In this document: in pieces, positions 1-64,000 of the stretch
Layout: each line of letters starts with the position of its first letter
Position numbering within the stretch: the first letter of the stretch is position 1
Assembly (NCBI GenBank): GCA_017398545.1
Contig: JAFQFT010000048.1
Location: 2,418 to 66,417 of the forward strand
Origin: Bacilli bacterium
GTDB lineage: Bacteria > Bacillota_I > Bacilli_A > ML615J-28 > CAG-313
Direction: 5' to 3'
Length of the DNA: 64,000 nt
The notes under the pieces: generated by a model
Told to the model about the DNA's origin: nothing
The model's input: only the letters and a program-made list of their open reading frames with translations
The model's database searches: none
Program-made: the position numbers and the translations under genes

Positions 1-16
1 TGTTAATTATTTAGCA

Positions 17-1732
17 ATGAGAAAGAAAATAATGAAAAGAAAAGAAACTATTAATAATATATTTGGAGTAATTGTTAGTTTCTTTATTATAGTTGGATTC
101 TTTGTAATAATGTATTTCTTATCACAATCTATTATTAACATGTTTAGTCTATTAATAAACGTAGTTAAATCAAGTAATGGTTTAGATAAATTTATTACAC
201 CATTTGCCATTTTGTTATATATATTATGTATAATTTTACTTAGTATATATGTTATAGATTTATTCCTAATATTAATCGCTAACTTCTTAGGACCAGTAAT
301 TAAACTAAAAGATCAAGATAAACATCGTAAAATATTTACATTTACAATTACTGGATTTATTGAAGATAAATGCAAACATCAAAAAGTTCAACCAAAACTA
401 CTTGTTTCATTTATTGTTCTATTAATTATTTGTATGTGTGTGAGTTATTCAACAGGTGGTTATTTTAAAAAGAGTTTAAATGATACTCCAAGTCATTTAA
501 ACACGTTAACATTTGAAGATAATTTTACTGATATCGTTATTAAAGGATATAATGGAAATATTAATTTTAAATCTACAGATAGTAATACATTAATATTAGA
601 ACATCAATATGAGTTTGAACACAATCTAAATCTTACAATTGAAAATAATACACTTAATATTAATCTTGAAATGACTAAATCATATGATGTATTTAATTTG
701 TTAAATGAACCAACACAAAATTTAATTATTTATATTCCTAATAGTTTTATAAATAAGAACATATTAATTGAAATGGATAAAAGTATTATTGATATTTCAG
801 ATATTAATAATGTTAGTAATGTAGATTTAACTGTTGATACAAAAGGTACAATTAGTCTTGTTAATTCTAAAGTATCTAACTTAAATGTAAAAGGATATGA
901 AATAAACCTAGCTATAGCGAAATCAAGTATAAATGATAATACATATATTGAAACATCTAAAGGTCAAACACTAGTTCAACAAGAAAGTAATTTAAATAAC
1001 GTAGAACTTATTAATAATTCTAGTTATATTAAGTTTGAAAATAGTACTATTCAAAATTTAAAAATTGAAAATGCATCTGGAACAATTGAAATTATCAAAA
1101 TGACTGGAACAACACTTGATGTAAAATCAAGACAATCAGTTAATACATATGAAGACTCTGAATATGATAATATTAAATTAAATGTCTCTAACTCATCTAA
1201 ACTTACCCTTACTAGAATACTAAGTAATAATATAGATATAGTTTTAGATAACTCACAACTTTTATTAAACTATGTAAAAGGTAATACAAAAGTAAACGCA
1301 ACTTCTGGCACTGTATATTTATCTGGTGTAGGTGAAAATCACGATTTAGCTAGTCAAAATTACAATAGTGAAATTGTAACAAATGTAAAAATATATAATA
1401 AAGGTAGTGCTTGTAAAATAGAAGCAGTTGATTCTAAAATAAATGATTTATTAGTAAATCAAGAAGGTGGTTTTATTAATATTAGTAAATCTACTATTAT
1501 TACAGGTTCAATCACCGCAACAAACACAGAAACAATTGACTTATTAGATTTAAAAGGTAGTCAAATAGATTTATTCATATCTAATTTAAAACAAACTTTT
1601 ATTATTGATGCAGAACAAAATACTGGTATGAAATATGTTATTAAAACAATTGATACACTTTCTTTCGCAAGACTTTTTGCAGATGAAGAAACTGTAACAG
1701 TGATTAACGAGGCGGCAAATGCAAATGAATAG
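17..1732 (+). CDS. membrane-anchored beta-strand-repeat protein (DUF4097 / putative-adhesin-like)
   Basis: 571-aa ORF. N-terminal hydrophobic helices (IFGVIVSFFIIVGFFVIMYF, AILLYILCIILLSIYVIDLFLILIANF, LLVSFIVLLIICMCV) are followed by an N/S/T/I-rich series of short strands with recurring SG-T-[IV] turns (ENASGTIEI, NATSGTVYL), as in DUF4097-type repeats. The start could also be ATG 32. Confidence 0.5.
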   Translation: MRKKIMKRKETINNIFGVIVSFFIIVGFFVIMYFLSQSIINMFSLLINVVKSSNGLDKFITPFAILLYILCIILLSIYVIDLFLILIANFLGPVIKLKDQDKHRKIFTFTITGFIEDKCKHQKVQPKLLVSFIVLLIICMCVSYSTGGYFKKSLNDTPSHLNTLTFEDNFTDIVIKGYNGNINFKSTDSNTLILEHQYEFEHNLNLTIENNTLNINLEMTKSYDVFNLLNEPTQNLIIYIPNSFINKNILIEMDKSIIDISDINNVSNVDLTVDTKGTISLVNSKVSNLNVKGYEINLAIAKSSINDNTYIETSKGQTLVQQESNLNNVELINNSSYIKFENSTIQNLKIENASGTIEIIKMTGTTLDVKSRQSVNTYEDSEYDNIKLNVSNSSKLTLTRILSNNIDIVLDNSQLLLNYVKGNTKVNATSGTVYLSGVGENHDLASQNYNSEIVTNVKIYNKGSACKIEAVDSKINDLLVNQEGGFINISKSTIITGSITATNTETIDLLDLKGSQIDLFISNLKQTFIIDAEQNTGMKYVIKTIDTLSFARLFADEETVTVINEAANANE

Positions 1733-2414
1733 TATTTTTTGTGGCATTGAAAAGATGTCTTTAGTAGATTTTGATGGTAAAATAGCATGTACATTATTTA
1801 CTGGTGGTTGTAACTATAGATGTCCTTTCTGTCACAATTCCCCATTAATTAATGAACAACCGTTTCTTGATTTAAATGAAATTATTACTTATTTAGAAAA
1901 AAGAAAAAGAATGCTTGATGCTGTAGTTATAAGTGGAGGAGAACCAACTCTACATAAAAGCCTTCCAGTTATATTAAAAGTAATTAAAGAATTAGGTTAT
2001 ATAATCAAACTTGACACTAATGGAACTAATCCTAAAATGTTAAAAGAATTAATTGATAATAAATTAATAGATTATGTTGCGATGGACATTAAAGGAAGTC
2101 TAAATAATTACCATTTAATAACTGGAGTTAAAAATCCATTATTAGATAATATAAAGGAATCTATTAATATTTTGAAACAATCAAATATTGATTTTGAATT
2201 TAGAACTACACTTGTAAAAGAATATCATACTTTAGAAATTATTAATGAAATGAAAGAACTTTTAAAAGGAACAAAAAAAATATTTCTTCAAAAGTTTGTT
2301 TTAAGAGAAACATGCCTTGATCAATCTCTAAATGAAATAGATATACTTACAGCAACTAAATATAAAGAAATACTAGAACAATCAGTTGAAAATGTATATC
2401 TAAGAGGATATTAA
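1719..2414 (+). CDS. nrdG: anaerobic ribonucleoside-triphosphate reductase activating protein (radical SAM)
   Basis: 231 aa. Has the radical-SAM cluster motif CNYRCPFCHN near the N-terminus and a GGEPTL SAM-binding motif. Size and layout match class III RNR activases. Overlaps the upstream ORF by 14 nt and converges on nrdD. Confidence 0.85.
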   Translation: MQMNSIFCGIEKMSLVDFDGKIACTLFTGGCNYRCPFCHNSPLINEQPFLDLNEIITYLEKRKRMLDAVVISGGEPTLHKSLPVILKVIKELGYIIKLDTNGTNPKMLKELIDNKLIDYVAMDIKGSLNNYHLITGVKNPLLDNIKESINILKQSNIDFEFRTTLVKEYHTLEIINEMKELLKGTKKIFLQKFVLRETCLDQSLNEIDILTATKYKEILEQSVENVYLRGY

Positions 2415-2454
2415 AAAAAGTAGTATATGACTATTAAATCATATACTACTTTTT
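2415..2454. terminator. bidirectional rho-independent terminator between nrdG and the TrxR-like gene
   Basis: Perfect 16-bp stem AAAAAGTAGTATATGA / TCATATACTACTTTTT with an 8-nt loop. An A-run on one side and a T-run on the other let it serve both convergent transcripts. Confidence 0.8.
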
Positions 2455-3363
2455 CTATTTATTGTTATTAATATAATTTACTGCATTCATTGCAGCTACT
2501 GCTCCATCACCTACTGCTGTTGTAAGTTGACGAACATGTTTAGTTCTACAGTCACCTGCAACATATATACCTGGTGTTTTAGTTGTTGTATCGGTTGATA
2601 AGATATATCCTTTATCATCAAGATCAACTAAGTTTTTATATCTTTCATTATTGGGAACTTGTCCTATTGCAATAAAGCATGCATCTACATTAAAGATTAC
2701 TTCTTTGCTTGTTTTTGTACTTTCAAATTTTAAACCAGTTAATTCTTCTTTATATAAGAATTCTTTTAATGATATTTCTTTAGTAACGATGATATTTTCT
2801 TTTTCTTTTAGTCTATCAACTAATGTTTGATCAGCAAAGAATTTATCAAATAACATACATAAATATACTTTATTACATATATCTGATAACATTAAAGTAT
2901 ATTGAAGTGCTGTATTTGCGTCTCCAATTACTGCAACATCTTTTCCCTTATAGAATGCACCATCACAAACAGCACAGTATGATACACCTTTACCAATTAA
3001 TTCTTCTTCATGTGGAATATTAATTGTTCTATGTTTTACACCTGCTGCAATAATAACTGATTTTGCAAGATAAGTGTTGTAGTCTGTAATTACTGTAAAA
3101 CAATCATTTTCTTGTTTAATTTCTAAAACATCTTCACATTCAAATTCAACACCTAGTTCCATAATTTGTTCAAACATATTGTTTGAAAGTTCAAGTCCTG
3201 AAATTTCTTTAATTGATGGAAAGTTTTCTACTTTAGGACTTGATGCTATTTGACCACCAAATGATTCTTTTTCAAATATTTTAACTGTTTTTCCACTTCT
3301 TTTAGCGTAAAGAGCAGCTGTCATTCCAGCTGCCCCTCCGCCAATTACGATAATATCAATCAT
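2455..3363 (-). CDS. thioredoxin-reductase-like flavoprotein lacking the canonical NADPH-binding motifs
   Basis: 302 aa. FAD motif GGGAAGMTAA and redox-active CAVCDG are present. The second dinucleotide motif reads VIGDANTA instead of GGGNSA, and the HRRxxFRA motif is replaced by MLFDKFFA. Its start lies 6 nt after the nrdD stop. Confidence 0.75.
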   Translation of the reverse strand: MIDIIVIGGGAAGMTAALYAKRSGKTVKIFEKESFGGQIASSPKVENFPSIKEISGLELSNNMFEQIMELGVEFECEDVLEIKQENDCFTVITDYNTYLAKSVIIAAGVKHRTINIPHEEELIGKGVSYCAVCDGAFYKGKDVAVIGDANTALQYTLMLSDICNKVYLCMLFDKFFADQTLVDRLKEKENIIVTKEISLKEFLYKEELTGLKFESTKTSKEVIFNVDACFIAIGQVPNNERYKNLVDLDDKGYILSTDTTTKTPGIYVAGDCRTKHVRQLTTAVGDGAVAAMNAVNYINNNK

Positions 3364-3369
3364 AATTAA

Positions 3370-5727
3370 TTATCTACTTTCTATATATTGTTTAATAAAG
3401 CTAACGTTTTCAAATACGTCATATCCACCCATCTTAGGTACAAGTAATGTTGGAGCTTTTTTAATATTGAATTTATTTACTAAATCAACATTATCTTCTG
3501 CATCAATAGTTGTATATTCAACACCTGCTTTGTCTAAAAGCATTTTAGCCATTTTACAATTTGGACAAGTTTTAGTAGTAAATAGAAGGATTTTATCAAG
3601 ACTTACACTTTGAGTTTGAGTTTCTTCTTTAACCATTTCTTTTTCAGTAAATACTGATGTAGATAAGTTATAAACTTTGCGGTGTTTAAATTCTTGAGCT
3701 TTACCATCATTCCAGTTTTGAACAGGACGGTAATATCCAGTGATTCTACTATAAACTTCAGTTTTCTTACCACAAATTGGACAAGTAAATGCTTCACCAT
3801 CAATATATCCATGTTCAGAACATACTGAATATGTTGGGGAAATTGAGTAGTAAGGAAGTTTGTAGTTTTCTGCAATCTTTCTAACTAAATTAGCACATGC
3901 TTGCCATGAAGGCATTCTTTGACCAAGATATGTATGGAATACAGTACCTGATGTATATAATGTTTGTAATTCATCTTGGATGTCTAGTGCAGTAAAGACA
4001 TCTTCAGTAAAACTAACAGGTAGATGAGAACTGTTAGTATAATAAGGAGTTTCATCCTCTTTTGATGCGGTAATAATATCAGGGTAACGTTTCTTATCAT
4101 GTTTTGCAAGACGATATGATGTAGATTCAGCAGGAGTTGCTTCTAAGTTATATAAGTCACCATATAGTTCTTGATAATCAGATAATTTGTTACGCATGAA
4201 GTTAAGAACATTTTTAGTAAATTCTTGACCTTCTTTAGTTGTTAAGTCTTTTCTTAACCATTTAGCATTTAAACAAGCTTCATTCATACCAACAAGACCG
4301 ATTGTTGAGAAGTGGTTATCAAATGTTCCTAAATAACGTTGTGTATATGGATATAATCCTAAGTTTAATAATTTTGTAATAATATTTCTCTTGATCTTTA
4401 AACTTCTTGCAGAAATGTTCATTAATTTTTCTAGACGTTTGTAGAAGTCTTCTTCATCAGTAGCTAAGTATGCAAGACGTGGCATATTAAGTGTTACAAC
4501 ACCAACTGAACCAGTTGATTCACCAGAACCAAAGAAACCACCTGATTTTTTACGAAGTTCTCTTAGGTCAAGACGAAGTCTACAACACATACTTCTAACA
4601 TCACTTGGTTCCATATCTGAGTTGATATAGTTAGAGAAGTATGGAGTACCGTATTTAGCAGTCATTTCAAATAATAATTTATTATTTTCTGTTTCTGACC
4701 AGTCAAAATCTTTTGTGATAGAATAAGTTGGAATTGGATATTGGAAACCACGTCCATTAGCATCACCTTCAATCATAATTTCGATGAATGCTTTATTAAC
4801 CATTGCCATTTCTTTAGCACAGTCTTTATATTTAAAATCCATTTCTTTTCCACCAACGATTGCGTTAAGTTCTGCTAAATCGTTAGGAACTACCCAGTCA
4901 AGAGTGATATTTGTAAATGGAGCTTGAGTCCCCCATCTACTTGGTGTATTAACACCATAAATAAATGATTGAATACATTGTTTAGTTTCTTTGTATGTTA
5001 AATTATCTACTTTAACAAATGGTGCAAGATATGTATCAAAAGATGAAAATGCTTGTGCACCAGCCCATTCATTTTGCATGATACCTAAGAAGTTTGTCAT
5101 TTGGTTACATAAAGTTGAAAGGTGAGATGCAGGTTTAGAAGTAATCTTACCAGGTACACCACCAAGTCCTTCAGTAATTAATTGTTTTAAACTCCATCCA
5201 GCGCAATAACCTGTAAGCATTGATAAGTCATGAATATGAATATCTGCATCACGATGTGCTTTTTCAATTTCTTGGTCATAAATTTCAGATAACCAGTAGT
5301 TAGCTGTAATAGCACCAGAGTTTGAAAGAATTAATCCACCTACTGAATATGTTACTGTTGAGTTTTCTTTAACACGCCAGTCACTAATTTTTAAGTAGTT
5401 GTTAATTGTATCTTTATAGTCAAGGAAGGTAGAACTCATATTTCTAATGTTTTCATGTTGCTTACGATATAAAATATATGATTTAGCTACATCAACATAA
5501 CTTGTTTGAATTAATACAATTTCAACTGTATCTTGAATTTCCTCTACTGAAATAACATCATCAATAATTTTATCATTAAAAGTAGCAGTAACTTTTAATG
5601 CAAGAAGTTCAATGATGTCTTTTGAATAATTTTTATTTACAGATTCAAATGCTTTTGCAATCGCATTCTCAATTTTGGTGATATCAAAATCAACGATGTT
5701 ACCATCACGCTTTTTAACTTTAATCAT
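3370..5727 (-). CDS. nrdD: anaerobic (class III) ribonucleoside-triphosphate reductase with N-terminal ATP-cone and C-terminal glutaredoxin/thioredoxin-like domain
   Basis: 785 aa. Domains in order: ATP-cone start (MIKVKKRDGNIVDFDITKIENAI), finger-loop motif RSMCCRLRLD, Zn-ribbon cysteines (CSEHGY...CPICG), glycyl-radical motif SRITGYYRP. An extra linker of about 100 aa and a redoxin fold follow, with CPNC encoded at nt 3556-3567 (LLFTTKTCPNCKMAKMLLDKAGVEY). GGAGGG RBS. Confidence 0.92.
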   Translation of the reverse strand: MIKVKKRDGNIVDFDITKIENAIAKAFESVNKNYSKDIIELLALKVTATFNDKIIDDVISVEEIQDTVEIVLIQTSYVDVAKSYILYRKQHENIRNMSSTFLDYKDTINNYLKISDWRVKENSTVTYSVGGLILSNSGAITANYWLSEIYDQEIEKAHRDADIHIHDLSMLTGYCAGWSLKQLITEGLGGVPGKITSKPASHLSTLCNQMTNFLGIMQNEWAGAQAFSSFDTYLAPFVKVDNLTYKETKQCIQSFIYGVNTPSRWGTQAPFTNITLDWVVPNDLAELNAIVGGKEMDFKYKDCAKEMAMVNKAFIEIMIEGDANGRGFQYPIPTYSITKDFDWSETENNKLLFEMTAKYGTPYFSNYINSDMEPSDVRSMCCRLRLDLRELRKKSGGFFGSGESTGSVGVVTLNMPRLAYLATDEEDFYKRLEKLMNISARSLKIKRNIITKLLNLGLYPYTQRYLGTFDNHFSTIGLVGMNEACLNAKWLRKDLTTKEGQEFTKNVLNFMRNKLSDYQELYGDLYNLEATPAESTSYRLAKHDKKRYPDIITASKEDETPYYTNSSHLPVSFTEDVFTALDIQDELQTLYTSGTVFHTYLGQRMPSWQACANLVRKIAENYKLPYYSISPTYSVCSEHGYIDGEAFTCPICGKKTEVYSRITGYYRPVQNWNDGKAQEFKHRKVYNLSTSVFTEKEMVKEETQTQSVSLDKILLFTTKTCPNCKMAKMLLDKAGVEYTTIDAEDNVDLVNKFNIKKAPTLLVPKMGGYDVFENVSFIKQYIESR

Positions 5728-5788
5728 TTGTCTTTCCCTCCTATAATAATTTAAAAATGTTTTAATATCTCATTTTAAGAGTATATTT

Positions 5789-5817
5789 ATTATACTAAAT
5801 TCGGCATTTTTTTTCAA
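5789..5817 (-). promoter_or_regulatory. sigma-A-type promoter of nrdD
   Basis: On the minus strand: TTGAAA (5817-5812), 17-nt spacer, TATAAT (5794-5789), about 60 nt upstream of the nrdD ATG. Confidence 0.6.
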
Positions 5818-5883
5818 GTATTATATTTATGAAAAAATTTTCATTTTTTTAAAATTTAGAAAGCATTTAGAAATGGATATATA

Positions 5884-5904
5884 AATTTAGAATAATTCTA
5901 AATT
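5884..5904. promoter_or_regulatory. 21-bp perfect palindrome AATTTAGAAT-A-ATTCTAAATT (candidate operator/activator site upstream of nrdD)
   Basis: Perfect 10-1-10 inverted repeat. Two more direct copies of ATTTAGAAA lie at 5854-5862 and 5865-5873, and a CTAAAT half-site lies inside the nrdD promoter spacer. Confidence 0.4.
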
Positions 5905-5911
5905 CATGAAA

Positions 5912-5940
5912 ATAAAAAAGATAATTGAATAAATCAATTA
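5912..5940 (-). terminator. weak AT-rich hairpin downstream of aspA
   Basis: On the minus strand: TAATTGA-tttat-TCAATTA followed by TCTTTTTTATTTT. The stem is almost all A/T. Confidence 0.35.
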
Positions 5941-5943
5941 CCT

Positions 5944-7347
5944 TTATTTTTTTAAAATATCTTCACCAGGAATACCCGGTATAACTAATTTTGCTAAATC
6001 TAGAATCTTATTTAATTGTTCTTCTGAAACTAATCCTTTAGATAAGATTACTTCTTTAATTGGGATCTTAGTATTAATAGATTCTTCAACTATTTCACAA
6101 GCAGCATCATAACCAATGTGACTTGATAATGCGGTAATAATACTAGTTGAATTATTTACATTACCCAAACAAGCATCAGCATTAACAGTAAGACCTGTAA
6201 TAGCTAGTTCATTAAATGTTCTTACTGCATGACGAGTGTTTGTAAGTTGTTCAAACATTGCCATAATAATTACTGGTAAAAATGGATTAAGTTCAAGTTG
6301 TCCTGCTTCAACAGCATTAGTAATTGTAACATCTAAGCCCATTACATAGAATGAAACTTGGTTAACTACTTCTGGAACAACTGGATTAAACTTACCAGGT
6401 ATGATTGATGATCCTTGTTGAACACGGGGTAAATTAATTTCATTAATATGAGTGGATGCCATAAATCTTAAGTCGCTTGCCATTTTAGATAAGTTAAGTG
6501 CAAGTCCTTTGATCATGCTTGAGGCATATGCAAAGCAATCTAGATTACAAGTTATATCAATTAAATCTTTAGCAGGTTTTAGGTTTTCACCAGAGTATTT
6601 AGCAATTAGAGGTACAACTTTTTTAATATACTTTGGAGTAGCATTGATACCAGTACCAATTGCTGTTCCTCCCATGTTAATTTCGCTTAATGCTTCGATT
6701 GCAGATTCTAATCTTTTTAGATCTCTCCCTATTACATTTGCATAAGATTTGAATTCTTGACCAAGTGTCATAGGAACTGCTTCTTGAAGATGTGTTCTAC
6801 CCATTTTTATAACATCTTTAAATTCAAATGCTTTGTCATTAAGAACGTTTTGTAGTTTTTTAACCTCAACAATTAACTTTTTAATTTGTTTTGTTATCGC
6901 AATTTTCCCTGCTGTTTGAATTACATCATTTGTTGATTGACATTTATTAACATGATCAATTGGATGAACATATTCATATTTTCCTTTTTTACCACCAAGG
7001 ATTTCATTTGCTCTATTCGCAATTACTTCATTTGCGTTCATGTTGATACTAGTTCCAGCGCCACCTTGAATCAAATCTGTAATAAATTGTCCATGTAGAC
7101 GTCCGTTTAATATTTCTTCACATGCAAGCATAATGGCATTAGATACTTCTTCAGTTATTAAGTCAGCTTCTGCGTTAGCTTTTGCTGCACCTTTTTTTAC
7201 ATAAGCTAAAGCTTTTATCATTTGTCTTGGTATTCCTCGTTTAGTAATATCAAAGTTATTTTTTGATCTTAATGTGTTAATTCCGTAGTATGCTTCTTGA
7301 GGAATTTTTATTTCTCCGATAGCATCTTTTTCAGTACGATACTTCAT
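5944..7347 (-). CDS. aspA: aspartate ammonia-lyase
   Basis: 467 aa. Fumarate-lyase signature [20 protein letters not shown] (the NPVVPE form is aspartase-like). The N-terminus [28 protein letters not shown] matches the AspA pattern. Confidence 0.85.
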
Positions 7348-7471
7348 ATGTACCTCCTTACTTGTTTAATAAATCCATATATATGATACCACAAATTGGA
7401 AAATAATAGATAAAAAAAGACTTAAAAAAATATTATAAGCATAAAATAGTTATGAGTATGAGGTGAAATAA

Positions 7472-8716
7472 ATGAAATTAAAAATTAAAAAGACAACTAA
7501 TATTTTTGGAGAAATATTTATAAGTGGTTCTAAAAATGCATGTTTACCAATTCTTACGACAAGCATATTAACAAATGAGCTTATTCACTTACAGAATGTA
7601 CCTAATATATTAGATGTAGAATATATGATAGAATTACTAAAACTAATTGGTATAAAGGTTATAAGATGTTTAGAAACAAATGAAGTATATTTAAAAAGAA
7701 AAAGAATTAAATCTAAAATTAATAGCCCTTATCTAAATCAAATTAGAGCATCATATTATTTAATGGGAACACTATTTAGTGAAAAAAGAAATATTAAAAC
7801 GAAAATTCCTGGAGGATGTAACTTTACTACAAGGCCAATTGATTACCATTTAGACGCATTTAAACAAATGGGAGCTACCATTGCAATAGATCATGATGAT
7901 ATATTTATTAAAAGAAAAAAGAAGAAAAAAATTGATATTAAACTTAAAAATAAATCACTTGGTGCAACAATAAATATAATTCTCGCAACAGTTAAAACAA
8001 AAGGAGAAAGTGTTATAGTTAATCCCTCCCTTGAACCAGAAGTGATAGATTTAATAGATATTCTAAATAAGATGGGAGCAAACATTAATATTAAAGATGA
8101 AAAAATAATTATTACAGGTGTAAAAAAATTACATGGAGTTACACATAAAATTATACCAGATCGTATGGAAGCAGGTAGTTATATATGTCTTGCAGCAAGT
8201 GTTGAAAATAGTAATATTTTATTAAAAAATCTTAATATTAATCACCTAGAAAGTGTAATAAATATTTTTCAAAATAGTGGATTAAATATAATAAAAGAAG
8301 ATAATTCGTTGAGAATTATTAAAAACAAAAAAATAAAAAATTTAAGAATAGTAGCGGATAATTATCCTAGTTATCCAACCGATTTGCAACAACCAATGGT
8401 AAGTACGCTTCTTAACTCAAATAATATATCTATAATAAAAGACTTAATATATCCAAATAGATTTTCAGAAGTCTTTGAACTTTTGAATATGAAAGCAATT
8501 TTATATTTGAAAAATCAAACCCTTTTAATCTTTCCATCAAAGCTTATTGGTAAGGAAGTATATGCAGCTGACTTAAGGGCTGGTTTTTCATTAATAATTG
8601 CAGGAGTATGTGCAGAAGGAGAAACAATAATTAATAACTCTGAAGTAATTCTTAGAGGATATGATAATTTAATAGAGAAATTAAATAATATAAAAGTTGA
8701 TATACAGATTGTTTAA
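7472..8716 (+). CDS. murA: UDP-N-acetylglucosamine 1-carboxyvinyltransferase (divergent, K/N/I-rich)
   Basis: 414 aa. Motifs: ISGSKNACLPIL, the active-site loop IPGGCNFTTRPIDYHL with the catalytic Cys retained, LEPEVIDL, PDRMEAGSY, YPSYPTDLQQ, DLRAGFSLIIAG...RGYDNLIEKL. Confidence 0.85.
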   Translation: MKLKIKKTTNIFGEIFISGSKNACLPILTTSILTNELIHLQNVPNILDVEYMIELLKLIGIKVIRCLETNEVYLKRKRIKSKINSPYLNQIRASYYLMGTLFSEKRNIKTKIPGGCNFTTRPIDYHLDAFKQMGATIAIDHDDIFIKRKKKKKIDIKLKNKSLGATINIILATVKTKGESVIVNPSLEPEVIDLIDILNKMGANINIKDEKIIITGVKKLHGVTHKIIPDRMEAGSYICLAASVENSNILLKNLNINHLESVINIFQNSGLNIIKEDNSLRIIKNKKIKNLRIVADNYPSYPTDLQQPMVSTLLNSNNISIIKDLIYPNRFSEVFELLNMKAILYLKNQTLLIFPSKLIGKEVYAADLRAGFSLIIAGVCAEGETIINNSEVILRGYDNLIEKLNNIKVDIQIV

Positions 8717-8722
8717 AAAGAC

Positions 8723-8751
8723 TTGTATTATTTGTAATAATATGTTATAAT
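8723..8751 (+). promoter_or_regulatory. sigma-A-type promoter of the 1078-aa gene
   Basis: TTGTAT (8723-8728), 17-nt spacer, TATAAT (8746-8751). A GGAGG RBS follows. Confidence 0.55.
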
Positions 8752-8781
8752 AATAGATGTGTAAAAGGAGGTATTTACCTT

Positions 8782-11700
8782 ATGAATTATTTTTTTATTA
8801 TAGATATAGTGTTACTAGTTATTCTAACTATTTCATTACTAGCAGGACTAATTAGGGGGTTTAAAAAATCTCTTAGAAGATTTATAGCATTGTTAATCCC
8901 AACAATTTGTTTGTTTATTTTCTTAGGCCCAATTACTAATGCAGTAATGAAAACAAAAGTGGATCTTGCTAAAATAGATAATATTGTTCATTTTATTCCT
9001 GATGAGTATACAAATGAACCTTATTCTATTAATGATGCAGTATCGATTATAGTGGCTGATAATATTTATCCAGATAGTGAAGCCTTACAACAAGATTCAA
9101 AAATGAATGAACTAATTATATCAGCTTCTTCAATGATTGTTAAGATTGTTGTATATTTTATAGGTTTATTCTTTGTTTGGTTAGTTAGTTTAATATTAAG
9201 ATTAGTATTTAGAATTATTTTTAGAAAAGCAAATAGAAAAGGTAAATTAATTGGACTTGGATTTGGTGCTTTACAATTTGTATTAATTTTTATTTTATAT
9301 TTATTACCTTTATTCGGTGTTGTTTCTTTTGCAAGTTCAGTTATTCATGAAGTAGATAAATATTATGAAGATGAATCTATAAAAGAAGTAATTGAATATG
9401 CAGATTTATATGAAAATACAATAACTAAAAAATATGTTTTAAATACTGCAACAAAAATCTTATGTACTGATAAATCAGTTTCATGCGATGCACAATTTGT
9501 AATGGGTGGTTTATCGTTTAAAGTTGATGGAGAAAAAGTTGTTCTTTTAGATGAATATTTAGAAATAAAAGATGCAATCCCATCAGCTATGAAAATTATA
9601 GATTTAGTAAATAGTTTAGATGGTGAAGAACAAATTGTTAAACTTTCAAATCTATCTGATGAAGATATTGAAAATATTTCAAGTGTAATTAAAAATACAA
9701 AACTTATAAGAGTAGCTATTCCTGCTGCACTTGAATACGCAGTTTATAGTAGTAAAGATTCAGAAAATGATTATAGTGATTTAATTAGTAAATTAAATCA
9801 ATTAGATTGGGACAAAGAATTAAATGCTATTGCTGATTTAATTAATGTAATAAAAAATCATAATGATTTAGAAATAAACATTAGTTCATTGGATTATGCA
9901 TTAAAATCAAGTGGTGTTATTGATCTTGCAACAGACCTTGTTAACGGTGCATTACAAATGAATATCGTTACAGAAGTTGCTATTCCATTTGTAATAAATA
10001 TGTTAGAAGATGAATTCTCAAAAGGCGAGTTTGCAGAATATCAAATAGACTTTACACCTATCAAAAATATTAACTGGAAAACAGATGGTTCTAGTTTTGT
10101 AACAACTCTTACTAATGTATATAAAGAATATTTAAGAGTAGACATTAATTTTAGTGATATTAAAGTTGCGTTAAATGATACTAAATTACCTGATTTTATT
10201 ACATATGTATTTGATGAAATTGATAAATCAGTTATTATAACTGATACGTTACTTCCAACTGTAATGCAAGTTCTTATCGCAAACTTAGAACAAGAAGAAG
10301 ATATATCTAACTTAGGTATTGATTTTGAAGAATTGAAAAAAGTTAATTGGAAAGAAAACTTAAAACCTATTAAAAACTTATTACATGATTTAATTGAATC
10401 TTATCAAGTATTAGAAATTAATCCTGAAGATTTTAAAGCAGTATTAAAAAATAATAAATTACAAGCAGAACTAGATAAATCAATTACTAATATTTTAGAT
10501 TGTGATGTATTTACAAATTACTTATTACCAATGGTGATGAATGTTTTAATAGAAAAATTAGAAACTAATGAATCACTTTCTTCATTTAATTTTGATTTTG
10601 CAGCAATTAAAAACACAAATTGGAAAACTGAATTAACATATTTTAAAGATGTATTTGTAGAATTCTTAAATGCTTATCAAGGTTTAGATTTTAATAAAGA
10701 TGATTGGATGGCTATTTTAGATAACGAAAATCTTTCAACTTATATTACTAATATATATAATGAGGCTAAAGAGTCTTCACTTGTAAGTGAACATATATTA
10801 CCTAAGCTTCCTAATAAATTGCATGAATTAATTGATGGAGTAGATAGTTCGCTTGATGTTTCATTCTTAAAAGAACTTATAACAGAAGATTCTATTGATG
10901 CTTTATTAACAAACGATTTAGATAAATTAATTATTTTATTTAAAGAAATTAAAGCACTAGGTTTATTAGATGGGGCAGAACTTGATTATACAGATGCTAA
11001 TACACAAGATAGCTTAATAAATGTAATTAAAGAAATATTTGATTTAAGTGTTGTAAACGGAAAAGAAAAAGATATATTTAAATCAATAGTTACAATGATT
11101 AATATTGAACCAGTTTTAGAACAATATGATATTACATTAGATTATGAAAATGTGGAAAATTGGGATAAAGAAGTAGATTATATTTGTACAATCTTTAAAA
11201 ATACAATGACACTTACTGGTGATTTAGAAGGATTTGATTTAACAACGCTTTTAACAAAGATTTCTACTGAAGATGAAAAAAATAGAATTGCAGAAATTGT
11301 TGAAGCAATTGGATATAGTGATTTATTTGGTGATTCTATTTATACAATAATTGATACAGTATCAAAAGAAATTGATTCCACAATTGAAATTAATTTCACA
11401 AATGAAGAGAAAAACACAATTGAAAATATAAATGGTTGGAAATTCGAAGCATTACATATTCTAGAATTAGTTGAAAAAATTGATCATATTGATTTTGGGG
11501 TAGATTATGAACATCTCAATGCAGATGAAATAAAAGATATCATGATGTATTGCTCAGAAAGTGTTGTATCAACAAAACTATTTGGAAGTATACTTAATAA
11601 TGTATTTAGTGGAGTAGTTCATCAAGATTTTACTAACCAAGATGCAATGAGAAGTTCAGCAGATTTAATCTATAATGCAATCAAAGTAGCTTCGATTGTA

Positions 11701-12018
11701 CAAAATGATAGTATTGATTTAACAGACCCGACTGTTACAAATGAATTAATCGAATCAATTGAATCTATCGCAACATCAGAAGAAAATCTTGAACTTACAA
11801 ATCAATTAATTAATGATATTGTTGGTAATGAAACTCATGTTGATTATACTAAAGAAGAAATTATTGAAGCCGCAGAAGTAGTTGAGTCAATTATTACACA
11901 ATATCAAGATGCTACTGATCAAGATAATTTTGATTTAGATAACTTATCAGAAGAAGATAAAGAAATGATTGAGAACTCTGAAATTGCAAAAGCAATTCTA
12001 GATGCATTATTTAAATAA
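8782..12018 (+). CDS. giant-repeat protein, small paralog: CvpA-like membrane anchor plus acidic W-anchored ~90-aa helical repeats
   Basis: 1078 aa. The N-terminus IIDIVLLVILTISLLAGLIRGFKKSLRRFIALL is CvpA-like. More helices extend to about aa 190, with a K/R loop (RKANRKGK). The rest is D/E/N/I/L-rich, with Trp anchor codons at nt 9808, 10075, 10348, 10621, 11161 and 11437 (aa 343, 432, 523, 614, 794, 886; about 90-aa spacing). Confidence 0.8.
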   Translation: MNYFFIIDIVLLVILTISLLAGLIRGFKKSLRRFIALLIPTICLFIFLGPITNAVMKTKVDLAKIDNIVHFIPDEYTNEPYSINDAVSIIVADNIYPDSEALQQDSKMNELIISASSMIVKIVVYFIGLFFVWLVSLILRLVFRIIFRKANRKGKLIGLGFGALQFVLIFILYLLPLFGVVSFASSVIHEVDKYYEDESIKEVIEYADLYENTITKKYVLNTATKILCTDKSVSCDAQFVMGGLSFKVDGEKVVLLDEYLEIKDAIPSAMKIIDLVNSLDGEEQIVKLSNLSDEDIENISSVIKNTKLIRVAIPAALEYAVYSSKDSENDYSDLISKLNQLDWDKELNAIADLINVIKNHNDLEINISSLDYALKSSGVIDLATDLVNGALQMNIVTEVAIPFVINMLEDEFSKGEFAEYQIDFTPIKNINWKTDGSSFVTTLTNVYKEYLRVDINFSDIKVALNDTKLPDFITYVFDEIDKSVIITDTLLPTVMQVLIANLEQEEDISNLGIDFEELKKVNWKENLKPIKNLLHDLIESYQVLEINPEDFKAVLKNNKLQAELDKSITNILDCDVFTNYLLPMVMNVLIEKLETNESLSSFNFDFAAIKNTNWKTELTYFKDVFVEFLNAYQGLDFNKDDWMAILDNENLSTYITNIYNEAKESSLVSEHILPKLPNKLHELIDGVDSSLDVSFLKELITEDSIDALLTNDLDKLIILFKEIKALGLLDGAELDYTDANTQDSLINVIKEIFDLSVVNGKEKDIFKSIVTMINIEPVLEQYDITLDYENVENWDKEVDYICTIFKNTMTLTGDLEGFDLTTLLTKISTEDEKNRIAEIVEAIGYSDLFGDSIYTIIDTVSKEIDSTIEINFTNEEKNTIENINGWKFEALHILELVEKIDHIDFGVDYEHLNADEIKDIMMYCSESVVSTKLFGSILNNVFSGVVHQDFTNQDAMRSSADLIYNAIKVASIVQNDSIDLTDPTVTNELIESIESIATSEENLELTNQLINDIVGNETHVDYTKEEIIEAAEVVESIITQYQDATDQDNFDLDNLSEEDKEMIENSEIAKAILDALFK

Positions 12019-12034
12019 AAAATTAAATAACCTA

Positions 12035-12063
12035 TTTACAAAAAGAAATTAATGTGATATACT
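12035..12063 (+). promoter_or_regulatory. strong sigma-A-type promoter with extended -10, directly after the 1078-aa gene stop
   Basis: TTTACA (12035-12040), 17-nt spacer ending in TGa, TATACT (12058-12063). Confidence 0.6.
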
Positions 12064-12069
12064 ATAACC

Positions 12070-12165
12070 AGAAGTAATCAGTTTCACTCGCATGAAACTC
12101 TTCTTCCTTAAGTAGAAAAGTCCCTTTTTAAAATAATGGTGTATTGGAGGGACTTTTTATATTCT
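12070..12165 (+). ncRNA. candidate ~90-nt small RNA (type I antitoxin-like)
   Basis: Bounded by the promoter at 12035-12063 and the hairpin at 12116-12157 plus its T-run. It contains hairpin AGTTTCA-ctcgca-TGAAACT, then the single-stranded CTTCTTCCTT (12100-12109), which complements the RBS region of the convergent small ORF. There is no ORF with an RBS inside. Confidence 0.4.
12116..12157. terminator. bidirectional hairpin shared by the candidate sRNA and the convergent small ORF
   Basis: Stem AAAAGTCCC / GGGACTTTT with a large 24-nt loop. TTTTTAT follows on + and TTTTCTACTT on -. It would also terminate the 1078-aa gene transcript. Confidence 0.5.
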
Positions 12166-12321
12166 ACTTTTTTTGTTCTTTTTTATATAACTTATAAAAG
12201 TTATCATCGCACTTATTAATCTGAATACTTCAGTAATAAACTTGATTATACTAATAAACATTGCTTCTTCCTTTCTTTGGAGAAGCACTTTTTTATTAAT
12301 AAGAAATATAAAAAGTTTCAT
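12157..12321 (-). CDS. small amphipathic peptide with basic tail (type I toxin-like), 54 aa; alternative 34-aa form from internal ATG 12261
   Basis: Hand translation: MKLFIFLINKKVLLQRKEEAMFISIIKFITEVFRLISAMITFISYIKKNKKSRI. There is a strong RBS (AAAGGAGA) 8 nt upstream of ATG 12321 and a second RBS (AAAGGAAG) before the internal ATG. The stop abuts the bidirectional hairpin. It is not in the supplied ORF track because it is under 60 aa. Confidence 0.4.
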   Translation of the reverse strand: MKLFIFLINKKVLLQRKEEAMFISIIKFITEVFRLISAMITFISYIKKNKKSRI

Positions 12322-12389
12322 GTGCTATTCTCCTTTCTTATACCCCCTATTAAATAAGAAATATAGAAGAAGAGTACACATCCCCAGGT

Positions 12390-12417
12390 AATATATATAA
12401 TACTGTATACGAGTAAA
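12390..12417 (-). promoter_or_regulatory. candidate promoter for the small minus-strand ORF
   Basis: On the minus strand: TTTACT (12417-12412), 16-nt spacer, TATATT (12395-12390). This gives a 5' UTR of about 60 nt. Confidence 0.35.
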
Positions 12418-12540
12418 CCAAATCACTTCATATACATAATTAGCAGAACTAGGGTAAATTGCTCTTTTTATTTAAGAAAAGTTTTCGACAACTATTTACA
12501 TTTGAATTTCTATTATTGAAAAAATAAAATCTAATTTATA

Positions 12541-12571
12541 AAAAAGATGTATTTGAACATCTATTTTTTTT
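12541..12571. terminator. weak bidirectional hairpin in the giant-gene upstream spacer
   Basis: AAAAAGATGT-atttga-ACATCT-A-TTTTTTTT. The stem is only 6 bp, flanked by an A-run and a T-run. Confidence 0.3.
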
Positions 12572-12720
12572 AAAAAACTTATAAAATTATTTTGCTAAAT
12601 TTTCCTATCAGACTATACTTTTTGTTATAAAAAAATTTAATTTATAATCCAATAATTGGAAAAAGTTTTAATTAAAAAAAGTAAAATCTAATTTTTTTGA
12701 ATATTTTAAGGTAGGATTAC

Positions 12721-12749
12721 TTGCAAAAAAAGAACTTTTTTAGTATAAT
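12721..12749 (+). promoter_or_regulatory. sigma-A-type promoter of the 4408-aa gene
   Basis: TTGCAA (12721-12726), 17-nt spacer, TATAAT (12744-12749). The AAGAGGTG RBS ends 7 nt before ATG 12787. Confidence 0.6.
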
Positions 12750-12786
12750 AAATGAGTAAAGTCATAAATAAAAGAGGTGAATTACA

Positions 12787-15700
12787 ATGATGGATTTTAA
12801 TCTGATATTGTTATTAGTCGGGTTGGGATTACTAGTACTAGTAGCAGTATTTGTACTTTTAGGTTGTTTCGCTGGTCTAAAGAAAGAACTTAAATGTGCA
12901 GCTATTGGCTTTGTAGTGTTACTTTTAACATTACTAGTCTTTGGCAACTCTTCAACAATCCTTGATTTTAATGGGTCATTGTTGAAGAATTTCATTCAGG
13001 GAATTCCAAGCTCTGCAGAAACTATTTGGGACTGCATTTTAGCACTTGTTCAAACAAATGTTCCTGGTGGGGCTGAGATCTTTGCTGAAGGAACAAAATC
13101 CTATGCCTTTTTATACAGTGTTGTGAGCGGCGTTGCACGTGGTGCAATGTTAATCATTGGAACATTAGTAATGTTCATTCTATGTACTATCGGTCTTGGT
13201 ATTTACCGTTTAGTTAGTAGAATTGTTGCTCACAATAAAGCTAAGAAGCGTGCTGAATCTGGTATTGTGGAACCGCAACCAGAACAAGACAAAGTTATAA
13301 ATGACAATGTTTTAGTAGCACAATCAGAAGCTGGTGATGACGAAGGAGTTATGATTACGGCAAACAAAGAGCCTGTTAAGAAAGGTTCTGGCAAACATCG
13401 TGGATGGGCTGGAGCTCTTGCGGGACTTCGTGCTGTAATTGCAATTATCTTCTTATTCGCTCCTGTATCGGGTGTATGTTCGATTCTGGATGAGATTTCT
13501 CCTGAAACTGAAACACTTATAAATGAATCATTAAGCGGTAATAAACAAAACACTGCTGCATCAAACACTATCTTAGATGTTGTTCTTGATTTTAAAGATG
13601 CATATTACGATAGTGCAGTAGGTAAGTTTATTGAAGGTTCTAAATTCTTCTTTGGTGAATCATTTAGTATGCAACTTTTCGATAGTGCATTTGTTATTGA
13701 AGGCGACAAAAATAACATTGTAGTACGTGAAGAAGCTATTGTCTTTGTAGATGCTGTAAATGCACTAGAAGGCAATCTTGATTTGAAAAAGTTAGAATAT
13801 AGCCAAATCGCTAATGCTTTAGATGAATTAAAAAATTCTGAATTACTTGTTGAAGCTATGCCTGTTGCTATTGAAACAGCATACTACTATCCAATTAATG
13901 CAAATGGAAACATTAAATTAATGGGTACTAATGAATCTCTAAAAGATTTATTATTTGCTTCAAAACAACAAGCTGCATTCTTAGAATTAAGACAAGTAGA
14001 TTGGGATAAAAACATTGAGATTTTACTTGATACTGTTAAAGAGGCTTATAAACTTGGTGTCTTAGATGAAGATTTTAATTTCTTAACTATGGATCCAGAA
14101 CAATTAAGCGCTACAGTTGAAGTACTTCTTAAATCTGATGCAATTAATAGTATTTTAAATATTGCTGTTCAAACTGCATTAAAATTAGATGTTGTTAAAA
14201 ATAATGTTGGTGAATTACCTACAGCTGACTTATCTGATTTTAGCTGGGCAAAAGAATTTGAAAATATTATTGATATCTATGAAACATTCCAAGGTTTAGA
14301 AATTACTTCATTAAGTAATCTTGATATTAAAGCATTAGTTACTGAAATCGTAAATGATGAAGACAAACTTCAAATTGTTGTAGATATTGTTAAACAAGTT
14401 ACTGAATTACAACTAGTTAACAAAGTTGGTTATGACGCATTAGTTGGATATGTTTCAAATATGAGTCATGTAGTTAATGCTGGTGATGATGTTGTTAAAG
14501 CAGTAAAAGATTTAAAAGATGTTAATTGGTCAAATGATATTAATATTTATGTTGAAGCAGCAATTGAAGCACTACCACTAATTGAAATTGGTGATGGTTT
14601 AAAAATTAATGTTGATTATCTAAATTTAGATGTTGATACAATTAGAAATGTACTTGATATCTTATTTACTACTGAATCGTTTGAAAAATTACTTCCTGTT
14701 GGTGCAAGTATCGGTTTAAATATTGCATTATCTAACGAAAAAGTAATTGGATTCTTAGGTGATATTAAAGTAGAACTTGATACTTCTGCAATTAATTGGA
14801 AACAAGAAATTACAACTTTAGTTGATGCATATGATGAATTCCAAGATCTTGGAATTAAAGAACTAAATAAAGAAGTTGATTATAAAGCATTACTTACTGA
14901 CATTGCAAATGATAGTGCTAAAGTTGAAATTGTTGAAAATGTAATTGAAAAAGTTACTGAATCACAATTGATTAAAGAAGTAGTATATGGTGTTGCAATT
15001 GAATATGTATTAAACATTAAATCTATCCAAGATCAAGGTACTGATCTTGTAGAAGCAATTCAAGAACTAAAAGAACATGATTGGTCAAAAGATATTAATG
15101 CATATGTTGATGCAGCAATCGCAGCATTACCACTAATTGAAATTGAAGAAGGATTACAAATCAAAATTGATATTCTAAATTTAGATGCAGTACAACTTCA
15201 AGTTGTTATTGATACTTTATTTACTGCTGAATCATTTGAAAAACTTTTACCTGTTGTTGCAAACATTGGTTTAGATAAAGCATTATCTAACGCTAAAGTT
15301 AAAGAACTTATTGGTGAAGAAGCAATTGTTTATGATACTTCTAATGTTAACTGGAAACAAGACTTTACATCATTAGTTAACATTTATAGTACATTCCAAG
15401 AACTTGATATTAATAGTCTAGAAGACTTTAATGATATGTTAGCTGTTGCAAAACGTATCTTAGATAGTGAAAAACAAAGTGAAGCAGTTACATCAATTTT
15501 ACATCAACTTGTTGATATGACATTATATGAAGGCGTAATTATTCCATTTGCTGATGCTACTGTAACTAATTTAATTAGTACAAGAGCTTCAAACTTTGAA
15601 GGCATTTTAAATATTACAAAACTTAATAAAGATGCATGGAAAAATGATTTTGCTGATTTAGTAGCTATTGCTAGAAATGTTTACGGAATTTGTGAATTAG

Positions 15701-18700
15701 AATTCAAACTTGAAAATATTGATTTTGAACTTCTTTGTGGAGTTCTTGGTACAGAAACTATTGAGTTAGTATTTAACTTAAATTTACTTGATGGTGATGA
15801 AGCTAAAAATCAATTAGTTATTGCTTTATTAAAACAATTTAAAGTATTTGATGAAGAACAATTAGCAAACGTTGATTTAAGTGAAGTTATCTGGGTTTCA
15901 GATGGTGAATATTCAGAAGTTGCTAATTTCCAAGCAATCTTAACTGTTTTAGGTAAAATGCTTGAAATTGATGGAATTGATTTAAATAACTTTAAATTTG
16001 ACGTTAGTGACATTCTTGCTGATGAAGATGTTTATGGATATGCAGTAGATTTATTAGATGTAGTTGTTGATTCTAAATTAATCCTTGCATTAATGCCTAA
16101 CATTCTTGATAAATACGTTGTTCCTAGAGTTGAACAATGGGATGATGAAGATGGAACATTAAGTCAAATTATTACTGGTTTAGAATCTGATGAATTAGTA
16201 CTTGAAGTTCAAAAACTAGTTGATGTTGTAAAAGCTGTTGTTGATCTTAATGTATTAAATTACAAAGAAGAAGGTATCGAAGGTATTGATTTTGCTAATA
16301 CAGATGCTCTTAAAACAATCGTTAATGGTATTTTCGATTCTAAACTATTAGAAGGTTATGAATCAAGAGTAGTTCGTATCCTACTTAAAGTTACTAATAT
16401 TTTCCCTGATCTTGCAAAAGGCACATTTGATAGTGTTGATTTCGATAGTGAACAAGCAATCTTGATTGCTGCTATTGATGCGTTAGAAGTTGTACTTAAA
16501 GATGAAAACTTCTTAACACTTGATGAAAATGGTAAATTAAAATTAGATAAAGAATTCTACTTAAAAGATGAAACTTTAGATGCATTCTTAAATGCTTTAA
16601 AAGCATTATTCGGTGAATATAAAGAAGGTTCTTCAATTTATGGTTCACAAATCGTTGAAATTTTATTACCTGATTTATTTGAAAAATTTGTTGCTAAATT
16701 AATTCCAGAACAATTCGATGAATTAATGGCTATCTTAAATATTGATGGAGCTAATCCAAGACTTCTATCTGATGATATTCGTAAAGTAATTTATATTGCT
16801 GAATTATTAATTGATGAAAAAGTTCAATCATATTTACTTGGAAATGATTATAATTTCTCTAACATTATTGATGCTTTACAAGAAGTTGTTGAAACTGTAT
16901 TTAACTTAAATATGGTTAATGGAAGTGAAGCTGAACTTATGGCTTGGGCTCTTAACTATGTACAATCAACTGCTAAATTTAATATTGCTACATTTACAGC
17001 AGAAGATTTCGCAAATGTTGATTGGGATAAAGAAGTAGTTGCAATTAATACACTACTTGATGATGTAATTAAATTTACAAATGTTAATAAGATTTCTACA
17101 GTTAATAAATTAATTAACTTCATTAAGAATAAAGACTTCTTAAAAGATGATTTCTTACAAACTTATAATTACAATGTTATATTTGAAACTATTGAAGATT
17201 TATTTGATTTACAAACAATTGAATATACACTTCCAGTACTATTAGAATATGCATTAAATGTTGCAAAAGAAAAGAACTTTGATGTTTCATTCTTAGGTGA
17301 TAACATGACTAGTGAATTACTAGTTGAAGATGTTAAATCAATTGTTGAAGCATTAAAAGTTGCTGTTTATGATATTGAAATTTTAGAATATAAGAAAGCT
17401 AATTGGACAGGTGATCTTCCAGAAGTTGAATATGTTGTTGAAATTTTAGATATTATCGTTAACCTTAATCTTTTAGAAAATAAAGAAAAACAATTATTAC
17501 GTTACTTAGTAGATAAATTTATTCCTGCTAATCCTTATGTTAAAGCAAGTGATTTCACATTCGATTTACATTATGATTTCGATGCTGATTTTGAAATCAT
17601 AAAAGAAGCTTTACCATTAGTTTATGAATTAATTTATGCTAATAACATGACTAAGATTGAACAAGTTAAAGCATTCATTACTGAAAAATGGTATATGAAT
17701 ACTGATTTAGTTAAAGATTATAATATTACTCTTGCATGTGATTTAGTTGAAGTATTAAGTGATTTACAATTAGTTGAACAAGCATTATATGGTCTTGTTA
17801 ATAACATTACTGAATTAGAAGCTCTTACTAAGATTGGTGATTTCTCAAGTTTAGAAACTCTTTCAAGAAGAGAACTAGTTAGTGATCTTAAGACACTTGT
17901 AAGTATTGTTCGTCAAGGATTAGATGCTAATTTACTAGATTATTATGTATATAAAGATTTAGATTACATTGATTATGAAGGTCTTGCTGGTATCATTGAA
18001 ACTGTTGGAACACTTAACACAGTTAAATATTGTGGTTCTGATATTCTTCCAGAAGTACTAAATTATATTCTTTCTAAAAACTCTAAATTAAATATCAACC
18101 ATACATTTACTAAAGATGATTTTGCTGATGTAAATTGGGAAGAAGAAACAATTATTTTAGGTCAAGTATTAGTTGAAACTGGTGTATTATTAAATAATAT
18201 TAATCTTGATTCGTTATCAGATATCTTATTATTTATCAATCATAAAGATTATTTAAATACAATTATTTACACTGATGCTAACGCTAAACAACTTGTTAAT
18301 ATTCTTGATGTTGCTATTGAAAGTGAAATTGTTAAAGCTGTTGGTATTATTGGATTTGATCTTGCATTAGATTTAGCAAAAGATAAAGGATTAGATATTA
18401 CATTCTTAAGAGGTAAATTAACTAGTGATGATTTAATTAGTGATTTAGATGTAATTGTTGAAATTGCATTCAATGCTATTGAATTTGGTGCTGTTGAATA
18501 CGTTGTTACTAAGAATATTAATGATATCGATACTACATATCTTGTTAATATCGTTGCATTATTAGAAGAACTTAACATTCTAAAATGTTCACAACCTGAA
18601 TGGACTGAACTTGCAGTTTCTAAAATTGCTAAGTTATTAAAACTTGAAGTAGAAGTAGCTGCTGATAAATATAGTTCAATTGATTTTGCTAATGAAAATG

Positions 18701-21700
18701 TATTACTTCAAGAAGCTATCGCGTTAATTGGTCAAATACTTGAAAATGAAAATATTCATAGTATTGATGAAATTAAACAATTTATTGGTAATAAAGATTA
18801 CTTAGATATTAATGCTTATAATGATAGAGTAATTGCTAATGCACAAGATTTATTAGTTCTTGCATCTGAAAGTGATATTTTAGGTGTTCATTTAATTGAA
18901 TTATTTGATTATGCTATATCTCTTGCATCTTCTAAGACTAAGTTTGATTTATCATTTATGGAGGACGTTGTTACAACTAGTGAACTTCAATCTGATATTA
19001 GAAAGTTAGTTGAAATTAGTGATTACTTAGTTGAATTTGGTATTGTTGAATTAATTCTTCTTGGTGATGTTGCAATTAATTTAGATCCAATTATTGAAAT
19101 GGTTCCTTTATTAGAAGAAGTTAATCTTCTTACTAAGACTAATGATTATATTGCAGAAATCGTTTATAATATGATTCTTCCTAAGATTGGTTTAAAATCT
19201 GTTGATGTTGAACACTTCGAAGATATCAATTTCGCAAATGAAAATGCTGTATTAGTTAAAGTATTAGAAGAAGCTAAAGTATTATTAGAACTTGAAAACT
19301 TTACTACTGTATCTGATGTTGTATCATTTGTTAAGAATAAAGAATACTTATATTCTGATAAATATGAACAAACATTTGCTAGTGATGCAGTTGAATCAAT
19401 GTTTAGACTTGTTCAATTAGCAGTTTCTAGTGAGCTTGTTCAATTAGAACTTGTTCCATTATTCAATTATGGTGTTTCTAAACTATCTGAAAAAGTTGAT
19501 GTTTCATTCTTAGAAGACAGTGTTAAAACATCTGAACTAGTAAGTGATGTTGATGTATTAATTAAGATGGCAAGACTTGCTATTGAATTTGGTGCATTAG
19601 AATATGTATTTACTAAGAATATTGAAGTTGTTAATCTTGAACCAGTAATTGAAATTGTTGCTTTATTAGAAGAATTAAATATCGCTAAGAACAACGATAG
19701 AGAACTTAGTGCATTTGTATTTAACTTTATTTATGATAAACTTGGTATTAATAAAGATGCTAACGAATTAGTTAAAGCAAAACAAGGTCGTTCATCTAAA
19801 GTTAAACCTAGTGAATTTGTATATATCAATTATGCAAGTGAAAACTTAATTCTTCAAGATGCTCTTGAAGTAGTTAGCTTGTTACAAGAAGACTTTGGTT
19901 TAATTTCATTAAATGATATTATTGAATTTGTTAAGAACAAAGAATATACTAAGATTAGAGAATTTAGTGCTCCAGTTTATACTCATGCATTAGATTTAAT
20001 TAATGTTGCTACTGTTTCTACATTAGTTCAATATGCACTTCCTACTTTAGCAGACTTTGGTTTAGATAAAGTAAGTGGAAAAGGATATGACTTCACATAC
20101 CTTTCAGGTGTATTTACTGGTGCTGAACTTGCAAATGATATTAGAGTTATTGCTAAAGAAGCAGTATTCTGGTTAAGAGATAATAACATTTTAACTGCTC
20201 TTGATAATAAAGCTATTGAATCTTACTATTTTGATGAATTAGCTGAAACTATTAAAGCATTTAAAGATGTTAATATTCTAAATTATGAACAAGCTACTCT
20301 AGTTACTAAACTTACTAATATAATTTATGAAAAAGTGTTCAAGTATGAAGGTAGAATTAATGAAGCTTACTTTGCAGATGTTAATTGGGCTGTTGAATTT
20401 GATAATGTTGCTGCATTATTAGTTGAACTTGGTGATATCATTGAAACATTTGGTGTTGAAAATAATTTATTATCACTTTCTGGATTAAACGAATTCAAAG
20501 CTAATGCTAAGAATATTGAAATCTATAATGATGAAGAATTATTAAATAACTTTGCAGATGTTCTAGTTGCTCTAAGTAAATCAAGCGCATTATTATCTGA
20601 ACTTGAATTTGCAGAAGAATACTTAATTTCTAGATTTGCTGCTAAAGGCATTACATTAAATTCAATCTATACTACTAAAGAAGGTCTTGCTGAAGATTTA
20701 ATTACTTTAAGCGATGCATTATATGTTGTATATCCTTCTAACGTTTTAGGATTTGCTACTGGTAAAGAAGAACTTAACCAAGCATATGTAGTTGAACTTG
20801 TTGCTGCTATTGAATCAATTCTTGATATGAACTTATTAGCAGAATCTAAGTCTGACATTCTTGATTTAGTATTCGGTAAACTTGGCATTAATGTTGATAA
20901 AACAAATCTTGATGCTATAGTTTGGGAAAATGCTGAAACTGAAGTTGTTGGTGACTTATTACTTGCTGTTAATGATTTAATGGTTGAACTAGAAGTATTA
21001 ACAATTCAAGATGTTAAAGCTATTAATGTAAAAGAATACTTAACAATTAATTATGAAACTAATGATCAATTAGCTGCTATTAATGCTGTTCTTAATGTTG
21101 TATTAGAAAGTAAGTTAGTTGAAGCTTCATTATTTGGTATTTCTGAAAAATACTTAAATAGTGAAAAATTAAGTGGATATGCTGATTTACATGTTATCTA
21201 TACAGATGCTGCACAAGTTAAAGAAGACTTAGCTAAATTAGTTGCTGTAATTGATGCCGTTATTGAATTAAATGTATGTAGTTTCTTAGTTGAAGGTTCT
21301 AACATTCCATATGAAAATAAAGCTGCTATTGAAACTATTATTTATAATGTATTAACATTAAATTACTTAAATAATGAAGGTAGAATTAGTGAACTTGTTT
21401 CTAAAGTATCTTCAATCGATACATCAAGCATTAATTTTGATAATATTGATTTAGTAAATGATGCTCAATTATTAATTGATGCATATGAAGAATTATATCC
21501 AATCTTAATTTCAGATGAATTCTTCTTGAAGACTAAGAATGATCTTAAATATATTACTAAAGAAGATATTAAGTTCTTAATTAATGAAGAAAACTTACCT
21601 TCTGTTAGAGATGCTTTAAATAATATTCTTGATACTACTATCGTATCTGAAACAAATGGTGCTATCTTCTTATTAGTAGCTCCTCTAATTAAGAAAGCTG

Positions 21701-24700
21701 CTCCTAAATATTATGAAGCTATTGATCCTGAAAGATTAACAGTTGAAGAACTTGGCGAAGATGTAACTGCAATCTTTGACTTAGTTAGAGATGTTCTTGA
21801 TGCTGATCTTAACAGAATCGGTAAAGGTGAGATTTTCAATGCTGATGTTGAAGAATTAATTTCTAATGTAATTAACACAATTGCAAATCTAAATCTTCTT
21901 AATAGTAGATTTGATGATCTTGCATTAGTTATTGCAGATGATCTTGATTCTAAACGTGTTGGCAATTACTACTTTGATAAGTCATTATATAACTTAACTG
22001 ATGTAATGTATGAATCAGATTTACTTGCATTAATTGATGTTATTGCTGCTGTTTATGATTTATTTGAAGCTGAAAATATTGCTACAATTCAAGATGTAAT
22101 TGATTTCTTTGGTAATAAAGCTAATGTTATTGAATTATTAGCTAATACTACTCAAGTTAATAATCTTGAAAATATTATTAAATTAGTTACTGAACTTACA
22201 TTTGTTCAACACAATATTTTACCTGTATATAACGAAGCATTACAAGGTAAATTAGCAAAATTAGTTGGTTCTGAACTTGCAGATGTAACTTGCGTATATG
22301 CTACAAGCGAAGAAATGACTAATGACATTACAAGAATTCTTGATGTATTTAGAGATTTAATTGATCTAGGTGTATTTGAAGTATTAGATGGTGCTGAAAT
22401 TAATTATGATCAAGTTGCTCTTGTTAAGAAACTTCTTGCTGATATTGCTTCAGTTGAATATGTAAATGTTCAAAAACAAAATATTTTAGAATTTGTTGAT
22501 AGTAAAGTTAAAGCTGATCTATCTAAATTAGATGTTTCATCAATGGATTTAGTTAATGATTTAACTATAATTGGTGAAATGTATGAACAATTAATCCCAG
22601 TTCTATTATCTGAATATAATGCATTTACTACTGTATCTGCTTTTAAAGAAGGTACAATTGTTAAATCCGATTTATATGCTCTTATTTATGATTATCAATC
22701 AATCTATCCATCAGTTGTAACATTATTTAGTGAAGTTTCTATTGCTCCACAATTAGTTAAATTGGCTGCTGATTCAGCAAGCAATGGATTAACTGGAATT
22801 GCTAAACAAATCGTTGAAGTACTTGATGTTGAAAATGCTAGTGATGCAGATATTATTGAAGACCTTGTTGCTAGTGCTACAGTATTAGGCTATGTTAAAG
22901 ATCTTGACTTATTAAATAAAGTTCTTTACAAAGAAGATATTGCAGTTACTGACAATGAAACAATTGCTGCTCTAGTTGCAAGTGTATTTGAATTAAATAT
23001 TGTTGATAATAAGTTTGTTGAATTAGTTGAAGTTGTTCTTGAAGAAGTTCTTCATTTAGACTTAACTGATGTTGACTTAAATATTAATAATGTTGATAAA
23101 GAACAAGCACTTATTGTTGACTTAGTTAATAATGGTGTAATTGTTATGAATGATTTAGGTGCTCTAAACTTATCAGATGCTAAACCATTAATCCAAGATA
23201 TTAAGAATGTGTTAACTAGTGGTAATGTTAGTCTAGACGTTTATCTTCTTGTTGATAGTCTTGAATTATTAGTACAATCTGAATTATTTGAACAACTTGC
23301 AATTCCTACATATGAACAAAAAGTTTATCCTAAATTTACTGGTACTCTTGCTATTGCTGGAGATCTTCGTGATTATTCACAAGAACAATTTGCAGAAGAT
23401 TTAGATTTAATTACTGAAATGATTAATGATTTCAAAGTTTCTGGTCTTGATGATTTAATCTTTAAGGGTGTTACTCCTGAAAAAACTTGCATCCCATACT
23501 TAGAAAGAATTATTAGAAATCTATGTATGTTAAATATTGTTGAAGTTAAGAAAGCTGATGTTCCTACTTGTCTTCAAGATGTATTAGATAAGCAAGGTTT
23601 AACTTCAGTTATTAGAGAATACGTTGAAGACTTTGACTTAACTAAGTATGACTTATCATCTATTAGTTTCAAATCTGATGCTGATATTTATGCTTCTATG
23701 GCTCAACAAATTTATATCATTCTTGAAACTGTAATTAAGGAAGGATTTGATGCTCCATTCTTCGGTAAACATGATGCTATGGTTGCTCTTGTTGAAATTT
23801 ATGAAATTTCTCTAGATACAACTTTAGTTAAAGTAGTTGCTGATAAAGTATTAAGTGTTGCTAGTGAAGTTGCTGGTGCATTTGATTTAACAGTAAATGA
23901 AAATGATGAAGAAGTTCTTATCAATATTGCTAACTTCTTATATGGTTTAGTTGATTTAGGTGTAGTTGGTGCTGATGCTATTGATTTCACTGATAAAGAT
24001 ACTATTGATGTAATGATTCAATCTGTTTATAACATCGTTACAATTCCTGAAGAAATTAAAGTATGGGTTACTAAAGTTGCTTCAAGATTATATGCTTATG
24101 GTGTTGTACCATTTGATTGGAACATTGTAACATTTGCTAATGAATTAACAGTAGTTAATAATTTAGTTTCACAAATTGTTTCATTCAATCATGAAATTAA
24201 CGCTGCTGCATTTGTTAATCCAGCTGTTCAAGCTGATATTAATGAAATGATTTATACAATTAGTGATTCTTCATTTGTTGAACAATTATTCTTCCCATTC
24301 GTTGAGGGTACATTTAAAGCATTAACATTATCATATACTGATGGTGAAATGGTTTACGATGCTACACTAGATGATGTATTAGAATATTCACTTCCTAACT
24401 TCTGGAAATTAGTTAATGCTGCTTATGAAATTACTGAATTTAAGTATGGTTTATCTGCTAATCTAATTCTTGATAACTTAGGTTCTGTTAGAGCAATCGT
24501 TGAAGTATTAGGTACTGATATTATGATTAAAGATAATCTTGCTAAGATTATTGCAACAGGTATTGGTGTATTTACTGATTATGACCTATCTGATGAAGAA
24601 TATGCTGAATTACTTGCTATTGATTTCGAAAATGAAGTTGTATACTCAAATGCGTTCTTTGCTGCATTAGAAGATACTTATAACAATTATCCATTCTCAT

Positions 24701-26013
24701 TAGACAAAGCTATGTTAAAAGATGCTAACGTTGTTAAAGGATTAGCTGATGCTATTGAAGAAATTTTACCAAGTGAAACAGTTAAAGTATTCGGAAGACT
24801 TGTAATTAATATTGTTAATAATAACTTAATTGTTAATATACTTCCTGAGGTTTCTACTATTGTTAATGATCGTCTATTTGATGATAATTATACAGATGAA
24901 TTAATCGTTGATGATTTACATATGATTGTTGAAATCTTAAGAAATGCTGCTGATTCTGGTATTCTAACTAATAGAACAGACTTTGCAAGTTGGAACTTCA
25001 CAGCTATTAGAAATATCGTTACTCTATGCTTCGATACTAACTTAGCTGATGGTTGTGCAAATGAACTTGCTGAAGCTTGTATTAGTGTTATTCCTGTTAT
25101 TAATGAATATTATGACTCAACAGTTGTAATTAATAATTGGGAAGATGAAGTTAATGCAATCGTTGATGCTCTTGAAGAATTAGTTAACCACGGTTTAGAT
25201 TCTATTTCTGATCCATTTGATGACAGAATTACTGGTGAATTAATGTATATATTAACTCAATCTGAAATTATTACAAATGGTATGGTAACTGAAGTTAATA
25301 AGGGTCTAAAAGATCATAATTTAAGTGATTATGAAATTACAGCTGATGATATTAAAGCTGTTCAAACTGCTGAAAAGTGGGATAAAGAACTAGTTGCATT
25401 AAGAAATATTGAATCTGTTGGTATCTTAAATTCTAAAGATTCATTAACAGATGAAGATAGAGAAAATATTATTAATGCAGTTAAGTCGATTAAAGGTACT
25501 ATTTTATGTGATAAAGTATTATCTGAATCTGCTGAAACATTAGTTCCTAAACTACCAGTTATTAAGAACTATCCTGAAGCTCTTACAGATATTTCTGGTG
25601 ATGAATGGTCAGTTGAATTACATATCATTATCGATGCATTAGATGTATTACCTATCGATATTGCTACAGTAGAAAATCCAATCGAAACATTAACTGGTGA
25701 AATGATGGTAGCTTCATTAAAATCTAAGATTTTAACTACCGCAATCACAAGTGAATTTAACCATCAATTAGTTAATTTAGATTTACCATTTACAGTTGCT
25801 GAAAGTGATTTAACATCAATTCAAACTGCTGCTGAATGGGATACTGAACTTGACACAATTCTTGAAATTAAGGATGTATTAGATAACTATGAAAACGGTA
25901 CTGTAACTCTTCCTCAAGTAGTTACTCTATACAATAAAGTAGTTGCTGAAACAGTTCTTGCTGAAAAGATTTTAGTTAAGGCATTAGATGATAGAGGTAT
26001 TACTCTTGCATAA
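12787..26013 (+). CDS. giant-repeat protein, large paralog: CvpA-like membrane anchor plus ~4150 aa of acidic W-anchored helical repeats
   Basis: Uninterrupted 4408-aa ORF. The N-terminal 230 aa or so hold about five hydrophobic helices (LILLLVGLGLLVLVAVFVLLGCFAGLKKELK...), K/R-rich loops (AHNKAKKRAE, KKGSGKHRGW) and a last helix (LRAVIAIIFLFAPVSGVCSIL). The remainder is D/E/I/L/V/N-rich and poor in Cys, Pro, His and Arg. A [VI]-[ND]-W-x-x-[DE] anchor recurs about every 90 aa (Trp codons at nt 14002, 14245, 14527, 14797, 15082, 15352, 15637, and more). Confidence 0.85.
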   Translation: MMDFNLILLLVGLGLLVLVAVFVLLGCFAGLKKELKCAAIGFVVLLLTLLVFGNSSTILDFNGSLLKNFIQGIPSSAETIWDCILALVQTNVPGGAEIFAEGTKSYAFLYSVVSGVARGAMLIIGTLVMFILCTIGLGIYRLVSRIVAHNKAKKRAESGIVEPQPEQDKVINDNVLVAQSEAGDDEGVMITANKEPVKKGSGKHRGWAGALAGLRAVIAIIFLFAPVSGVCSILDEISPETETLINESLSGNKQNTAASNTILDVVLDFKDAYYDSAVGKFIEGSKFFFGESFSMQLFDSAFVIEGDKNNIVVREEAIVFVDAVNALEGNLDLKKLEYSQIANALDELKNSELLVEAMPVAIETAYYYPINANGNIKLMGTNESLKDLLFASKQQAAFLELRQVDWDKNIEILLDTVKEAYKLGVLDEDFNFLTMDPEQLSATVEVLLKSDAINSILNIAVQTALKLDVVKNNVGELPTADLSDFSWAKEFENIIDIYETFQGLEITSLSNLDIKALVTEIVNDEDKLQIVVDIVKQVTELQLVNKVGYDALVGYVSNMSHVVNAGDDVVKAVKDLKDVNWSNDINIYVEAAIEALPLIEIGDGLKINVDYLNLDVDTIRNVLDILFTTESFEKLLPVGASIGLNIALSNEKVIGFLGDIKVELDTSAINWKQEITTLVDAYDEFQDLGIKELNKEVDYKALLTDIANDSAKVEIVENVIEKVTESQLIKEVVYGVAIEYVLNIKSIQDQGTDLVEAIQELKEHDWSKDINAYVDAAIAALPLIEIEEGLQIKIDILNLDAVQLQVVIDTLFTAESFEKLLPVVANIGLDKALSNAKVKELIGEEAIVYDTSNVNWKQDFTSLVNIYSTFQELDINSLEDFNDMLAVAKRILDSEKQSEAVTSILHQLVDMTLYEGVIIPFADATVTNLISTRASNFEGILNITKLNKDAWKNDFADLVAIARNVYGICELEFKLENIDFELLCGVLGTETIELVFNLNLLDGDEAKNQLVIALLKQFKVFDEEQLANVDLSEVIWVSDGEYSEVANFQAILTVLGKMLEIDGIDLNNFKFDVSDILADEDVYGYAVDLLDVVVDSKLILALMPNILDKYVVPRVEQWDDEDGTLSQIITGLESDELVLEVQKLVDVVKAVVDLNVLNYKEEGIEGIDFANTDALKTIVNGIFDSKLLEGYESRVVRILLKVTNIFPDLAKGTFDSVDFDSEQAILIAAIDALEVVLKDENFLTLDENGKLKLDKEFYLKDETLDAFLNALKALFGEYKEGSSIYGSQIVEILLPDLFEKFVAKLIPEQFDELMAILNIDGANPRLLSDDIRKVIYIAELLIDEKVQSYLLGNDYNFSNIIDALQEVVETVFNLNMVNGSEAELMAWALNYVQSTAKFNIATFTAEDFANVDWDKEVVAINTLLDDVIKFTNVNKISTVNKLINFIKNKDFLKDDFLQTYNYNVIFETIEDLFDLQTIEYTLPVLLEYALNVAKEKNFDVSFLGDNMTSELLVEDVKSIVEALKVAVYDIEILEYKKANWTGDLPEVEYVVEILDIIVNLNLLENKEKQLLRYLVDKFIPANPYVKASDFTFDLHYDFDADFEIIKEALPLVYELIYANNMTKIEQVKAFITEKWYMNTDLVKDYNITLACDLVEVLSDLQLVEQALYGLVNNITELEALTKIGDFSSLETLSRRELVSDLKTLVSIVRQGLDANLLDYYVYKDLDYIDYEGLAGIIETVGTLNTVKYCGSDILPEVLNYILSKNSKLNINHTFTKDDFADVNWEEETIILGQVLVETGVLLNNINLDSLSDILLFINHKDYLNTIIYTDANAKQLVNILDVAIESEIVKAVGIIGFDLALDLAKDKGLDITFLRGKLTSDDLISDLDVIVEIAFNAIEFGAVEYVVTKNINDIDTTYLVNIVALLEELNILKCSQPEWTELAVSKIAKLLKLEVEVAADKYSSIDFANENVLLQEAIALIGQILENENIHSIDEIKQFIGNKDYLDINAYNDRVIANAQDLLVLASESDILGVHLIELFDYAISLASSKTKFDLSFMEDVVTTSELQSDIRKLVEISDYLVEFGIVELILLGDVAINLDPIIEMVPLLEEVNLLTKTNDYIAEIVYNMILPKIGLKSVDVEHFEDINFANENAVLVKVLEEAKVLLELENFTTVSDVVSFVKNKEYLYSDKYEQTFASDAVESMFRLVQLAVSSELVQLELVPLFNYGVSKLSEKVDVSFLEDSVKTSELVSDVDVLIKMARLAIEFGALEYVFTKNIEVVNLEPVIEIVALLEELNIAKNNDRELSAFVFNFIYDKLGINKDANELVKAKQGRSSKVKPSEFVYINYASENLILQDALEVVSLLQEDFGLISLNDIIEFVKNKEYTKIREFSAPVYTHALDLINVATVSTLVQYALPTLADFGLDKVSGKGYDFTYLSGVFTGAELANDIRVIAKEAVFWLRDNNILTALDNKAIESYYFDELAETIKAFKDVNILNYEQATLVTKLTNIIYEKVFKYEGRINEAYFADVNWAVEFDNVAALLVELGDIIETFGVENNLLSLSGLNEFKANAKNIEIYNDEELLNNFADVLVALSKSSALLSELEFAEEYLISRFAAKGITLNSIYTTKEGLAEDLITLSDALYVVYPSNVLGFATGKEELNQAYVVELVAAIESILDMNLLAESKSDILDLVFGKLGINVDKTNLDAIVWENAETEVVGDLLLAVNDLMVELEVLTIQDVKAINVKEYLTINYETNDQLAAINAVLNVVLESKLVEASLFGISEKYLNSEKLSGYADLHVIYTDAAQVKEDLAKLVAVIDAVIELNVCSFLVEGSNIPYENKAAIETIIYNVLTLNYLNNEGRISELVSKVSSIDTSSINFDNIDLVNDAQLLIDAYEELYPILISDEFFLKTKNDLKYITKEDIKFLINEENLPSVRDALNNILDTTIVSETNGAIFLLVAPLIKKAAPKYYEAIDPERLTVEELGEDVTAIFDLVRDVLDADLNRIGKGEIFNADVEELISNVINTIANLNLLNSRFDDLALVIADDLDSKRVGNYYFDKSLYNLTDVMYESDLLALIDVIAAVYDLFEAENIATIQDVIDFFGNKANVIELLANTTQVNNLENIIKLVTELTFVQHNILPVYNEALQGKLAKLVGSELADVTCVYATSEEMTNDITRILDVFRDLIDLGVFEVLDGAEINYDQVALVKKLLADIASVEYVNVQKQNILEFVDSKVKADLSKLDVSSMDLVNDLTIIGEMYEQLIPVLLSEYNAFTTVSAFKEGTIVKSDLYALIYDYQSIYPSVVTLFSEVSIAPQLVKLAADSASNGLTGIAKQIVEVLDVENASDADIIEDLVASATVLGYVKDLDLLNKVLYKEDIAVTDNETIAALVASVFELNIVDNKFVELVEVVLEEVLHLDLTDVDLNINNVDKEQALIVDLVNNGVIVMNDLGALNLSDAKPLIQDIKNVLTSGNVSLDVYLLVDSLELLVQSELFEQLAIPTYEQKVYPKFTGTLAIAGDLRDYSQEQFAEDLDLITEMINDFKVSGLDDLIFKGVTPEKTCIPYLERIIRNLCMLNIVEVKKADVPTCLQDVLDKQGLTSVIREYVEDFDLTKYDLSSISFKSDADIYASMAQQIYIILETVIKEGFDAPFFGKHDAMVALVEIYEISLDTTLVKVVADKVLSVASEVAGAFDLTVNENDEEVLINIANFLYGLVDLGVVGADAIDFTDKDTIDVMIQSVYNIVTIPEEIKVWVTKVASRLYAYGVVPFDWNIVTFANELTVVNNLVSQIVSFNHEINAAAFVNPAVQADINEMIYTISDSSFVEQLFFPFVEGTFKALTLSYTDGEMVYDATLDDVLEYSLPNFWKLVNAAYEITEFKYGLSANLILDNLGSVRAIVEVLGTDIMIKDNLAKIIATGIGVFTDYDLSDEEYAELLAIDFENEVVYSNAFFAALEDTYNNYPFSLDKAMLKDANVVKGLADAIEEILPSETVKVFGRLVINIVNNNLIVNILPEVSTIVNDRLFDDNYTDELIVDDLHMIVEILRNAADSGILTNRTDFASWNFTAIRNIVTLCFDTNLADGCANELAEACISVIPVINEYYDSTVVINNWEDEVNAIVDALEELVNHGLDSISDPFDDRITGELMYILTQSEIITNGMVTEVNKGLKDHNLSDYEITADDIKAVQTAEKWDKELVALRNIESVGILNSKDSLTDEDRENIINAVKSIKGTILCDKVLSESAETLVPKLPVIKNYPEALTDISGDEWSVELHIIIDALDVLPIDIATVENPIETLTGEMMVASLKSKILTTAITSEFNHQLVNLDLPFTVAESDLTSIQTAAEWDTELDTILEIKDVLDNYENGTVTLPQVVTLYNKVVAETVLAEKILVKALDDRGITLA
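14245..15354 (+). repeat. tandem 555-bp (185-aa) duplication inside the giant gene
   Basis: Unit 1 (FSWAKEFENIIDIYETFQGLEI...TESFEKLLPVGASIGLNIALSNEKV) and unit 2 (INWKQEITTLVDAYDEFQDLGI...AESFEKLLPVVANIGLDKALSNAKV) align colinearly. Similarity is still visible in the DNA, for example gaatcgtttgaaaaattacttcctgttggtgcaag against gaatcatttgaaaaacttttacctgttgttgcaaa, 555 bp apart. Confidence 0.8.
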
Positions 26014-26024
26014 GTAAAAAAATT

Positions 26025-26059
26025 AGAAGCATTCATATTATATGAGTGCTTCTTTTTTT
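26025..26059 (+). terminator. rho-independent terminator of the giant gene
   Basis: Stem AGAAGCATTCATA / TATGAGTGCTTCT (13 bp with one G-U pair), loop TTA, then TTTTTT. Confidence 0.8.
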
Positions 26060-26085
26060 CGTTTTAAAAGATTAATGCCTACTAT

Positions 26086-26114
26086 TTGACAAAACAGTAA
26101 TATTTTGATATAAT
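26086..26114 (+). promoter_or_regulatory. sigma-A-type promoter of rpmE
   Basis: TTGACA (26086-26091), 17-nt spacer, TATAAT (26109-26114). Confidence 0.65.
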
Positions 26115-26176
26115 ATATACGTAAAATAAACTTACTATGGTTTGACGTGAAAATCATGGCGGAAGGAGAGTAAAGC

Positions 26177-26401
26177 ATGAAAAAAGGAATTCATCCTCAA
26201 TATAACAAAGTAACTGTTGTTTGCGTATCATGTGGTAATACATTTGAATCAGGATCAACTAATAAGGAAGTACGTGTTGATACATGTTCTAAATGTCATC
26301 CATTCTATACTGGTGAACAAAAGTTTGCTCAAGCTGCTGGACGTGTTGACCGTTTCAACAAACGTGTTGCTGCTGCTCAAGCTAAAAAAGAAGGTAAATA
26401 A
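26177..26401 (+). CDS. rpmE: 50S ribosomal protein L31 (Zn-ribbon, type A)
   Basis: 74 aa: [28 protein letters not shown]...[10 protein letters not shown]. Both CxxC pairs are present. GGAAGGAG RBS. Confidence 0.95.
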
Positions 26402-26407
26402 TAAATT

Positions 26408-26440
26408 AAGACTTAAAAGAAATTTTAAGTCTTTTTTTTC
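26408..26440 (+). terminator. rho-independent terminator of rpmE
   Basis: Stem AAGACTTAAAA / TTTTAAGTCTT (11 bp), loop GAAA, then a T-run. Confidence 0.75.
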
Positions 26441-26492
26441 GTTTGATTAAATTAATTAATTATGCTATACTAAAATAAAGGAAAAGAGTATT

Positions 26493-28262
26493 ATGTTAAT
26501 AAATGCATTTAATATATCAATTAAATATTTAGATAAAGTACTATTTAAAGATGCTTCATTCGTTATTAATGATACTGATAAAATAGGGCTACTTGGAATT
26601 AATGGTGCAGGAAAGAGCACTCTTATTAAAGCTATACTAGGTGAGGCTGAACTTGATAGTGGTATTATTTCAAGGAAAAAAGATTTAAAAATTGGATATC
26701 TTCCTCAAGAATCTAACTTTAATGAACTTGATACTATATTTGAATCGTTTAATAAATGTGTTAAAGTAGAAGAATTTGTTGCAAAATCAATGCTATCTAA
26801 AATGGGGCTTGGTGATTATAATCGTATAGTATCTACTTTATCAGGTGGTGAGAAGAAACGACTTGGTCTAGCAATTGCTTTATGTGAAGATGTTGATTTA
26901 CTAATATTAGATGAACCAACAAACCATTTAGATATATGGATGATTAATTGGCTAGAAAAATTCTTAATTAAATATAACAGGGGATTACTACTTGTTACCC
27001 ATGATAGATACTTTTTAGAACGCGTTACTTCTAAAACAATGGAAATTGAACATGGTAATATATATTTATATGACGCTAATTATTCTAAGTTCTTAGATTT
27101 AAAAGCAGAACGACTTTTAGAAAAAGAAGCTTATGAAAGAAAATTATCTGCATTATTTAAAAAAGAAGCTGCTTGGGCAGCAATGAATCCTCAAGCAAGA
27201 TCTACTAAAAGTACAGAACGTCTTGCAAGATTTAAAAAACTAGAAGAAGAAACTCGTGCTATTCATGCAGAACTTGTATCAAGTAAAGAACTAGAATTAA
27301 CTAGTTTGAAAACTAGAATGGGAAAAACAACTATTGATATAGAAAATATTTCTAAGAGCATTAAAGGTGAAACTTTATTTAAAAACTTCTCTTATAATGT
27401 TAAAAAATTTGATAGACTTGGAATTGTCGGAGAAAATGGTGCAGGTAAAACTACGCTCTTTAAATCAATTCTGGGGCTAATTCCGGTTGATTTTGGAACG
27501 ATTACAATAGGTAAGACAATTAATATAGGGTACTTTGCCCAAGAAATGCCTGATTTTAATAAAAACATCAAAATGATTGATTATTTAAAATCTTTTGGTG
27601 AATATGTAGAAACTACTAATGGAAAATTATCTGCTTCTCAAATGTTAGAAAATTACCTATTTCCACCTTCTATTCAACAACAACAACTATCAAGACTTTC
27701 TGGTGGAGAAAAAAGAAGATTACAACTATTAACAGTTCTAATGAAAAACCCTAATGTTTTATTCTTAGATGAACCTACAAATGATTTAGATGTATATACT
27801 TTAGAAATATTAGAAAATTATTTAGAATCATTTATGGGGGCTGTGATTGTAGTTAGTCATGATAGATATTTCTTAGATAAAGTAGCTGACCATTTATTGG
27901 TACTTGAAAATAATGAAATAAAAGAGTATAATGGTATTGTAAGTGATTATATATCACAAAACCCTAAAGTTTCTATTGAAAAGGAAAAAACAAAAAAAGA
28001 AGTTTTAAATATCCCTAGATTTACTTCTCAAGAGAAAAAAGAATTTGATAATATAGAAAGTGTTATTGAAGAAATTGAAAATAAAATAAAAGTATTAAAA
28101 GAAGAACAAATAATTTATTCAACAGATTATCAAAAATTAATAGAACTAAATGAACAAATAGAAAAGTTAGAAATACTTCTTTTAGAAAAGTTAGAACGCT
28201 GGGAATATTTAAATAATATAAATGAACAAATAATAGAATACAGAAATAATAAATACAAATAA
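26493..28262 (+). CDS. ABC-F family ATPase (two ABC domains, C-terminal coiled coil)
   Basis: 589 aa. Walker A motifs GINGAGKST and GENGAGKTT, signatures LSGGEKKR and LSGGEKRR, Walker B motifs LLILDEPTNHLD and VLFLDEPTNDLD. There are no TM segments and the tail is K/E-rich. Confidence 0.85.
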   Translation: MLINAFNISIKYLDKVLFKDASFVINDTDKIGLLGINGAGKSTLIKAILGEAELDSGIISRKKDLKIGYLPQESNFNELDTIFESFNKCVKVEEFVAKSMLSKMGLGDYNRIVSTLSGGEKKRLGLAIALCEDVDLLILDEPTNHLDIWMINWLEKFLIKYNRGLLLVTHDRYFLERVTSKTMEIEHGNIYLYDANYSKFLDLKAERLLEKEAYERKLSALFKKEAAWAAMNPQARSTKSTERLARFKKLEEETRAIHAELVSSKELELTSLKTRMGKTTIDIENISKSIKGETLFKNFSYNVKKFDRLGIVGENGAGKTTLFKSILGLIPVDFGTITIGKTINIGYFAQEMPDFNKNIKMIDYLKSFGEYVETTNGKLSASQMLENYLFPPSIQQQQLSRLSGGEKRRLQLLTVLMKNPNVLFLDEPTNDLDVYTLEILENYLESFMGAVIVVSHDRYFLDKVADHLLVLENNEIKEYNGIVSDYISQNPKVSIEKEKTKKEVLNIPRFTSQEKKEFDNIESVIEEIENKIKVLKEEQIIYSTDYQKLIELNEQIEKLEILLLEKLERWEYLNNINEQIIEYRNNKYK

Positions 28263-28274
28263 AGGAAAGATATT

Positions 28275-29558
28275 ATGGAAAAATATGTAAATGAATTACT
28301 GAACTTTATTGAAAGTTCTCCATCTGTTTATCACAATATTCATCTAATAAAAGCTATTTTAAAGAATTTTAAATTTATTGAATTAAGTGAAGATAAAAAA
28401 TGGGATTTAATTCCTAATCAGTCTTATTATGTTGTACGTGGTGGTGCATCTATTATTACTTTTAAAGTTCCAGAGGTACAAAATGGTTTTCATATTGTTG
28501 CAAGTCACAATGATTCACCTAGTTTTAAAATTAAACCAAATGGTGAAATAAGCTCTGGAAGTTTTAAAAAGTTAAACACCGAACCTTATGGTGGAATGTT
28601 AATTAACACATGGTTTGATAGACCACTTGGTATTGCGGGGAGAGTATTTGTAAAAACTCTTGATGGAGTAGACATGCGCCTTGTAAATTTATCAGGACAT
28701 AATATTGTAATACCTAGTCTTGCCGCTCATTTAAAAGGTGGAAATTTAGACTTAAATTTTCAAAATGATTTACTACCTGTTGTAGGGCTTACTGATGAAT
28801 ATAATACATTTATGAATCAATTAAAAAAATGTTCAGTGTTTTCTGATGATGAAGAAATCTTATCACATGATTTATTCTTATATAATAAGGAAAAAGGATG
28901 TGTAGCTGGACTTAATAATGAACTTATTATATCTCCGAAACTTGATGATTTAGAATGTGTATTTTCATCTCTTGAAGCTTTTTTAGAAGCAAAACCAAAG
29001 TCAAACATTTCTGTTTGTGCAATATTTGACAATGAAGAAGTTGGAAGTGGATCAAATCACGGTGCTGCATCTACTTTCTTAACTGATGTTTTAGAACGAA
29101 TTTGTAATAGTCTTAACATAGATAAATATGTTGCTTATGCAAATTCAATGTTAGTATCTGCTGATAACGCACATGCAGTTCATCCAGCACATCCTGAAAA
29201 AAGTGATCCAACAAATAATGTTCATATGAATAAAGGTGTAGTAATAAAATATCATTCTGCATTTAGTTATACAACAGAAGGAGTATCTGCAAGTATCTTT
29301 AAAGCAATCTGTGATAAAGCAGGAGTTAAATATCAAGACTATACTAATAGAAGTGATTTAAGAGGAGGATCTACACTAGGAAGAATCCAATTAGAAAAGT
29401 TGTCTATTAAAGCACTAGATGTTGGCCTTGCACAACTTGCAATGCATTCATCAAATGAAATAGCAGGTGCAAAAGATATTAAAGAAATGGTTCTTGCGTT
29501 GAAAGAATTCTATCAATCTAATATTGAAATAAATAATACAACATTTATAATTAAATAA
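28275..29558 (+). CDS. M18 family aminopeptidase
   Basis: 427 aa. Motifs VASHNDSPSFKIKP, FDNEEVGS, AHAVHPAHPEK and LAMHSSNE are typical of the aspartyl-aminopeptidase (M18) family. Confidence 0.8.
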   Translation: MEKYVNELLNFIESSPSVYHNIHLIKAILKNFKFIELSEDKKWDLIPNQSYYVVRGGASIITFKVPEVQNGFHIVASHNDSPSFKIKPNGEISSGSFKKLNTEPYGGMLINTWFDRPLGIAGRVFVKTLDGVDMRLVNLSGHNIVIPSLAAHLKGGNLDLNFQNDLLPVVGLTDEYNTFMNQLKKCSVFSDDEEILSHDLFLYNKEKGCVAGLNNELIISPKLDDLECVFSSLEAFLEAKPKSNISVCAIFDNEEVGSGSNHGAASTFLTDVLERICNSLNIDKYVAYANSMLVSADNAHAVHPAHPEKSDPTNNVHMNKGVVIKYHSAFSYTTEGVSASIFKAICDKAGVKYQDYTNRSDLRGGSTLGRIQLEKLSIKALDVGLAQLAMHSSNEIAGAKDIKEMVLALKEFYQSNIEINNTTFIIK

Positions 29559-29582
29559 AAAGAAATGAGAAAGGATAAAAAA

Positions 29583-31862
29583 ATGAAAAACTTAAAATTT
29601 TTAGGTATTTTAATGTTGATTCTAATACTATCTTTAACTGCATGTAAAAAGAAACATGAACATGCATATGTTGGAGGTAAGTGCGAATGTGGAGAAGTTG
29701 ATCCTAACTATGTTCCACCTCATGTTCATGAATACGAGTCTGAAGTTATTAATCCAACATGTACAGAAGATGGGTATACAGAACATACATGTACTTGTGG
29801 CGAATCATATAAAGACTCAGAAGTAGAAGCTTTAGGTCATTCATATGGTGAATGGAATGTAATAAAAGAAGCAACAGAAGAAGAAACTGGTCAAAAAGAA
29901 AGAGTTTGTTCTTGTGGTGAAAAAGAAATAGAAATTTTGCCAAAATTAGAACATGTTCATAACTTTGTAGAAGGTAAATGTGAATGTGGAGAAGTTGATC
30001 CTAACTATGTTGCACCTGTTGAAGGTACACCACTTGAAGAAATCGATGCTTGGATTAAAGCTAGCTATACAGATAACCTATTAATTGATAAAGGCGTTGA
30101 TGTACTTCCTACAACTTATTTAGATAAAGATGTAACAATTACTTGGGTATCATCTCATCCAAATCGTGTTGATAATACAGGTAAAATTGTAGTACGTGAT
30201 ACTAAGAAAATTACTGAAGTAACACTAACATATACAATTACTAATGAAGCTTTAGAATCAATGACGGGTAGTTTAGTCTTTAAACTATATCCTCGTTCAT
30301 TTGATTATATGAAGAGTCAATTTGAAGGTCAATTTCCTGATCGTTTACAAGAAGATATGTCTGATTATTTAGAAACTGAATTTAATAAATATTTTACAAT
30401 TACTTGGTCATCATCTGATGAAAGTGTATTTACAAATGAAGGTTATTATATTAAACCATTAGCAGACACTCCTGTTACAATATCATATAGAATTGAAGTA
30501 GATGAAAACCATTATGTAGAAGATTTTTTTGAAATGATTGTTTTAGGTGCAAGTGACGAAGAAAAACTTGATATTGTTTCAAGTTGGCTACAAACTGAAA
30601 TTATTCCTGATTTAAATATCACTTCTGATTTAACTTTACCTACATCTCATCCAGAGCAAGGAACAGAAATTGTATGGACAACTAGCAATGAAAGAGTTGT
30701 AAGCCTTGATGGTAAAGTAACGCAATACGTATTTGACCGTTATATTGATTTAAAAGCATTTGTTTATTCTGGTGATATGATTAAAGATGTAACATTCTGG
30801 TTAAAAGTAAAAGCACTTGATACTTCAAAAATGAGTGAAGAACAAGTTTTAGAAAACTTTTTAAGTGCAATTGCGGAAGAAGAACTAAAACGTGTAACAT
30901 TCGATGAATATAATAATATTTCTCAAACATTCAATTCTCTATTCTTCTTTGATAATAAATGGGAAGACAGAATTGAATACTTAATTCCGCTAGGAGCTGC
31001 AAACCGTACTGGTAAAAAACTTGCAAGTGTTGAATTTATTGTATGTCATGATACTGCAAATAATAATGCAGGGGCACTTGGTCATGCAGGATATGTAACG
31101 GGTTCAGCAGCTGGTTCTACAAGTTGGCACTACAGTTGTGGTAGTGATGGTATTTACCATCATATTCCAAATGATGAAGTAGCACATCATGCAGGTGATG
31201 GAACTTCAAAAGGATACAAACTACTAGATTCAGGTATTAAAGCAACAGTAGAACGTCCAAACCTTACACTTGATTCTGAAGGTTATTTCTGCTTTAACGG
31301 TGTAAGAAGTAACTTAAAGAAACCTAGTGATGCTCCTGCAAATGCAAACATTACACAAAGTGGATTATATTATGAAATTGGTTCTAATGGAAATTACTGG
31401 TTAAATGATAACTGGTGGAGTTCAAGTTTTAAATACATTGGTAACCGTGGTGGTAACCTAAACTCAATTGGTATTGAAAGTATGGTTGATGCAGGAAGTG
31501 ATTATATGAAAACATATCGTATTTTTGCAGACTTAGTTGCTCACTTACTTATTGAAAATAACTTAGATGTTCTTCGTGTAATGCAACATAATAATATTTC
31601 TGGTAAAGATTGTCCTGCTGCAATCAGGGATCAAGGTTACTGGCAACACTTTAGAGATTTAATTTCATTAGAAAAATTCGGTATGGAAAACTTTGAAGGA
31701 TTAACATTCGAATGGAAGAGTGGAAGTGATATTCTTTCTGATGATGGTTATATCGCAAAAAAATTAAATGGTGCAACTGAAGTTAAATATTCAGTAGTAG
31801 TTAAACGTAATGACAATGTAATTATCTCAAAGGAATACACTACTAAACTTATTGATAGTTAA
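29583..31862 (+). CDS. lipoprotein with Cys-rich modules, three Ig-like repeats and an N-acetylmuramoyl-L-alanine amidase (Amidase_2/PGRP) domain
   Basis: Start moved to ATG 29583 (AAGGA RBS), giving MKNLKFLGILMLILILSLTAC with a lipobox. Has duplicated H-x-H...GKCECGEVDPNYV modules and repeats of the LP..Y.....V.I.W.SS type. The amidase core reads FIVCHDTANNNAGA...WHYSCG...AHHAGDG...IGIE...SGKDCPAAIR. Confidence 0.75.
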   Translation: MKNLKFLGILMLILILSLTACKKKHEHAYVGGKCECGEVDPNYVPPHVHEYESEVINPTCTEDGYTEHTCTCGESYKDSEVEALGHSYGEWNVIKEATEEETGQKERVCSCGEKEIEILPKLEHVHNFVEGKCECGEVDPNYVAPVEGTPLEEIDAWIKASYTDNLLIDKGVDVLPTTYLDKDVTITWVSSHPNRVDNTGKIVVRDTKKITEVTLTYTITNEALESMTGSLVFKLYPRSFDYMKSQFEGQFPDRLQEDMSDYLETEFNKYFTITWSSSDESVFTNEGYYIKPLADTPVTISYRIEVDENHYVEDFFEMIVLGASDEEKLDIVSSWLQTEIIPDLNITSDLTLPTSHPEQGTEIVWTTSNERVVSLDGKVTQYVFDRYIDLKAFVYSGDMIKDVTFWLKVKALDTSKMSEEQVLENFLSAIAEEELKRVTFDEYNNISQTFNSLFFFDNKWEDRIEYLIPLGAANRTGKKLASVEFIVCHDTANNNAGALGHAGYVTGSAAGSTSWHYSCGSDGIYHHIPNDEVAHHAGDGTSKGYKLLDSGIKATVERPNLTLDSEGYFCFNGVRSNLKKPSDAPANANITQSGLYYEIGSNGNYWLNDNWWSSSFKYIGNRGGNLNSIGIESMVDAGSDYMKTYRIFADLVAHLLIENNLDVLRVMQHNNISGKDCPAAIRDQGYWQHFRDLISLEKFGMENFEGLTFEWKSGSDILSDDGYIAKKLNGATEVKYSVVVKRNDNVIISKEYTTKLIDS
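29676..30011 (+). repeat. two 39-bp near-identical copies (29676-29714 and 29973-30011) 297 bp apart
   Basis: ggtaaGtgCgaatgtggagaagttgatcctaactatgtt against ggtaaAtgTgaatgtggagaagttgatcctaactatgtt. There are 2 differences, both synonymous. Each encodes GKCECGEVDPNYV. Confidence 0.9.
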
Positions 31863-31866
31863 GAAC

Positions 31867-31898
31867 AAAATCCCAGCTATGTTTTAGGCTGGGATTTT
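31867..31898 (+). terminator. rho-independent terminator of the amidase lipoprotein gene
   Basis: Stem AAAATCCCAGC / GCTGGGATTTT with a 10-nt loop. Confidence 0.7.
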
Positions 31899-31968
31899 AC
31901 ATTTAAAATAAATAAGTTAAAATATGTTTTTTCATTAAAAAAATAGTATAATGTATATTGGTGATAAA

Positions 31969-32430
31969 ATGGAAAAGACAATGGTAATGAAGATATTAGA
32001 ACAAAAGAAGATTAAATATAATGCTCATTATTATGATCCTGTTAAACTCGATGCAGTATATGTTGCGGAAGTGTTAAATCAAGATAAAGATAGAGTGTTT
32101 AAAACACTTGTAACTATTGGTTCTAAATATTATGTATTTATGATTCCATCATATAAAGAACTTGATTTAAAGAAAGCTGCTAGCATGCTTGGTGAAAAGA
32201 AAATTGAAATGATTAAACAAAAAGATTTAGAACCTCTTACTGGATATATTCATGGTGGATGTAGTCCAATAGGTATGAAAAAAAGTTTTCCAACTTTTAT
32301 TGATAAAAGTGTGGAATGTTTTGATACAATTTTCTTTAGTGCAGGTCGAGTTGGAACACAAGTTGAAGTATCACCAATTGATCTTAAAAAAGTTATTAAT
32401 TATCGAATTTTAGATTTATGTAAGGAGTAA
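31969..32430 (+). CDS. ybaK: Cys-tRNA(Pro)/Cys-tRNA(Cys) deacylase YbaK family
   Basis: Start moved to ATG 31969, because the TATAAT at 31947-31952 overlaps the upstream ATG. MEKTMVMKILEQKKIKY...GYIHGGCSPIGMKKSFPTFID matches the YbaK/EbsC pattern. Confidence 0.8.
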   Translation: MEKTMVMKILEQKKIKYNAHYYDPVKLDAVYVAEVLNQDKDRVFKTLVTIGSKYYVFMIPSYKELDLKKAASMLGEKKIEMIKQKDLEPLTGYIHGGCSPIGMKKSFPTFIDKSVECFDTIFFSAGRVGTQVEVSPIDLKKVINYRILDLCKE

Positions 32431-32436
32431 ATAAAA

Positions 32437-32730
32437 ATGATTAAACATGTAGTTTGTTTTAAAATTAAAGAAGAATATAAAAATAGAATAGAAGAAGCTA
32501 AAGCTACTTTACTTTCAATGAAAGGGAAAGTTCCTACTGCACTTGATATTAAAGTAGGTATTGATTTACTTCATAGTGAAAGAAGTTATGATATTATATT
32601 AGAAGTATTAGTTGAATCTATGGAACATCTAGATATATATCAAAAAGATTTATATCATTGTACTGTAGTTAAACCATTGATGCATGAAATTAGATGTGCA
32701 AGTGTTGCGGTTGATTTTGAGGTAGAATAA
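32437..32730 (+). CDS. Dabb (stress-responsive alpha/beta barrel) family protein
   Basis: 97 aa with N-terminus MIKHVVCFKIKEE, the typical size and N-terminal strand for the family. Confidence 0.7.
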   Translation: MIKHVVCFKIKEEYKNRIEEAKATLLSMKGKVPTALDIKVGIDLLHSERSYDIILEVLVESMEHLDIYQKDLYHCTVVKPLMHEIRCASVAVDFEVE

Positions 32731-33254
32731 TGAAATACCTTATTATTACAGATATACATGGAAGTCCCGTTAATTTAAAGAAGGTATTAGAAAAAGAATC
32801 TTTTGATAAATTATTATTGCTTGGTGATATACTTCCTCATGGACCAAGAAACGAGTTACCAATTGGATATAATCCAAAAGAACTATTGAGTATTTTAAAT
32901 CCATTAAGAAATGAAATTATTTGTGTAAGAGGAAACTGTGATGCCGAAGTTGATGATATGGTATTAGAGTTTCCAATAATGAGTATTGCTTGTATTGAGT
33001 ATAATGGTAAAAATATTTATTTAACACATGGACATAAGTTTAATACTAAGAGTTTATTAAATGTAGAAAATAGTGTTATTTTATATGGACATACTCATAT
33101 AACTTCTATTGAAAAAGTAGATTCTAATATATATGTTAATATTGGATCTATTACTTTACCTAAAGATGGTGTTGCGTGCTATGCAACATTAGAGAATAAT
33201 GTGTTAGAAATAAAAAATATTGAAGGAGTTACTTTTAGAAACGTTAATCTTTAA
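32730..33254 (+). CDS. YfcE/MJ0936-family metallophosphoesterase
   Basis: 174 aa. Motifs ITDIHGS, LGDIL, GNCD, THGH and GHTH. The ATG overlaps the upstream stop (TAATG). Confidence 0.75.
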   Translation: MKYLIITDIHGSPVNLKKVLEKESFDKLLLLGDILPHGPRNELPIGYNPKELLSILNPLRNEIICVRGNCDAEVDDMVLEFPIMSIACIEYNGKNIYLTHGHKFNTKSLLNVENSVILYGHTHITSIEKVDSNIYVNIGSITLPKDGVACYATLENNVLEIKNIEGVTFRNVNL

Positions 33255-33266
33255 GAGGTGATTAAT

Positions 33267-33986
33267 ATGTCGTTACTTTTATATGAAAAACATTTTACAT
33301 TAACAAATGGAATGTTTGATGAATACTATGGAATTAAACCTTATGCACTACTTGACATTTTTCAACGAATAGCGGGTGATCATGCTGATATACTTGGGTG
33401 TGGAACAGTGTTTTGTAATAAAAACAATTATGCTTGGATAATTGTACGTCAAGAAGTTTATATTTATAATAATCCAACACCTATGGAAACGGTAGTTGTT
33501 AAAACATTTCCACATACTCCAAGTAGAGTAGAATGTAAAAGAGAATATGAAATATCTTCAATAAATGGTACTTTATATGCAAAAGGTTGTGCTTCATGGG
33601 TATTAGTAGATTTAAGTACTTTTAAGATGTTGAAGTCTGACAATATATATCCTTTAGGTGAGTTTATAGAGTCTACTTTATTTAAAGATAAATTAATTAA
33701 ACCTATGAATGTAGTAAGCGATGAAAATTATTTGTGTGATTATACAGTTGTAAAATCAGATATTGATATATATCACCATATGAATAACGCAAAATATGCA
33801 GAATTATTATTTGATTATTGTGATTATAAAGCTGTTGAAATAGGACATTTTGCGATTAACTATATTAATCAAATTAAACAAAATATGGTCATGAAAATCT
33901 ATAAATATGAAGAAGACTTAAAAACATATATTACGGGTACATGCGACGGTGTAATAATTTTTACATCAGTTGTTGATAAAAAATAA
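33267..33986 (+). CDS. acyl-ACP thioesterase family protein
   Basis: Start moved to ATG 33267 (AAGAGG RBS 8 nt upstream). Double hot-dog layout, with IVRQEVY and DIDIYHHMNNAKY motifs. Confidence 0.65.
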   Translation: MSLLLYEKHFTLTNGMFDEYYGIKPYALLDIFQRIAGDHADILGCGTVFCNKNNYAWIIVRQEVYIYNNPTPMETVVVKTFPHTPSRVECKREYEISSINGTLYAKGCASWVLVDLSTFKMLKSDNIYPLGEFIESTLFKDKLIKPMNVVSDENYLCDYTVVKSDIDIYHHMNNAKYAELLFDYCDYKAVEIGHFAINYINQIKQNMVMKIYKYEEDLKTYITGTCDGVIIFTSVVDKK

Positions 33987-34012
33987 ATATTATATATAAG
34001 GAAGAAATAAGT

Positions 34013-34696
34013 ATGGAATTACAAAATTTAAATAATTTATTTTCAATTTTTGGTTCATTTCTAGTTTTTGATGATGATGTTATGCCAAGAATAAATAGTA
34101 TATATAGTGATTGTAATATTTCAATCAATCAAGAACCAAATAATCCACAAAATAAATCTGGAAAAGTCATGAAGGTAGTTAATCCTAAAGAACATTATTC
34201 TATTATTCTAAGACCTAATAGAATTGATATTCAATTACCTGGTGTAAAAGAAGAACAAATGATTGAATTATTAAAACGTGTTCAAGCTGTTTTTAAACAA
34301 TTGTCTGATATTTTAGAAAATCCAGTTGGCAATAGACTTGCATATGTTACCAGTTACTTTACTTTTGATGATGATTCAGATAAGATGAATTATCTTGCCA
34401 ATAAAGTGGGATTTATGCCACGTAATACAAAAACTACAGAACTAGCTTTTAGAATAAATACCCCTGAAGTAGTACAAGGTGAAGATGTAAATGTTGTTAC
34501 AAATATTAATAACGTTTTAATTGGAAACAATGCTCAACCAGAAATTGGTAAAAGAAGGTCTCTAATGGTTACTTATGATATTAATACACTTCATAATAAC
34601 TTAGATAACCGTTTTGATTTTAACCTAGTATTACCTTATTTTGATGAAATGGTTAATATTGCGGTTGATCATATTAATAATTTTAAAAATATTTAA
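34013..34696 (+). CDS. hypothetical protein
   Basis: 227-aa ORF in an operon-like array. It has no TM segment and no motif I recognise. Confidence 0.5.
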   Translation: MELQNLNNLFSIFGSFLVFDDDVMPRINSIYSDCNISINQEPNNPQNKSGKVMKVVNPKEHYSIILRPNRIDIQLPGVKEEQMIELLKRVQAVFKQLSDILENPVGNRLAYVTSYFTFDDDSDKMNYLANKVGFMPRNTKTTELAFRINTPEVVQGEDVNVVTNINNVLIGNNAQPEIGKRRSLMVTYDINTLHNNLDNRFDFNLVLPYFDEMVNIAVDHINNFKNI

Positions 34697-34715
34697 GCTT
34701 AGGATGTAATTTAAT

Positions 34716-35168
34716 ATGTACGCAGAAAAAGCTTTAGAATTATTTGAACAAGGGCTTAATTGTTCACAATCAGTAGTAGTAGCGTTTAAAGATTTAATTA
34801 ATATTGATGAAAAAGAGTTGTTAAAATTATCCCTACCTCTTGGTGGTGGTCTTGCAAGACTACGCCTTACTTGTGGTGCTGCAAGTGGACTTGCTATTGT
34901 AATGGGGTTATTACTTGATAGTAGTGATAAATCATATGTTTATGAAACTACAAGATGTTTACTTGAAAAAGTAGAAAAAGTAAATGGTTCTTTAATTTGT
35001 AAAGAACTTCTTGAAAGTAAAAATATTATTGCTCAAATTGGTGGAAAACCAGAAGAAAGAACTAAAGAATATTATGATAATAGGCCTTGTAGTATAATTG
35101 TTTATAATACTGCAAAAATATTAGAAGATTATTTAATTGAACAAAAAATAATAAAGCATTCTTCTTGA
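34716..35168 (+). CDS. C_GCAxxG_C_C family protein
   Basis: 150 aa: LNCSQSVVVAF...RLTCGAASGLAIVMG...ICKELL...RPCSIIV. The family-defining Cys pattern is present. Ends in TGA. Confidence 0.75.
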   Translation: MYAEKALELFEQGLNCSQSVVVAFKDLINIDEKELLKLSLPLGGGLARLRLTCGAASGLAIVMGLLLDSSDKSYVYETTRCLLEKVEKVNGSLICKELLESKNIIAQIGGKPEERTKEYYDNRPCSIIVYNTAKILEDYLIEQKIIKHSS

Positions 35169-35193
35169 AAAATAGCTAAATAAGTAATATAAT
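35165..35193 (+). promoter_or_regulatory. sigma-A-type promoter of feoA
   Basis: TTGAAA (35165-35170), 17-nt spacer, TATAAT (35188-35193). Confidence 0.6.
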
Positions 35194-35195
35194 AT

Positions 35196-35219
35196 CTTTG
35201 TTAGCATTTGCTAACAAAG
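35196..35219. promoter_or_regulatory. DtxR/IdeR-like palindromic operator 1 (feoA)
   Basis: CTTTGTTAGCA-TT-TGCTAACAAAG, a perfect 11-2-11 inverted repeat. It starts 3 nt after the -10 element and covers the expected transcription start. Confidence 0.55.
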
Positions 35220-35234
35220 AAAAGAGGTGTAAGT

Positions 35235-35447
35235 ATGAATTTACTAAATGCTACTCCTGGAGTAGAATACATTATCAAAAGTATCGAAACAGATGATGAA
35301 GAATTAGATTCATTCTTATTTACTTTAGGATGTTATAGTGGTGAACCTATTACAGTAATACAGCACATAAAAGGTGGTTGTGTTGTTGTAATAAAAGATG
35401 CAAGATATAATATTGATAAAGAACTTGCACAAGCTATTATTATTTAA
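35235..35447 (+). CDS. feoA: ferrous iron transport protein A
   Basis: Start moved to ATG 35235 (AAGAGGTG RBS). 70 aa: MNLLNATPGVEYIIKSIETDD...VVVIKDARYNIDKELAQAI, an SH3-like FeoA pattern. Confidence 0.8.
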   Translation: MNLLNATPGVEYIIKSIETDDEELDSFLFTLGCYSGEPITVIQHIKGGCVVVIKDARYNIDKELAQAIII

Positions 35448-35492
35448 AAAATTAAGTAAAGCCTAATATCAGGTTTTCTTTTTTGGAACGTA

Positions 35493-35510
35493 TGTTAGCA
35501 GCTGCTAACA
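35493..35510. promoter_or_regulatory. DtxR/IdeR-like palindromic operator 2 (feoB)
   Basis: TGTTAGCAG-CTGCTAACA, a perfect 18-bp palindrome. As at operator 1, it is followed by AAAGAAAGAGAGG (RBS). Confidence 0.5.
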
Positions 35511-35531
35511 AAGAAAGAGAGGAATTTTTAT

Positions 35532-37787
35532 ATGAGAATTGCACTTGCTGGAAATCCCAATAGTGGAAAAACAACAATGTACAATGCACTTACTGGCCGT
35601 AATGAAAAAGTAGGTAACTGGGCTGGTGTAACTGTAGAAAAGAAAGAACATCAAATAAAAAAAGGATATTACAAAGGAAAAGAAGAAATCATTATTGTTG
35701 ATTTACCTGGCGCATACTCAATGAGCCCTTTCACGTCAGAAGAAAGTGTTACAAGTAAATATGTAAAAGAACAATCCCCAGATGTAATTATTAATATAGT
35801 TGACGCAACAAATCTTAGTCGTAGCCTATTTTTTACAACACAACTTTTAGAACTTGGTATTCCAGTTGTTGTTGCACTTAATAAAAGTGATTTAAATGAT
35901 AAAAAACATAATGAAGTAGACGCAAAGAAATTACAAGAACTACTTGGATGTCCAGTAGTTGAAACTGTATCTACATCTAAAAAAGGTTTAAGAACTTTAA
36001 TTGAAGAAGCAATAAAATTAATAGGTGCTAAACAAACCGCTCCTTATGTTGAAAGTAATGTAGATTTATCAGATAAAGAAAGTGTTGAACTTGCTGATAG
36101 AAAAAGATTTGAATTTGTTAATAATATTGTACAAACTGTAGAAACAAGAAAAACATTTACAAAAGAAAATAACGTTCAAGATAAGATTGATAAAGTATTA
36201 ACTAATAAATGGTTAGGAATACCTATTTTTGCGGTTGTAATGTTTTTAGTATTCTGGATTTCACAAGTAGGTCCAGGTGCTTGGATTGCAGAAGGTGTGG
36301 AAATCGGTGGAAAAGAAATTCCAGGTCTTGTAGGACTTTTAGAAATGTTCCAAGGTCTTGTTGCTGGTTGGTTAGAAAATGCTCATCCAGTAATTTCAGC
36401 TATTATTGTTGATGGTATTATTGGTGGTGTTGCTGCTGTTGTTGGATTCTTACCACTTGTAATGGTAATGTATTTCTTAATTGCTCTTTTAGAAGATTGT
36501 GGATATATGGCAAGAGTATCTGTTGTACTTGACCCAATCTTTAAAAAAGTAGGACTTTCTGGAAAAAGTGTTATTCCATTTGTTATTGGTACAGGATGTG
36601 CAATTCCTGGGGTAATGGCTTGTAGAACAATTAGAAATGAAAGAGAACGTCGTGCTACTGCAATTTTAGCTCCATTTATGCCATGTGGCGCAAAACTACC
36701 AGTTATTTCATTATTTACTGGTGCCTTCTTCTTTAACTCACAGTGGGTAGCTCCAATTATGTATTTTATTGGAATTGTAATCATTTTTGTTGGTGCACTA
36801 CTTATTAATTTACTTACTGGTTATCGAAAGAAAAAATCATTCTTTATTATAGAACTTCCTGAATATAAAGGACCAAGTCTAAAACGTGCTTTTGGTTCAA
36901 TGTGTCAAAGAGGTTGGAGTTATATTGTTAAAGCAGGAACAATTATTTTAGTATGTAACTTCGTTGTTCAATTAATGCTAACATTTACATTTAAATTCAC
37001 AATTATCGATTATGATGGAATCACAGAAAGTGGTACATCAGCTATTACTGAAGAGTACTTAAACTTATATGCGCACAAAGATTCAAGTGGAAATTACTAT
37101 ATGCTTGATGAAAATGAAGAATTAGTTGTTATTGAATCAGAAGATGATTTAGGAAATGCAATTTCATATGTTGGTGATGTTGTTTATACAGTGAATGATC
37201 ATCCTGCATTACAAAAAGATTGGGATAAGGTAAGTAATGAGTTACAAGCTGCTGCAGAAACTTCAATTTTAGCTAATATTGCAAAACCATTTGCATATAT
37301 ATTTGCTCCGATTACTGGTAATGAAAAATCATGGCAACTTGCTGCAGCTGCAATTACAGGCTTTATTGCAAAAGAAAACGTTGTAGGTACACTTGCAGTA
37401 TGTTATGGTACACCAAATAAAATAAATGCTGACTTCGAACTTATTGGTAATGGTTCTGAAACATTGTCTTCAGTAATGGGAATCAGTGCTGTTATTGCTC
37501 TTGCATATTTAATGTTTAACTTATTTACTCCACCATGCTTTGCTGCAATCGGTGCTATGAATTCAGAAATCAAGAGCAAAAAATGGTTATGGGGTGGAAT
37601 TGGATTCCAATTTGGAATGGGTTATTCAATTGCATTCTTAGTAGCATTCTTTGGTAATATTTTTACTAAATCTAACTTTGGTTCAATTTGGATGCCGATT
37701 TTAGGTTGGGCAATTACAATTCTTTTTGCAGGAATGTTAACATTCTTAATTATCAAAAGAGAAAAAGAAGATAAATTAATAAATTAA
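35532..37787 (+). CDS. feoB: ferrous iron transporter FeoB
   Basis: 751 aa. N-terminal G-domain (GNPNSGKTTMYNALTG, DLPG, NKSD) and a polytopic C-terminal permease. Confidence 0.95.
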   Translation: MRIALAGNPNSGKTTMYNALTGRNEKVGNWAGVTVEKKEHQIKKGYYKGKEEIIIVDLPGAYSMSPFTSEESVTSKYVKEQSPDVIINIVDATNLSRSLFFTTQLLELGIPVVVALNKSDLNDKKHNEVDAKKLQELLGCPVVETVSTSKKGLRTLIEEAIKLIGAKQTAPYVESNVDLSDKESVELADRKRFEFVNNIVQTVETRKTFTKENNVQDKIDKVLTNKWLGIPIFAVVMFLVFWISQVGPGAWIAEGVEIGGKEIPGLVGLLEMFQGLVAGWLENAHPVISAIIVDGIIGGVAAVVGFLPLVMVMYFLIALLEDCGYMARVSVVLDPIFKKVGLSGKSVIPFVIGTGCAIPGVMACRTIRNERERRATAILAPFMPCGAKLPVISLFTGAFFFNSQWVAPIMYFIGIVIIFVGALLINLLTGYRKKKSFFIIELPEYKGPSLKRAFGSMCQRGWSYIVKAGTIILVCNFVVQLMLTFTFKFTIIDYDGITESGTSAITEEYLNLYAHKDSSGNYYMLDENEELVVIESEDDLGNAISYVGDVVYTVNDHPALQKDWDKVSNELQAAAETSILANIAKPFAYIFAPITGNEKSWQLAAAAITGFIAKENVVGTLAVCYGTPNKINADFELIGNGSETLSSVMGISAVIALAYLMFNLFTPPCFAAIGAMNSEIKSKKWLWGGIGFQFGMGYSIAFLVAFFGNIFTKSNFGSIWMPILGWAITILFAGMLTFLIIKREKEDKLIN

Positions 37788-37807
37788 TAACATTAAGGAG
37801 GGATACT

Positions 37808-37978
37808 ATGAAACCGATAGATTTAATTATTATTGCAGTTATTGTTTTAATTATTGGTGCTGCAGTTCTTTATATAATTAAAGCTAAGAAAAGTGGACAA
37901 AAATGTGTAGGATGTCCATATAGTAAAACTTGTGGTAAGTCCTCTAAAAACTGTTCATGTCAAAAAGATCAAGACTAA
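37808..37978 (+). CDS. FeoB-associated Cys-rich membrane peptide
   Basis: 56-aa ORF absent from the track: MKPIDLIIIAVIVLIIGAAVLYIIKAKKSGQKCVGCPYSKTCGKSSKNCSCQKDQD. GGAGGG RBS, one TM helix and a Cys-rich tail. Confidence 0.65.
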   Translation: MKPIDLIIIAVIVLIIGAAVLYIIKAKKSGQKCVGCPYSKTCGKSSKNCSCQKDQD

Positions 37979-38000
37979 GGTTAATCCTTAGTCTTTTTTT
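37971..38000 (+). terminator. rho-independent terminator of the feo operon
   Basis: Stem AAGACTAAGG / CCTTAGTCTT, loop TTAAT, then TTTTT. Confidence 0.8.
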
Positions 38001-38056
38001 AATATATAAGTTGAAAAAAATAAGTTAGTATGATAAATTATATGTAGGTGATAATT

Positions 38057-38416
38057 ATGAAATATCGTGAATCAGAAGAAATGTATTTAGAAACAATTTT
38101 ATTATTAAAAGAAAAACTACCAGTAATTAGATCGATTGATATTGCTAATGAATTAAATTATTCTCGTGCAAGTGTATCAAGAGCAGTAAATTTATTAAAA
38201 GAAAAAGGATATATTACAATTGAAAATGCTATAATTGAATTTACTCCTAAAGGGTTTACTGTAGCACATGAAATTTATGAACGTCACGAAACTATTACAA
38301 AAGTACTTGCTAAAATAGGAGTTCCACTTGATACTGCAGAAGATAATGCTTGTAGAATAGAACACGTAATAACTCCTGAATTACTAGAATATTTTAAAAA
38401 ATTTATAGATGAATAA
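38057..38416 (+). CDS. DtxR/MntR-family metal-dependent transcriptional repressor (short form)
   Basis: Start moved to ATG 38057 (AGGTG RBS). MKYRESEEMYLETILLL...IANELNYSRASVSRAVNLLKEKGYI...ERHETITKVL...AEDNACRIEHVITPE. Has the winged HTH plus metal-binding/dimerisation helices and no SH3-like tail. Confidence 0.8.
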   Translation: MKYRESEEMYLETILLLKEKLPVIRSIDIANELNYSRASVSRAVNLLKEKGYITIENAIIEFTPKGFTVAHEIYERHETITKVLAKIGVPLDTAEDNACRIEHVITPELLEYFKKFIDE

Positions 38417-38452
38417 AAAACAGCAGATATTATATTTGCTGTTTTAATTTTT
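38417..38452 (+). terminator. rho-independent terminator after the repressor gene
   Basis: Stem AAAACAGCA / TGCTGTTTT with an 11-nt loop. Confidence 0.6.
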
Positions 38453-38486
38453 ATAAAAGAATCATACAATTAATAATGGTGATAAA

Positions 38487-39425
38487 ATGAAAAATAAAAT
38501 ATTAGAACTATCAAAATATATTGGAAATACTAAAATAATAAAAGCTAATAATTTAATAAAAAAATATAATCTAAAAAGTAATCTTTATCTAAAGATAGAA
38601 TCATCTAACTATAGTGGTTCAATAAAAGATAGACTTGTTTACTATATTATTAAAGATGCTATCGAAAAAGATATTATTAATAAAAATACAATTATTCTTG
38701 AAGCAACATCTGGTAATACTGGTATAAGCATTGCTGCAATATCTAATTATCTTGGAATTAAATGTATAATTGTAATGCCAGAAACTGTAAGTATAGAAAG
38801 AATAAAAATATTAGAAAAATACGATGCAGAAGTTATATTAACACCTAGTGAAGAAGGCATGAGTGGGTGTATAAGTAAGGTAGAAGAATTAAAAAAAATA
38901 TATGATAATCATTTTACTTTAGATCAATTTAATAATCCTTTAGGAGTTTTAGCACATTATTATACAACAGGTAAAGAGATATATAATGATTTAAAAACGC
39001 TAGATATATTTGTATGTGGCATTGGAACGGGAACTACATTTACGGGGTGTTGTAAATATTTGAAAGAAAAGAATAAAGATATATATTGTGTAGGAGTTGA
39101 ACCATTTGAATCAAATGTATTAAAAGGTAATAACAAAAGCTCTCATCTAATAGAAGGGATTGGGGCAGGGTTTATCCCGAAAGTATTAGATGTTTCTTTG
39201 TTAGATGAAGTTATTGATATAAAAAGTCTTGATGCATATAAATATACAAATATATTATATAAAGAAGAAAATTTAAAATGTGGAATATCAAGTGGGGCAG
39301 CACTTTTTGCTGGAATTAATTTATGTAAGAAATATACTGATAAAAATATATTAGTAATTCTTCCAGATGATGGTAATAGATATATATCAAAGGGGGTATT
39401 TGATGAAGGATTTAAAATTAATTGA
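38487..39425 (+). CDS. cysK: cysteine synthase (O-acetylserine sulfhydrylase)
   Basis: 312 aa. PLP-lysine motif SGSIKDR, EATSGNTGISIA and GIGTGTTFTG. Confidence 0.85.
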   Translation: MKNKILELSKYIGNTKIIKANNLIKKYNLKSNLYLKIESSNYSGSIKDRLVYYIIKDAIEKDIINKNTIILEATSGNTGISIAAISNYLGIKCIIVMPETVSIERIKILEKYDAEVILTPSEEGMSGCISKVEELKKIYDNHFTLDQFNNPLGVLAHYYTTGKEIYNDLKTLDIFVCGIGTGTTFTGCCKYLKEKNKDIYCVGVEPFESNVLKGNNKSSHLIEGIGAGFIPKVLDVSLLDEVIDIKSLDAYKYTNILYKEENLKCGISSGAALFAGINLCKKYTDKNILVILPDDGNRYISKGVFDEGFKIN

Positions 39426-40137
39426 AACTAAATTAAATGAAATAGATAATAAGTATGTGGATTTAACAAATATAAATAAAAATAATATAATCGAGTTTAT
39501 AAATGAATTAAAAGCACTTTTATTTCCTAAAGTATTAAAAAGAAATCTATCAATAAAAAGACTATATATAGAACTTTATGAAATATTAAATGGAATTGGT
39601 GTAGAAGAAGTTGAAAGTATAACAAATCATTTCTTTGATAATATTATTGATATAAAAAGTATATTAATAAAAGATGTGTTAACTTTTGTTGAAAAAGATC
39701 CTGCTTGTAAAAATAGTAGTGAAGTAGTGTTTTCTTATAATAGTTTTCATGCAATATTTATATATCGTGTTGCACATTTATTAAACGAATTAAATATAGA
39801 AGTATTACCAAGATTTTTAACAGAATATGCTCATTCTATAACGGGAATAGATATTCATCCTGGATGCAGTATTGGAGAAAACTTCTTTATTGACCATGGA
39901 ACTGGTATTGTAATAGGAGAAACAACAATTATAGGAGATAATGTATCTTTATATCAAGGAGTAACTCTTGGTGCAAAATCATTAAAAGATGCACCTTTAT
40001 TAAGAGGAAAGAAACGTCATCCAACAATTTCTAATAATGTAGTAATTTATGCTAACACCACTATTCTTGGTGGAGATACAATAATTAAAGAAAATAGTGT
40101 AATCCCAGGTAATTCATTTATAACTAAAAGTAATTAA
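39403..40137 (+). CDS. cysE: serine O-acetyltransferase
   Basis: Start moved to ATG 39403 (AGGGGG RBS); overlaps the cysK end. Hexapeptide-repeat core IDIHPGCSIGENFFIDHGTGIVIGETTIIGDNVSLYQGVTLG. Confidence 0.8.
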   Translation: MKDLKLIETKLNEIDNKYVDLTNINKNNIIEFINELKALLFPKVLKRNLSIKRLYIELYEILNGIGVEEVESITNHFFDNIIDIKSILIKDVLTFVEKDPACKNSSEVVFSYNSFHAIFIYRVAHLLNELNIEVLPRFLTEYAHSITGIDIHPGCSIGENFFIDHGTGIVIGETTIIGDNVSLYQGVTLGAKSLKDAPLLRGKKRHPTISNNVVIYANTTILGGDTIIKENSVIPGNSFITKSN

Positions 40138-40251
40138 ATAAGAAAAGTGTATTTTATGAAGGTGTAAATTTAAGGAAAAGTGTAAAAAATAAGAAAATTA
40201 AATTAAATTTAGTATAATAATTGTATATATAATGAATAGAGGAATTATAAA

Positions 40252-40695
40252 ATGAAATTTAGACCATTTAATCATACAGTAAGTATATTAGCATTTAAAA
40301 AAGAAAAAGAAATTTATGCAGCAACATATGCATGGTTTTCTCAAGTAGGAGAAAGCGAAGTAGTAGGCCTTCTTGGTGATCAAAGTGTTACTACACATAA
40401 TTTAAAAATAGGCGATTTTTGTGGTATTTCTGTATGTTCTAAAGAACAAAAAGATGTAGCTTTATATATTGGAGATACACATTCTAATGAAGTAGATAAA
40501 CTTTTAGGACTTCCTTATTTTGTTGATTCAACAGGAGCAATTACTTTAAAAGGATCTAAGTGTACCATGATTGCAGAAGTTGTGGATATTATTCATTTAA
40601 AAGGTATTGAAGCAGATTCTTTAGTATATTTTAAAATTCATGAATATCATGAAAATGAAAAACTTGAACATTTATTAATGAGTGATATTAGATAA
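40252..40695 (+). CDS. flavin reductase-like domain protein
   Basis: 147 aa. The pattern F.G.SV.S.EQ..VA..IG....NEVDK..G......TGA..L.GS....AEVV resembles the Flavin_Reduct fold. Assignment is by pattern memory only. Confidence 0.5.
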   Translation: MKFRPFNHTVSILAFKKEKEIYAATYAWFSQVGESEVVGLLGDQSVTTHNLKIGDFCGISVCSKEQKDVALYIGDTHSNEVDKLLGLPYFVDSTGAITLKGSKCTMIAEVVDIIHLKGIEADSLVYFKIHEYHENEKLEHLLMSDIR

Positions 40696-40719
40696 AAACA
40701 ACCTTAAGGGTTGTTTTTT
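40696..40719 (+). terminator. rho-independent terminator
   Basis: Stem AAACAACC / GGTTGTTT, loop TTAAG, then a T-run. Confidence 0.65.
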
Positions 40720-40775
40720 CTTTTGATAATGATGTGTAATTATGTTTTATTATCTATATCGTTAAAACGAGGAGG

Positions 40776-40931
40776 ATAAAGATAAAAAAAATAATTTATC
40801 ATGGATCTAAAGAAATAATTAAGAAACTAAAAAAAGAAAAAGGTAAAATTAACAATGATTATGGACAAGGTTTTTATTTTACTTTTGATATTGACCTTGC
40901 TATTACACTTGGAGTAAGTGTGGATGATTAA
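40776..40931 (+). pseudogene. truncated DUF3990-like gene remnant
   Basis: A GGAGG RBS is followed by the frame IKIKKIIYHGSKEIIKKLKKEKGKINNDYGQGFYFTFDIDLAITLGVSVDD-stop. The YHGS...DYG.GFY.T...LA pattern is the N-terminus of DUF3990 proteins. There is no ATG/GTG/TTG start, and it stops after about 50 aa. Confidence 0.45.
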
Positions 40932-41055
40932 TTAGAATTGCCGACTTAAATTTAAAACTATTATAAAACATATAAAAAAATTGTTACATATTTCTATTTA
41001 TTTGAGAAAAATGAAATAATATGTTATACTATTAAAAAATGAGGAGATTTTTTAT

Positions 41056-42759
41056 ATGGTAGGATACTGGATAGAAACTGTTATTTTTATGGTTGCATCG
41101 ATAGGTGCATTATTACTTGGATTTGAATTGTTAAGTTCCAATATTACAAAACTATGTCATTCTGGGTTAAAGAAATTATTTAACAAGACACAAAATAAAG
41201 CAATTATTGGTGTTGGTATTGGTGCTATTGCAACAGCTATTATGCAATCATCTGGTGCTACAACAGTAATGGTAGTAGGTTTTGTTAATACAGGACTTAT
41301 TAATCTTGCGCAAGCTACAGCTTTAATTATGGGTGCTAATATTGGTACAACTATTACAGCACAACTTGCAGCTTTAAGTTCATTTGATTTTGGTGCCTAT
41401 GCAATTTTAACTGCAGGTGTTGGTGCATTTGTAACTATGCTTGGCAAAAAAGATAAAACTAAAACAATTGGTAATGCATTAACAGGTTTTGGTATCCTAT
41501 TCCTAGGCTTAGAATGTATGAGTCTTGCGATTAAAAATCCTGATAATGCTGGTAATTTAGTTGTATATGATACAATTAAATCTATATTACAAAATGTTAA
41601 TGGAACTGGTGCTTGGATTATTTTATTCTTACTTGGTATTGTACTTACTGCCGCAGTTCAATCATCATCATTAATTACTACTATTATTATTCAACTTGTA
41701 GGTGCTGGTATTTATATTGGTGCAGGTGATGATGCTACTTGTCTTACTAATAACGTTTTATTCTTAATATTAGGTTCTAATATTGGTTCTTGTGTAACTG
41801 CGCTTATTTCTTCAATGGGAGCAGGAACAAACGCAAAACGTGCTAGTATAATTCATTTATTATTTAATTCCTTTGGGGCAATTGTATTTGCGGTATTATT
41901 ACTATTATGGCCTAACTTTATGGAAGTTACATTTGTTAAGTGGTTTAAAGGTGAATCGACTCAAATTGCGATGTTCCACACATTCTTTAATGTACTTTGT
42001 ACTTTAATATTCTTACCATTTATTAATGTATTTGTTAAATCTTCTACAGCTCTTGTTCGTGAGAAAGCTACTAAGAAAGAAGAACATCGTTTAGTTTATC
42101 TTGATGAACGTATCTTAACTACCCCTTCTATTGCAGTTCATCAAGTAAGAAAAGAACTTGCTCTTATGTATTCTAAATCAGTTAATGCACTTAATGTTGC
42201 AGTTGATGCTTTTATGATTAAAGATGAAGAAAAACGAGAAGAAGTAGATGCAGTAATTGAAGAATTAGAAATAACTAATAAATTAATTATTGAATTCATG
42301 GTTAAAATTACAAATCAAAATATTGCATTAGAAGATGAATGTACATTATCAAGTTTCCATAGAACTTTGAATGATATCTTACGTATTGCAGAAATTGGTG
42401 ATAATATTTGTAAATATACTAAATCAATGGTTAAACATGAACTTGAATTCTCATCAAATGTAATGGTTCAACTTGGTTTTATGAAAAACAAAATTAATGA
42501 TTTATATGCTCAAACAGATGAAATCTTTATGACTAAGAATTTGAAAAAAATGCATATTGCAGATGCTATTGAAGAAGAAATTGACCAAATGAGAAAATAC
42601 TTAATTGATGATCATTTTGATAGATTAAACAGAGGTGAATGTAAACCACAAAATAGTGGCGTATTTGTTAACTTAGTTAATAACTTAGAACGTGCTGCTG
42701 ACCATATGATCTATATAGCATACTCTGTAAAGGAAGCTGCTGAACAATTTAAAAATTAA
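41056..42759 (+). CDS. Na/Pi cotransporter family protein with C-terminal PhoU-like domain
   Basis: 567 aa. Has the duplicated QSSGATTVM and QSSSLITTIIIQL motifs and a helical PhoU-like tail. Confidence 0.85.
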   Translation: MVGYWIETVIFMVASIGALLLGFELLSSNITKLCHSGLKKLFNKTQNKAIIGVGIGAIATAIMQSSGATTVMVVGFVNTGLINLAQATALIMGANIGTTITAQLAALSSFDFGAYAILTAGVGAFVTMLGKKDKTKTIGNALTGFGILFLGLECMSLAIKNPDNAGNLVVYDTIKSILQNVNGTGAWIILFLLGIVLTAAVQSSSLITTIIIQLVGAGIYIGAGDDATCLTNNVLFLILGSNIGSCVTALISSMGAGTNAKRASIIHLLFNSFGAIVFAVLLLLWPNFMEVTFVKWFKGESTQIAMFHTFFNVLCTLIFLPFINVFVKSSTALVREKATKKEEHRLVYLDERILTTPSIAVHQVRKELALMYSKSVNALNVAVDAFMIKDEEKREEVDAVIEELEITNKLIIEFMVKITNQNIALEDECTLSSFHRTLNDILRIAEIGDNICKYTKSMVKHELEFSSNVMVQLGFMKNKINDLYAQTDEIFMTKNLKKMHIADAIEEEIDQMRKYLIDDHFDRLNRGECKPQNSGVFVNLVNNLERAADHMIYIAYSVKEAAEQFKN

Positions 42760-42762
42760 CAA

Positions 42763-42810
42763 ATAAGAAGTAGAAAGCGAATAGGTTCGTTATCTACTTC
42801 TTATTTTTTC
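42763..42810 (+). terminator. rho-independent terminator
   Basis: 12-bp stem ATAAGAAGTAGA / TCTACTTCTTAT, then TTTTTT. Confidence 0.8.
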
Positions 42811-42966
42811 TATGTAGGAAATAATTAATTGTGAAAAATAGAATTTTTATTTAAAAATATATGATAGTATAAAACACTAAAAAAACAAAAAAACGAATGT
42901 AATCGCTTACATTTACAAAAAATAAGAAAAAATGTTTAAATAAAAACGTTTTCAGTAAGCAAATAG

Positions 42967-42994
42967 TTGACTTTTTTGTAGAATGTGGTATACT
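42967..42994 (+). promoter_or_regulatory. sigma-A-type promoter of the opp operon (extended -10)
   Basis: TTGACT (42967-42972), 16-nt spacer ending in TGg, TATACT (42989-42994). Confidence 0.6.
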
Positions 42995-43063
42995 ATTAAC
43001 ATAAAATCTTATTATTAACTTAAGGTAAGATGTTTATAAATAAAATTAAAGGAGAAGAAAACT

Positions 43064-45562
43064 ATGAAATTTGGAAAAAAATTATTATTAGTTGTTGCTG
43101 CTTTTCTTGTTTTAGTTGCTGCAGGTTGTGTTGGTCCTCAACCAGAACCAGATAAAGAACCTGACACATATACATATAAGAGCTGGACAACTGCATTAGG
43201 ATCAAACTGGAACCCACATGCTTGGGAAACTAATGCTGATGATGCTATTTTAAGCTATATCTCAAGTCCTTTTATGACAATGTCAATCAAAGACTCTAAA
43301 GAAGGTGTTTACCAATGGGTTTATGAAATGGCTACTGAAGTTGTAGATACAACTAAAGAAAATTATAAAGACTTAGAAAAATATGGATCACAATTACCAG
43401 AAGGCGAAACTGCTGCAGATCAAACTGCTGGTTATGTATTTGATATTAAATTAAATCCTGAAGCTAAATGGGAAAATGGTGATAAGATTACTGCTGATGA
43501 TTATGTAGAATCAATGAAGAGATTACTAGATCCAAAAATGAAGAATTACCGTGCTAACTTATACTATGCTGGTGAATCTGCAATCGCTGGTGCTTTAGAA
43601 TATTATAACTCTGAATCTCCAATTTATGATCTTGCTATTAATCTAGATACTGAAGAAATTGCTGCTGCTGATCAATATTACATTAATCTAAACGCTGCAT
43701 GGGCTTTAAGTTCATCTTATTCAATCACTACATTATATGAAATGGGTTATATCTATGATTCACAAGATGATCCTGAAACAGAAGAAGTAGAAGAAACTGC
43801 TTATGGTGAAACTTATTATACTGAATTACTTGAACAAAAGAATGCTTATGGTTATGTTCCAGTTACTGAAGAAAACCAAGAAAAAGTTGCTTATGTTATT
43901 AATCAATTCTTAGCTGCTTTTGGTGAATCTGCTTATAATGAAGATGGTTCACTTGGTGTTTATTATTGGACACTAGTATACTATGTTAGTGGCATTGGTG
44001 AAAAAGTTGAATATGATTCAGTTGGTTTATACAAAGTTGATGATTATACAATCCGTTATGTATTAAAAACTTACCAAGATGTTAACTACTTCTATACTTC
44101 ACTTACTTCTACTTGGTTAGTAAATATTGAATTATATGATGCTGGTTTAGATACTTCTGGTGAACTTGTAACTACAGATTATGGTACTTCTAAGAGAACT
44201 ACAATGTCTTATGGTGTTTATAAACTTGATTCATTACAAGAAGGTAAACAAATCGTATTTACTCAAAATGAAGAATGGTATGGATTTGAAAAATTAGAAG
44301 ATGGTTCTTTATATTCTGAAACTAATTTCTTAGTTGATGGTAAAAAAGTTCAACAATATCAAACTAATAAGATTGTTATTGACGTTATGGATGAAGCTAC
44401 TGCAAAACAACAATTCTTCGTTGGTGAATTAACAGATTACTCTCCAAATGCTGATGAATTATCAAGCTTTACTTTAAGTGATCAATTATATAAAGTTGAT
44501 GAAACTTATACAATGAGTTTCTTCTTCAATACAAATCTTGCAATGTTAAAGACTATGGATGAATCAAAAGGTAATACTAACTCTGTTGTTTTATCTAATA
44601 CTAACTTCCGTAAAGCATTCAGTTTAGCTATTGATAGAGCTGAATTTGTTACTGCTACTGCTGGTTACAAACCTGCTTACTCATTAATGAATGACTTATA
44701 CTTCTACGATGTATATAATGATCCTACTTCAAAATATAGAGCTACTGATGAAGCAATGCAAGCTGTAGTTAACCTATATGGTGTTAAATATGGTGAAGGT
44801 GAAATCTATGCTACATTAGAAGAAGCTTACAAATCAATTTCTGGTTACAACTTAACTGAAGCTAAAGCATTAATGGCTGAAGCATTGAAAGAATTAACTG
44901 AAGCTGGTTTATATAAAGCTGGTGAAAATATTCACATCCGTATTGGTTGGGCTAAAGGTGCTTTAACATCTGATGATAATGCACAACTTGCATTAATGAA
45001 CAAATATATCAACGCTGCTGCTAAAGAAGCTGGATTTGGTGAAATTACATTAGAAGCTATTGGTAATATTAACAATCGTTATGCTGACGTTCCTAAAGGT
45101 GAATACGCAATCGGTTATGGTGCATGGGGTGGAGCTGCATTCTATCCATTCAGAAACTTCCAAGTTTATATGGATCCAGATCAATATGACATCAATGAAG
45201 CTGCTAACTGGGATCCAACTACTGAGGAATTAACATTAACAGTTAACGGTGAAGAATACACTATGACTTACCAAGCATGGTCTAACTCAATGATGGGTAC
45301 TGGTCAATTTGCAGCTGCTGATTTCGAAACTAAACTTGCAATTACTGCTCAATTAGAAGAAATTTACTTAAAATTCTATTATAGAATTCCTCTATGTGCA
45401 ACAACTGTATGTACATTATTATCTTACCAAGTTAAATACTACACTGAAGATTATAATATTATGTACGGTTTCGGTGGTTTAAGACTTATGACTTATAACT
45501 ACTCAGATGCTGCTTGGGCTGACTTCGTTGAAGAACAAGGCGGAACTCTAACTTATAACTAA
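43064..45562 (+). CDS. oppA: oligopeptide ABC transporter substrate-binding lipoprotein (family 5), enlarged
   Basis: 832 aa. Lipobox LVLVAAGC. SBP_bac_5-like core (KWENGDKITADDYVESMKRLLDP). First gene of the opp operon. Confidence 0.75.
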   Translation: MKFGKKLLLVVAAFLVLVAAGCVGPQPEPDKEPDTYTYKSWTTALGSNWNPHAWETNADDAILSYISSPFMTMSIKDSKEGVYQWVYEMATEVVDTTKENYKDLEKYGSQLPEGETAADQTAGYVFDIKLNPEAKWENGDKITADDYVESMKRLLDPKMKNYRANLYYAGESAIAGALEYYNSESPIYDLAINLDTEEIAAADQYYINLNAAWALSSSYSITTLYEMGYIYDSQDDPETEEVEETAYGETYYTELLEQKNAYGYVPVTEENQEKVAYVINQFLAAFGESAYNEDGSLGVYYWTLVYYVSGIGEKVEYDSVGLYKVDDYTIRYVLKTYQDVNYFYTSLTSTWLVNIELYDAGLDTSGELVTTDYGTSKRTTMSYGVYKLDSLQEGKQIVFTQNEEWYGFEKLEDGSLYSETNFLVDGKKVQQYQTNKIVIDVMDEATAKQQFFVGELTDYSPNADELSSFTLSDQLYKVDETYTMSFFFNTNLAMLKTMDESKGNTNSVVLSNTNFRKAFSLAIDRAEFVTATAGYKPAYSLMNDLYFYDVYNDPTSKYRATDEAMQAVVNLYGVKYGEGEIYATLEEAYKSISGYNLTEAKALMAEALKELTEAGLYKAGENIHIRIGWAKGALTSDDNAQLALMNKYINAAAKEAGFGEITLEAIGNINNRYADVPKGEYAIGYGAWGGAAFYPFRNFQVYMDPDQYDINEAANWDPTTEELTLTVNGEEYTMTYQAWSNSMMGTGQFAAADFETKLAITAQLEEIYLKFYYRIPLCATTVCTLLSYQVKYYTEDYNIMYGFGGLRLMTYNYSDAAWADFVEEQGGTLTYN

Positions 45563-45594
45563 TATTTAATTGGTTATTCAATAGATTAGATTTT

Positions 45595-45634
45595 AAAGTA
45601 ATGCAAGGGGCTTATGCTTTTTGCATTACTTTTA
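45595..45634 (+). terminator. intra-operon hairpin after oppA (partial terminator/stabiliser)
   Basis: 12-bp stem AAAGTAATGCAA / TTGCATTACTTT with a 14-nt loop and a short T-run. Confidence 0.55.
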
Positions 45635-45741
45635 CTATGTAATAGTATTACTCTAAAATTACACATAAAAATATTACGATGTAATACTATTACATTGTAA
45701 AAAAATAAAATATAATTATAAAAAATTGAAAGGAGTTACAT

Positions 45742-46731
45742 ATGTGGAAATACGTTTTGAAAAGAATACTACTAATGTTAGTTACGTTTTTTATCATCTG
45801 CACGATATGTTTTGTCCTAATTAGAATTTTACCTAGAGAACTTCCAACTGATAAAGTAAAACAAGAACAAATCTTAGCACGTTGGACAGCGTTAGGTTAT
45901 TTTGAACCTTTACCTATTCAATTTTGGATATATCTTAAAAACATATTTACAAAATGGGATTTTGGTACTTCATGGTATATTGAATATAATAAACCAGTTA
46001 CAGAAGTTTTAGGAAAAAGATTATTACCTACTGTTTTAGTTAACTTTTATTCATTAATTGTTTCAATACCACTAGGAATCGCGTTAGGTATTTTTGCTGC
46101 TATTAAGAAAAATAAATGGCAAGACCACGTAATTAGTATTGTAGTAATGTTATTTGTTTCGATACCAAGTTATATTTATGCATTCTTAGTACAATATTTT
46201 ATCTTCTTTAAGTTACGTCTTATAGATACACCAACGTTGTATTCTATTGCGGATGTTGGATTTGATCCTAGTGAAGCGAATGCATGGCAAGCATATTTTA
46301 CCCCAATGATGTTTAAGAGTATGATAATGCCTATTATTTCATTATCATTTGGTGAAATTGCAGGTCTATGCCGTTTTACAAGAGCAGAATTAACTGAAAC
46401 TTTAACACAAGATTATATGCTACTTGCTAGAACAAAAGGTTTAACAAAAGGACAAGCAACAAGAAGACATGCACTTAAAAATGCGATGGTTCCAATTTTA
46501 CCAATGATTATTTCAAGTTTTATTGGAATTTTAGGTGGTTCAATGATTATTGAATCAATATTCTCTATTCCAGGTGTTGGGGGACTTTATATTCAATCTA
46601 TTCAATTATTTGACTATGATGTATTTATGTTAGATACAATATTCTATGTCCTTATTGGTTTACTTGCTGGTATAGTAGTTGATATTAGTTATGGATTTAT
46701 TGATCCAAGAATTAGAATGGGAGAAAGATAA
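45742..46731 (+). CDS. oppB: oligopeptide ABC transporter permease
   Basis: 329 aa, 6 TM helices. EAA-like loop: YMLLARTKGLTKGQATRRHALKNAM. Confidence 0.85.
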   Translation: MWKYVLKRILLMLVTFFIICTICFVLIRILPRELPTDKVKQEQILARWTALGYFEPLPIQFWIYLKNIFTKWDFGTSWYIEYNKPVTEVLGKRLLPTVLVNFYSLIVSIPLGIALGIFAAIKKNKWQDHVISIVVMLFVSIPSYIYAFLVQYFIFFKLRLIDTPTLYSIADVGFDPSEANAWQAYFTPMMFKSMIMPIISLSFGEIAGLCRFTRAELTETLTQDYMLLARTKGLTKGQATRRHALKNAMVPILPMIISSFIGILGGSMIIESIFSIPGVGGLYIQSIQLFDYDVFMLDTIFYVLIGLLAGIVVDISYGFIDPRIRMGER

Positions 46732-46732
46732 T

Positions 46733-48313
46733 ATGTCAAATGAAGATATTAAAATTGTAGATATTCCATCTGAGAAATTTGAGTTTGTTAACTCAGGAGA
46801 TAAAATCCATGATACAAAGTTTGAAACTAAACCAATTGGTTACTTTAAAGATGCGTTAATTCGTTTCTGTAAAAATAAAGCTAGTGTTGCTGCATTTATT
46901 ATTATTATATTTATCGTATTATTTGCGTTAATAGTTCCTATTACTACTCCTAAATCAAAAGCAACCGTTATGGATACTTATTATAAAAAGAATGGTCCAA
47001 GAAATGTTGTTTTAAAAGAATCTTTAGGTATTATGGGTGGGGCTAAAAACTTAGAACAAAATGAACGTGCTTTAATACTAGAAATTGCTAAAGGTGTTGG
47101 TGCTGAATTTAATGAAAATACTGATACTATAACAATTGGTGAGGCGATGAATAGTTATTATCAACCAGTAACTAAATATTCATATGGTGGAGAAAACTCA
47201 TTAGGTGTTAATAGTAAAGCATTTTATAATGTTAAAATAGATACTTATTTAAGTGTTGGTTTTGAATATATTGCTATTGAACAAAGTAAATATCGTGAAA
47301 TTATAGAATGGGAAAAAGAAACAGGATTAAAAGTTATTTACCCATTAGTTGCTGAAAATGAATATTGTATTGATTCAACTGAAGCTAACTATTGGTATAA
47401 AACAACTAGTAAAGGTGTTCCAGTTTCAACAACAAAAGGCAAAGATACACGTCTTGAATTTTCTGAAGATTTAGTTTTAGAAGATAATTATCTTCGTGAT
47501 AATGATGGTAATCTTGTGTATTATCGTTACTCTGGTGGTGGTGATGCAAACACTGCAATGTATCAAGTAAGGGTTCTTTATTATAATTATTATCGTTATA
47601 TGTATGGTTTTGAACCAAATTATTTCCTAGGAACTGACAGTCAAGGCTATGACCTTGCATATCGTATGGCTACTGGTATTCGTTTAAGTTTAATTTTAGC
47701 TGTTGTTGTATCTGCAATTAACCTTGTGCTTGGTGCTATTATTGGTGCTGTTGAAGGTTATTATGGCGGTTTGACTGACCTAATTATTGAAAGAATTAAA
47801 GATGTATTATCTGGTGTACCATTTATTATTCTAGCTACATTATTCCAATTGCACTTAGCTAAACAAGTTGGACCACTTCTTAGTTTAATCTTTGCATTCG
47901 TAGTTACAGGTTGGCTTGGTACCTCAGCGCGTGTTAGAACACAATTTTATCGTTTTAAGAATCAAGAATATGTTATGGCTGCAAGAACACTTGGAGCAAA
48001 AGATTCAAGAATTATGTGGAAACATATCTTCCCTAATACATTAGGTACACTTATTACTTCTTCAGTACTTGTTATTCCAGGGGTAATTTCTAGTGAAAGT
48101 ATGTTAAGCTATTTAGGTATTGCAACACTTGGTGATGCAAAAACTACAAGTTTAGGTACATTGTTATCAGAAGCAAGTAAGTTATGGACAGATCACCCTC
48201 ATCTTATGATTGCTCCTGCAGTTGTTCTTTCATTATTAATGATTTGCTTTAACTTATTTGGTAATGGTTTACGTGATGCATTTAACCCTACATTAAGAGG
48301 ATCGGAGGAATAG
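46733..48313 (+). CDS. oppC: oligopeptide ABC transporter permease with large extracytoplasmic insertion
   Basis: Start moved to ATG 46733 (GGGAGAAAG RBS, 1 nt after the oppB stop). Has an N-terminal TM helix, an extra loop of about 230 aa, then the BPD_transp_1 core (YVMAARTLGAKDSRIMWKHIFPN). Confidence 0.85.
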   Translation: MSNEDIKIVDIPSEKFEFVNSGDKIHDTKFETKPIGYFKDALIRFCKNKASVAAFIIIIFIVLFALIVPITTPKSKATVMDTYYKKNGPRNVVLKESLGIMGGAKNLEQNERALILEIAKGVGAEFNENTDTITIGEAMNSYYQPVTKYSYGGENSLGVNSKAFYNVKIDTYLSVGFEYIAIEQSKYREIIEWEKETGLKVIYPLVAENEYCIDSTEANYWYKTTSKGVPVSTTKGKDTRLEFSEDLVLEDNYLRDNDGNLVYYRYSGGGDANTAMYQVRVLYYNYYRYMYGFEPNYFLGTDSQGYDLAYRMATGIRLSLILAVVVSAINLVLGAIIGAVEGYYGGLTDLIIERIKDVLSGVPFIILATLFQLHLAKQVGPLLSLIFAFVVTGWLGTSARVRTQFYRFKNQEYVMAARTLGAKDSRIMWKHIFPNTLGTLITSSVLVIPGVISSESMLSYLGIATLGDAKTTSLGTLLSEASKLWTDHPHLMIAPAVVLSLLMICFNLFGNGLRDAFNPTLRGSEE

Positions 48314-48316
48314 AAA

Positions 48317-50494
48317 ATGGCTGATAATATTTTAGAAGTAAAAAAGTTAAAAATATCTTTCAGAACTAATAACGGTACTGTTAAAGCTATTCGTGATATT
48401 TCCTTTGATTTAAAACGTGGTGAAACACTTGCAATAGTTGGTGAATCTGGTTCAGGTAAATCAGTTACATCAAAAGCGATCTTAGGTATTTCTGCTGGTA
48501 ATGCAATTATTGATAGTGGTGAAATCCTATATGATGGTAAAGACTTACTTAAACTATCAGAAGAAGAAATGCAAAAAATTCGTGGTGATAAAATCTCAAT
48601 GATTTTCCAAGATCCATTATCTTCTTTAAATCCAATCGTTAAAATTGGCCCACAAATTATTGAAGCATTAATCTTAAAAAATAAAGTTTCAAGAAAAGTT
48701 GCTAGAAAAGAATTTAACCAAAAACTAGAAGTATTAAAACAAAATATGAATGCTTCTTTTGGTGAAGAACAAAAAGAAAAAATTAGTAAATTAATTAAAG
48801 ATTATAATAATTTTAGTATTAAATCATTAGAATTAGAAAATAATTATAATCATTCACACGCAACAACTCTAGAAGTAATTTCAAAATTAGAAAACTATTT
48901 ATTCTTAGTTTCTAAAGAACAAAAAGTTAATTTAAATGAGGATATCAAATCATTTATCGGAAAACTAAAAGATGTTACAAATGGTTATTTAATAAATAAA
49001 TATATTGATGAATATAGTCTAATTAAAAATGATTTAAACAATTTACTTGTTGAATATAAACAAGATAAAACTAAAGAACATCAAGTAGTTTTAAAATCTG
49101 TTGATGTCTTAACTAATTTAAAATCATTATTAACACGTATGATTAGTGATGAAAAACCTGATTTCTTTAGTTTAGGCTTCTATTTATATTTAAACCCAGA
49201 TGCAGATTTTTCTGCTAATTATGATGCAAGTACTAAAGAAATGTTAACTGAATATTTAAACAAGAATTTCTTAGATGAATTCTTAGTGTATGTCGAAAAA
49301 GCAATTATTAATTCTAATAAAAAATCAGTTGAATTAAAGAAACAAGTGCTTGATGAATTAAAACAATTAAAAGCTTATTTTAAAGCAGGTAATTTAGTTA
49401 AGAGCGAAGCATTAGCTAATGTATCTAAAGTCGGTGATTTAGTAACTCAGTCAATTGATCAGTTAGAAGTTATTAAAGATAGTTTAGCATATACATTTAA
49501 AAGCAGTATGATTGCTAATACTAAGAGTTATTTCTTTAGTCAAAAATCAAATGTTAAAGAACAAGTAAGATTTGAAAAACAAACTGCTAAATATGATGAG
49601 TTAATTGCTAAAGGTAAAAAAGTTGATTGGAAAGTAGTTCCAATGAAAATTGTTGACTTAGATGATCTAATTGAAAACATCGTTTCAAAAATTGAAAGAC
49701 TTGAAGCAAACTACTTATCTAAAATTGAAGATAAAGATATTGATTTTGCTAAAAAAGCAAGCTTAGATTTAATTGAATATTTTAAAGCAAAAGCATCAGA
49801 AGTTGTTTATAAAGTTACTAAACCAATGGCTAAAGAACAAGCTATTAAACTAATGGAAGAAGTAGGTATTTCAGAACCTCGTCTTCGTTATAAACAATAT
49901 CCATTTGAATTTTCAGGTGGTATGAGACAAAGAATTGTTATTGCAATTGCTCTTGCTTCAAATCCTGATATCTTAATTTGTGATGAACCTACTACTGCTT
50001 TAGACGTTACAATTCAATCACAAATATTAGAGTTAATTAATAAACTTAAGAAAGAAAGAAACTTATCTGTAATATTTATTACACATGACTTAGGTGTAGT
50101 TGCAAATATGGCTGATAGAATTGCTGTTATGTATGCTGGTAAAATTGTTGAATATGGATTGAGTGAAGAAGTATTCTATTCACCTGCTCATCCGTACACT
50201 TGGGCTCTTTTAAGCAGTATGCCTGACTTAGAAACTACAGAAAAATTAGATGCTATTCCTGGTACTCCACCTAATATGATTTATCCTCCAGTTGGAGATG
50301 CCTTTGCTGCTCGTAATAAATATGCAATGAAGATTGACTTTGAAGCTCAACCTCCTCTATTTAAGATAACTGACACTCATTATGCTGCAACTTGGTTATT
50401 ACATCCAGATGCTCCAAAAGTTGAAATGCCTAAGATTATTAAAGATAGAATTGAAAGAATGAAGCAAGGAGGAGACTCACAAGATGGAAAATAG
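48317..50494 (+). CDS. oppD: oligopeptide ABC transporter ATPase with ~370-aa insertion in the helical subdomain
   Basis: 725 aa. Walker A GESGSGKS (aa 42-49), Q-loop MIFQDP (aa 95-100), signature FSGGMRQR (starting at aa 532), Walker B ILICDEPTTALD, and the C-terminal oligopeptide domain (HPYTWALL). Confidence 0.9.
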   Translation: MADNILEVKKLKISFRTNNGTVKAIRDISFDLKRGETLAIVGESGSGKSVTSKAILGISAGNAIIDSGEILYDGKDLLKLSEEEMQKIRGDKISMIFQDPLSSLNPIVKIGPQIIEALILKNKVSRKVARKEFNQKLEVLKQNMNASFGEEQKEKISKLIKDYNNFSIKSLELENNYNHSHATTLEVISKLENYLFLVSKEQKVNLNEDIKSFIGKLKDVTNGYLINKYIDEYSLIKNDLNNLLVEYKQDKTKEHQVVLKSVDVLTNLKSLLTRMISDEKPDFFSLGFYLYLNPDADFSANYDASTKEMLTEYLNKNFLDEFLVYVEKAIINSNKKSVELKKQVLDELKQLKAYFKAGNLVKSEALANVSKVGDLVTQSIDQLEVIKDSLAYTFKSSMIANTKSYFFSQKSNVKEQVRFEKQTAKYDELIAKGKKVDWKVVPMKIVDLDDLIENIVSKIERLEANYLSKIEDKDIDFAKKASLDLIEYFKAKASEVVYKVTKPMAKEQAIKLMEEVGISEPRLRYKQYPFEFSGGMRQRIVIAIALASNPDILICDEPTTALDVTIQSQILELINKLKKERNLSVIFITHDLGVVANMADRIAVMYAGKIVEYGLSEEVFYSPAHPYTWALLSSMPDLETTEKLDAIPGTPPNMIYPPVGDAFAARNKYAMKIDFEAQPPLFKITDTHYAATWLLHPDAPKVEMPKIIKDRIERMKQGGDSQDGK

Positions 50495-51701
50495 AGAAGT
50501 ATTATTAAAAGTTGAAAATCTATGCCAATATTTCAGAATGGGTAGACATGTAAATAAAGCAGTTGACAATGTATCATTCGAAATTTATCGTGGTGAAGTT
50601 TTTGGCTTAGTTGGTGAATCAGGGTGTGGTAAAACAACAACCGGTAGATCAATTATTAAATTATATGATATTACATCTGGTGATGTTTACTTCAAGGGAA
50701 GAAGAATTTGTGCGGGTATTCAAAGTTATAAAAATGCTATTTCTTTAGCAAGAAAAGACGCAAGAGAAAAGATTCAAAACTTAAATAATGATTCAAAACT
50801 AAATCCTGAAAATAAATCAGCTAATGATGAAAAGATTAAAGAAATTAAATCTCAACTAAATGAAATAGTAAAGAATAATAAAACTTTAATTGATTTATGT
50901 AAAGTAGATCAAAAATATTGTGATAAACTTTACGCTAAAGATTTAGTTAAAGAATTAGAAGAAGAATACAAAAATAAACCAAAAGATGCTGAGTATTATA
51001 AGTCTTTAAAAATTGCTAAAAAAGCAAGATTAGTAACACAAATCCAAATGATTTTCCAAGACCCTATTGCATCACTAAACCCAAGAATGACTGTTCAAGA
51101 AATTATTGCAGAAGGGTTAATCATTAAAGGTATTACTGATAAAAAATATATTCAAGAAAAAGTTTATGAAATTCTTGAACTTGTAGGTTTAGTTAAAGAA
51201 CATGCTACTCGTTATCCACATGAATTCTCAGGTGGTCAAAAACAAAGAATTGGTATTGCACGTGCAATTATCATGCAACCAGATATGATTATAGCAGATG
51301 AACCTGTATCTGCTCTTGACGTATCAATTCAAGCACAAGTTATTAACCTACTAAATGAATTAAGAGAAAAATTAGGTTTAACAATTTTATTCATTGCACA
51401 TGACTTATCTGTTGTTAAATATTTCTCAGATCGTATTGGTGTTATGTATTATGGTAAACTAGTAGAACTTGCATCATCAGATGAACTATTTGCTCATCCA
51501 ATTCATCCATATACACGTTCACTACTTTCTGCAATTCCTCTACCTGACCCAGTTTATGAAAAGAAACGTGTAAGAATGGTTTATAATCCAATTGCAGAAC
51601 ATGATTATCGATATGATAAACCTACATTTAGAGAAATAAGACCTAATCACTTTGTATATTGTAATGACGTTGAAGAAGCTAAATATAAGGAGCAATTCTA
51701 A
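50484..51701 (+). CDS. oppF: oligopeptide ABC transporter ATPase with ~95-aa insertion before the Q-loop
   Basis: 405 aa. Walker [10 protein letters not shown] (aa 44-52), Q-loop QMIFQDP only at aa 188-194, signature FSGGQKQR, Walker [13 protein letters not shown], then HPYTRSLL. Confidence 0.9.
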
Positions 51702-52108
51702 TGGAAGAAAATAAAAGTAAACAAGTTACCATGATAGGTTATATAATTACTAACGTTATTTGTATAATTGCAGTATGCTTACAAATATTTGGTAATGCTT
51801 TGTTCCAACAAACTGATATTTTAAGAATATATCATATTCTATGTGATGCATTTGTTTTACCTGGAACTTTATGTTTACTAGTTGCTGCTTTAATTGCACT
51901 TTCAAATGAAGGATCACTTGATGCTATAGGCTATATGCTAAGACGTCTTGGACAATCACTTATTCCTTTTAGTAAAAAAAATGATGAACGCTATGCAGAT
52001 TACATCGCAAAGAAAAAAAGAATAAAAGGATATAGTTTTATAACTTGGACAGGACTTGGTTATTTTACTATTGGTATGATCTTTCTAGTTTTATACCTTA
52101 CAGTATAA
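51701..52108 (+). CDS. small membrane protein (DUF3899-like), translationally coupled to oppF
   Basis: 135 aa with 3-4 TM helices. The central LSNEGSLDAIGYMLRRL segment resembles DUF3899. The ATG overlaps the oppF stop (TAATG). Confidence 0.5.
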   Translation: MEENKSKQVTMIGYIITNVICIIAVCLQIFGNALFQQTDILRIYHILCDAFVLPGTLCLLVAALIALSNEGSLDAIGYMLRRLGQSLIPFSKKNDERYADYIAKKKRIKGYSFITWTGLGYFTIGMIFLVLYLTV

Positions 52109-52114
52109 GAAGAT

Positions 52115-52150
52115 AAATCTCTAAAGTGAGAAATCACTTTAGAGATTTTT
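52115..52150 (+). terminator. rho-independent terminator of the opp operon
   Basis: 15-bp stem AAATCTCTAAAGTGA / TCACTTTAGAGATTT, loop GAAA, then a T-run. Confidence 0.85.
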
Positions 52151-52276
52151 ATGTTTTAAATGATATTCTCACTTTATGTAAATTTTTTTCATCAAATGAG
52201 ATGTGGTAATATTTTCAATTAAATGATATACTATTAGTGTAACGTTACTAAAAATAAAATAATTAAGGAGCTAAAT

Positions 52277-53374
52277 ATGGATTTAGGAAATAAAATTAGA
52301 GAATTAAGATTAAAGAAAAATTATACTCAAGAAGATCTAGCAAACATTTTAGGAACATCAATTCAATCTATTTCAAGATGGGAAAATGGTAATACATATC
52401 CTGATATTAGTTTATTACCTTTAATCGCCAGTACATTTCATGTAACTGTTGATTATCTTCTTGGTGCTGATATTATTCATAATGCTAAAATATTAGAAGA
52501 AATAAAACAAAAAGTGAAAGAATATCGTAAAATTGGTAATAATGTTAAATGCTATGAATATGTAAAAGAAATGTATGAGAAATATCCTAGTATTGAAGAA
52601 TTGCAATTAATATTTGCAGAAGTATGTTTTGAAGCTGGTAACTTTAATAAAAGTTATACAGAAGAAGGAATTGTTGTTGCAAAAAAAGTTATTGAAACTA
52701 CCCTTGATGAAGATATAAGATTTAAAGCAGCAGATGATTTATTTTATCTATATTTAAAAAACGATCGAAAAGATAAAAAAAGATTAAAAGAAGTATATGA
52801 TAAATATTTAAAAAAATATTTAAAGAAAGATTATTATAAAGATGATATCTTAGAAGGTGATGAACTACTAGAATATTATCAAAAAGAATCTTTATCACTT
52901 CTTTCGTCTTTTTGGAATATCTTAATGGGGCTATATAATGATAATTTATATTGTAAAGAAGAACTTATTGATATATATAAAAAATTTAATATCATAACAA
53001 AAACTTTATTCGATAATGAAGACTATGATTTAGAAACAATATGGTTTTTACAAACAATCAATGATCGTATTTCAAGACTTTATGTAAAACTTAATGATTT
53101 TGATAATGCGTACATATATTTAAACATTGCTGCAGATTATGCGATTCTGCACGATACAAGAGAAGATAATATTAAACATACTTCATTATTATTTAATAAA
53201 CTAGAAGATAAAAGAGATGACATATCATGGAGTGGCAATTTAGATGAATTTGGTAATCAATGTTTTGAAATGTTATATAATTTGAAAAGACCTGTGTTTG
53301 ATCCAATGAGAGATGACTCTAGATTTAAAGATATCATAAATAAATTAACAAAATATAGTAAACAATATAATTAG
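52277..53374 (+). CDS. XRE-family HTH transcriptional regulator with helical-repeat (TPR-like) C-terminal domain
   Basis: 365 aa. N-terminal HTH_3 (LRELRLKKNYTQEDLANILGTSIQSISRWENGNTYPDISLLPLIASTFHVTVDYLLG). The C-terminal 290 aa or so are helical and K/Y/E-rich. Confidence 0.75.
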   Translation: MDLGNKIRELRLKKNYTQEDLANILGTSIQSISRWENGNTYPDISLLPLIASTFHVTVDYLLGADIIHNAKILEEIKQKVKEYRKIGNNVKCYEYVKEMYEKYPSIEELQLIFAEVCFEAGNFNKSYTEEGIVVAKKVIETTLDEDIRFKAADDLFYLYLKNDRKDKKRLKEVYDKYLKKYLKKDYYKDDILEGDELLEYYQKESLSLLSSFWNILMGLYNDNLYCKEELIDIYKKFNIITKTLFDNEDYDLETIWFLQTINDRISRLYVKLNDFDNAYIYLNIAADYAILHDTREDNIKHTSLLFNKLEDKRDDISWSGNLDEFGNQCFEMLYNLKRPVFDPMRDDSRFKDIINKLTKYSKQYN

Positions 53375-53402
53375 AAATATTTAAATTTTTCTAAAAATCT
53401 CC

Positions 53403-53431
53403 TTGAATTTTTACAAAATTTGTTGTATAAT
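53403..53431 (+). promoter_or_regulatory. sigma-A-type promoter of the Phd/YefM-like gene
   Basis: TTGAAT (53403-53408), 17-nt spacer containing ACAAA-A-TTTGT, TATAAT (53426-53431). Confidence 0.55.
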
Positions 53432-53457
53432 GTAAGTGTGAAAGAAAGGAGATTAAT

Positions 53458-53733
53458 ATGAAATTTTTACCTAAGGTTATGCCTATTAGTGAACTTAAGA
53501 ATATTGAAAATATTTCTAGAGTTTGTAAAGAAAGTAATGTACCAATCATTCTTACTAAAAATGGTTATGGCGATATGGTACTAATGAATGTTGCATTATA
53601 TGAATCTCTTATCGAAGAAATAAACACAATAAAATTATTAAACGAAGCATTAAACGATCCAAAAAGAGAAGAAAAGCGACAAGACTTTAATGAATTTATG
53701 GATGAATTAATAGAAGAAAGAAATGAAAAATAA
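53458..53733 (+). CDS. Phd/YefM-family antitoxin-like protein (no cognate toxin gene adjacent)
   Basis: 91 aa: MKFLPKVMPISELKNIENISRVCKESNVPIILTKNGYGDMVLMNVALYESLIEEIN. Typical Phd/YefM N-terminal fold pattern with an acidic/basic C-terminal tail. Confidence 0.6.
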   Translation: MKFLPKVMPISELKNIENISRVCKESNVPIILTKNGYGDMVLMNVALYESLIEEINTIKLLNEALNDPKREEKRQDFNEFMDELIEERNEK

Positions 53734-53793
53734 ATTCTTTAGCTTTTATGATGTTTTTTAATATTTTATAATTGTATATTGAGTGGATATCAT

Positions 53794-53822
53794 TTGACAA
53801 AATGATAAAAAACGTATATAAT
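53794..53822 (+). promoter_or_regulatory. consensus sigma-A promoter of the thrS leader
   Basis: TTGACA (53794-53799), 17-nt spacer, TATAAT (53817-53822). Confidence 0.75.
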
Positions 53823-53829
53823 ATTAATA

Positions 53830-54101
53830 TAAAAATATAATAAACGTTGAACAGGATACGATTATTAGATGCGTGTTTTAAAGTGAGGTAGGATAGTGAA
53901 AACTACTAAATAATGGCTAATGATTACTCCCTGAGAGTTTTTCTTTAGAAATTTAGAACGTATATCTGCGTTAAAGATAATAAAGGGCATAAGAATATTA
54001 CTTATGAACTAAGGTGGTACCGCGCCTGTTTAGTTAAAGCCTGCTAAACATACGTCCTTAGATAAATGTATTTTTTCATATACAATTATCTAAGGCTTTT
54101 T
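53830..54101 (+). promoter_or_regulatory. T-box riboswitch leader (threonine)
   Basis: Conserved T-box sequence AAGGTGGTACCGCG (54011-54024). A specifier-loop-like AGTGAAAACTACTAAA contains ACU (Thr) triplets followed by A. Has an F-box-like GCGTTA. The terminator stem CCTTAGATAA (54056-54065) / TTATCTAAGG (54086-54095) plus a T-run can alternate with the T-box antiterminator. Confidence 0.85.
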
Positions 54102-54124
54102 ATATTATTTGGAGGTATATAAAA

Positions 54125-56029
54125 ATGATTAAAATTACATTCCCTGACCTTTCTGTAAAAGAATTTGAATCTGGAATTACTGCGGAAAAAATTGCTGAAA
54201 CAATTTCTTCTAGTCTTGCTAAAAAATGTATTATTGCAAAAGTAAATGATGAACTTTATGATATGAGTCGTCCTATTTTAGAAGATGCAAAATTAGAACT
54301 TTTAACTGACGTATCAAGTTATTATGATTTACTTAACCATTCTTGTGCTCATTTACTTGCTTGGGCATTAAAAGAGTTATATCCAAACGCTATGTTTGGT
54401 GTAGGTCCTGCTATTGAAGAAGGATTCTATTATGATGTTGATTTAGGTGATGTTAAACTAACAGAAGAAGATTTACCAAAAATCGAAAAGAAAATGGCTG
54501 CACTTGTTGCAAGTGGAGAAAAGATTAAACGTTTTGAAGTATCTAAAGAAGAAGCATTAGAACTTTTCAAAGATGATGTTTATAAAACTGAATTAATTAA
54601 TGAATTACCAGAGGGTTCTGTTATTACTGTTTATGAAGAAGGTAGTTATAAAGATTTATGTCGAGGACCACATGTATCAAGTGTTAAATTCTTAAAGAAC
54701 TTTAAACTTCTTGCATGTAGTGGTGCATACTGGAGAGGTGATTCTAATCGCCAAATGTTACAAAGAGTATATGGTACTTGTTTTGGCACTCCTGAAGAAT
54801 TAAAAGAACATCTTCATAACTTAGAAGAAAGAAAAAAACGTGACCATAGAAAATTAGGTAAAGAATTAGGCTTATTTATGATGAGTGAATATGGGCCAGG
54901 TTTCCCATTCTGGCTACCTAATGGTATGACTTTAAAAAATACTTTAGTAGGTTTTTGGACTGATATTCATACTAAACATGGTTATAAATTTATTCAAACA
55001 CCTACAATGTTAAATCGTGAACTTTGGGAAACAAGTGGTCACTGGTTTAACTATAAAGAAAATATGTATACTTCAACTATTGATGAAGCTGAATTTGCTA
55101 TTAAACCAATGAACTGTCCAGGTGGTATGTTGGTTTATAAAAATGATATTCATTCATATCGTGACTTCCCACTACGTCTTGGAGAATTAGGACTTGTTCA
55201 TCGTCATGAAGCAAGTGGTGCTTTAAGTGGTTTATTTAGAGTTAGAACATTTACTCAAGATGATGCTCACATCTTTATGACAGAAGATCAAATTAGAGAT
55301 GAAATTGCTGAAATTATTCTTCTTTATAAAAAAGTATATTCAGTGTTTAACTTAAACTTCCATATTGAACTTTCAACTCGTCCAGAAGATAAATATATTG
55401 GTGAAATTGCTGTATGGGATAAAGCAGAAGTTGCACTTGCAGAGGCTTGTAAAAAAGCAGGCTTTGATTATAAATTAAATCCAGGTGATGGTGCATTCTA
55501 TGGTCCTAAACTTGACTTTAAGTTAAGAGATTCAATGAATCGTATTTGGCAATGTGGTACAATCCAACTTGATATGAACTTACCTGAAAGATTTGATTTA
55601 ACTTATATTGCAGAAGATGGAACTAAGAAACGTCCTATTATGATTAATAGAGCTTTATTTGGTTCATTAGAAAGATTTATTGGTATTTTAATTGAACACT
55701 ATGGTGGTGCTTTCCCTACTTGGCTTGCTCCTGTTCAAGTTAAGATTATTCCGGTAAATAATGAATTCCATTTAGATTATGCAAAATCAGTATTTAAGAA
55801 ATTAGAAGATTTAGGCATTAGATGTGAAATAGATGATCGTGATGAAAAACTTGGATATAAGATGCGTGAAGCTCAAATGAAGAAGATTCCATATCAACTA
55901 GTACTTGGCGATAAAGAAGTTGAAGGAGTTTTAGTTAATGCTCGTAAATATGGTGAACAAGCTCAAAATGCTTATGCATTAGATGATTTTATTAATCTTC
56001 TTGTTGATGAAGTTAAAAATTTAAAATAA
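54125..56029 (+). CDS. thrS: threonine--tRNA ligase
   Basis: 634 aa. Has the TGS domain start, an editing-domain HSCAHLLA motif, the class II core (FRVRTFTQDDAHIF, GTIQLDMNLPERF) and an anticodon-binding domain. Confidence 0.97.
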   Translation: MIKITFPDLSVKEFESGITAEKIAETISSSLAKKCIIAKVNDELYDMSRPILEDAKLELLTDVSSYYDLLNHSCAHLLAWALKELYPNAMFGVGPAIEEGFYYDVDLGDVKLTEEDLPKIEKKMAALVASGEKIKRFEVSKEEALELFKDDVYKTELINELPEGSVITVYEEGSYKDLCRGPHVSSVKFLKNFKLLACSGAYWRGDSNRQMLQRVYGTCFGTPEELKEHLHNLEERKKRDHRKLGKELGLFMMSEYGPGFPFWLPNGMTLKNTLVGFWTDIHTKHGYKFIQTPTMLNRELWETSGHWFNYKENMYTSTIDEAEFAIKPMNCPGGMLVYKNDIHSYRDFPLRLGELGLVHRHEASGALSGLFRVRTFTQDDAHIFMTEDQIRDEIAEIILLYKKVYSVFNLNFHIELSTRPEDKYIGEIAVWDKAEVALAEACKKAGFDYKLNPGDGAFYGPKLDFKLRDSMNRIWQCGTIQLDMNLPERFDLTYIAEDGTKKRPIMINRALFGSLERFIGILIEHYGGAFPTWLAPVQVKIIPVNNEFHLDYAKSVFKKLEDLGIRCEIDDRDEKLGYKMREAQMKKIPYQLVLGDKEVEGVLVNARKYGEQAQNAYALDDFINLLVDEVKNLK

Positions 56030-56045
56030 TTAAAATTATATAATT

Positions 56046-56081
56046 GGTGTATCTAGATATTAAATTATCTATACACCTTTT
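56046..56081 (+). terminator. rho-independent terminator of thrS
   Basis: Stem GGTGTATCTAGATA / TATCTATACACC (with a 2-nt bulge), then TTTT. Confidence 0.7.
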
Positions 56082-56274
56082 GTATTTAATTTGACATATA
56101 AAGTCAAATAAAGGCATAAAATTAGATTTTTTATCTAATTATGTCTAATTAATCAAATTATAAGTATCTTTTAAAAATAAGGCTTTAATAAGTCTTTAAA
56201 TTGATGTGAAAAATATTTAAAAAATATAAGTAAACATTGAGTTTTTTAACTATTAAAAAATATTATTTTATTAC

Positions 56275-56302
56275 TTGCATATTTAGAAAATAAGTGTATA
56301 AT
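56275..56302 (+). promoter_or_regulatory. sigma-A-type promoter of the pot operon
   Basis: TTGCAT (56275-56280), 16-nt spacer, TATAAT (56297-56302). Confidence 0.55.
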
Positions 56303-56363
56303 AAAGGCATAATTATATGCATATTATGATTTAAAATTTAATGATTTAAGGAGGAATAATACT

Positions 56364-57572
56364 TTGAAAAAAGTTATTATTGAATTAAAGAACGTATCAC
56401 TAAGATACGATGACGATCCAGAAAACCCAATCGTCAATAATATTAATTTACAAATTTATGAAAATGAATTTGTTACACTTCTTGGACCATCAGGTTGTGG
56501 TAAAACTACAACTTTAAGAATGATTGCTGGGTTCCAAACACCAACAGAGGGTGAAGTTATTATTGATGGAAAAGTATTTAACGATATTCCACCATATGCT
56601 CGCCCAATCAATACAGTATTCCAACGTTATGCATTATTTCCACATTTAAATGTAATTGATAATGTAAAAATTGGACTTAACAATCGTCCACTTAAGAACT
56701 TAATTGAATTCTTTGGTGGAGAAGAAAAAATTTTAAATGAAATTAAAGAAGATAAACTTGCAAAAGGATTATCAGAAGAAAAAGCATCTAAAGTTAATCG
56801 TTTTGAAATCAATAAAAAGATTAATGAACATATTGATAAAGCAGCAAAAGATGCATTAGCACTTGTTAAATTAACAGATAAAGCTAATCGTAAGATTGAT
56901 CAAATGTCTGGTGGACAACAACAACGTGTTGCAATCGCAAGAGCTATTATCAATAAGCCTAAAATTTTACTATTAGATGAACCACTTGCAGCACTTGACT
57001 TAAAACTACGTCAAAACATGCAATATGAGTTAAAAGAAATGCAACGTGCCCTTGGTATTACATTTATTTTTGTAACACACGACCAAGAAGAAGCAATGAC
57101 AATGAGTGATCGTGTAGTTGTAATGCAAGATGGTATAATTCAACAACTAGGTACTCCTGAAGATATTTATAACGAGCCTGTTAACCCATTTGTTGCAAAC
57201 TTTATTGGTGAAACAAATATTGTTAGAGGTACATATTTAGAAGAAAATTTAATTGAATTCTTAGGAGTAGAATTCCCTATTCAAGGTTATAAATTTGAAA
57301 ATGGAGAAAAAGTTGATGTTGTTATTCGTCCAGAAGACTGGGACGTTGTTCCACTTGATCAAGCAAAATTAGTTGGTACAGTAACATCAAGAATATTTAA
57401 AGGTGTTCATTATGAAATTTGTGCAATGTTCGGTGAAAAAGAAATCGTAATTCACGCTTATGAAACACCTAATATTGGTGATAAGATTGGTCTAAAAGTA
57501 GACCCATATGAAATTCACTTAATGAAAGTGGATCCTGAAGAAGAAGTTAACGAGGAAAACGCGAATGAATAA
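56364..57572 (+). CDS. potA: spermidine/putrescine ABC transporter ATPase (with ~35-40-aa insertion)
   Basis: 402 aa. TTG start 8 nt after the AAGGAGG RBS. Walker A GPSGCGKTT, Q-loop TVFQRYALFPH, signature MSGGQQQR, Walker B LLLDEPLAALD, and a TOBE-like C-terminus. Confidence 0.85.
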   Translation: MKKVIIELKNVSLRYDDDPENPIVNNINLQIYENEFVTLLGPSGCGKTTTLRMIAGFQTPTEGEVIIDGKVFNDIPPYARPINTVFQRYALFPHLNVIDNVKIGLNNRPLKNLIEFFGGEEKILNEIKEDKLAKGLSEEKASKVNRFEINKKINEHIDKAAKDALALVKLTDKANRKIDQMSGGQQQRVAIARAIINKPKILLLDEPLAALDLKLRQNMQYELKEMQRALGITFIFVTHDQEEAMTMSDRVVVMQDGIIQQLGTPEDIYNEPVNPFVANFIGETNIVRGTYLEENLIEFLGVEFPIQGYKFENGEKVDVVIRPEDWDVVPLDQAKLVGTVTSRIFKGVHYEICAMFGEKEIVIHAYETPNIGDKIGLKVDPYEIHLMKVDPEEEVNEENANE

Positions 57573-58401
57573 GAAGTTTGCGCGTTTGTCTACGCCATAC
57601 TTATACTGGTTGTATATTTTAGCATTATTCCCAGCATTATTTATGTTTGTGTTAATGTTTTTAGATATTCCAGAAGGTTTAGACGTTTCTAATGGATTAA
57701 AATTTACTTTAGATAATTTTAAACAACTTACAGAACCTTCAACATTAATTGCATTTGGGAATAGTTTCTTATATGCTTTTATCGCAACAATTCTTAGTAT
57801 AGTATTTGGCTATCTTGTAGCTTTCAGATTATTTAGATCAAAGTTTAAAAATAAATTCTTAGTATTAGTAATTCTTATTTTACCAATGTGGACTAATATC
57901 TTACTTAGAACAGAATCACTTGCTGGATTTTTAAATTCAAATGGTAACGTAGTTTTAAGTTTATTTGGAATTGAAAGTGCAGATTTTGACCTTTTAGGTA
58001 CACCATTTGCAGTAATCTTTGGATTATTTGTAACATATGTACCATTTATGGTTATGCCAATCTTTAATAGCTTAGAAAAAATTGATAAATCTATTGAAGA
58101 AGCAGCACTTGATTTAGGTCTTACACATACACAAAAATTCTTTAAAGTAATCTTACCGATGTCTTCAAAAGGTATTGTTACTGGTTCTATTATGGTATTT
58201 TTACCTTGTCTATCTGGTTTTGCTATTCCAGAAATCTTAGGTCGTGGAAATATCGTATTAATTGGTAATGTAATTGAAGCATCATTTAAGAACATGAGTT
58301 ATACTATTGGATCACTACTTGCAGTAATTATTTTAGTTGTAATCCTACTTAGTATCTTCGTTGTTAGCAAAATTGACAAGGAAGGAGAAACACTACTATA
58401 A
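57565..58401 (+). CDS. potB: spermidine/putrescine ABC transporter permease
   Basis: 278 aa, 6 TM helices. EAA loop: IEEAALDLGLTHTQKFFKVILP. Overlaps potA by 8 nt. Confidence 0.85.
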   Translation: MNKKFARLSTPYLYWLYILALFPALFMFVLMFLDIPEGLDVSNGLKFTLDNFKQLTEPSTLIAFGNSFLYAFIATILSIVFGYLVAFRLFRSKFKNKFLVLVILILPMWTNILLRTESLAGFLNSNGNVVLSLFGIESADFDLLGTPFAVIFGLFVTYVPFMVMPIFNSLEKIDKSIEEAALDLGLTHTQKFFKVILPMSSKGIVTGSIMVFLPCLSGFAIPEILGRGNIVLIGNVIEASFKNMSYTIGSLLAVIILVVILLSIFVVSKIDKEGETLL

Positions 58402-59300
58402 TGAAAAATCAAGAAATAAAATATATAGATGGTGTTCCTGTAGCACGTTTACAAGATTATGGTTATCGTGATTTTAGTATCCTTCATAAGATTTGGAAAG
58501 TTGTATCAACTATTTTAGTATATATAGTAATATTTTTAGTATATTTATCAGTATTAATTATTGCAGTTAAATCATTTAACGCGGATACTGCTCAATCAGA
58601 GTTTACTAAGTTTACATTTGATCATTATATTAATATGTTTAAAGATGCATCACTTTCTTATGCAATTTCTAATACATTTAAGATTAGTCTTGTTGCAACA
58701 ATAGTTTCAACAGTTGCAGGTACTTTAATTGCGGTGGGTATTCATTATTTATTTGGTAAAAAACGCCAATATATTATGATGTTAAATAATATTCCACTTC
58801 TTAATGCGGATATTGTAACTGGTATTTCGATTATGTTAATTTTCTCAATTGTAATGAGAATTCCAGGGCTTCAATATATTTTTGGTTTCCCTACAATGCT
58901 TGTTGCACATGTATATTTCTGTTTACCATATGTTATTTTAAATGTTTTACCAAAACTAAAAGAAATTGACCCTAATATGATGGATGCAGCACTTGACCTA
59001 GGTCTTAAACCTCATAAAGCATTAATTAAAGTAATTGTACCTGCAATTAAATCAGGTATCTTTGCTGGTTTAATCTTTGCATTTACAATGAGTTTTGATG
59101 ATTTCGTAATTAGTTATTATACAACAGGTAATGGATTTAATAACTTATCTATTTGGATATATAGTTCAATTGGTAGAAAATCTTTAAAACCTCAAGTATA
59201 TGCATTTAGTACAGTTATTACTTTTGGTGCAATGGCACTATTACTTATTGCTAATTTCTTATCTAGCAGAAAGGAAGTTAAACATGGCAAAAAGAAGTAA
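58401..59300 (+). CDS. potC: spermidine/putrescine ABC transporter permease
   Basis: 299 aa. EAA loop: MMDAALDLGLKPHKALIKVIVP. ATGA overlap with potB. Confidence 0.85.
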   Translation: MKNQEIKYIDGVPVARLQDYGYRDFSILHKIWKVVSTILVYIVIFLVYLSVLIIAVKSFNADTAQSEFTKFTFDHYINMFKDASLSYAISNTFKISLVATIVSTVAGTLIAVGIHYLFGKKRQYIMMLNNIPLLNADIVTGISIMLIFSIVMRIPGLQYIFGFPTMLVAHVYFCLPYVILNVLPKLKEIDPNMMDAALDLGLKPHKALIKVIVPAIKSGIFAGLIFAFTMSFDDFVISYYTTGNGFNNLSIWIYSSIGRKSLKPQVYAFSTVITFGAMALLLIANFLSSRKEVKHGKKK

Positions 59301-60612
59301 AAAGTATTTGTTATTAGTTGCTTTAATGATGATAATTAGTGTATTTGTATCTGGGTGTTCATCTAAAGAAACATTACTTTTCTTAAACTGGGGTGAATAT
59401 ATTAATTATGATATGGTTGAAGCTTTTGAAAAAGAATATAATTGTAATGTTATTGTAGACTTAGCAGATTCAAATGAATTATTCTATGCAAAAGTAAAAA
59501 GTGGTACTACTGCTTATGACCTTGTGTGCCCTGCAGAATACATGGTACAAAAAATGTACATGAACGATTTACTACAACCACTTTATAGTAATGATGAAGA
59601 ATTAGCAAAATACTTCCCTACTCTTGCAAATGGTAAAGTAACATTCATGGATGGAGTTAATCAAATTGCAGAAAAACTAGATATATCTATGAAAGAGACA
59701 CTAGGAGATAGTTACCAAACAGGTGAAATCGAAAAATACTATATGCCATACTTCTGGGGTACATTTGGTTTAATGTACAACAAACAGCTAGAAATCTTTG
59801 AAGATAAACAAACTTGGGATACAAAAGATATGGATAATCCAATTCTTTTAAGTGATACACCTGATGGACATCCAGATATCTTACAAAGAAATAACGCATG
59901 GAAGATTTTCTTCTTTGATGAAACAGCAGATGAAGTCCTACCTACATCAATTAGAGTTGGACAGTATAGTGCTGTAAGATTTACTTATGGTGCTGTAATG
60001 ACATATCTTGATGGTACACCAAATACACCTGTAAATGATGGTATTGAAAGATTTAGAGAAACACTATCTAGAAGAAAATACACTCAATGGGCAGCAGATG
60101 AACTTAAACACAGTATTGAAGCTCATGAAATTGATATGGCATTTGCATATACAGGTGACTGTTTAGATATGGTATATTTAAGATTCTTAGAACGTGGACT
60201 TACATATGAAACACTAGACTTCTTCACATATGCACCAACAGAAACAATGGCACATATCGATGCGTTAGTAATACCTAAAAATGCGCGTCATGCAGATCTA
60301 GCAAGAAAATTTATTAACTTCTTATTAATTCCAGATAACGCATGGCTTAATAACAGAGACATTGGTTACCTTCCACCACTTGAACAAGTATATGATATGA
60401 TTGTTAACCAAAAAGCTCCAAACGTATCTGAAGATAGTTACTTATACTTCGAAGAAACAGAAGAAGAAATGTTCTGGAGAGAAAACTGGGCTAAAGCTAT
60501 TCAAGCTATAGAACCACGTGAAGGAATGGATCTTACACCATTCTCATATTTCGAAACTGAAGATATTAATAGACTTAATAATATTGTAAATAATATTAAA
60601 GTTTCTAAATAA
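59284..60612 (+). CDS. potD: spermidine/putrescine ABC transporter substrate-binding lipoprotein
   Basis: Start moved to ATG 59284 (AAGGAAG RBS), giving MAKRSKKYLLLVALMMIISVFVSGC with a lipobox. LNWGEYINYDMVEAFEKEYNCNV is a typical PotD N-terminal strand. Confidence 0.8.
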   Translation: MAKRSKKYLLLVALMMIISVFVSGCSSKETLLFLNWGEYINYDMVEAFEKEYNCNVIVDLADSNELFYAKVKSGTTAYDLVCPAEYMVQKMYMNDLLQPLYSNDEELAKYFPTLANGKVTFMDGVNQIAEKLDISMKETLGDSYQTGEIEKYYMPYFWGTFGLMYNKQLEIFEDKQTWDTKDMDNPILLSDTPDGHPDILQRNNAWKIFFFDETADEVLPTSIRVGQYSAVRFTYGAVMTYLDGTPNTPVNDGIERFRETLSRRKYTQWAADELKHSIEAHEIDMAFAYTGDCLDMVYLRFLERGLTYETLDFFTYAPTETMAHIDALVIPKNARHADLARKFINFLLIPDNAWLNNRDIGYLPPLEQVYDMIVNQKAPNVSEDSYLYFEETEEEMFWRENWAKAIQAIEPREGMDLTPFSYFETEDINRLNNIVNNIKVSK

Positions 60613-60652
60613 AAATAAAAGGTATACCTTTTAAACTTGCTAAAAAAACACA

Positions 60653-60691
60653 ATAAAGGATATCAAATATAGCGATATCCTTTATTTTTTA
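60653..60691 (+). terminator. rho-independent terminator of the pot operon
   Basis: 12-bp stem ATAAAGGATATC / GATATCCTTTAT with a 9-nt loop, then TTTTT. Confidence 0.8.
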
Positions 60692-60763
60692 TAGCAAAAT
60701 CTTTATGTCATAAAGGTATACTTTATGACAATAATAGAAAACAAGAAAAGAGGAAAAAGTAAA

Positions 60764-61684
60764 ATGGGTTTAAAAGAAAATGCAGCACTAAAACTTAGTG
60801 TACTACTTAATTTAAAAGCAGAAGGTGCTACTGTTTATGGAGAAGTAAACGATTATCATTTCTCTATAAATCAAATACCATATGGTAACGCAACAGTATG
60901 GCAACTTACAATGTTACTTGATAAGACATTATCAACTGATACTCAAACAAATTTAAAGAAAACACATAAAATAAATATTCAATATACTGCACTTGATATA
61001 ACTCCTACGTATCAAGCAGTAGCATATAATATCGTTCTTAATATGCCAATGTCTAAAGAAAAACAAGTAAATTACTTTAATAATTTAATAACAACTTTAA
61101 CAAATATGCTTGCAAATGAAGGTATTAGTAATATTGAAAATTGTGGGCTTTGTGGAGTAACAAAAGAAGATGAAGATGTTGAATACGCTGTATATAAAGG
61201 ATTATATATTAAACTTCATAAATCATGTATAGAAGCAGCTTATGAAGAACAAAGAAGAGAAATTGAAAAAGAAAACAAAAACATTAAACGTCTTCCGATC
61301 AGTATTATTTTAGCATTCTTAGGTGCTGTTGTAGGGATTATTCCATCAGTTATTTCAATATTTGGATTTGGTTGGTTATTCGGAATATTATTTGCAATAT
61401 GTCCAATTGCATCATTCTTTGGATATAAACTTGGAAAAGCTCCACTTAGATGGTACGCAACATTAATTGCTGCTGTTTGTTCGTTAATTGTTACTGCTTT
61501 AGTAATTATATTATTTGGTTTATTAGTTGCTGCAGCAGCAAACGCAACACTTCAAGAAGTGTTTGCAGATTCAGAACTTGGTTTAGGTGCATTACTAGGA
61601 CAAGCATTATTATTTGATATTGTAGGTATTGCTTGTGCATTTGGATATATATCTAAAACAAGAAGTGGAAAGGTTTCTAAATAA
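60764..61684 (+). CDS. hypothetical membrane protein (soluble N-domain with CxxC...C, four C-terminal TM helices)
   Basis: Start moved to ATG 60764 (AAGAGGA RBS), because a TATACT -10-like hexamer at 60717-60722 sits directly on the upstream ATG. The C-terminal half is hydrophobic (LPISIILAFLGAVVGIIPSVISIFGFGWLFGILFAICPIASFF...). No family recognised. Confidence 0.55.
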   Translation: MGLKENAALKLSVLLNLKAEGATVYGEVNDYHFSINQIPYGNATVWQLTMLLDKTLSTDTQTNLKKTHKINIQYTALDITPTYQAVAYNIVLNMPMSKEKQVNYFNNLITTLTNMLANEGISNIENCGLCGVTKEDEDVEYAVYKGLYIKLHKSCIEAAYEEQRREIEKENKNIKRLPISIILAFLGAVVGIIPSVISIFGFGWLFGILFAICPIASFFGYKLGKAPLRWYATLIAAVCSLIVTALVIILFGLLVAAAANATLQEVFADSELGLGALLGQALLFDIVGIACAFGYISKTRSGKVSK

Positions 61685-61693
61685 TAAACTTGC

Positions 61694-61722
61694 TTGACAT
61701 AAAACAATATATATGATATACT
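61694..61722 (+). promoter_or_regulatory. near-consensus sigma-A promoter with no ORF behind it
   Basis: TTGACA (61694-61699), 17-nt spacer, TATACT (61717-61722). Confidence 0.55.
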
Positions 61723-61728
61723 ATCAGT

Positions 61729-61836
61729 ATGGGGAAAATTCTCATACTCTAAGATAGTTAAAATAATCATAAAGTATGTATCTTAAAAAATTTAAAGACT
61801 AAACTTTAACTCTCTTAGAAATAAGAGAGTTTTTTG
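61729..61836 (+). ncRNA. candidate ~105-nt small RNA or terminated leader
   Basis: Lies between the promoter at 61694-61722 and the terminator ACTCTCTTA-gaaa-TAAGAGAGT plus TTTTT (61809-61836). Internal hairpins are AGTATG-gggaaaattct-CATACT and AAGATA...TATCTT. The only ORFs inside are 7-8 codons and lack an RBS. Confidence 0.35.
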
Positions 61837-61932
61837 TATGCATAGCATACAATATAATAGTGGAAGATGTGATAATATGAAAAATACCTATTTGGTAAAT
61901 ATGTTGATTATTCTCAAAAGGAGTGATTTAAA

Positions 61933-63288
61933 ATGAAAAGAATAGTTATACTTTTTTTAAGTTTGTTATTTATTTTTAATGTGATAAGTTGTAAAGAAAA
62001 TAACAACTCAAATAATGATATAAAAAATAATGAACCAGATAGTAATATAGAAAATAAAGAACCAGATAGTAATATAGAAAATAAAGAACCTGATAATAAT
62101 GTAGAAAATAAAGAACCTGATAATAATGTAGAAAATATTAATCTAGAAGATTATAAAATAACGTCAAAAGAATTAATAGAACAATCTTTAATATATAAAG
62201 AGTTTAACTTTAAAGAAGATGATTGGACAAAAATTGTTAATTGTATTAGTAATGGAAAAGAACAAATAGATTTGGCTTCTTCTAAAGAAGAAATCGATGA
62301 TATTGTATATAATGTGAAGGCTTTTTTAAATAATGTATATAATGATAGAATATACACATGGATAGGTGGAGGAGAGCCATTTACAGAAGGTGATGGAACA
62401 AAAGATAATCCATATATTATTGATAATGTGAGGAAATTTATCTATTTTTCAGATTCCATAAACAATAAGACTGAACCAGATGCATATTATGAACTTACAA
62501 CAGATTTAGATTTAAAAAATATAAATTGGATACCTATTGGTATTTCTGATGATAGAAGTTTTAAAGGTCATTTTAATGGAAATGGTTATGAAATTAAAAA
62601 TTGTAAGATATTTGAATATAAAATTATGTGGTATGTAGAATTAGACGTTGTAGGTTTATTTGGTTATAACGATGGTACCATAGAAAACTTAGGAATAGAT
62701 GATGTAAATATAAATGTCCAATTTCGTTATAAAGAAGCTAAATATTGTGCTATTCGTGCAGGTGGAATAGTTGGGGTTAATAATGGAATAATTAATAATT
62801 GTTATACTATTGGAAATATGATGCTAAATTATATGGGAGGAAGATCAGGATGTACTTCGCCTTGTCATATTTATTCTGGAGGAATAACTGCCTTAAACGA
62901 AGGGATTGTTAGTAATTCATATGCCAATATCAATATTAATATTGAATTCGATGAAAATAGTGGTGGTGTTTATGTCTCTGGAATTGGAAAAGGAGGTAAA
63001 ATTGAAAATAGTTTTGTTATTTTAAATTATGATATTTATGATAGACTTTGGTCACTAGATGATGTACAGGTGTATGATATTGGTGGATATGATGAAATTA
63101 ATTGCTTTAGATATCAATATGATAATAGAATATTTCCTGATACTTGTATATTTGATGAATTAAACTCTAAAGAGTTTTATGTTAACAAACTAAATTGGAA
63201 TCCTGAAATATGGGATTTGGATAATATTGTTTTCGATAATGATAATTATGTAGATAATTGTTATCCAAGATTAAAAAAACAAAAATAA
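61933..63288 (+). CDS. lipoprotein with N-terminal 9-aa tandem repeats and GLUG-motif domain
   Basis: 451 aa. Signal and lipobox: MKRIVILFLSLLFIFNVISC. Repeats (E/N)NKEPD(S/N)N(I/V). GLUG-type repeats VGLFGYNDGTIENL, AGGIVGVNNGIINNCY and SGGITALNEGIVSNSY. Confidence 0.7.
   Translation: MKRIVILFLSLLFIFNVISCKENNNSNNDIKNNEPDSNIENKEPDSNIENKEPDNNVENKEPDNNVENINLEDYKITSKELIEQSLIYKEFNFKEDDWTKIVNCISNGKEQIDLASSKEEIDDIVYNVKAFLNNVYNDRIYTWIGGGEPFTEGDGTKDNPYIIDNVRKFIYFSDSINNKTEPDAYYELTTDLDLKNINWIPIGISDDRSFKGHFNGNGYEIKNCKIFEYKIMWYVELDVVGLFGYNDGTIENLGIDDVNINVQFRYKEAKYCAIRAGGIVGVNNGIINNCYTIGNMMLNYMGGRSGCTSPCHIYSGGITALNEGIVSNSYANININIEFDENSGGVYVSGIGKGGKIENSFVILNYDIYDRLWSLDDVQVYDIGGYDEINCFRYQYDNRIFPDTCIFDELNSKEFYVNKLNWNPEIWDLDNIVFDNDNYVDNCYPRLKKQK
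62032..62136 (+). repeat. 27-bp tandem repeat, ~3.9 copies, in frame
   Basis: gaaccagatagtaatatagaaaataaa x2, then gaacctgataataatgtagaaaataaa x2 (the last copy is partial). Units start at 62032, 62059, 62086 and 62113. Confidence 0.9.
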
Positions 63289-63364
63289 AAATTATAATAT
63301 AGGGAGAAAATTAAAAAATAATGTTTTTTGTTGTATAACATACAATACGAGGAGATTTAATAAT

Positions 63365-64000
63365 ATGAAAAAGTTTTTTATTATAATATTAGCTTTTTTT
63401 TCAATAAGTTTATTAAGCTGTGAATCTAATAATGATAAAAATCAAAACAATGAAAATAGCAATAATAATATTAATGAAGTCGTAGAATGGAAAAATGATC
63501 AAGCTGTTTATGTTACTATTAATAAAGAATATCGTAAAGAAGTTTTAGAAAATTTATCAAATAGTTTTAAAGAATATGAATATAAGAAAATATATTTGAC
63601 TGAAAAACATATATATGATGATGGTAGTATATATTTTCAATTACTTTTTATTATAAATTGTGATCTTGAAAAATTTACTGAAAAGTTATCAACTGATAAA
63701 AGAGTTGAATATTTTAGTTTATGTAAAGATTTGCCATATGATTCGTTTGATAATAGATATTTACAATATGAATGTGACGAAATTAATGTAGGAGATTCAT
63801 TAACAATTTCTTTAGTTGGAGATTGTGATATATATAGTAAACCTTTTGAATATAATTCAATTTATGTTACACCAATAAACTATGATAGAAATAAAGTATA
63901 TACTACAGATGATTTTCCTAATATTCAAAATATTGACTACATATATAATAGAGATTATGGATTAGTTATTTCACTAAAAGATTCAAATTATTTTGAGTTA
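63365..64000 (+). CDS. lipoprotein, partial (runs off the window end)
   Basis: ATG 63365 after a GAGGAG RBS. MKKFFIIILAFFSISLLSC has a lipobox and is followed by an N-rich linker. The frame is open for 212 codons to the window edge. It is not in the ORF track because there is no stop. Confidence 0.65.
   Translation, partial: MKKFFIIILAFFSISLLSCESNNDKNQNNENSNNNINEVVEWKNDQAVYVTINKEYRKEVLENLSNSFKEYEYKKIYLTEKHIYDDGSIYFQLLFIINCDLEKFTEKLSTDKRVEYFSLCKDLPYDSFDNRYLQYECDEINVGDSLTISLVGDCDIYSKPFEYNSIYVTPINYDRNKVYTTDDFPNIQNIDYIYNRDYGLVISLKDSNYFEL

Follow-up and report, generated by a model that had tools for sequence, protein, structure and literature searches.

A redoxin-tailed class III ribonucleotide reductase gene and its operon

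The window, by which we mean the whole 64,000-nucleotide stretch of DNA analysed here, carries on its minus strand a gene (P0001, 3370–5727) for a 785-residue class III ribonucleotide reductase (RNR), NrdD, which matches NF006126 at 1143.1 bits (cut-off 548) and TIGR02487, the class III RNR catalytic subunit, at 522.4 bits (cut-off 326). From its N-terminus, the protein consists of an ATP-cone, the allosteric on/off domain (residues 2–92, minus strand 5452–5724; PF03477, E 2.2e-22), the class III catalytic core with its glycyl-radical domain (residues 121–686, minus strand 3670–5367), a variable linker of about 25 residues and a thioredoxin-fold domain with a CPNC motif. The core spans positions 1–562 of the 562 of PF13597 (E 1.4e-190), aligns to T. 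maritima NrdD (4coi/4u3e) and carries the four-cysteine zinc ribbon of class III enzymes (CPxC...CPxC, here CSEH...CPIC) followed by the glycyl-radical motif SRITGYY (residues 660–666, minus strand 3730–3750; sequence and alignment).

The earlier note on this DNA had claimed that the open reading frame runs past SRITGYY into a linker and a glutaredoxin/thioredoxin-like fold, and this was borne out. The linker (residues 687–711, minus strand 3595–3669) falls in unconserved, indel-rich columns of the homologue alignment, is modelled at a pLDDT of 58–80 and is probably a flexible tether, its length and sequence varying among homologues. The glutaredoxin-like domain behind it (residues 712–785, minus strand 3373–3594) matches Glutaredoxin PF00462 over residues 713–748 (35.5 bits, gathering score 22.9), and its modelling, named beforehand as the point at which the claim could fail, gave a thioredoxin fold of beta-alpha-beta-alpha-beta-beta-alpha topology at a pLDDT of 95–98, which Foldseek matched to thioredoxins with a probability of 1.00. 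CPNC (residues 721–724, minus strand 3556–3567, position checked by translation) stands where helix 1 begins, and the cis-Pro loop reads APT; the four motif residues and the cis-Pro are unchanged in 57 of 57 aligned sequences. The curated redoxin subfamilies NrdH, Grx3, YruB and mycoredoxin matched the tail at only 21–29 bits against cut-offs of 85–129, and its motif is CPNC rather than CVQC, CPYC or CGPC.

Only 6 nt separate the nrdD stop codon from the start of a second gene on the same strand (P0002, 302 aa, 2455–3363), whose product is a thioredoxin reductase (TrxR)-like flavoprotein as judged by its motifs, its TIGR01292 match and its operon position. Upstream of nrdD, a presumed promoter (TTGAAA, 17 nt, TATAAT; minus strand 5789–5817) matches the consensus at 11 of 12 positions, the best such site in the region, and is followed by an AGGAGGG ribosome-binding site ahead of the ATG at 5727. 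At the other end, a 16-bp hairpin flanked on either side by A and T runs (2415–2454) would serve as a bidirectional terminator, used by the nrdD-trxR operon and also by the convergent nrdG (1719–2414, plus strand), which encodes a radical SAM activase of the NrdG2 type (TIGR02495, 209 bits, cut-off 131). At the level of sequence, the single promoter-like site, the short gap and the single terminator hairpin back the co-transcription of nrdD and trxR that had been proposed.

Active-site residues of NrdD and the spread of the fusion

The reductant class of this NrdD, once held to be unreadable by eye, could be read from an alignment with T. maritima NrdD and the formate-type enzyme of P. copri. 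Cys175 (minus strand 5203–5205) corresponds to the bottom-face (beta-A) cysteine C125 of T. maritima and lies in a GYCAGW motif invariant in 81 of 81 sequences. The finger loop SMCCR (residues 379–383, minus strand 4579–4593; found in 80 of 81) lies opposite SCCR 328–331, with Cys381-Cys382 aligned to C329/C330 and preceded by Met380. Glu529 (minus strand 4141–4143, in NLEATPAE, invariant in 81 of 81) corresponds to E495, the proposed proton source of the thiol-dependent NrdD2, and has Leu as its counterpart in P. copri. A third cysteine, beside the radical Cys of the finger loop (xCCR), and the active-site Glu are the residues that define NrdD2 (Wei et al. 2014, as relayed in PMC4493059 and PMC9669993). 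NrdD1 has one Cys in its MGCR loop and lacks the active-site Glu; the window's enzyme does have Met380, yet it has Cys381 and Glu529 as well. Nor does the SMCCR loop with Glu529 fit NrdD3, whose QCCR/A loop comes with neither Met nor Glu (PMC9669993). By sequence, then, the enzyme would belong to the thiol-dependent NrdD2 type; the comparison with typed enzymes suggested in the earlier note thus recovered the NrdD2 positions, with a Met retained beside them. This loop is not an oddity, since SMCCR is the commonest double-Cys loop (PMC9669993). Formate use is considered possible for MCCR enzymes in general because they retain the Met (PMC9669993), and as Met380, the residue of formate-type enzymes, is kept here, this NrdD could likewise still use formate.

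The NrdD2 enzymes of Neisseria bacilliformis and T. maritima (4u3e/4coi) have the same bottom-face Cys, double-Cys loop and active-site Glu as the window's enzyme, and in both cases electrons are expected from a protein dithiol recycled by TrxR. They differ in the loop itself (SCCR against SMCCR, with its Met), and only the window's system has the redoxin fused and a dedicated reductase without NADPH motifs; the match between the window's NrdD and that of T. maritima is one of low identity (142 bits).

Our main survey took in the 80 best-matching relatives, one per species genome, or 81 sequences with the window's own. It answered the question of how often NrdD carries a C-terminal redoxin among these relatives: the fusion was present in 80 of 80 and, like CPNC, the SMCCR loop and the Glu, in 80 or 81 of the 81. 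In a phylum sample of 399 genomes, the nearest unfused NrdD relatives were only about 50–52% identical. On this sequence survey the NrdD-redoxin design is common in gut anaerobes; in the literature we found only one such fusion noted, in a single line, as grx::nrdD (an NrdD-Grx fusion) in RefSeq for Lachnospiraceae bacterium TWA4 (PMC6187632).

The window's own genome, that of an uncultured gut bacterium, is 88% complete, and absences from it (PFL, flavodoxin, other RNRs) are provisional. Neither a class I nor a class II RNR was found in it, and the fused NrdD is, provisionally, the only RNR detected there, which would point to an essential role. A PFL-like gene, a flavodoxin and a Glu-Cys ligase were likewise not found, and absence of the ligase makes glutathione unlikely as the reductant. 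The genome does encode PFOR and one 2x[4Fe-4S] clostridial ferredoxin, and so has a low-potential donor to offer, together with two further TrxR paralogues, one in a housekeeping lgt-HAD-trxB-whiA context and the other (contig C33) adjoining a thioredoxin gene, with a TNGE motif and 5nii as best match, hence TRi-like. With these two paralogues in the genome, the NrdD-linked protein would not be a general TrxR. PFL occurs in 18 of 67 fused-type genomes compared with 41 of 61 with other NrdD-like matches, a contrast confounded by shared ancestry; the window's own genome is among the 49 of 67 that show none. These PFL results favour an enzyme that does not depend on formate.

The TrxR-like flavoprotein and its classes

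The TrxR-like protein keeps the FAD-binding GGGAAG (residues 8–13, minus strand 3325–3342) and the redox-active CAVCDG (residues 130–135, minus strand 2959–2976; CxxCDG in all partner TrxRs), but carries GDANTA (residues 147–152, minus strand 2908–2925) where the dinucleotide-binding GGGxxA is expected and CMLFDKFFA (residues 169–177, minus strand 2833–2859) instead of HRRxxxR, the 2'-phosphate site. Translation and alignment confirmed all of these motifs, as well as the position of the gene, as first described; S. aureus TrxR (4gcm) places GGGDSA and VHRRDELRA exactly opposite the two altered ones. TIGR01292 covers the protein end to end (positions 2–300 of 300), at 306.9 bits, below the cut-off of 343.45 for the NADPH TrxB equivalog, whose FAD GxGxxG and CxxC it shares and whose GxGxxA and HRRxxxR it lacks. 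Unlike the housekeeping paralogue, it has no Pfam match to PF00070 in its nucleotide domain. Of the canonical motifs, the opening Gly and closing Ala of GxGxxA survive, as does the Asp of HRRD.

The ferredoxin-dependent flavin TrxRs (FFTRs) of clostridia and cyanobacteria (6gna, 6gnc, 5j60; PMC12796991, PMC10880999) and the isolated TR of D. vulgaris, TRi (5nii; PMC5627308), are low-Mr enzymes that work independently of NAD(P)H; they similarly keep the TrxR fold, the FAD motif and CxxC and have lost GxGxxA and HRRxxxR. The window's protein differs from them in its replacement signature (GD[AG]N[TS]A and LFDKFF, with LFDK where TRi has TQ/NGK in place of HRRD), in having no C-terminal Trp tail and in its presumed substrate, the NrdD domain rather than free thioredoxin. 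Although it shares the absence of NAD(P)H motifs with the crystallised FFTRs, it does not group with them, scoring 209 bits to NADPH TrxR (about 190–209 across NADPH TrxRs) against 116–130 to the FFTRs and 96–130 to FFTR and TRi together. The earlier note had taken the motif changes as the hallmark of a ferredoxin/flavodoxin-dependent enzyme. The loss is real but is no proof of that dependence, since the protein is closer to NADPH TrxRs and sister to HRR enzymes, and since other motif-less TrxRs exist whose donor is not known, such as DvTRi (PMC5627308). The FAD of DvTRi was shown not to be reduced anaerobically by 1 mM NADH.

A TrxR-like gene lies directly downstream of the fused nrdD in 73 of 80 loci, and in the neighbourhood survey this gene (72) and nrdG (64 of 81 loci, within 5 kb) were the only conserved ones. 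Among the 399 genomes, 44 of 53 TrxR-like matches (E ≤ 1e-70) lay 9–89 nt from the matched fused-NrdD region; the 43 best-scoring were all NrdD-adjacent, with a lowest identity of 44%, and the nine non-adjacent were the weakest. A motif-less enzyme does not always follow, however. The partners at the 73 loci fall into three nucleotide-site classes, with about 27 carrying GD[AG]N[TS]A/LFDKFF (the window's class A), about 29 carrying GGGNSA/QNLxxLTGE and 12 being canonical GGG/HRR. Asp148 is conserved in at least 90% of class A and is Gly in classes B and C, and Phe176 is likewise specific to class A. Some class A members carry GDGNTA.

Class A is monophyletic (SH-aLRT 98) and sister to the canonical HRR-type NrdD-linked TrxRs, a position from which we take its motif loss to be independent of that in FFTR and TRi. 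Because the replaced residues are kept at 60–90% or more even though members share only 52% identity, the replacement reads as new function rather than decay. Against the idea of a special donor, sister lineages pair the same fused NrdD with canonical HRR enzymes, so that the relay would not need one.

Proposed electron route and its alternatives

Based on the layout, residues, fold, linkage and motif replacement observed at this locus, we infer the following electron route. NrdG would generate the glycyl radical of NrdD at Gly664, and Cys175 and Cys381 would give two reducing equivalents and form a disulfide, with Glu529 as the proton source, as proposed for NrdD2. The CPNC domain, on its tether, would reduce the Cys175-Cys381 disulfide through dithiol exchange, either in cis or with the other subunit of the dimer. 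Once oxidised, the CPNC domain would be recharged by the downstream flavoprotein, through that protein's FAD and CAVC dithiol. With other conserved residues standing at its pyrophosphate and 2'-phosphate sites, the flavoprotein would not accept electrons from NADPH; its likeliest donor would be reduced ferredoxin from PFOR, with NADH as the main alternative. We give a probability of about 0.6 to this explanation as a whole, in which nrdG, nrdD::redoxin and the trxR-like gene form a three-gene module for thiol-driven anaerobic deoxyribonucleotide synthesis, with a thiol relay from a dedicated reductase and the redoxin tail to NrdD. Within this scheme the tethered-redoxin relay appears well supported and the NADPH-independence of the flavoprotein likely, while ferredoxin and NADH are both candidate donors, neither proven. 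Of the self-contained electron wire first suggested for this locus, the thiol relay stands as the best reading and the low-potential donor as the likeliest candidate.

Two known systems come close. NrdD3 of M. barkeri, whose NrdH-like redoxin is paired with a ferredoxin:disulfide reductase, follows the same idea of a low-potential feed rather than NADPH (PMC9176816 Table 1, PMC9669993), but its QCCR/A loop lacks the Met and Glu that the window's enzyme has, its redoxin is a separate protein and its reductase is of the iron-sulfur FTR type rather than a TrxR-fold flavoprotein. In Grx::NrdB of Facklamia ignava (PMC6187632), a Grx-fold domain fused to an RNR acts as reductant by a dithiol mechanism, as proposed here; that fusion is class I and N-terminal on the radical subunit, with a CPWC motif recharged by glutathione, whereas the window's is class III and C-terminal, with CPNC, no glutathione synthesis gene found in the genome and a TrxR-like partner.

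It counts against the proposed route that the sequence of the flavoprotein resembles those of NADPH TrxRs more than that of any TrxR proven to depend on ferredoxin. Nor was a ferredoxin or flavodoxin gene conserved near the module in the neighbourhoods of the 81 loci, and among database entries no fusion informative for the donor was found. Binding of a nicotinamide cofactor in an altered way is possible, given the surviving Gly and Ala of GxGxxA and the GDGNTA of some clade members. The relay could thus be the same and the flavoprotein run on a pyridine nucleotide, most likely NADH, at a remodelled site, which we consider unlikely though deserving of weight. The whole TrxR fold, including the topology of the nucleotide domain, is kept over the length of TIGR01292, as is the Asp of HRRD; the nearest relatives by score and tree are NAD(P)H enzymes; and NADH-dependent TrxRs without HRR are documented, e.g. 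T. maritima TR and D. vulgaris TR3 (PMC5627308). The failure to match PF00070 nevertheless speaks against a nucleotide site. Moreover, in a Rossmann fold the conserved Asp at position 2 of the glycine motif and the Ala at position 3 should disfavour pyrophosphate binding. The end of beta-2 likewise has no acidic residue, unlike in NADH enzymes such as AhpF, which have a Glu there.

Less probable still is that turnover does not draw on the tethered redoxin, which instead keeps cysteines of NrdD, in the zinc ribbon or the active site, reduced for NrdG to install the radical, or repairs the enzyme following oxidative stress, catalysis being driven by formate through Met380 and Cys175. Such a role would suit the conservation of Met380 in 80 of 81 sequences, the placement of the redoxin directly after the zinc-ribbon and glycyl-radical domain and the PFL of 18 fused-type genomes; E. 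coli NrdD, moreover, reportedly requires thioredoxin for its activation (Padovani et al. 2001). Yet the extra Cys381 and Glu529, markers of thiol-dependent turnover, are invariant, most fused-type genomes show no PFL, and retention of the reductase gene in 73 of 80 loci suggests a stoichiometric electron flow rather than occasional repair. As for an artefact, a frameshift or assembly error joining nrdD to a separate small redoxin gene, chimeras of this locus do occur in database entries (e.g. P0126, P0127), but the chance of one here is negligible: the frame is uninterrupted, a cultured Lacrimispora isolate (L067) has the fusion too, and the idea is already refuted by the recurrence of the architecture in all 80 of the best loci, whose assemblies are independent, and across more than 120 protein clusters.

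Keeping these alternatives in mind, we prefer the thiol relay, and suggest tentatively, at rather less than even odds, that the GD[AG]N[TS]A/LFDKFF flavoproteins are a new, independently arisen lineage of pyridine-nucleotide-independent disulfide reductases dedicated to the NrdD redoxin tail. If true, bacteria would have in them a flavin-based equivalent of the ferredoxin:disulfide reductase route of methanogens, and MCCR-type class III RNRs, which make up most double-Cys enzymes, would run on protein thiols. Electrons of low potential, taken from pyruvate by PFOR and passed to ferredoxin, would then directly feed deoxyribonucleotide synthesis in gut Bacilli without pyruvate formate-lyase.

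Layout and domain structure of the fused NrdD

In the window (22–33% G+C) the fused NrdD is encoded on the reverse strand by a 785-codon ORF with a TAA stop (3370–5727, −), preceded by a ribosome-binding site (AGGAGGG, −) and, further upstream, by one strong promoter-like site on the same strand (TTGAAA, 17 nt, TATAAT; 5817–5789, −). The TrxR-like ORF (302 codons; 2455–3363, −) begins 6 nt past the nrdD TAA, and a 16-bp hairpin with A and T runs on its flanks (2415–2454) lies between it and the convergent nrdG (1719–2414, +), the start of which overlaps by 14 nt with the end of a 571-aa ORF (17–1732, +) whose sole domain match is a weak one to DUF4097 ('toastrack'). Upstream of nrdD, a gene for a class II fumarase/aspartase-family lyase (Lyase_1 and FumaraseC_C; 5944–7347, −) has its own terminator-like hairpin (5981–5964) and appears to form a transcription unit separate from the nrdD operon.

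Translation of the exact coordinates recovered, each in its place, all of the NrdD and flavoprotein motifs that an earlier note had quoted. Domain searches assigned residues 2–92 of NrdD to an ATP-cone and residues 121–686 to a full class III RNR core with glycyl-radical domain (NF006126, 1143 bits vs. a cut-off of 548), while residues 713–748 of the C-terminal extension scored above the Pfam glutaredoxin gathering threshold (35.5 vs. 22.9 bits). An alignment of NrdD residues 641–785 with their counterparts in 56 related species genomes shows an almost invariant zinc ribbon and glycyl loop, then a stretch that is highly variable in length and sequence, and finally a well-conserved domain of ~75 residues. 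Invariant in this domain are C, P, N and C, a single Ala, and the Pro of an APT loop, at the place where thioredoxin folds have their cis-Pro. With this alignment as input, AlphaFold2 predicted a β-α-β-α-β-β-α domain with pLDDT of 95–98 behind a linker with pLDDT of 58–80, and Foldseek matched the domain to thioredoxins in the PDB at probability 1.00. As modelled, the extension thus has a genuine thioredoxin fold and is probably tethered flexibly, and the fusion claim of the earlier note, which was to fall if no such fold could be modelled, therefore stands. No curated redoxin subfamily fits the domain (NrdH, Grx3, YruB and mycoredoxin gave 21–29 bits vs. cut-offs of 85–129), and neither Trx nor Grx nor NrdH has CPNC as its canonical motif. 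The linkers of several homologues (e.g. those at relatives' loci L022:4779-5240 and L037:6921-7376) are rich in Cys and His, with runs such as CKCDDCKCDNCEC that could bind metal or provide extra redox sites; such runs are absent from the linker of the window NrdD.

The fusion is widespread. Residues 640–785, used as the query of a word-indexed protein search, gave >120 clusters (90% identity), mainly from gut and rumen metagenomes, all of ~788 aa with full query coverage and with both PF00462 and PF13597; the sole naming for most is 'ribonucleoside triphosphate reductase'. At least 590 stretches encoding a relative occur in a collection that represents each species by one genome, and in the best 80 of these the alignment reaches residue 763–785 in all and beyond 776 in nearly all. 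These 80 come from MAGs labelled Bacilli, Christensenellaceae, Oscillospiraceae, Acutalibacteraceae and Lachnospiraceae, together with one cultured Lacrimispora isolate. GYCAGW, NLEATPAE, SRITGYY and CPNC are invariant in 81/81 sequences, of which 80 have SMCCR. Among 399 genomes sampled evenly across the window's GTDB phylum, 67 carry the fused NrdD (68–100% identity) and 61 have other NrdD-like matches, some of them partial; the nearest unfused relatives in this sample are just 50–52% identical.

The partner flavoprotein and its nucleotide site

In 73 of 80 loci, the gene directly downstream of fused nrdD is TrxR-like. The seven exceptions comprise one truncated contig and six full-length loci with unrelated neighbours (zinc ribbon, macro domain, Fic, aminotransferase), among which no alternative reductase was found. 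When all ORFs within 5 kb were clustered across 81 loci, three families were conserved, NrdD (81), TrxR-like (72) and NrdG (64), and no ferredoxin, flavodoxin or rubredoxin gene was; other ORF clusters proved to be shadow ORFs inside nrdD. In the 399-genome sample, 44 of the 53 flavoprotein matches (E ≤ 1e-70) lie 9–89 nt from the matched fused-NrdD region, and the 43 best-scoring matches, with identities down to 44%, are all among these 44; the other nine, none of them adjacent, score lowest (39–47% identity). A search of longer proteins for relatives of the flavoprotein yielded no fused domain that would name its donor; the fusions found were AhpF-like or OYE ones, at ≤46% identity. Two public metagenome proteins (P0126 and P0127) that resembled NrdD–TrxR fusions were rejected as frameshift read-throughs of a high-GC operon copy, with the redoxin domain out of frame.

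The flavoprotein matches the TrxB equivalog model TIGR01292 from end to end, yet scores 306.9 against a cut-off of 343.45. In alignment, its VIGDANTALQ stands opposite VIGGGDSAVE of S. aureus TrxR and its CMLFDKFFA opposite VHRRDELRA. The 73 partners fall into three classes with a few intermediates (L012, L079, L022, L042): class A, the window type (~27 partners), with GD[AG]N[TS]A and xLFD[KR]F-F[AG]D; class B (~29), with GGGNSA and QNLxxLTGE; and class C (12), with canonical GGGNxA and HRRxxFR. To the question, raised in the earlier note, of whether a motif-less TrxR always follows such an NrdD, the answer is thus no: some loci have no TrxR-like gene downstream, and only some of the partners are motif-less. 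The class B variant (L025-L075 and others, ~29 loci, e.g. L031:7459-8346), in which the glycine motif GGGNSA is kept and HRRxxxR is replaced by QNLxxLTGE, occurs mainly in Clostridia MAGs. The nrdG gene of most relatives in classes B and C lies upstream on the same strand; in the window it is convergent and outside the operon.

In a maximum-likelihood tree, class A forms one clade with L012 and L079 (SH-aLRT 98) that adjoins the HRR clade; class B stands apart, and long outgroup branches carry the housekeeping and TRi-like paralogues. L012 (7380-8225, GGSDTA/MRR) and L079 (7368-8270, GGGNSG) have a partly ancestral site and may represent intermediate stages through which the NADPH site was lost in evolution. 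Within class A, Asp148, Phe176 and Phe89 are ≥90% conserved, at positions where the conserved residues of class C are Gly, Arg and Lys, and the remaining residues of the new signature are 60–90% conserved. Since these residues are so highly conserved despite a mean pairwise identity of 52%, the class A site looks like the product of selection for a new site rather than of decay. The NrdD tree mostly follows partner class, with 25 of 28 class-A-linked NrdDs in one clade, which argues that the module has mostly been inherited as a unit.

The motif changes had been read as the hallmark of ferredoxin/flavodoxin-type enzymes. The NADPH motifs are indeed replaced, but the flavoprotein is not close to the crystallised FFTRs 6gna, 6gnc and 5j60 (116–130 bits vs. 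190–209 bits to NADPH TrxRs), and because it scores higher to the latter, its loss of the NADPH motifs is, on sequence grounds, an event independent of FFTRs.

Two more TrxR paralogues occur in the window's genome. A housekeeping TrxB paralogue on another contig (C18:110228-111121, equivalent to L081:1495-2415) has GGGTSG, a PF00070 match and an lgt-HAD-trxB-whiA context conserved in Firmicutes, and is probably a general NAD(P)H enzyme; it carries CALCEG and SRSxxxK instead of CAxCDG and HRRxxxR and falls below the TIGR01292 cut-off. The second (C33:21375-22520, equivalent to L083:1154-2334) is a 279-aa TrxR-like gene immediately 3' of a thioredoxin gene. Among PDB entries it is best matched by D. 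vulgaris TRi (5nii), which is NAD(P)H-independent, and it has a GTGEYM motif and TNGE at the position where TRi enzymes carry TQ/NGK (PMC5627308); it is probably a second TrxR in this genome that does not use NAD(P)H. Given these two paralogues in contexts of their own, the window gene is a third, specialised copy. None of the three is a canonical TrxR.

Reductant and electron donor

Aligned by HMMER to T. maritima NrdD (4coi, 4u3e), Cys175 stands opposite C125, Ser379-Met380-Cys381-Cys382-Arg383 opposite SCCR 328–331 and Glu529 opposite E495; where Glu529 stands, the same search shows Leu in the formate-dependent enzyme of Prevotella copri (8p23). NrdD2 is defined by the extra Cys and Glu, with Met additionally in some members (PMC4493059); NrdD1 is without the third Cys and Glu and NrdD3 without Met and Glu (PMC4493059, PMC9669993). 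The presence of the third Cys and Glu rules out NrdD1, that of Met and Glu rules out NrdD3, and because the extra Cys and Glu define NrdD2 and Met is allowed, the window enzyme is NrdD2-type by its residues. MCCR is found in 83% of double-Cys enzymes, and the reductant of MCCR enzymes is an acknowledged open question (Burnim et al., PMC9669993).

From the directly observed architecture, residues, fold, linkage, conservation, motif replacement and gene inventory, we infer a chain in which a Cys175-Cys381 disulfide, formed at each turnover, would be reduced by the tethered CPNC domain; the flavoprotein, fed by a donor other than NADPH, would recharge that domain through its CAVC/FAD centre. By our estimate the linker of ~25 residues, when extended, spans ~80 Å and could reach the barrel. 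Two rival readings keep a part for formate, as the Met380 beside the Cys pair would permit: the redoxin may serve in activation or repair, with catalysis formate-driven via Met380, or NrdD may use both reductants, formate and redoxin. On gene content, no PFL-like gene was found in the window's own genome (1.83 Mb, 88% complete), and in the phylum sample a search for PFL (TIGR01255) gave matches in 18 of 67 genomes with fused NrdD vs. 41 of 61 with other NrdD-like matches. These counts lack phylogenetic independence, and the second group includes some partial NrdD-like matches. A list comparison placed just 4 of the 44 genomes with a close flavoprotein relative beside fused nrdD on the PFL list. 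The direction of this difference is consistent with a formate-independent enzyme.

For the redoxin-driven chain, donors described for motif-less TrxRs are ferredoxin, in clostridial and cyanobacterial FFTR (PMC12796991, PMC10880999), and F420 or NADH in others, with some such enzymes described without an assigned donor (PMC5627308). The window's genome has PFOR (a 1184-aa open frame) and one clostridial 2x[4Fe-4S] ferredoxin, and we tentatively favour reduced ferredoxin as the donor, at a probability of roughly 0.35–0.4; NADH is the main, less likely alternative. The absence of a Flavodoxin_1 (PF00258) match from the 88%-complete genome speaks mildly against flavodoxin. Glutathione was rejected, as no Glu-Cys ligase was found in the same 88%-complete assembly and the redoxin falls outside all Grx subfamilies.

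Place and significance of the module

Thiol-dependent class III RNRs, redoxin fusions to RNR subunits and NADPH-independent TrxRs are each already known. Our full-text literature search found one line on an NrdD–Grx fusion (PMC6187632; one RefSeq instance, Lachnospiraceae bacterium TWA4), no other mention of it and no study of the NrdD–redoxin fusion or its partner flavoprotein. A large conserved family joining an MCCR-type NrdD to an attached redoxin and its own reductase is a natural experiment pointing to thiol chemistry, and the module offers a convenient system of defined components for testing the MCCR reductant; the three nucleotide-site variants beside the same NrdD allow a direct comparison of donor change in TrxR-fold enzymes. 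Class III RNR is the sole dNTP source in many strict anaerobes. Because neither another RNR (no class I or II large subunit in the 88%-complete genome) nor a formate-producing PFL was found in this organism, the module probably sets the coupling of DNA synthesis to fermentative redox state in abundant, uncultured gut Bacilli.

Follow-up and report, generated by a model that had tools for sequence, protein, structure and literature searches.

Introduction

Canonical CvpA is a small single-domain protein of ~160 aa, and the anchor of the mycobacterial protein MarP is itself classed as CvpA-type. CvpA is found across bacterial phyla and matters in gut colonisation and bile resistance, with no mechanism known, and several methods predict for the Escherichia coli protein a four-pass topology with a periplasmic C-terminus of species-variable length (10.1101/2020.09.25.314492). 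MarP (Rv3671c) from Mycobacterium tuberculosis combines four N-terminal helices with a periplasmic C-terminal domain (PMC4992679), while Ebh and Embp of staphylococci are megadalton-class all-helical repeat rods on the Gram-positive envelope (PMC7587433, PMC4856396).

Here we describe two adjoining same-strand genes of an uncultured gut bacterium, termed S and L, found in a window (the whole stretch of DNA analysed) of 64,000 nt from a Bacilli bacterium of the CAG-313 lineage (GCA_017398545.1, JAFQFT010000048.1 positions 2,418-66,417, forward strand). Like CvpA (PF02674, E. coli CvpA) both products carry an N-terminal four-helix domain, which in S scores above the Pfam cut-off, and a predicted outside C-terminus, the C-terminal tail being the variable part of the CvpA family (10.1101/2020.09.25.314492). 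They differ from CvpA in that their tails comprise ~890 and ~4170 residues of repeats, or 82-95% of the protein, in having between helices 2 and 3 an additional acidic loop 55-80 aa long, and in the failure of L to match the Pfam model. A four-helix anchor followed by a predicted extracytoplasmic C-terminal domain is shared with MarP, although what MarP displays is a serine protease of 200 aa, as against the putative repeat rod of S and L. The likeness to Ebh and Embp lies in the all-helical repeat architecture modelled for S and its predicted elongation. However, the sequences are unrelated, S and L contain neither FIVAR, GA or DUF1542 domains nor a YSIRK signal or LPXTG, the unit is Trp-anchored and ~185 aa long, and the anchor is an N-terminal four-helix CvpA domain whereas that of Ebh and Embp is C-terminal. 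The anchor is of a known type, while the Trp-anchored acidic helical repeat matches no described family in the sequence and structure libraries searched.

Results

Table 1. Features of the S and L locus, with positions counted from the first nucleotide of the window.
Feature	Position	Strand	Basis or remark
murA-type gene (UDP-GlcNAc enolpyruvyl transferase family)	7472..8716	+	Pfam EPSP_synthase, E 3e-68; directly 5′ of S
Candidate extended -10 element of S, TGTTATAAT	8743-8751	+	Read directly from sequence; absent from consensus-scan list
Ribosome-binding site of S, AAAGGAGG	8764-8771	+	Read directly from sequence
Gene S	8782..12018	+	Intact ORF, 1078 aa; acidic helical repeat protein with a CvpA-type anchor
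S residues 1-190, CvpA-like four-helix membrane domain	8782..9351	+	Pfam Colicin_V, hydropathy, loop charges
S residues 191-340, membrane-proximal, helical with short beta hairpins	9352..9801	+	DSSP on model; conserved across family
S residues 341-973, Trp-anchored helical repeats	9802..11700	+	Repeat HMMs
S residues 974-1078, conserved helical C-terminal end	11701..12018	+	pLDDT 81-91
S-L intergenic region	12019..12786	.	~769 bp; differs between species
Terminator-like hairpin, ~240 nt 3′ of S	12262-12287	+	In S-L gap
Promoter-like TTGCAA-17-TATAAT before L	12721-12749	+	In S-L gap
Ribosome-binding site AGAGGTG of L	12773-12779	+	In S-L gap
Gene L	12787..26013	+	Intact ORF, 4408 aa; paralogue of S
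L residues 1-237, membrane domain of four helices, homologous to the S domain	12787..13497	+	hhalign
L residues ~401-3275, at least 16 super-repeats of ~185 aa	13987..22611	+	Self-BLAST, repeat HMMs
L residues ~3276-3973, helical, acidic, weakly repetitive	22612..24705	+	Few or weak repeat matches; charge profile
L residues ~3974-4408, distal repeats of ~77 aa (~150 aa as pairs)	24706..26013	+	Self-hit offsets 147-154
Terminator-like hairpin, 13-bp stem and T run, directly 3′ of L	26025..26053	+	Ends L transcription unit
rpmE promoter	26086-26114	+	12/12 consensus; 3′ of L hairpin
rpmE (ribosomal protein L31)	26177..26401	+	Translation; Pfam Ribosomal_L31; downstream neighbour of L

A conserved gene pair beside murA

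An earlier note on this DNA, made from the sequence alone, had reported a tandem pair of giant repeat proteins set between murA and rpmE, and ORF calls gave exactly the coordinates, strand and lengths that it listed (Table 1), L taking up 13 kb of coding sequence. The setting is likewise right and is kept in relatives; rho was not found within the 64-kb window. A scan of species-representative genomes with patterns from the close clade identified four close relatives, and a murA gene directly followed by an S-type gene occurs in relatives L001, L002, L003 and L004 as well as in the distant lineages L011 and L012, while the position of rpmE 3′ of L is kept in six contigs. Pairing of an S-type with an L-type gene recurs in divergent lineages. 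An exhaustive profile search retrieved 308 representative clusters at 50% identity, the hundreds of clusters of the repeat family coming from gut Firmicutes, and a second branch of the family is located in another conserved gene context. Distant members are encoded on genome contigs in NCBI, one example being P0228, a protein of 2265 aa. Because of this breadth, the recurring murA-S adjacency and S and L pairing, and the different context of the second branch, the description of the pair as a lineage-specific insertion or expansion proved too narrow: the observation made in the earlier note was confirmed, but its interpretation is supported only in part. S and L are members of a protein family that is widespread but unstudied.

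The two genes are a real, constrained, housekeeping-like pair. The 70 orthologues of S span 1026-1095 aa, almost all being 1078-1095 aa long, and those of L range from 4243 to 5116 aa and are single genes that end just 5′ of rpmE in six contigs (their 5′ ends lying outside the DNA examined). For S the dN/dS ratio is 0.12 as compared with 0.15 for murA, with values within the protein of 0.155 for the membrane domain and 0.115 for the repeats. For L, a codon alignment gave 0.27 for the N-terminal and 0.41 for the C-terminal part, the ratio climbing from 0.25-0.34 to 0.40-0.63 over the last ~1300 aligned codons, such that the C-terminal third is the fastest-evolving part of the protein. A mobile or phage origin was considered and dropped, since tblastn against phages and plasmids yielded zero matches for S or L and the G+C content of both genes is that of their neighbours.

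A CvpA-type membrane anchor

The CvpA-like N-terminus put forward in the earlier note is supported directly for S, where residues 1-200 match Pfam PF02674 (Colicin_V) with 36.8 bits against a cut-off of 29.3 (30.8 bits for the full-length protein), and the same model is matched independently by six of 11 diverse family N-termini (E up to 0.1). L alone shows no match to the Pfam CvpA model and is counted as CvpA-type because its N-terminal domain is homologous to that of S, the alignment of S-type and L-type N-termini by hhalign covering 181 columns with a probability of 98.1% (E 7.5e-14). The layout of a K/R-rich loop followed by one further helix did not hold, however. Hydropathy places four membrane helices at ~4-26, 33-53, 113-145 and 157-185 in S and at ~5-30, 36-58, 115-142 and 208-235 in L, with two K/R-rich loops (1 and 3) and an acidic loop 2 of 55-80 aa (~60 aa in S); L carries a ~50-aa insertion in the predicted cytoplasmic loop 3. 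Beyond residue 240 hydropathy detected no strong hydrophobic segment in S or L except two marginal windows in L. A P-x-x-G-x-x-S motif that marks the exit of helix 4 is invariant in S-type and L-type proteins, whereas the S-x-A-S motif after helix 4 of S-type proteins is not conserved in the L-type. As only the former is common to both types, no signal-peptidase cleavage after helix 4 is claimed.

A Trp-anchored helical super-repeat

Composition and charge profile bear out the description of the remainder of both proteins as acidic and poor in Cys, Pro and Gly. D+E amounts to 17.5% in S and 17.0% in L, K+R to 8.0% and 7.2%, Cys to 0.6% and 0.4%, Pro to 1.8% and 1.6% and Gly to 3.0% and 3.9%; the pI values are 4.27 and 4.16, and along the whole soluble part of both proteins every 200 residues carry a net charge of -12 to -27. 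The all-helical look noticed previously agrees with an AlphaFold2 model of S (mean pLDDT 81; repeat region 80-93), which is almost purely helical, DSSP assigning strands in its membrane-proximal region at residues 245-248, 251-254 and 285-287.

Iterated HMM searches identified ~17 significant repeat units in L and five in S, and windowed BLAST of L against itself returned offsets of ~185 aa with E-values down to 3e-55. The period corresponds to a two-part super-repeat of ~182-185 aa, that is, two 90-aa halves, present in at least 16 copies in L (residues 400-3275) and three in S (residues 429-593, 611-759 and 793-951, ~182 aa each, with partial units before them). W-x-x-[DE] occurs at 17 of the 26 Trp residues in the soluble part of L where 4.5 would be expected, a count reached in 0 of 2000 shuffles, and all eight Trp of S, those of the repeat region being W343, W432, W523, W614, W642, W794 and W886, do not vary among 14 orthologues with identity down to 42%. 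The repeats and anchor of the ~90-aa Trp-anchored unit originally proposed are therefore real, but the true period is twice as long and the anchor Trp gives way to Phe, Tyr or Leu in later copies. In the distal repeats of L, W-x-x-E anchors are found at residues 4118, 4198, 4274 and 4351 (spacings of 80, 76 and 77), and the stretch of S from ~700 to 1080 is the best-matching one in many distant family members. AlphaFold2 modelling of a single L super-repeat, with 16 paralogous units as the alignment, gave a poor prediction (pLDDT 57), and for this reason the putative fold of L is extrapolated from that of S.

No significant match to the repeat region was obtained in Pfam, NCBIfam, PHROGs, PADLOC, PDB sequences or by Foldseek against the PDB and BFVD, in agreement with the claim that the repeats belong to no recognisable family. 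The PDB sequence search was empty, PHROGs offered nothing better than E > 0.02, and Foldseek returned nothing below E 0.08 for the S model and only E above 2 for the L super-repeat model (pLDDT 57). Pfam and NCBIfam scans of S and L revealed no SLH, LysM, CWB, GW, RHS/YD, NRPS/PKS or Ig/cadherin domain, a Pfam scan with E up to 1 revealed no FIVAR, GA, DUF1542, HEAT or Arm, and a motif search found no LPXTG, YSIRK, Walker A or HExxH. PADLOC defence models matched neither protein, and an anti-phage defence system was dropped from consideration. The nearest Foldseek neighbours of the S model are alpha-solenoids such as the HEAT/ARM proteins karyopherin-beta, CAND1 and the exportins, which likewise stack helical repeats; these matches are non-significant, however (E at least 0.08, TM-score 0.10-0.15), the S and L unit appears far longer (~90 aa with three long helices in the model), and the neighbours are eukaryotic and cytosolic. 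The repeat may represent a new fold class, matching nothing in Pfam, PDB or BFVD.

Topology of the repeat region

Placement of the repeats outside the membrane, as the earlier note had reasoned, is the favoured prediction. Across 12 family members, 2-13 K/R were counted in loops 1 and 3. S-type and distant proteins have hardly any D/E in these two loops, while L-type proteins also carry 10-11 D/E in their long loop 3. Loop 2, the N-terminus and the first 25 residues past helix 4 have a net negative charge in nearly all 12. The composition points in the same direction: S and L contain 1.0-1.3% Arg and 0.4-0.6% Cys, close to an exported SBP_bac_5 protein in the same window (pI 4.26, Arg 1.4%, Cys 0.4%) and in line with the pI of a second solute-binding protein (4.65) and an amidase (4.78), these three exported proteins being the only control, whereas most cytoplasmic proteins of the window have pI > 5, Arg 2-5% and Cys 1-3%. 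On the positive-inside rule, the published CvpA prediction and composition, the repeat region probably lies outside the cell membrane. It counts against this placement that folds resembling alpha-solenoids typically belong to proteins of the cytoplasm. That sfGFP fused to the N-terminus of CvpA gives a functional protein fits poorly with an outside N-terminus (10.1101/2020.09.25.314492). Export of ~4170 acidic residues from an internal signal-anchor would be demanding.

Expression signals and the intergenic region

Strong ribosome-binding sites precede both genes. The suggestion that each has its own sigma-A-type promoter is plausible in that candidate sites lie 5′ of both, but promoter-like hexamers are not enriched over background (30 observed as against 36.9 expected in shuffled sequence). 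The S-L gap measures 241-291 bp in relatives L001 and L002 and 5.8 kb in L004, where it contains a BspA-type LRR gene. An RNA element in the 769-bp gap of the window was dropped after an Rfam scan with zero matches.

Discussion

We consider S and L to be most readily explained, with a probability of about one half, as a rod and a fibre of the cell envelope, structural or protective in role and held by a CvpA anchor. They would be ancient paralogues encoding chromosomal, vertically inherited cell-envelope proteins, in which the CvpA-type four-helix domain presents both its ends on the outer face of the membrane. Helix 4 may act as an uncleaved export signal, and it is for this reason proposed that the entire C-terminal region is threaded out via the Sec pathway. 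Once exported, this region would form an extended rod, acidic along its whole length, in which helical repeats are stacked. Each half-repeat would start with Trp or another aromatic residue, presumably buried, and continue with an acidic one. S, with its fixed length and housekeeping-level constraint, could serve as a short spacer inside the wall zone. L, four to five times longer, species-variable in repeat number and evolving fastest at its distal end, could be a fibre that reaches the wall surface or beyond, in keeping with the very long surface fibre or coat envisaged in the earlier note. Together they would make up a membrane-tethered, negatively charged layer that serves structure or protection, and not an enzyme. 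Pfam and motif searches found no wall-binding or sortase motif in S or L, which speaks against such an envelope role.

It is conceivable, if unlikely, that the fibres, L above all, mainly bind host mucus, plant particles or cells, with the anchor as a tether. The record names place the source organisms in gut metagenomes, L varies in repeat number with a fast-evolving distal end, a gene for a BspA-type LRR surface protein stands between S and L in one relative, and the giant helical Embp of staphylococci binds fibronectin (PMC7587433). Against adhesion, the Pfam scans detected neither a lectin, Ig-like or LRR module nor any other known binding domain, the length of S is fixed with a dN/dS typical of housekeeping genes, the place beside murA is kept across distant lineages, and fibres that are negatively charged throughout would be repelled by mucin and by most cell surfaces. 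The repeats are moreover old and diverged; a recently expanded or phase-variable adhesin was dropped, as the S and L genes contain no DNA-level tandem repeats or signs of phase variation. Were the function instead to reside in the membrane domain, the rod might couple a channel or sensor of solutes, ions or envelope stress to the wall, mechanically or as a sensing element. CvpA is reported to resemble MscS and MscL by HHpred and Phyre2, and is tied to envelope stress and bile resistance with an apparent need for its variable periplasmic C-terminus (10.1101/2020.09.25.314492). In S and L the membrane domain is the sole part with a recognisable family, and the motif at the exit of helix 4 is invariant across both types. 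Yet the S membrane domain is under no stronger constraint than the repeats, transport by CvpA itself has never been demonstrated, and a need for two paralogues with very unequal rods is left unexplained, which makes a primary channel or sensor function improbable.

A reversed topology, with the repeats as a membrane-tethered, cytoskeleton-like scaffold comparable to the spectrin-like repeats of EzrA, seems more doubtful still. All-helical solenoid or bundle repeats are typical of the cytoplasm, Foldseek places cytosolic solenoids nearest to the S model, a cleavable signal peptide is missing from S and L, and the functional sfGFP-CvpA fusion could hint at an inside N-terminus (10.1101/2020.09.25.314492). 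Such an orientation would however expose two loops with 3-13 Lys/Arg on the outside in 12 of 12 proteins; the composition of S and L is that of exported proteins of the same genome (n = 3), and several predictors put the C-terminus of CvpA in the periplasm (10.1101/2020.09.25.314492). The notion that the pair reflects an assembly error, pseudogenes or non-expressed open frames in AT-rich DNA is for practical purposes refuted by the conservation data: full-length orthologous ORFs are present in at least eight independent assemblies, dN/dS is well under 1 for both genes and the Trp anchors are invariant, and strong ribosome-binding sites and terminator-like hairpins flank both genes.

In the S and L family the variable outside tail of CvpA would appear to have been turned into a rod of 900-5000 residues, and these tails support the view of the CvpA domain as a module that anchors or couples extracytoplasmic partners. 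Should the envelope rod and fibre indeed form a surface layer, S and L would shape phage access, immune recognition and resistance to bile and peptides in poorly known gut bacteria.

A bolder and rather improbable extension of the envelope reading would make S and L the protein counterpart of lipoteichoic acid, a membrane-anchored polyanion organising the space between membrane and wall, in which S might be the ruler, L the outer brush and CvpA the coupling point. If true, this would assign CvpA proteins a concrete structural role, that of anchoring extracytoplasmic modules, and define a new type of Gram-positive envelope layer. The charge per 200 residues, the adjacency to murA and the fixed length of S are compatible with this polyanion, as is the patchy occurrence of teichoic-acid genes in Erysipelotrichales (PMC12786226).

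Genomic locus and its conservation

The ORFs of S and L were recovered at exactly the positions and lengths given in the earlier note, both on the + strand. They lie in AT-rich DNA (G+C 24-32% across the window) with no compositional break at the locus, and strong ribosome-binding sites precede both genes. Separate promoters for S and L are plausible rather than demonstrated, because promoter-like hexamers are no more frequent than in shuffled sequence. The S-L spacer also holds a minus-strand ORF of 54 aa, hydrophobic and Lys-rich.

Features of the S/L locus and of the remainder of the window
Feature	Position (window)	Strand	Remarks
nrdD; class-II fumarase/aspartase-type lyase		-	upstream of murA/S
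murA	7472-8716		directly 5' of S
Extended -10 element (TGTTATAAT)			5' of S
Gene S	8782-12018	+	ORF, 1078 aa
S membrane helices			residues about 4-26, 33-53, 113-145, 157-185
S P-x-x-G-x-x-S region	9307-9336		residues 176-185
54-aa ORF	12157-12321	-	S-L spacer
Terminator-like hairpin	12262-12287		S-L spacer, ~240 nt past S end
TTGCAA-17-TATAAT promoter-like element			5' of L
Gene L	12787-26013	+	ORF, 4408 aa
L membrane helices			residues about 5-30, 36-58, 115-142, 208-235
L P-x-x-G-x-x-S region	13462-13482		residues 226-232
Terminator, 13-bp stem			3' of L, then perfect consensus promoter for rpmE
rpmE	26177-26401		3' of L
ABC-F ATPase; M18 aminopeptidase; aBig_2/amidase wall hydrolase			downstream of rpmE
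Gene for Asn-rich protein	17-1732		571 aa
Radical-SAM activase-like gene	1719-2414
SBP_bac_5 gene	43064-45562		832 aa
Opp-type ABC operon	45742-51701		headed by SBP_bac_5 gene
T-box leader	53838-54062
Threonyl-tRNA synthetase-type gene	54125-56029

Close relatives of S number 70, nearly all of 1078-1095 aa (one of 1026 aa), from gut metagenomes and MAGs labelled Erysipelotrichaceae or Bacilli. Within this close clade lyase, murA, S, L and rpmE follow one another in the same order down to 42% S identity, and L is uninterrupted in all assemblies, with lengths of 4243, 4245, 4408, 4557, 4624, 4736 and 5116 aa. Between S and L the spacer varies from 241-291 bp in two relatives' loci (L001 and L002) through 769 bp in the window to 5.8 kb in the 91%-identical relative (locus L004, 13238-19022), where it contains a gene for a 1131-aa BspA-type LRR surface protein. 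An exhaustive profile search over 1.84 billion representatives yielded 308 clusters at E <=1e-3 (122 at E <=1e-10), most of 750-2500 aa, whose distant members retain the four-helix N-terminus and the W-x-x-E repeats and carry no Pfam repeat domain. Further out in the family, two S-type proteins (1173 and 1449 aa) are still encoded directly after murA, and an L-type paralogue lies nearby on one of these two contigs; both the duplication that gave S and L and their linkage to murA are therefore old. The number of clusters and the linkage and pairing in distant lineages do not uphold the lineage-specific insertion that had been proposed. In B. subtilis the gene order is murAB-glpX-rho-rpmE.

A second branch, of 1737-2485 aa, has a different conserved neighbourhood (loci L008, L010 and L013): thioredoxin, TraX and an Rce1-like CPBP protease are encoded divergently upstream of the giant gene, on the opposite strand, and Impact_N (YigZ) directly downstream, overlapping or abutting its stop codon. 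In one relative (L017, 8504-9826) two additional genes, for a 333-aa protein with faint OB-fold matches and a 69-aa ORF, lie between L and rpmE. In the SIG222 relative (L014, 15738-20225) the genes past the amidase give way to a toxin-antitoxin-like pair (AbiEii/DUF6088) and a MACPF-domain protein that exceeds 1040 aa and contains Listeria-Bacteroides repeats.

Computed against the 91% relative, dN/dS was 0.12 for S, even over its regions, compared with 0.15 for murA, 0.05 for nrdD and 0.04 for the lyase. It was 0.27 for the first 1400 residues of L and 0.41 overall for the last ~3100 aligned residues, climbing there from 0.25-0.34 to 0.40-0.63 distally, values that indel alignment may inflate somewhat.

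Architecture of S and L

Both proteins begin with four hydrophobic helices. Residues 1-200 of S score 36.8 bits against the Pfam Colicin_V (CvpA) model (cut-off 29.3), which is matched independently by 6 of 11 highly diverse family N-termini. L has diverged beyond the detection of this model, to which it has no match, and is linked to CvpA through the S profile: in profile-profile comparison all four helices of L-type and S-type N-termini align (probability 98.1%, E 7.5e-14), with an insertion of ~50 residues in the third loop of L. At the outer end of helix 4 a P-x-x-G-x-x-S motif is invariant in S-type and L-type proteins; in the former it extends into S-x-A-S, resembling a signal-peptidase site, which is not conserved in the latter.

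Beyond a membrane-proximal region of ~150 residues both proteins are uniformly acidic, with a net charge of -12 to -27 per 200 residues over the entire soluble region, a pI of 4.2-4.3 and little Arg, Cys, Pro or Gly. Iterated HMM and windowed self-BLAST resolved a two-part super-repeat of ~185 aa, of which S has three copies and L at least 16, spanning its residues about 400-3275 (E down to 3e-55); the final ~400 residues of L carry shorter, 77-aa repeats. The start of each half-unit is marked by an aromatic anchor and, after it, an acidic residue. In L, W-x-x-[DE] is enriched about four-fold, a count reached in 0 of 2000 shuffles. Among orthologues down to 42% identity the eight Trp of S never vary, nor does the Glu at +3 of four anchors; the anchor Trp of mid-L is frequently swapped for Phe, Tyr or Leu. 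No repetition was found in the DNA sequence of the array, which is therefore old. The earlier note's central observation, a pair of CvpA-anchored repeat proteins, is borne out; its ~90-aa repeat unit, its number of membrane helices and its CvpA match for L had to be corrected.

An AlphaFold2 model of S, built on an alignment of 14 orthologues, is nearly all helical (mean pLDDT 81; repeats 80-93), each 90-aa half-unit forming three long helices and a few short ones. A lone L super-repeat modelled unreliably (pLDDT 57) and its structure-search matches were noise. Foldseek with the S model returned nothing below E 0.08 from the PDB, where the top entries were generic alpha-solenoids (karyopherins, CAND1, exportins) with TM-scores of ~0.1, and nothing from BFVD. 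The repeat region likewise had no match in Pfam, NCBIfam, PHROGs or PADLOC, in PDB sequence searches using the S-family profile, the repeat profile and L, or by tblastn against plasmids and phages; LPXTG, YSIRK, Walker A and HExxH motifs are absent from S and L. The claim that the repeats match no known family holds across these searches; no description of CvpA-fused giant proteins was found in the literature, and the architecture is a previously undescribed, widespread CvpA-family variant with a new repeat class.

Topology and possible role

In all 12 family members examined loops 1 and 3 carry 2-13 Lys/Arg and, apart from the long loop 3 of L-type proteins, hardly any acidic residues; a net acidic charge is found in nearly all 12 at the N-terminus, in the long loop 2 and over the 25 residues past helix 4. 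By the positive-inside rule both termini, and hence the repeats, are predicted to face outward, the location that the earlier note had considered likely. This agrees with the multi-method prediction for E. coli CvpA of four passes, a periplasmic C-terminus and a tail of species-variable length (10.1101/2020.09.25.314492), and MarP has the same design, its four N-terminal helices carrying a protease domain in the periplasm (PMC4992679). A composition control within the window also favours outside repeats: its recognisable exported set, two solute-binding proteins and the amidase, is acidic (pI 4.26-4.78), the SBP_bac_5 protein (pI 4.26, Arg 1.4%, Cys 0.4%) resembling S and L, whereas the cytoplasmic proteins mostly show pI >5, with Arg at 2-5% and Cys at 1-3%. 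An acidic composition low in Arg and Cys may be a distinguishing signature of the proteins that this organism exports.

S and L would then constitute an envelope protein pair in which a CvpA-type anchor holds an acidic helical rod on the outer side of the membrane. In this reading S would be a tightly constrained structural element of fixed length, and L a long fibre with an exposed end that can vary freely. Their most likely role is a structural or protective polyanionic layer, to which we give a probability of about 0.5. A cytoplasmic scaffold would place the repeats inside; the functional N-terminal sfGFP-CvpA fusion (10.1101/2020.09.25.314492) is a small counter-indication to the proposed topology, and loop charge and composition both point outward. 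Adhesion is a rival within the outward topology. The closest functional analogues of S and L are Ebh/Embp of staphylococci, giant helical rods of the Gram-positive envelope (PMC7587433, PMC4856396), with whose family features S and L share the helical repeat architecture only. A tethered CvpA channel or sensor would put the function in the membrane domain, which S shares with Colicin_V at Pfam level, with the repeat rod linking that domain to the wall. Ahead of these we place the polyanionic layer.

Other features of the window

The 571-aa protein encoded near the start of the window is Asn-rich (11.6%) and Arg-poor and has no Pfam match; the radical-SAM activase-like gene lies just downstream, and in relative L002 (1018-2952) a 644-aa gene, also without a Pfam match, occupies the same position. 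The T-box leader upstream of the threonyl-tRNA synthetase-type gene scores 93.7 bits, slightly over the Rfam gathering score.

Follow-up and report, generated by a model that had tools for sequence, protein, structure and literature searches.

Type I toxin-antitoxin (TA) loci are notoriously missed: their peptides fall below gene-calling limits and their RNAs are not conserved between families. In the stretch of DNA analysed here (64,000 nucleotides of contig JAFQFT010000048.1, hereafter the window), the spacer separating two giant genes raises the question of whether such a locus lies hidden there. The initial annotation had read it as a type I TA-like module with the logic of the par system. 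All the sequence features on which that reading was built are present, and the 64 kb of the window hold no further copies of its two key 10-mers. The flagged interval proved to be part of a real conserved unit, but this unit is larger than first drawn, as delimited with an nhmmer profile (Table 1). It is a multi-copy module of ~475 bp.

Copies in relatives, for which a search by homology and synteny had been suggested, were found. Approximately 23 full copies, with decayed ones besides, were collected from the window, from four MAGs (three related ones and one with a sister family) and from four metagenome contigs. They lie at chromosomal sites that are syntenic across species, at housekeeping loci with an M42 peptidase, GAPDH or HAD hydrolase as neighbours, and they are often arranged in tandem, in arrays of 2-3 copies each. 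The promoters, the predicted small RNA (sRNA), the terminator, the ORF and the structures that would sequester the ribosome-binding sites (RBSs) are conserved among these copies. The sister family encodes a different peptide in the same convergent arrangement. The same sRNA gene is present at three loci (L041-L043) that were found by a protein route and so did not depend on the DNA search pattern. Because the copies are drawn from few, related genomes, common descent and not independent maintenance accounts for many of the features they share. The hosts form a small clade of uncultured gut Bacillota, AT-rich and Erysipelotrichaceae-like, in which the module is chromosomal; no copy was found in the viral contigs searched, and tblastn against plasmids gave no match.

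Two features of type I TA loci are found in the sequence: a small ORF (<60 aa) for a hydrophobic, predicted membrane-targeting peptide and, adjacent to it, a gene for a predicted non-coding RNA complementary to the toxin mRNA. The TA-like reading with par-like logic is supported by the comparative data, and the module is probably a copy of a previously undescribed type I TA-like family. At its far end, the plus strand of the distal block contains a weak-terminator-like element (AGCA...TGCT, then a T-run) followed by GTTTTCGACAA, and in tandem arrays the block directly adjoins the next sRNA promoter.

Table 1. Positions in the window of the module and its observed or predicted features (SD, Shine-Dalgarno sequence)
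Feature	Positions	Strand	Remarks
Whole conserved module	12028..12501	.	412.7 bits with an nhmmer profile from 15 copies; no second match, sole copy in the 64-kb window
sRNA promoter	12035..12063	+	-35 TTTACA (12035-12040); TG-n-TATACT as extended -10, last base 12063
Predicted antitoxin sRNA	12070..12163	+	~90-95 nt, ends predicted; 5' GAAG, hairpin 1 (12080-12099), terminator
CU-rich anti-SD motif in sRNA linker	12097..12109	+	ACTCTTCTTCCTT; ACUCUUCUUC invariant in every copy
Bidirectional terminator	12116..12157	.	Stem invariant; loop ~16-22 nt, hypervariable
Putative toxin ORF	12157..12261	-	34 aa + stop, MFISIIKFITEVFRLISAMITFISYIKKNKKSRI; kept as 31-32 aa in all full copies
SL2, hairpin over toxin SD	12262..12287	-	SD AAAGGAAGAAG (12274-12264); TGCTTCT...AGAAGCA, directly 5' of toxin AUG
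Leader ORF	12262..12321	-	ATG at 12321-12319; in-frame fusion to the toxin ORF here gives the 54-aa ORF
SL1, 5'-terminal stem-loop	12320..12381	-	From MFE folds of all copies
Toxin mRNA promoter	12390..12417	-	-35 TTTACT at 12417-12412; -10 TATATT at 12395-12390; N16
Distal block	12420..12492	.	Kept in all copies

The encoded peptide

The 54-aa ORF reported on the minus strand (12321 down to 12157) is present with the quoted translation, and its internal Met at 12261 gives a 34-aa peptide. The RBS described before the first ATG, AAAGGAGA, is also there, although its spacer is 7 nt rather than 8 nt. The shorter peptide has 34 aa in the window and 31-32 aa in the relatives; its counterpart in the sister family has 28 aa. 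A pN/pS of 0.34 and variation that is greatest at third codon positions show that the peptide is under purifying selection.

The peptide has the character of a cationic amphipathic helix with K7, E11 and R14 on one face. The amphipathic moment is 0.47 in the window, a value reached by 0.1% of shuffles, and 0.39-0.60 in the main family (reached by <=0.4% of shuffles), with a net charge of +5 to +7, a mean hydrophobicity of 0.37-0.56 and a C-terminal KKNKKK tail. The moments calculated for Fst and PepA1 are 0.06-0.17. No copy contains Pro, and Gly occurs in one only (L037). The peptide had first been likened to the membrane-toxin class of Fst, PepA1 and TxpA, but it does not resemble Fst or PepA1: it is amphipathic and cationic and without a PXXXG motif, whereas Fst and PepA1 are uniformly hydrophobic (PMC7472228). 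It presumably acts on membranes.

Searches with the peptide returned nothing beyond its own family. Pfam and NCBIfam gave no match even at E <= 1-10, and neither Fst_toxin nor Hok nor Gef was hit; PADLOC, PHROGs and a PDB profile search gave none save one PHROG match at E = 0.019, which is regarded as noise. In a word-indexed protein search, a concatenate of four peptides found no match and only the 54-aa ORF retrieved anything, namely three fused relatives. An exhaustive phmmer search of 1.84 billion representative proteins recovered the same cluster alone. A peptide-based metagenome scan yielded 600 pattern matches, 0 of which were confirmed by tblastn.

A peptide of this kind might also be a non-toxic small membrane protein, for example a regulatory or stress micropeptide, with its mRNA under tight control by a cis-encoded antisense sRNA and no TA pair involved. 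The structural evidence fits such a protein equally well, the searches above link the peptide to no proven toxin, and its copies occupy stable syntenic chromosomal sites off mobile elements. However, two independent SD locks and an antisense RNA (see below) are typical of products that are kept off; the many paralogues, tandem arrays and decayed copies match the habit of type I TA families; and a hydrophobic, amphipathic, poly-lysine-tailed peptide is shaped like the pore-forming peptides. We regard a harmless small protein as unlikely, and the peptide is treated below as the putative toxin of a TA-like module.

The predicted antisense RNA and its complementarity to the mRNA

The extended -10 promoter described on the plus strand was found in its expected place. 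TTTACA-N17-TATACT with TG matches 10 of 12 consensus positions and is conserved in the copies, and across all those aligned CTATTTACAAA and TATGnTATAnT vary little or not at all. Only poor consensus matches turned up as a second plus-strand promoter inside the module. The predicted sRNA folds with an MFE of -23.7 kcal/mol (z = -3.34), stronger than chance, and contains invariant blocks in the 19-copy alignment; in the sister family its hairpin shows a compensated GUUUU/AAAAC stem. The linker that carries the anti-SD motif is predicted to be single-stranded, except that the 5' GAAG would form a 4-bp helix with part of the motif. Pairing of the hairpin arm GUUUCA with a UGAAAC at the leader start was also considered and dropped, because half of the copies have UGAUAC there.

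The convergence of the two predicted transcripts on one bidirectional hairpin, also proposed at the outset, is borne out by arms (AAAAGTCCCT at 12116-12125 and AGGGACTTTT at 12148-12157) that are 100% complementary and by a stem conserved across copies. The terminator would give ~50 nt of perfect complementarity between both RNAs. A second site of complementarity lies at the toxin RBS. The direct repeat CTTCTTCCTT (12100-12109 and 12264-12273), to which the initial annotation had drawn attention, is confirmed as occurring only twice in 64 kb against 0.13 expected, and at least two copies were seen in 0 of 100 shuffles. It spans 10 nt in the window, is reduced to a 7-nt core, CTTCTTC, in most copies, and lies over the toxin SD; the sRNA is complementary to the toxin RBS over 7-10 nt. 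The duplex of the sRNA linker with this RBS reaches -14.0 kcal/mol in the window and is the top-ranked local target in 14 of 19 copies. Local targets were ranked by windowed duplexes; unrestricted RNAduplex on the whole RNAs gave giant-loop, meaningless interactions.

Cofolding of the two RNAs had been suggested as a check on the module. It predicts a 50-bp duplex at the 3' overlap (ddG ~-53 kcal/mol), whereas anti-RBS pairing beyond the overlap appears only after the cis anti-SD of the mRNA is removed: with this removal in silico, the motif of the sRNA finds a partner in SD1 or SD2 (the upstream and the toxin SD) in 17 of 19 copies. When the mRNA is fully folded, equilibrium cofolding does not consistently join the 5' domain of the sRNA to SD1 or SD2, and the trans anti-SD step would therefore need an opening event, which is a postulate. 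A forced anti-SD:SD2 cofold is uninformative since this pairing and the terminator duplex together make a pseudoknot, a structure outside the scope of the model. Covariation between the sRNA motif and the SDs is never seen, the pairing persisting through G-U tolerance alone.

Any CU-rich stretch can pair with any SD, and the motif of the sRNA would do so with most Shine-Dalgarno sequences. The plus-strand RNA could thus be mainly an sRNA that acts in trans on other genes, its anti-SD seed being generic. It could also be the terminator or 3' UTR of the upstream 1078-aa gene: the stop of that gene (12018) is followed by no terminator before the sRNA promoter is reached (12035), which makes read-through into the module likely. 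Under either account the linkage to the peptide would be incidental. Yet the sRNA gene, with its own extended -10 promoter, is always convergent with the peptide gene; the convergent pair is kept beside many unrelated neighbours and within tandem arrays; and the sister family retains the same layout around another peptide. Incidental linkage seems very improbable, and the RNA is best taken as the antisense partner of the peptide gene.

The 5' region of the putative toxin mRNA and its leader ORF

On the minus strand, the promoter TTTACT-N16-TATATT (12417-12390) is present, agrees with 9 of 12 consensus positions and is conserved in position across copies. An invariant GGGGATRTG block begins 5-7 nt downstream of it, and transcription would start at ~12385-12383, at GGGGAU. 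The toxin mRNA folds more strongly than chance (z-score -5.33). Its 5' UTR motif ACTCTTCTTC, singled out earlier as able to mask an RBS, is confirmed: it is found at 12375-12366 on the minus strand and at 12097-12106 on the plus strand, only two copies against 0.17 expected.

The predicted folds also bear out the suggestion of intramolecular RBS sequestration, and in them both SDs are masked. SL1 joins the cis anti-SD ACUCUUCUUCU (12375-12365) to the upstream SD, AAGAAAGGAGAA (12339-12328), and in it the 5' AUGUGU pairs with an ACACAU across the leader start codon. The 5' CUCUUCUUC anti-SD is bound to SD1 with a probability of ~0.86, and the GGAG of SD1 is paired with a probability of ~1.0. 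SL2 masks the toxin SD, the core of which is paired with a probability of 0.75-1.0. Its stem covaries (GCUUCU/AGAAGC, GCUCCUCC/GGAGGAGC, CCUCCU/AGGAGG), and in this helix (helix 5) double-sided changes are seen at 7 of 8 pairs, with 95.5% of cells in the paired state. Helices 1-3 of SL1 have 8 pairs with double-sided changes. Over the whole 5' UTR, the paired fraction of cells is 91.7%, compared with 44-53% for slid controls, and 24 of 36 pairs show double-sided changes, values reached by 0 of 500 shuffles; they were counted on an alignment fitted to a covariance model (CM), which leans towards the modelled structure. This alignment was used because RNAalifold on a plain MAFFT alignment of all groups mis-paired SL1.

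A leader ORF follows SD1. A start codon (ATG, GTG or TTG) lies downstream of SD1 in 19 of 19 analysed copies, mostly 7-9 nt past the GGAG (3-12 nt overall), and the ORF either is fused to the toxin ORF or has its end at -19 to +13, counted from the toxin ATG. It uses all three relative frames, the remaining two frames being mostly closed early. In the sister family the leader sequence is unrelated, with one copy fused in frame and two having an ATGA overlap. As the leader runs into or through SL2 in every copy, we infer that toxin translation depends on leader translation, as in hok/mok.

With a strong SD and an ATG at 12321, the true product in the window might be the 54-aa protein itself, a reading favoured by 52-aa fused forms called in three metagenome contigs and by in-frame fusion in 5 of 19 analysed main-family copies. 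In the other 14 of 19, however, the upstream ORF lies in another frame or terminates close to the toxin ATG; its sequence past the A-run is not conserved; and the internal ATG, its own SD and a 31-34-aa peptide are kept in all copies. The 54-aa protein is accordingly a most doubtful candidate, and of the two products first proposed it is the internal-Met peptide that is conserved. That the module is inert or selfish repeated intergenic DNA with an incidental promoter, ORF and hairpins, as its multi-copy, tandem, ~475-bp nature, internal inverted similarity and truncated copies might imply, is scarcely credible in view of codon-level purifying selection on the ORF, compensatory changes in the RNA helices, retention of both promoters and of the start codons and occupation of the same loci in different species, with no transposase, terminal inverted repeats or target duplications seen.

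Relation to known type I systems and a possible mechanism

The defining RNA features of par-like loci have been listed (PMC7472228; PMC8594479). Like par (Fst/RNA I-RNA II of E. faecalis pAD1 and SprA1/SprA1AS of S. aureus), the module has convergent promoters and a common bidirectional intrinsic terminator, complementary terminator stem-loops, an antisense RNA outside the ORF, and a direct repeat transcribed in opposite directions that may provide a second complementarity at the toxin initiation region. The RNA structure feature of par is matched by SL1 and SL2, which are supported by covariation. However, par has a DRa/DRb pair where the module has one repeat, a second repeat not having been found. 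The peptide is unrelated, an amphipathic, cationic helix in place of a uniformly hydrophobic transmembrane one, with no Pfam Fst match. Neither strand of the module matches a family in Rfam 15 at gathering thresholds, only noise appearing at E <= 10. Also unlike par are the additional upstream SD with its leader ORF and the double occurrence of the anti-SD motif, of which the 5' end of the mRNA has a cis copy and the sRNA a trans copy.

Leader ORFs occur in Hok/Sok and Ldr/Rdl (PMC8594479). In hok/mok/sok and Ldr/Rdl the leader ORF has an SD of its own and extends over the toxin start; the leader of the module is comparable, and coupling is probable there. The hok primary transcript is made inert through its 5'-terminal nucleotides, as the predicted fold suggests here. 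In contrast, the hok/mok/sok antisense RNA lies opposite the leader initiation region whereas the sRNA of the module is 3'-convergent; in sequence the module is unrelated to Hok and Ldr, nothing points to activation by 3' processing, and the host belongs to a Gram-positive-type lineage. With TisB/IstR-1 of E. coli the module has in common an amphipathic helix of ~30 aa with charges on one face (moment 0.35 for TisB, against 0.39-0.60 in the module family) and the concept of an inert primary mRNA whose activated form is the target of the antitoxin. There is no homology to TisB, however, IstR-1 is divergent and binds a standby site, and the SOS regulation of tisB has no counterpart seen here.

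A mechanism can be proposed from these features. The minus strand would give rise to an mRNA of ~275 nt encoding the 34-aa cationic amphipathic helix. This mRNA would be doubly locked, its 5' ACUCUUCUUCU holding SD1 and part of the leader start in SL1, and the toxin SD being held in SL2. Translation of the leader, starting at the first SD, would read into or through SL2. The plus-strand sRNA (~90-95 nt) would converge on the common terminator and be perfectly complementary to the last ~50 nt of the mRNA, the hypervariable terminator loop conferring specificity, and the resulting 3' duplex might lead to a stable complex or to RNase III cleavage. The sRNA also carries an exact copy of the 5'-terminal anti-SD of the mRNA, ACUCUUCUUC. 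From its linker this motif could pair in trans with the toxin or leader SD when the cis mask is absent, having been lost, for example, by 5' processing or during unwinding of SL2. More tentatively, the module may represent a new type I TA family that joins par-type convergent antisense with hok/mok-type leader coupling, in which the antitoxin is a trans stand-in for the cis lock and the loops are paralogue-specific.

Among ~1.8 billion representative proteins, only accidental in-frame fusions of the module appear. The profile and covariance model of the module can be used to annotate such loci in related MAGs. The RNA design, in which two SDs are locked, a leader ORF precedes the toxin ORF and one anti-SD motif occurs in cis as well as in trans, is backed by covariation and directly testable. 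The peptide, a short helix of a new kind that is both cationic and amphipathic, is a candidate membrane-active agent. No report of type I TA-like systems in uncultured gut Erysipelotrichaceae-like bacteria was found in the literature, and the family described here would extend such systems to these organisms. If the proposed mechanism is true, par-type and hok/mok-type designs, so far described separately, would be combined in one family, and the terminator loops would make each paralogous sRNA specific for its own toxin mRNA.

Composition and setting of the module

The sequence features from which the initial annotation had proposed a par-like type I toxin-antitoxin module in the spacer between two giant genes are all present when both strands of window 11700-12800 are read (table), and this observation is confirmed. 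The repeats CTTCTTCCTT and ACTCTTCTTC each occur only twice in the 64 kb, against ~0.15 expected. The predicted plus-strand sRNA and the predicted minus-strand toxin mRNA have folding z-scores of -3.34 and -5.33, respectively.

Coordinates of the features (window positions unless a contig of a relative is named)
Feature	Position	Strand	Remark
1078-aa ORF	8782-12018
sRNA promoter TTTACA-N17(TG)-TATACT	12035-12063	+	10/12 consensus positions
ACTCTTCTTC	12097 and 12375-12366	+ and -
CTTCTTCCTT	12100 and 12264	both +
Terminator hairpin arms AAAAGTCCCT and AGGGACTTTT	12116-12125 and 12148-12157		bidirectional
54-aa ORF	12321 down to 12157	-	internal Met at 12261
Hairpin TGCTTCT...AGAAGCA	12262-12287
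Minus-strand promoter	12417-12390	-
TGAAGTGATTTGGTTTACTCGTAT	12437-12405	-	similar to sRNA 5' region 12071-12093
Distal block	12420-12492
ACTATTTACAT	12493-12503		repeat of -35 part of sRNA promoter
4408-aa ORF	12787-26013
T-box leader (Rfam RF00230, 93.7 bits)	53838-54062	+	5' of 634-aa ORF 54125-56029
Sister-family copy	L008 3959-4357
Sister-family copy	L020 2841-3213		deleted copy
Sister-family copies	L074 1088-1864		two copies

Within window 12016-12063, the 1078-aa gene (stop at 12018) and the sRNA promoter (at 12035) are not separated by a terminator. This gene probably ends its transcription at the bidirectional terminator of the module, and a plus-strand RNA signal would therefore be read-through mixed with sRNA. 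The two giant ORFs have hardly any recognisable domains: the sole match of the 1078-aa ORF is a CvpA/Colicin_V-like N-terminus, and the first 1071 aa of the 4408-aa ORF gave no significant Pfam match. Two small ORFs come after the 1078-aa gene in relatives (contigs L001 10601-10717 and L002 6136-6290), one conserved (MKK.FETPTIEII.FD.N...GW) and one encoding a small membrane protein; the spacer of the window has neither.

Distribution and conserved parts

Relatives were retrieved using the neighbouring 1078-aa protein as query. The same spacer in the 91%-identical MAG SIG222 (Erysipelotrichaceae) holds two full tandem copies and one remnant; the module is absent from this locus in a 73%-identical MAG. 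Independent DNA pattern scans, one with the sRNA motif and one with the mRNA 5' motif, limited true copies to three related MAGs (SIG222, Bacilli MAG T1900044572, and Bacilli MAG RGIG9028). The remaining matches are chance occurrences rather than module copies. One further copy lies on metagenome contig L037, and three were reached through 52-aa proteins (P0001-P0003, on contigs L041-L043), L041 being this same locus in a strain conspecific with the window. An nhmmer profile delimits the module to window 12028-12501, found no second copy within the 64 kb, and also uncovered a divergent sister family along with copies that have decayed or been deleted. Equivalent housekeeping loci host copies in different species, at syntenic sites adjoining an M42 peptidase and an Hsp33-like gene, GAPDH, or a HAD hydrolase and an asparaginase. 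The module was not found in the viral contigs or plasmids searched.

The sRNA promoter, including its extended -10, is conserved across copies, as are the sRNA 5' GAAG and the hairpin GUUUCA/UGAAAC, which the sister family compensates to GUUUU/AAAAC. Invariant elements are ACUCUUCUUC in the sRNA, the terminator stem, and GGGGAURUG-ACUCUUCUUCU at the predicted mRNA 5' end. The terminator loops are unusually long (about 16-30 nt), wholly different between paralogous copies and not alignable, which would fit copy-specific kissing-loop recognition. The distal block, past the toxin promoter, is kept in every module copy; its plus strand resembles a weak terminator (AGCA...TGCT then a T-run). The likeness of TGAAGTGATTTGGTTTACTCGTAT to the sRNA 5' region suggests an ancient inverted duplication within the module. 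At the distal end of the module, the counterpart of ACTATTTACAT in relatives is the start of the next tandem module (L001 9237-10359, L008 3502-4357, L011, L020, L074 1088-1864).

The sister family retains this architecture, with ACUCUUCUUC in sRNA and mRNA 5' end alike, and encodes a different peptide of 28 aa, M(K/R)ISLIAAIINLITAIINFLK(I/N)ILRNRK. Its leader ORF is unrelated in sequence and equal in design, ending in an ATGA overlap or an in-frame fusion. A tandem pair is present in a fourth MAG (contig L074, JAZLBY010000006.1), labelled Candidatus Scatovivens (Clostridia). This contig has 29% GC and a HAD-gene neighbourhood as in Erysipelotrichaceae-like MAGs, and it may be mis-binned or mislabelled.

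Leader ORF and putative toxin peptide

The MFE fold of the toxin mRNA 5' UTR has two domains in all 19 main-family copies analysed. In the first hairpin (SL1), the 5' ACUCUUCUU is predicted to pair with the upstream Shine-Dalgarno sequence (SD1) and the extreme 5' end to pair across the leader start codon; in the second (SL2), the toxin Shine-Dalgarno (SD2) would be masked immediately upstream of the toxin AUG. The anti-SD pairs with SD1 at a probability of ~0.86; the SD1 core is paired at ~1.0 and the SD2 core at 0.75-1.0. When 22 instances were aligned with a covariance model from the main-group consensus, 91.7% of cells paired versus 44-53% with slid partners, 24/36 pairs had double-sided changes, and the covariation score was 0.32 versus 0.05-0.08 (reached by 0/500 shuffles), although a model-fitted alignment favours the modelled structure. 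As the 5' motif is invariant, changes in the anti-SD:SD1 helix are one-sided (U-A to U-G).

The GGAG of SD1 is followed in 19/19 copies by a leader start (ATG, GTG, or TTG) at a gap of mostly 7-9 nt (3-12 nt overall). The leader ORF reads into or through SL2 and stops at -19 to +13 relative to the toxin ATG, with an ATGA overlap in four cases; five copies, among them that of the window, have it joined in frame to the toxin ORF. Since the A-run length varies, all three relative frames are used, and the other frames are mostly closed early. Therefore the 54-aa ORF is not the conserved product. Toxin translation would be coupled to leader translation.

The conserved product is the short internal-Met ORF, matched in relatives by peptides of 31-32 aa (e.g., MFISIIKFITEVFRLISAMITFISSIKKNKKK, MSDLIRLITEIIRLVSILLKFLCSIIKNKRK, MITNIIKLITEIFRLISLIISFLCSRKKNKKK). 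Its pN/pS, summed over pairs, is 0.34 and variation is greatest at third codon positions; the comparison supports the short ORF as the putative toxin. The window peptide ends in KKSRI versus KKK in L041, one A-run base being lost (window 12160-12175), which may reflect either a genuine frameshift or a homopolymer error in the assembly. As a cationic amphipathic helix (net charge +5 to +7), the peptide has K7, E11, and R14 on one face. Its moment of 0.39-0.60, matched by ≤0.4% of shuffles, differs from the 0.06-0.17 of Fst and PepA1; TisB is nearer. Searches of Pfam, NCBIfam, PADLOC, and PDB gave no match, and exhaustive phmmer against 1.84 billion representatives matched only the fused form of the module's own family. 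A weak PHROGs match was regarded as noise.

RNA pairing and relation to known systems

The sRNA and the toxin mRNA share an overlap of ~50 nt at the terminator, with a predicted duplex ddG of ~ -50 kcal/mol. As to the anti-RBS pairing proposed initially, the toxin RBS is the best local target of the sRNA linker in 14/19 copies (-12 to -14 kcal/mol), and the window's copy uses the 10-nt repeat noted earlier. Cofolding against the fully folded mRNA does not predict consistent SD pairing. Once the cis anti-SD is deleted in silico, pairing of the sRNA motif with SD1 or SD2 is predicted in 17/19 copies. Trans anti-RBS pairing would thus need an opening event. The two cofolding results lead to a working model in which the primary transcript would be inert, the sRNA would dock by the terminator loop and stem, and its anti-SD would replace the cis lock in trans once an SD becomes exposed.

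The predicted RNA architecture agrees with the features that define par-like loci, with a single repeat over the toxin SD in place of the DRa/DRb pair. The antisense RNAs of Fst/RNA II and SprA1 leave the toxin ORF uncovered, with the postulated translational block outside the overlap (PMC8594479); the predicted antisense RNA likewise spares the ORF here, and a block outside the overlap would be needed. A comparable leader ORF is present in hok/mok and Ldr (PMC8594479), but the antisense RNA is placed differently. The module departs from the par family in its peptide, which is not Fst-like as first suggested and has neither a PXXXG motif nor a Pfam match, and in its RNA, which has no Rfam match. 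In the literature searched, no report linking type I toxin-antitoxin systems with Erysipelotrichaceae was found. Comparative evidence across related genomes supports the reading of this locus as a type I toxin-antitoxin-like module.
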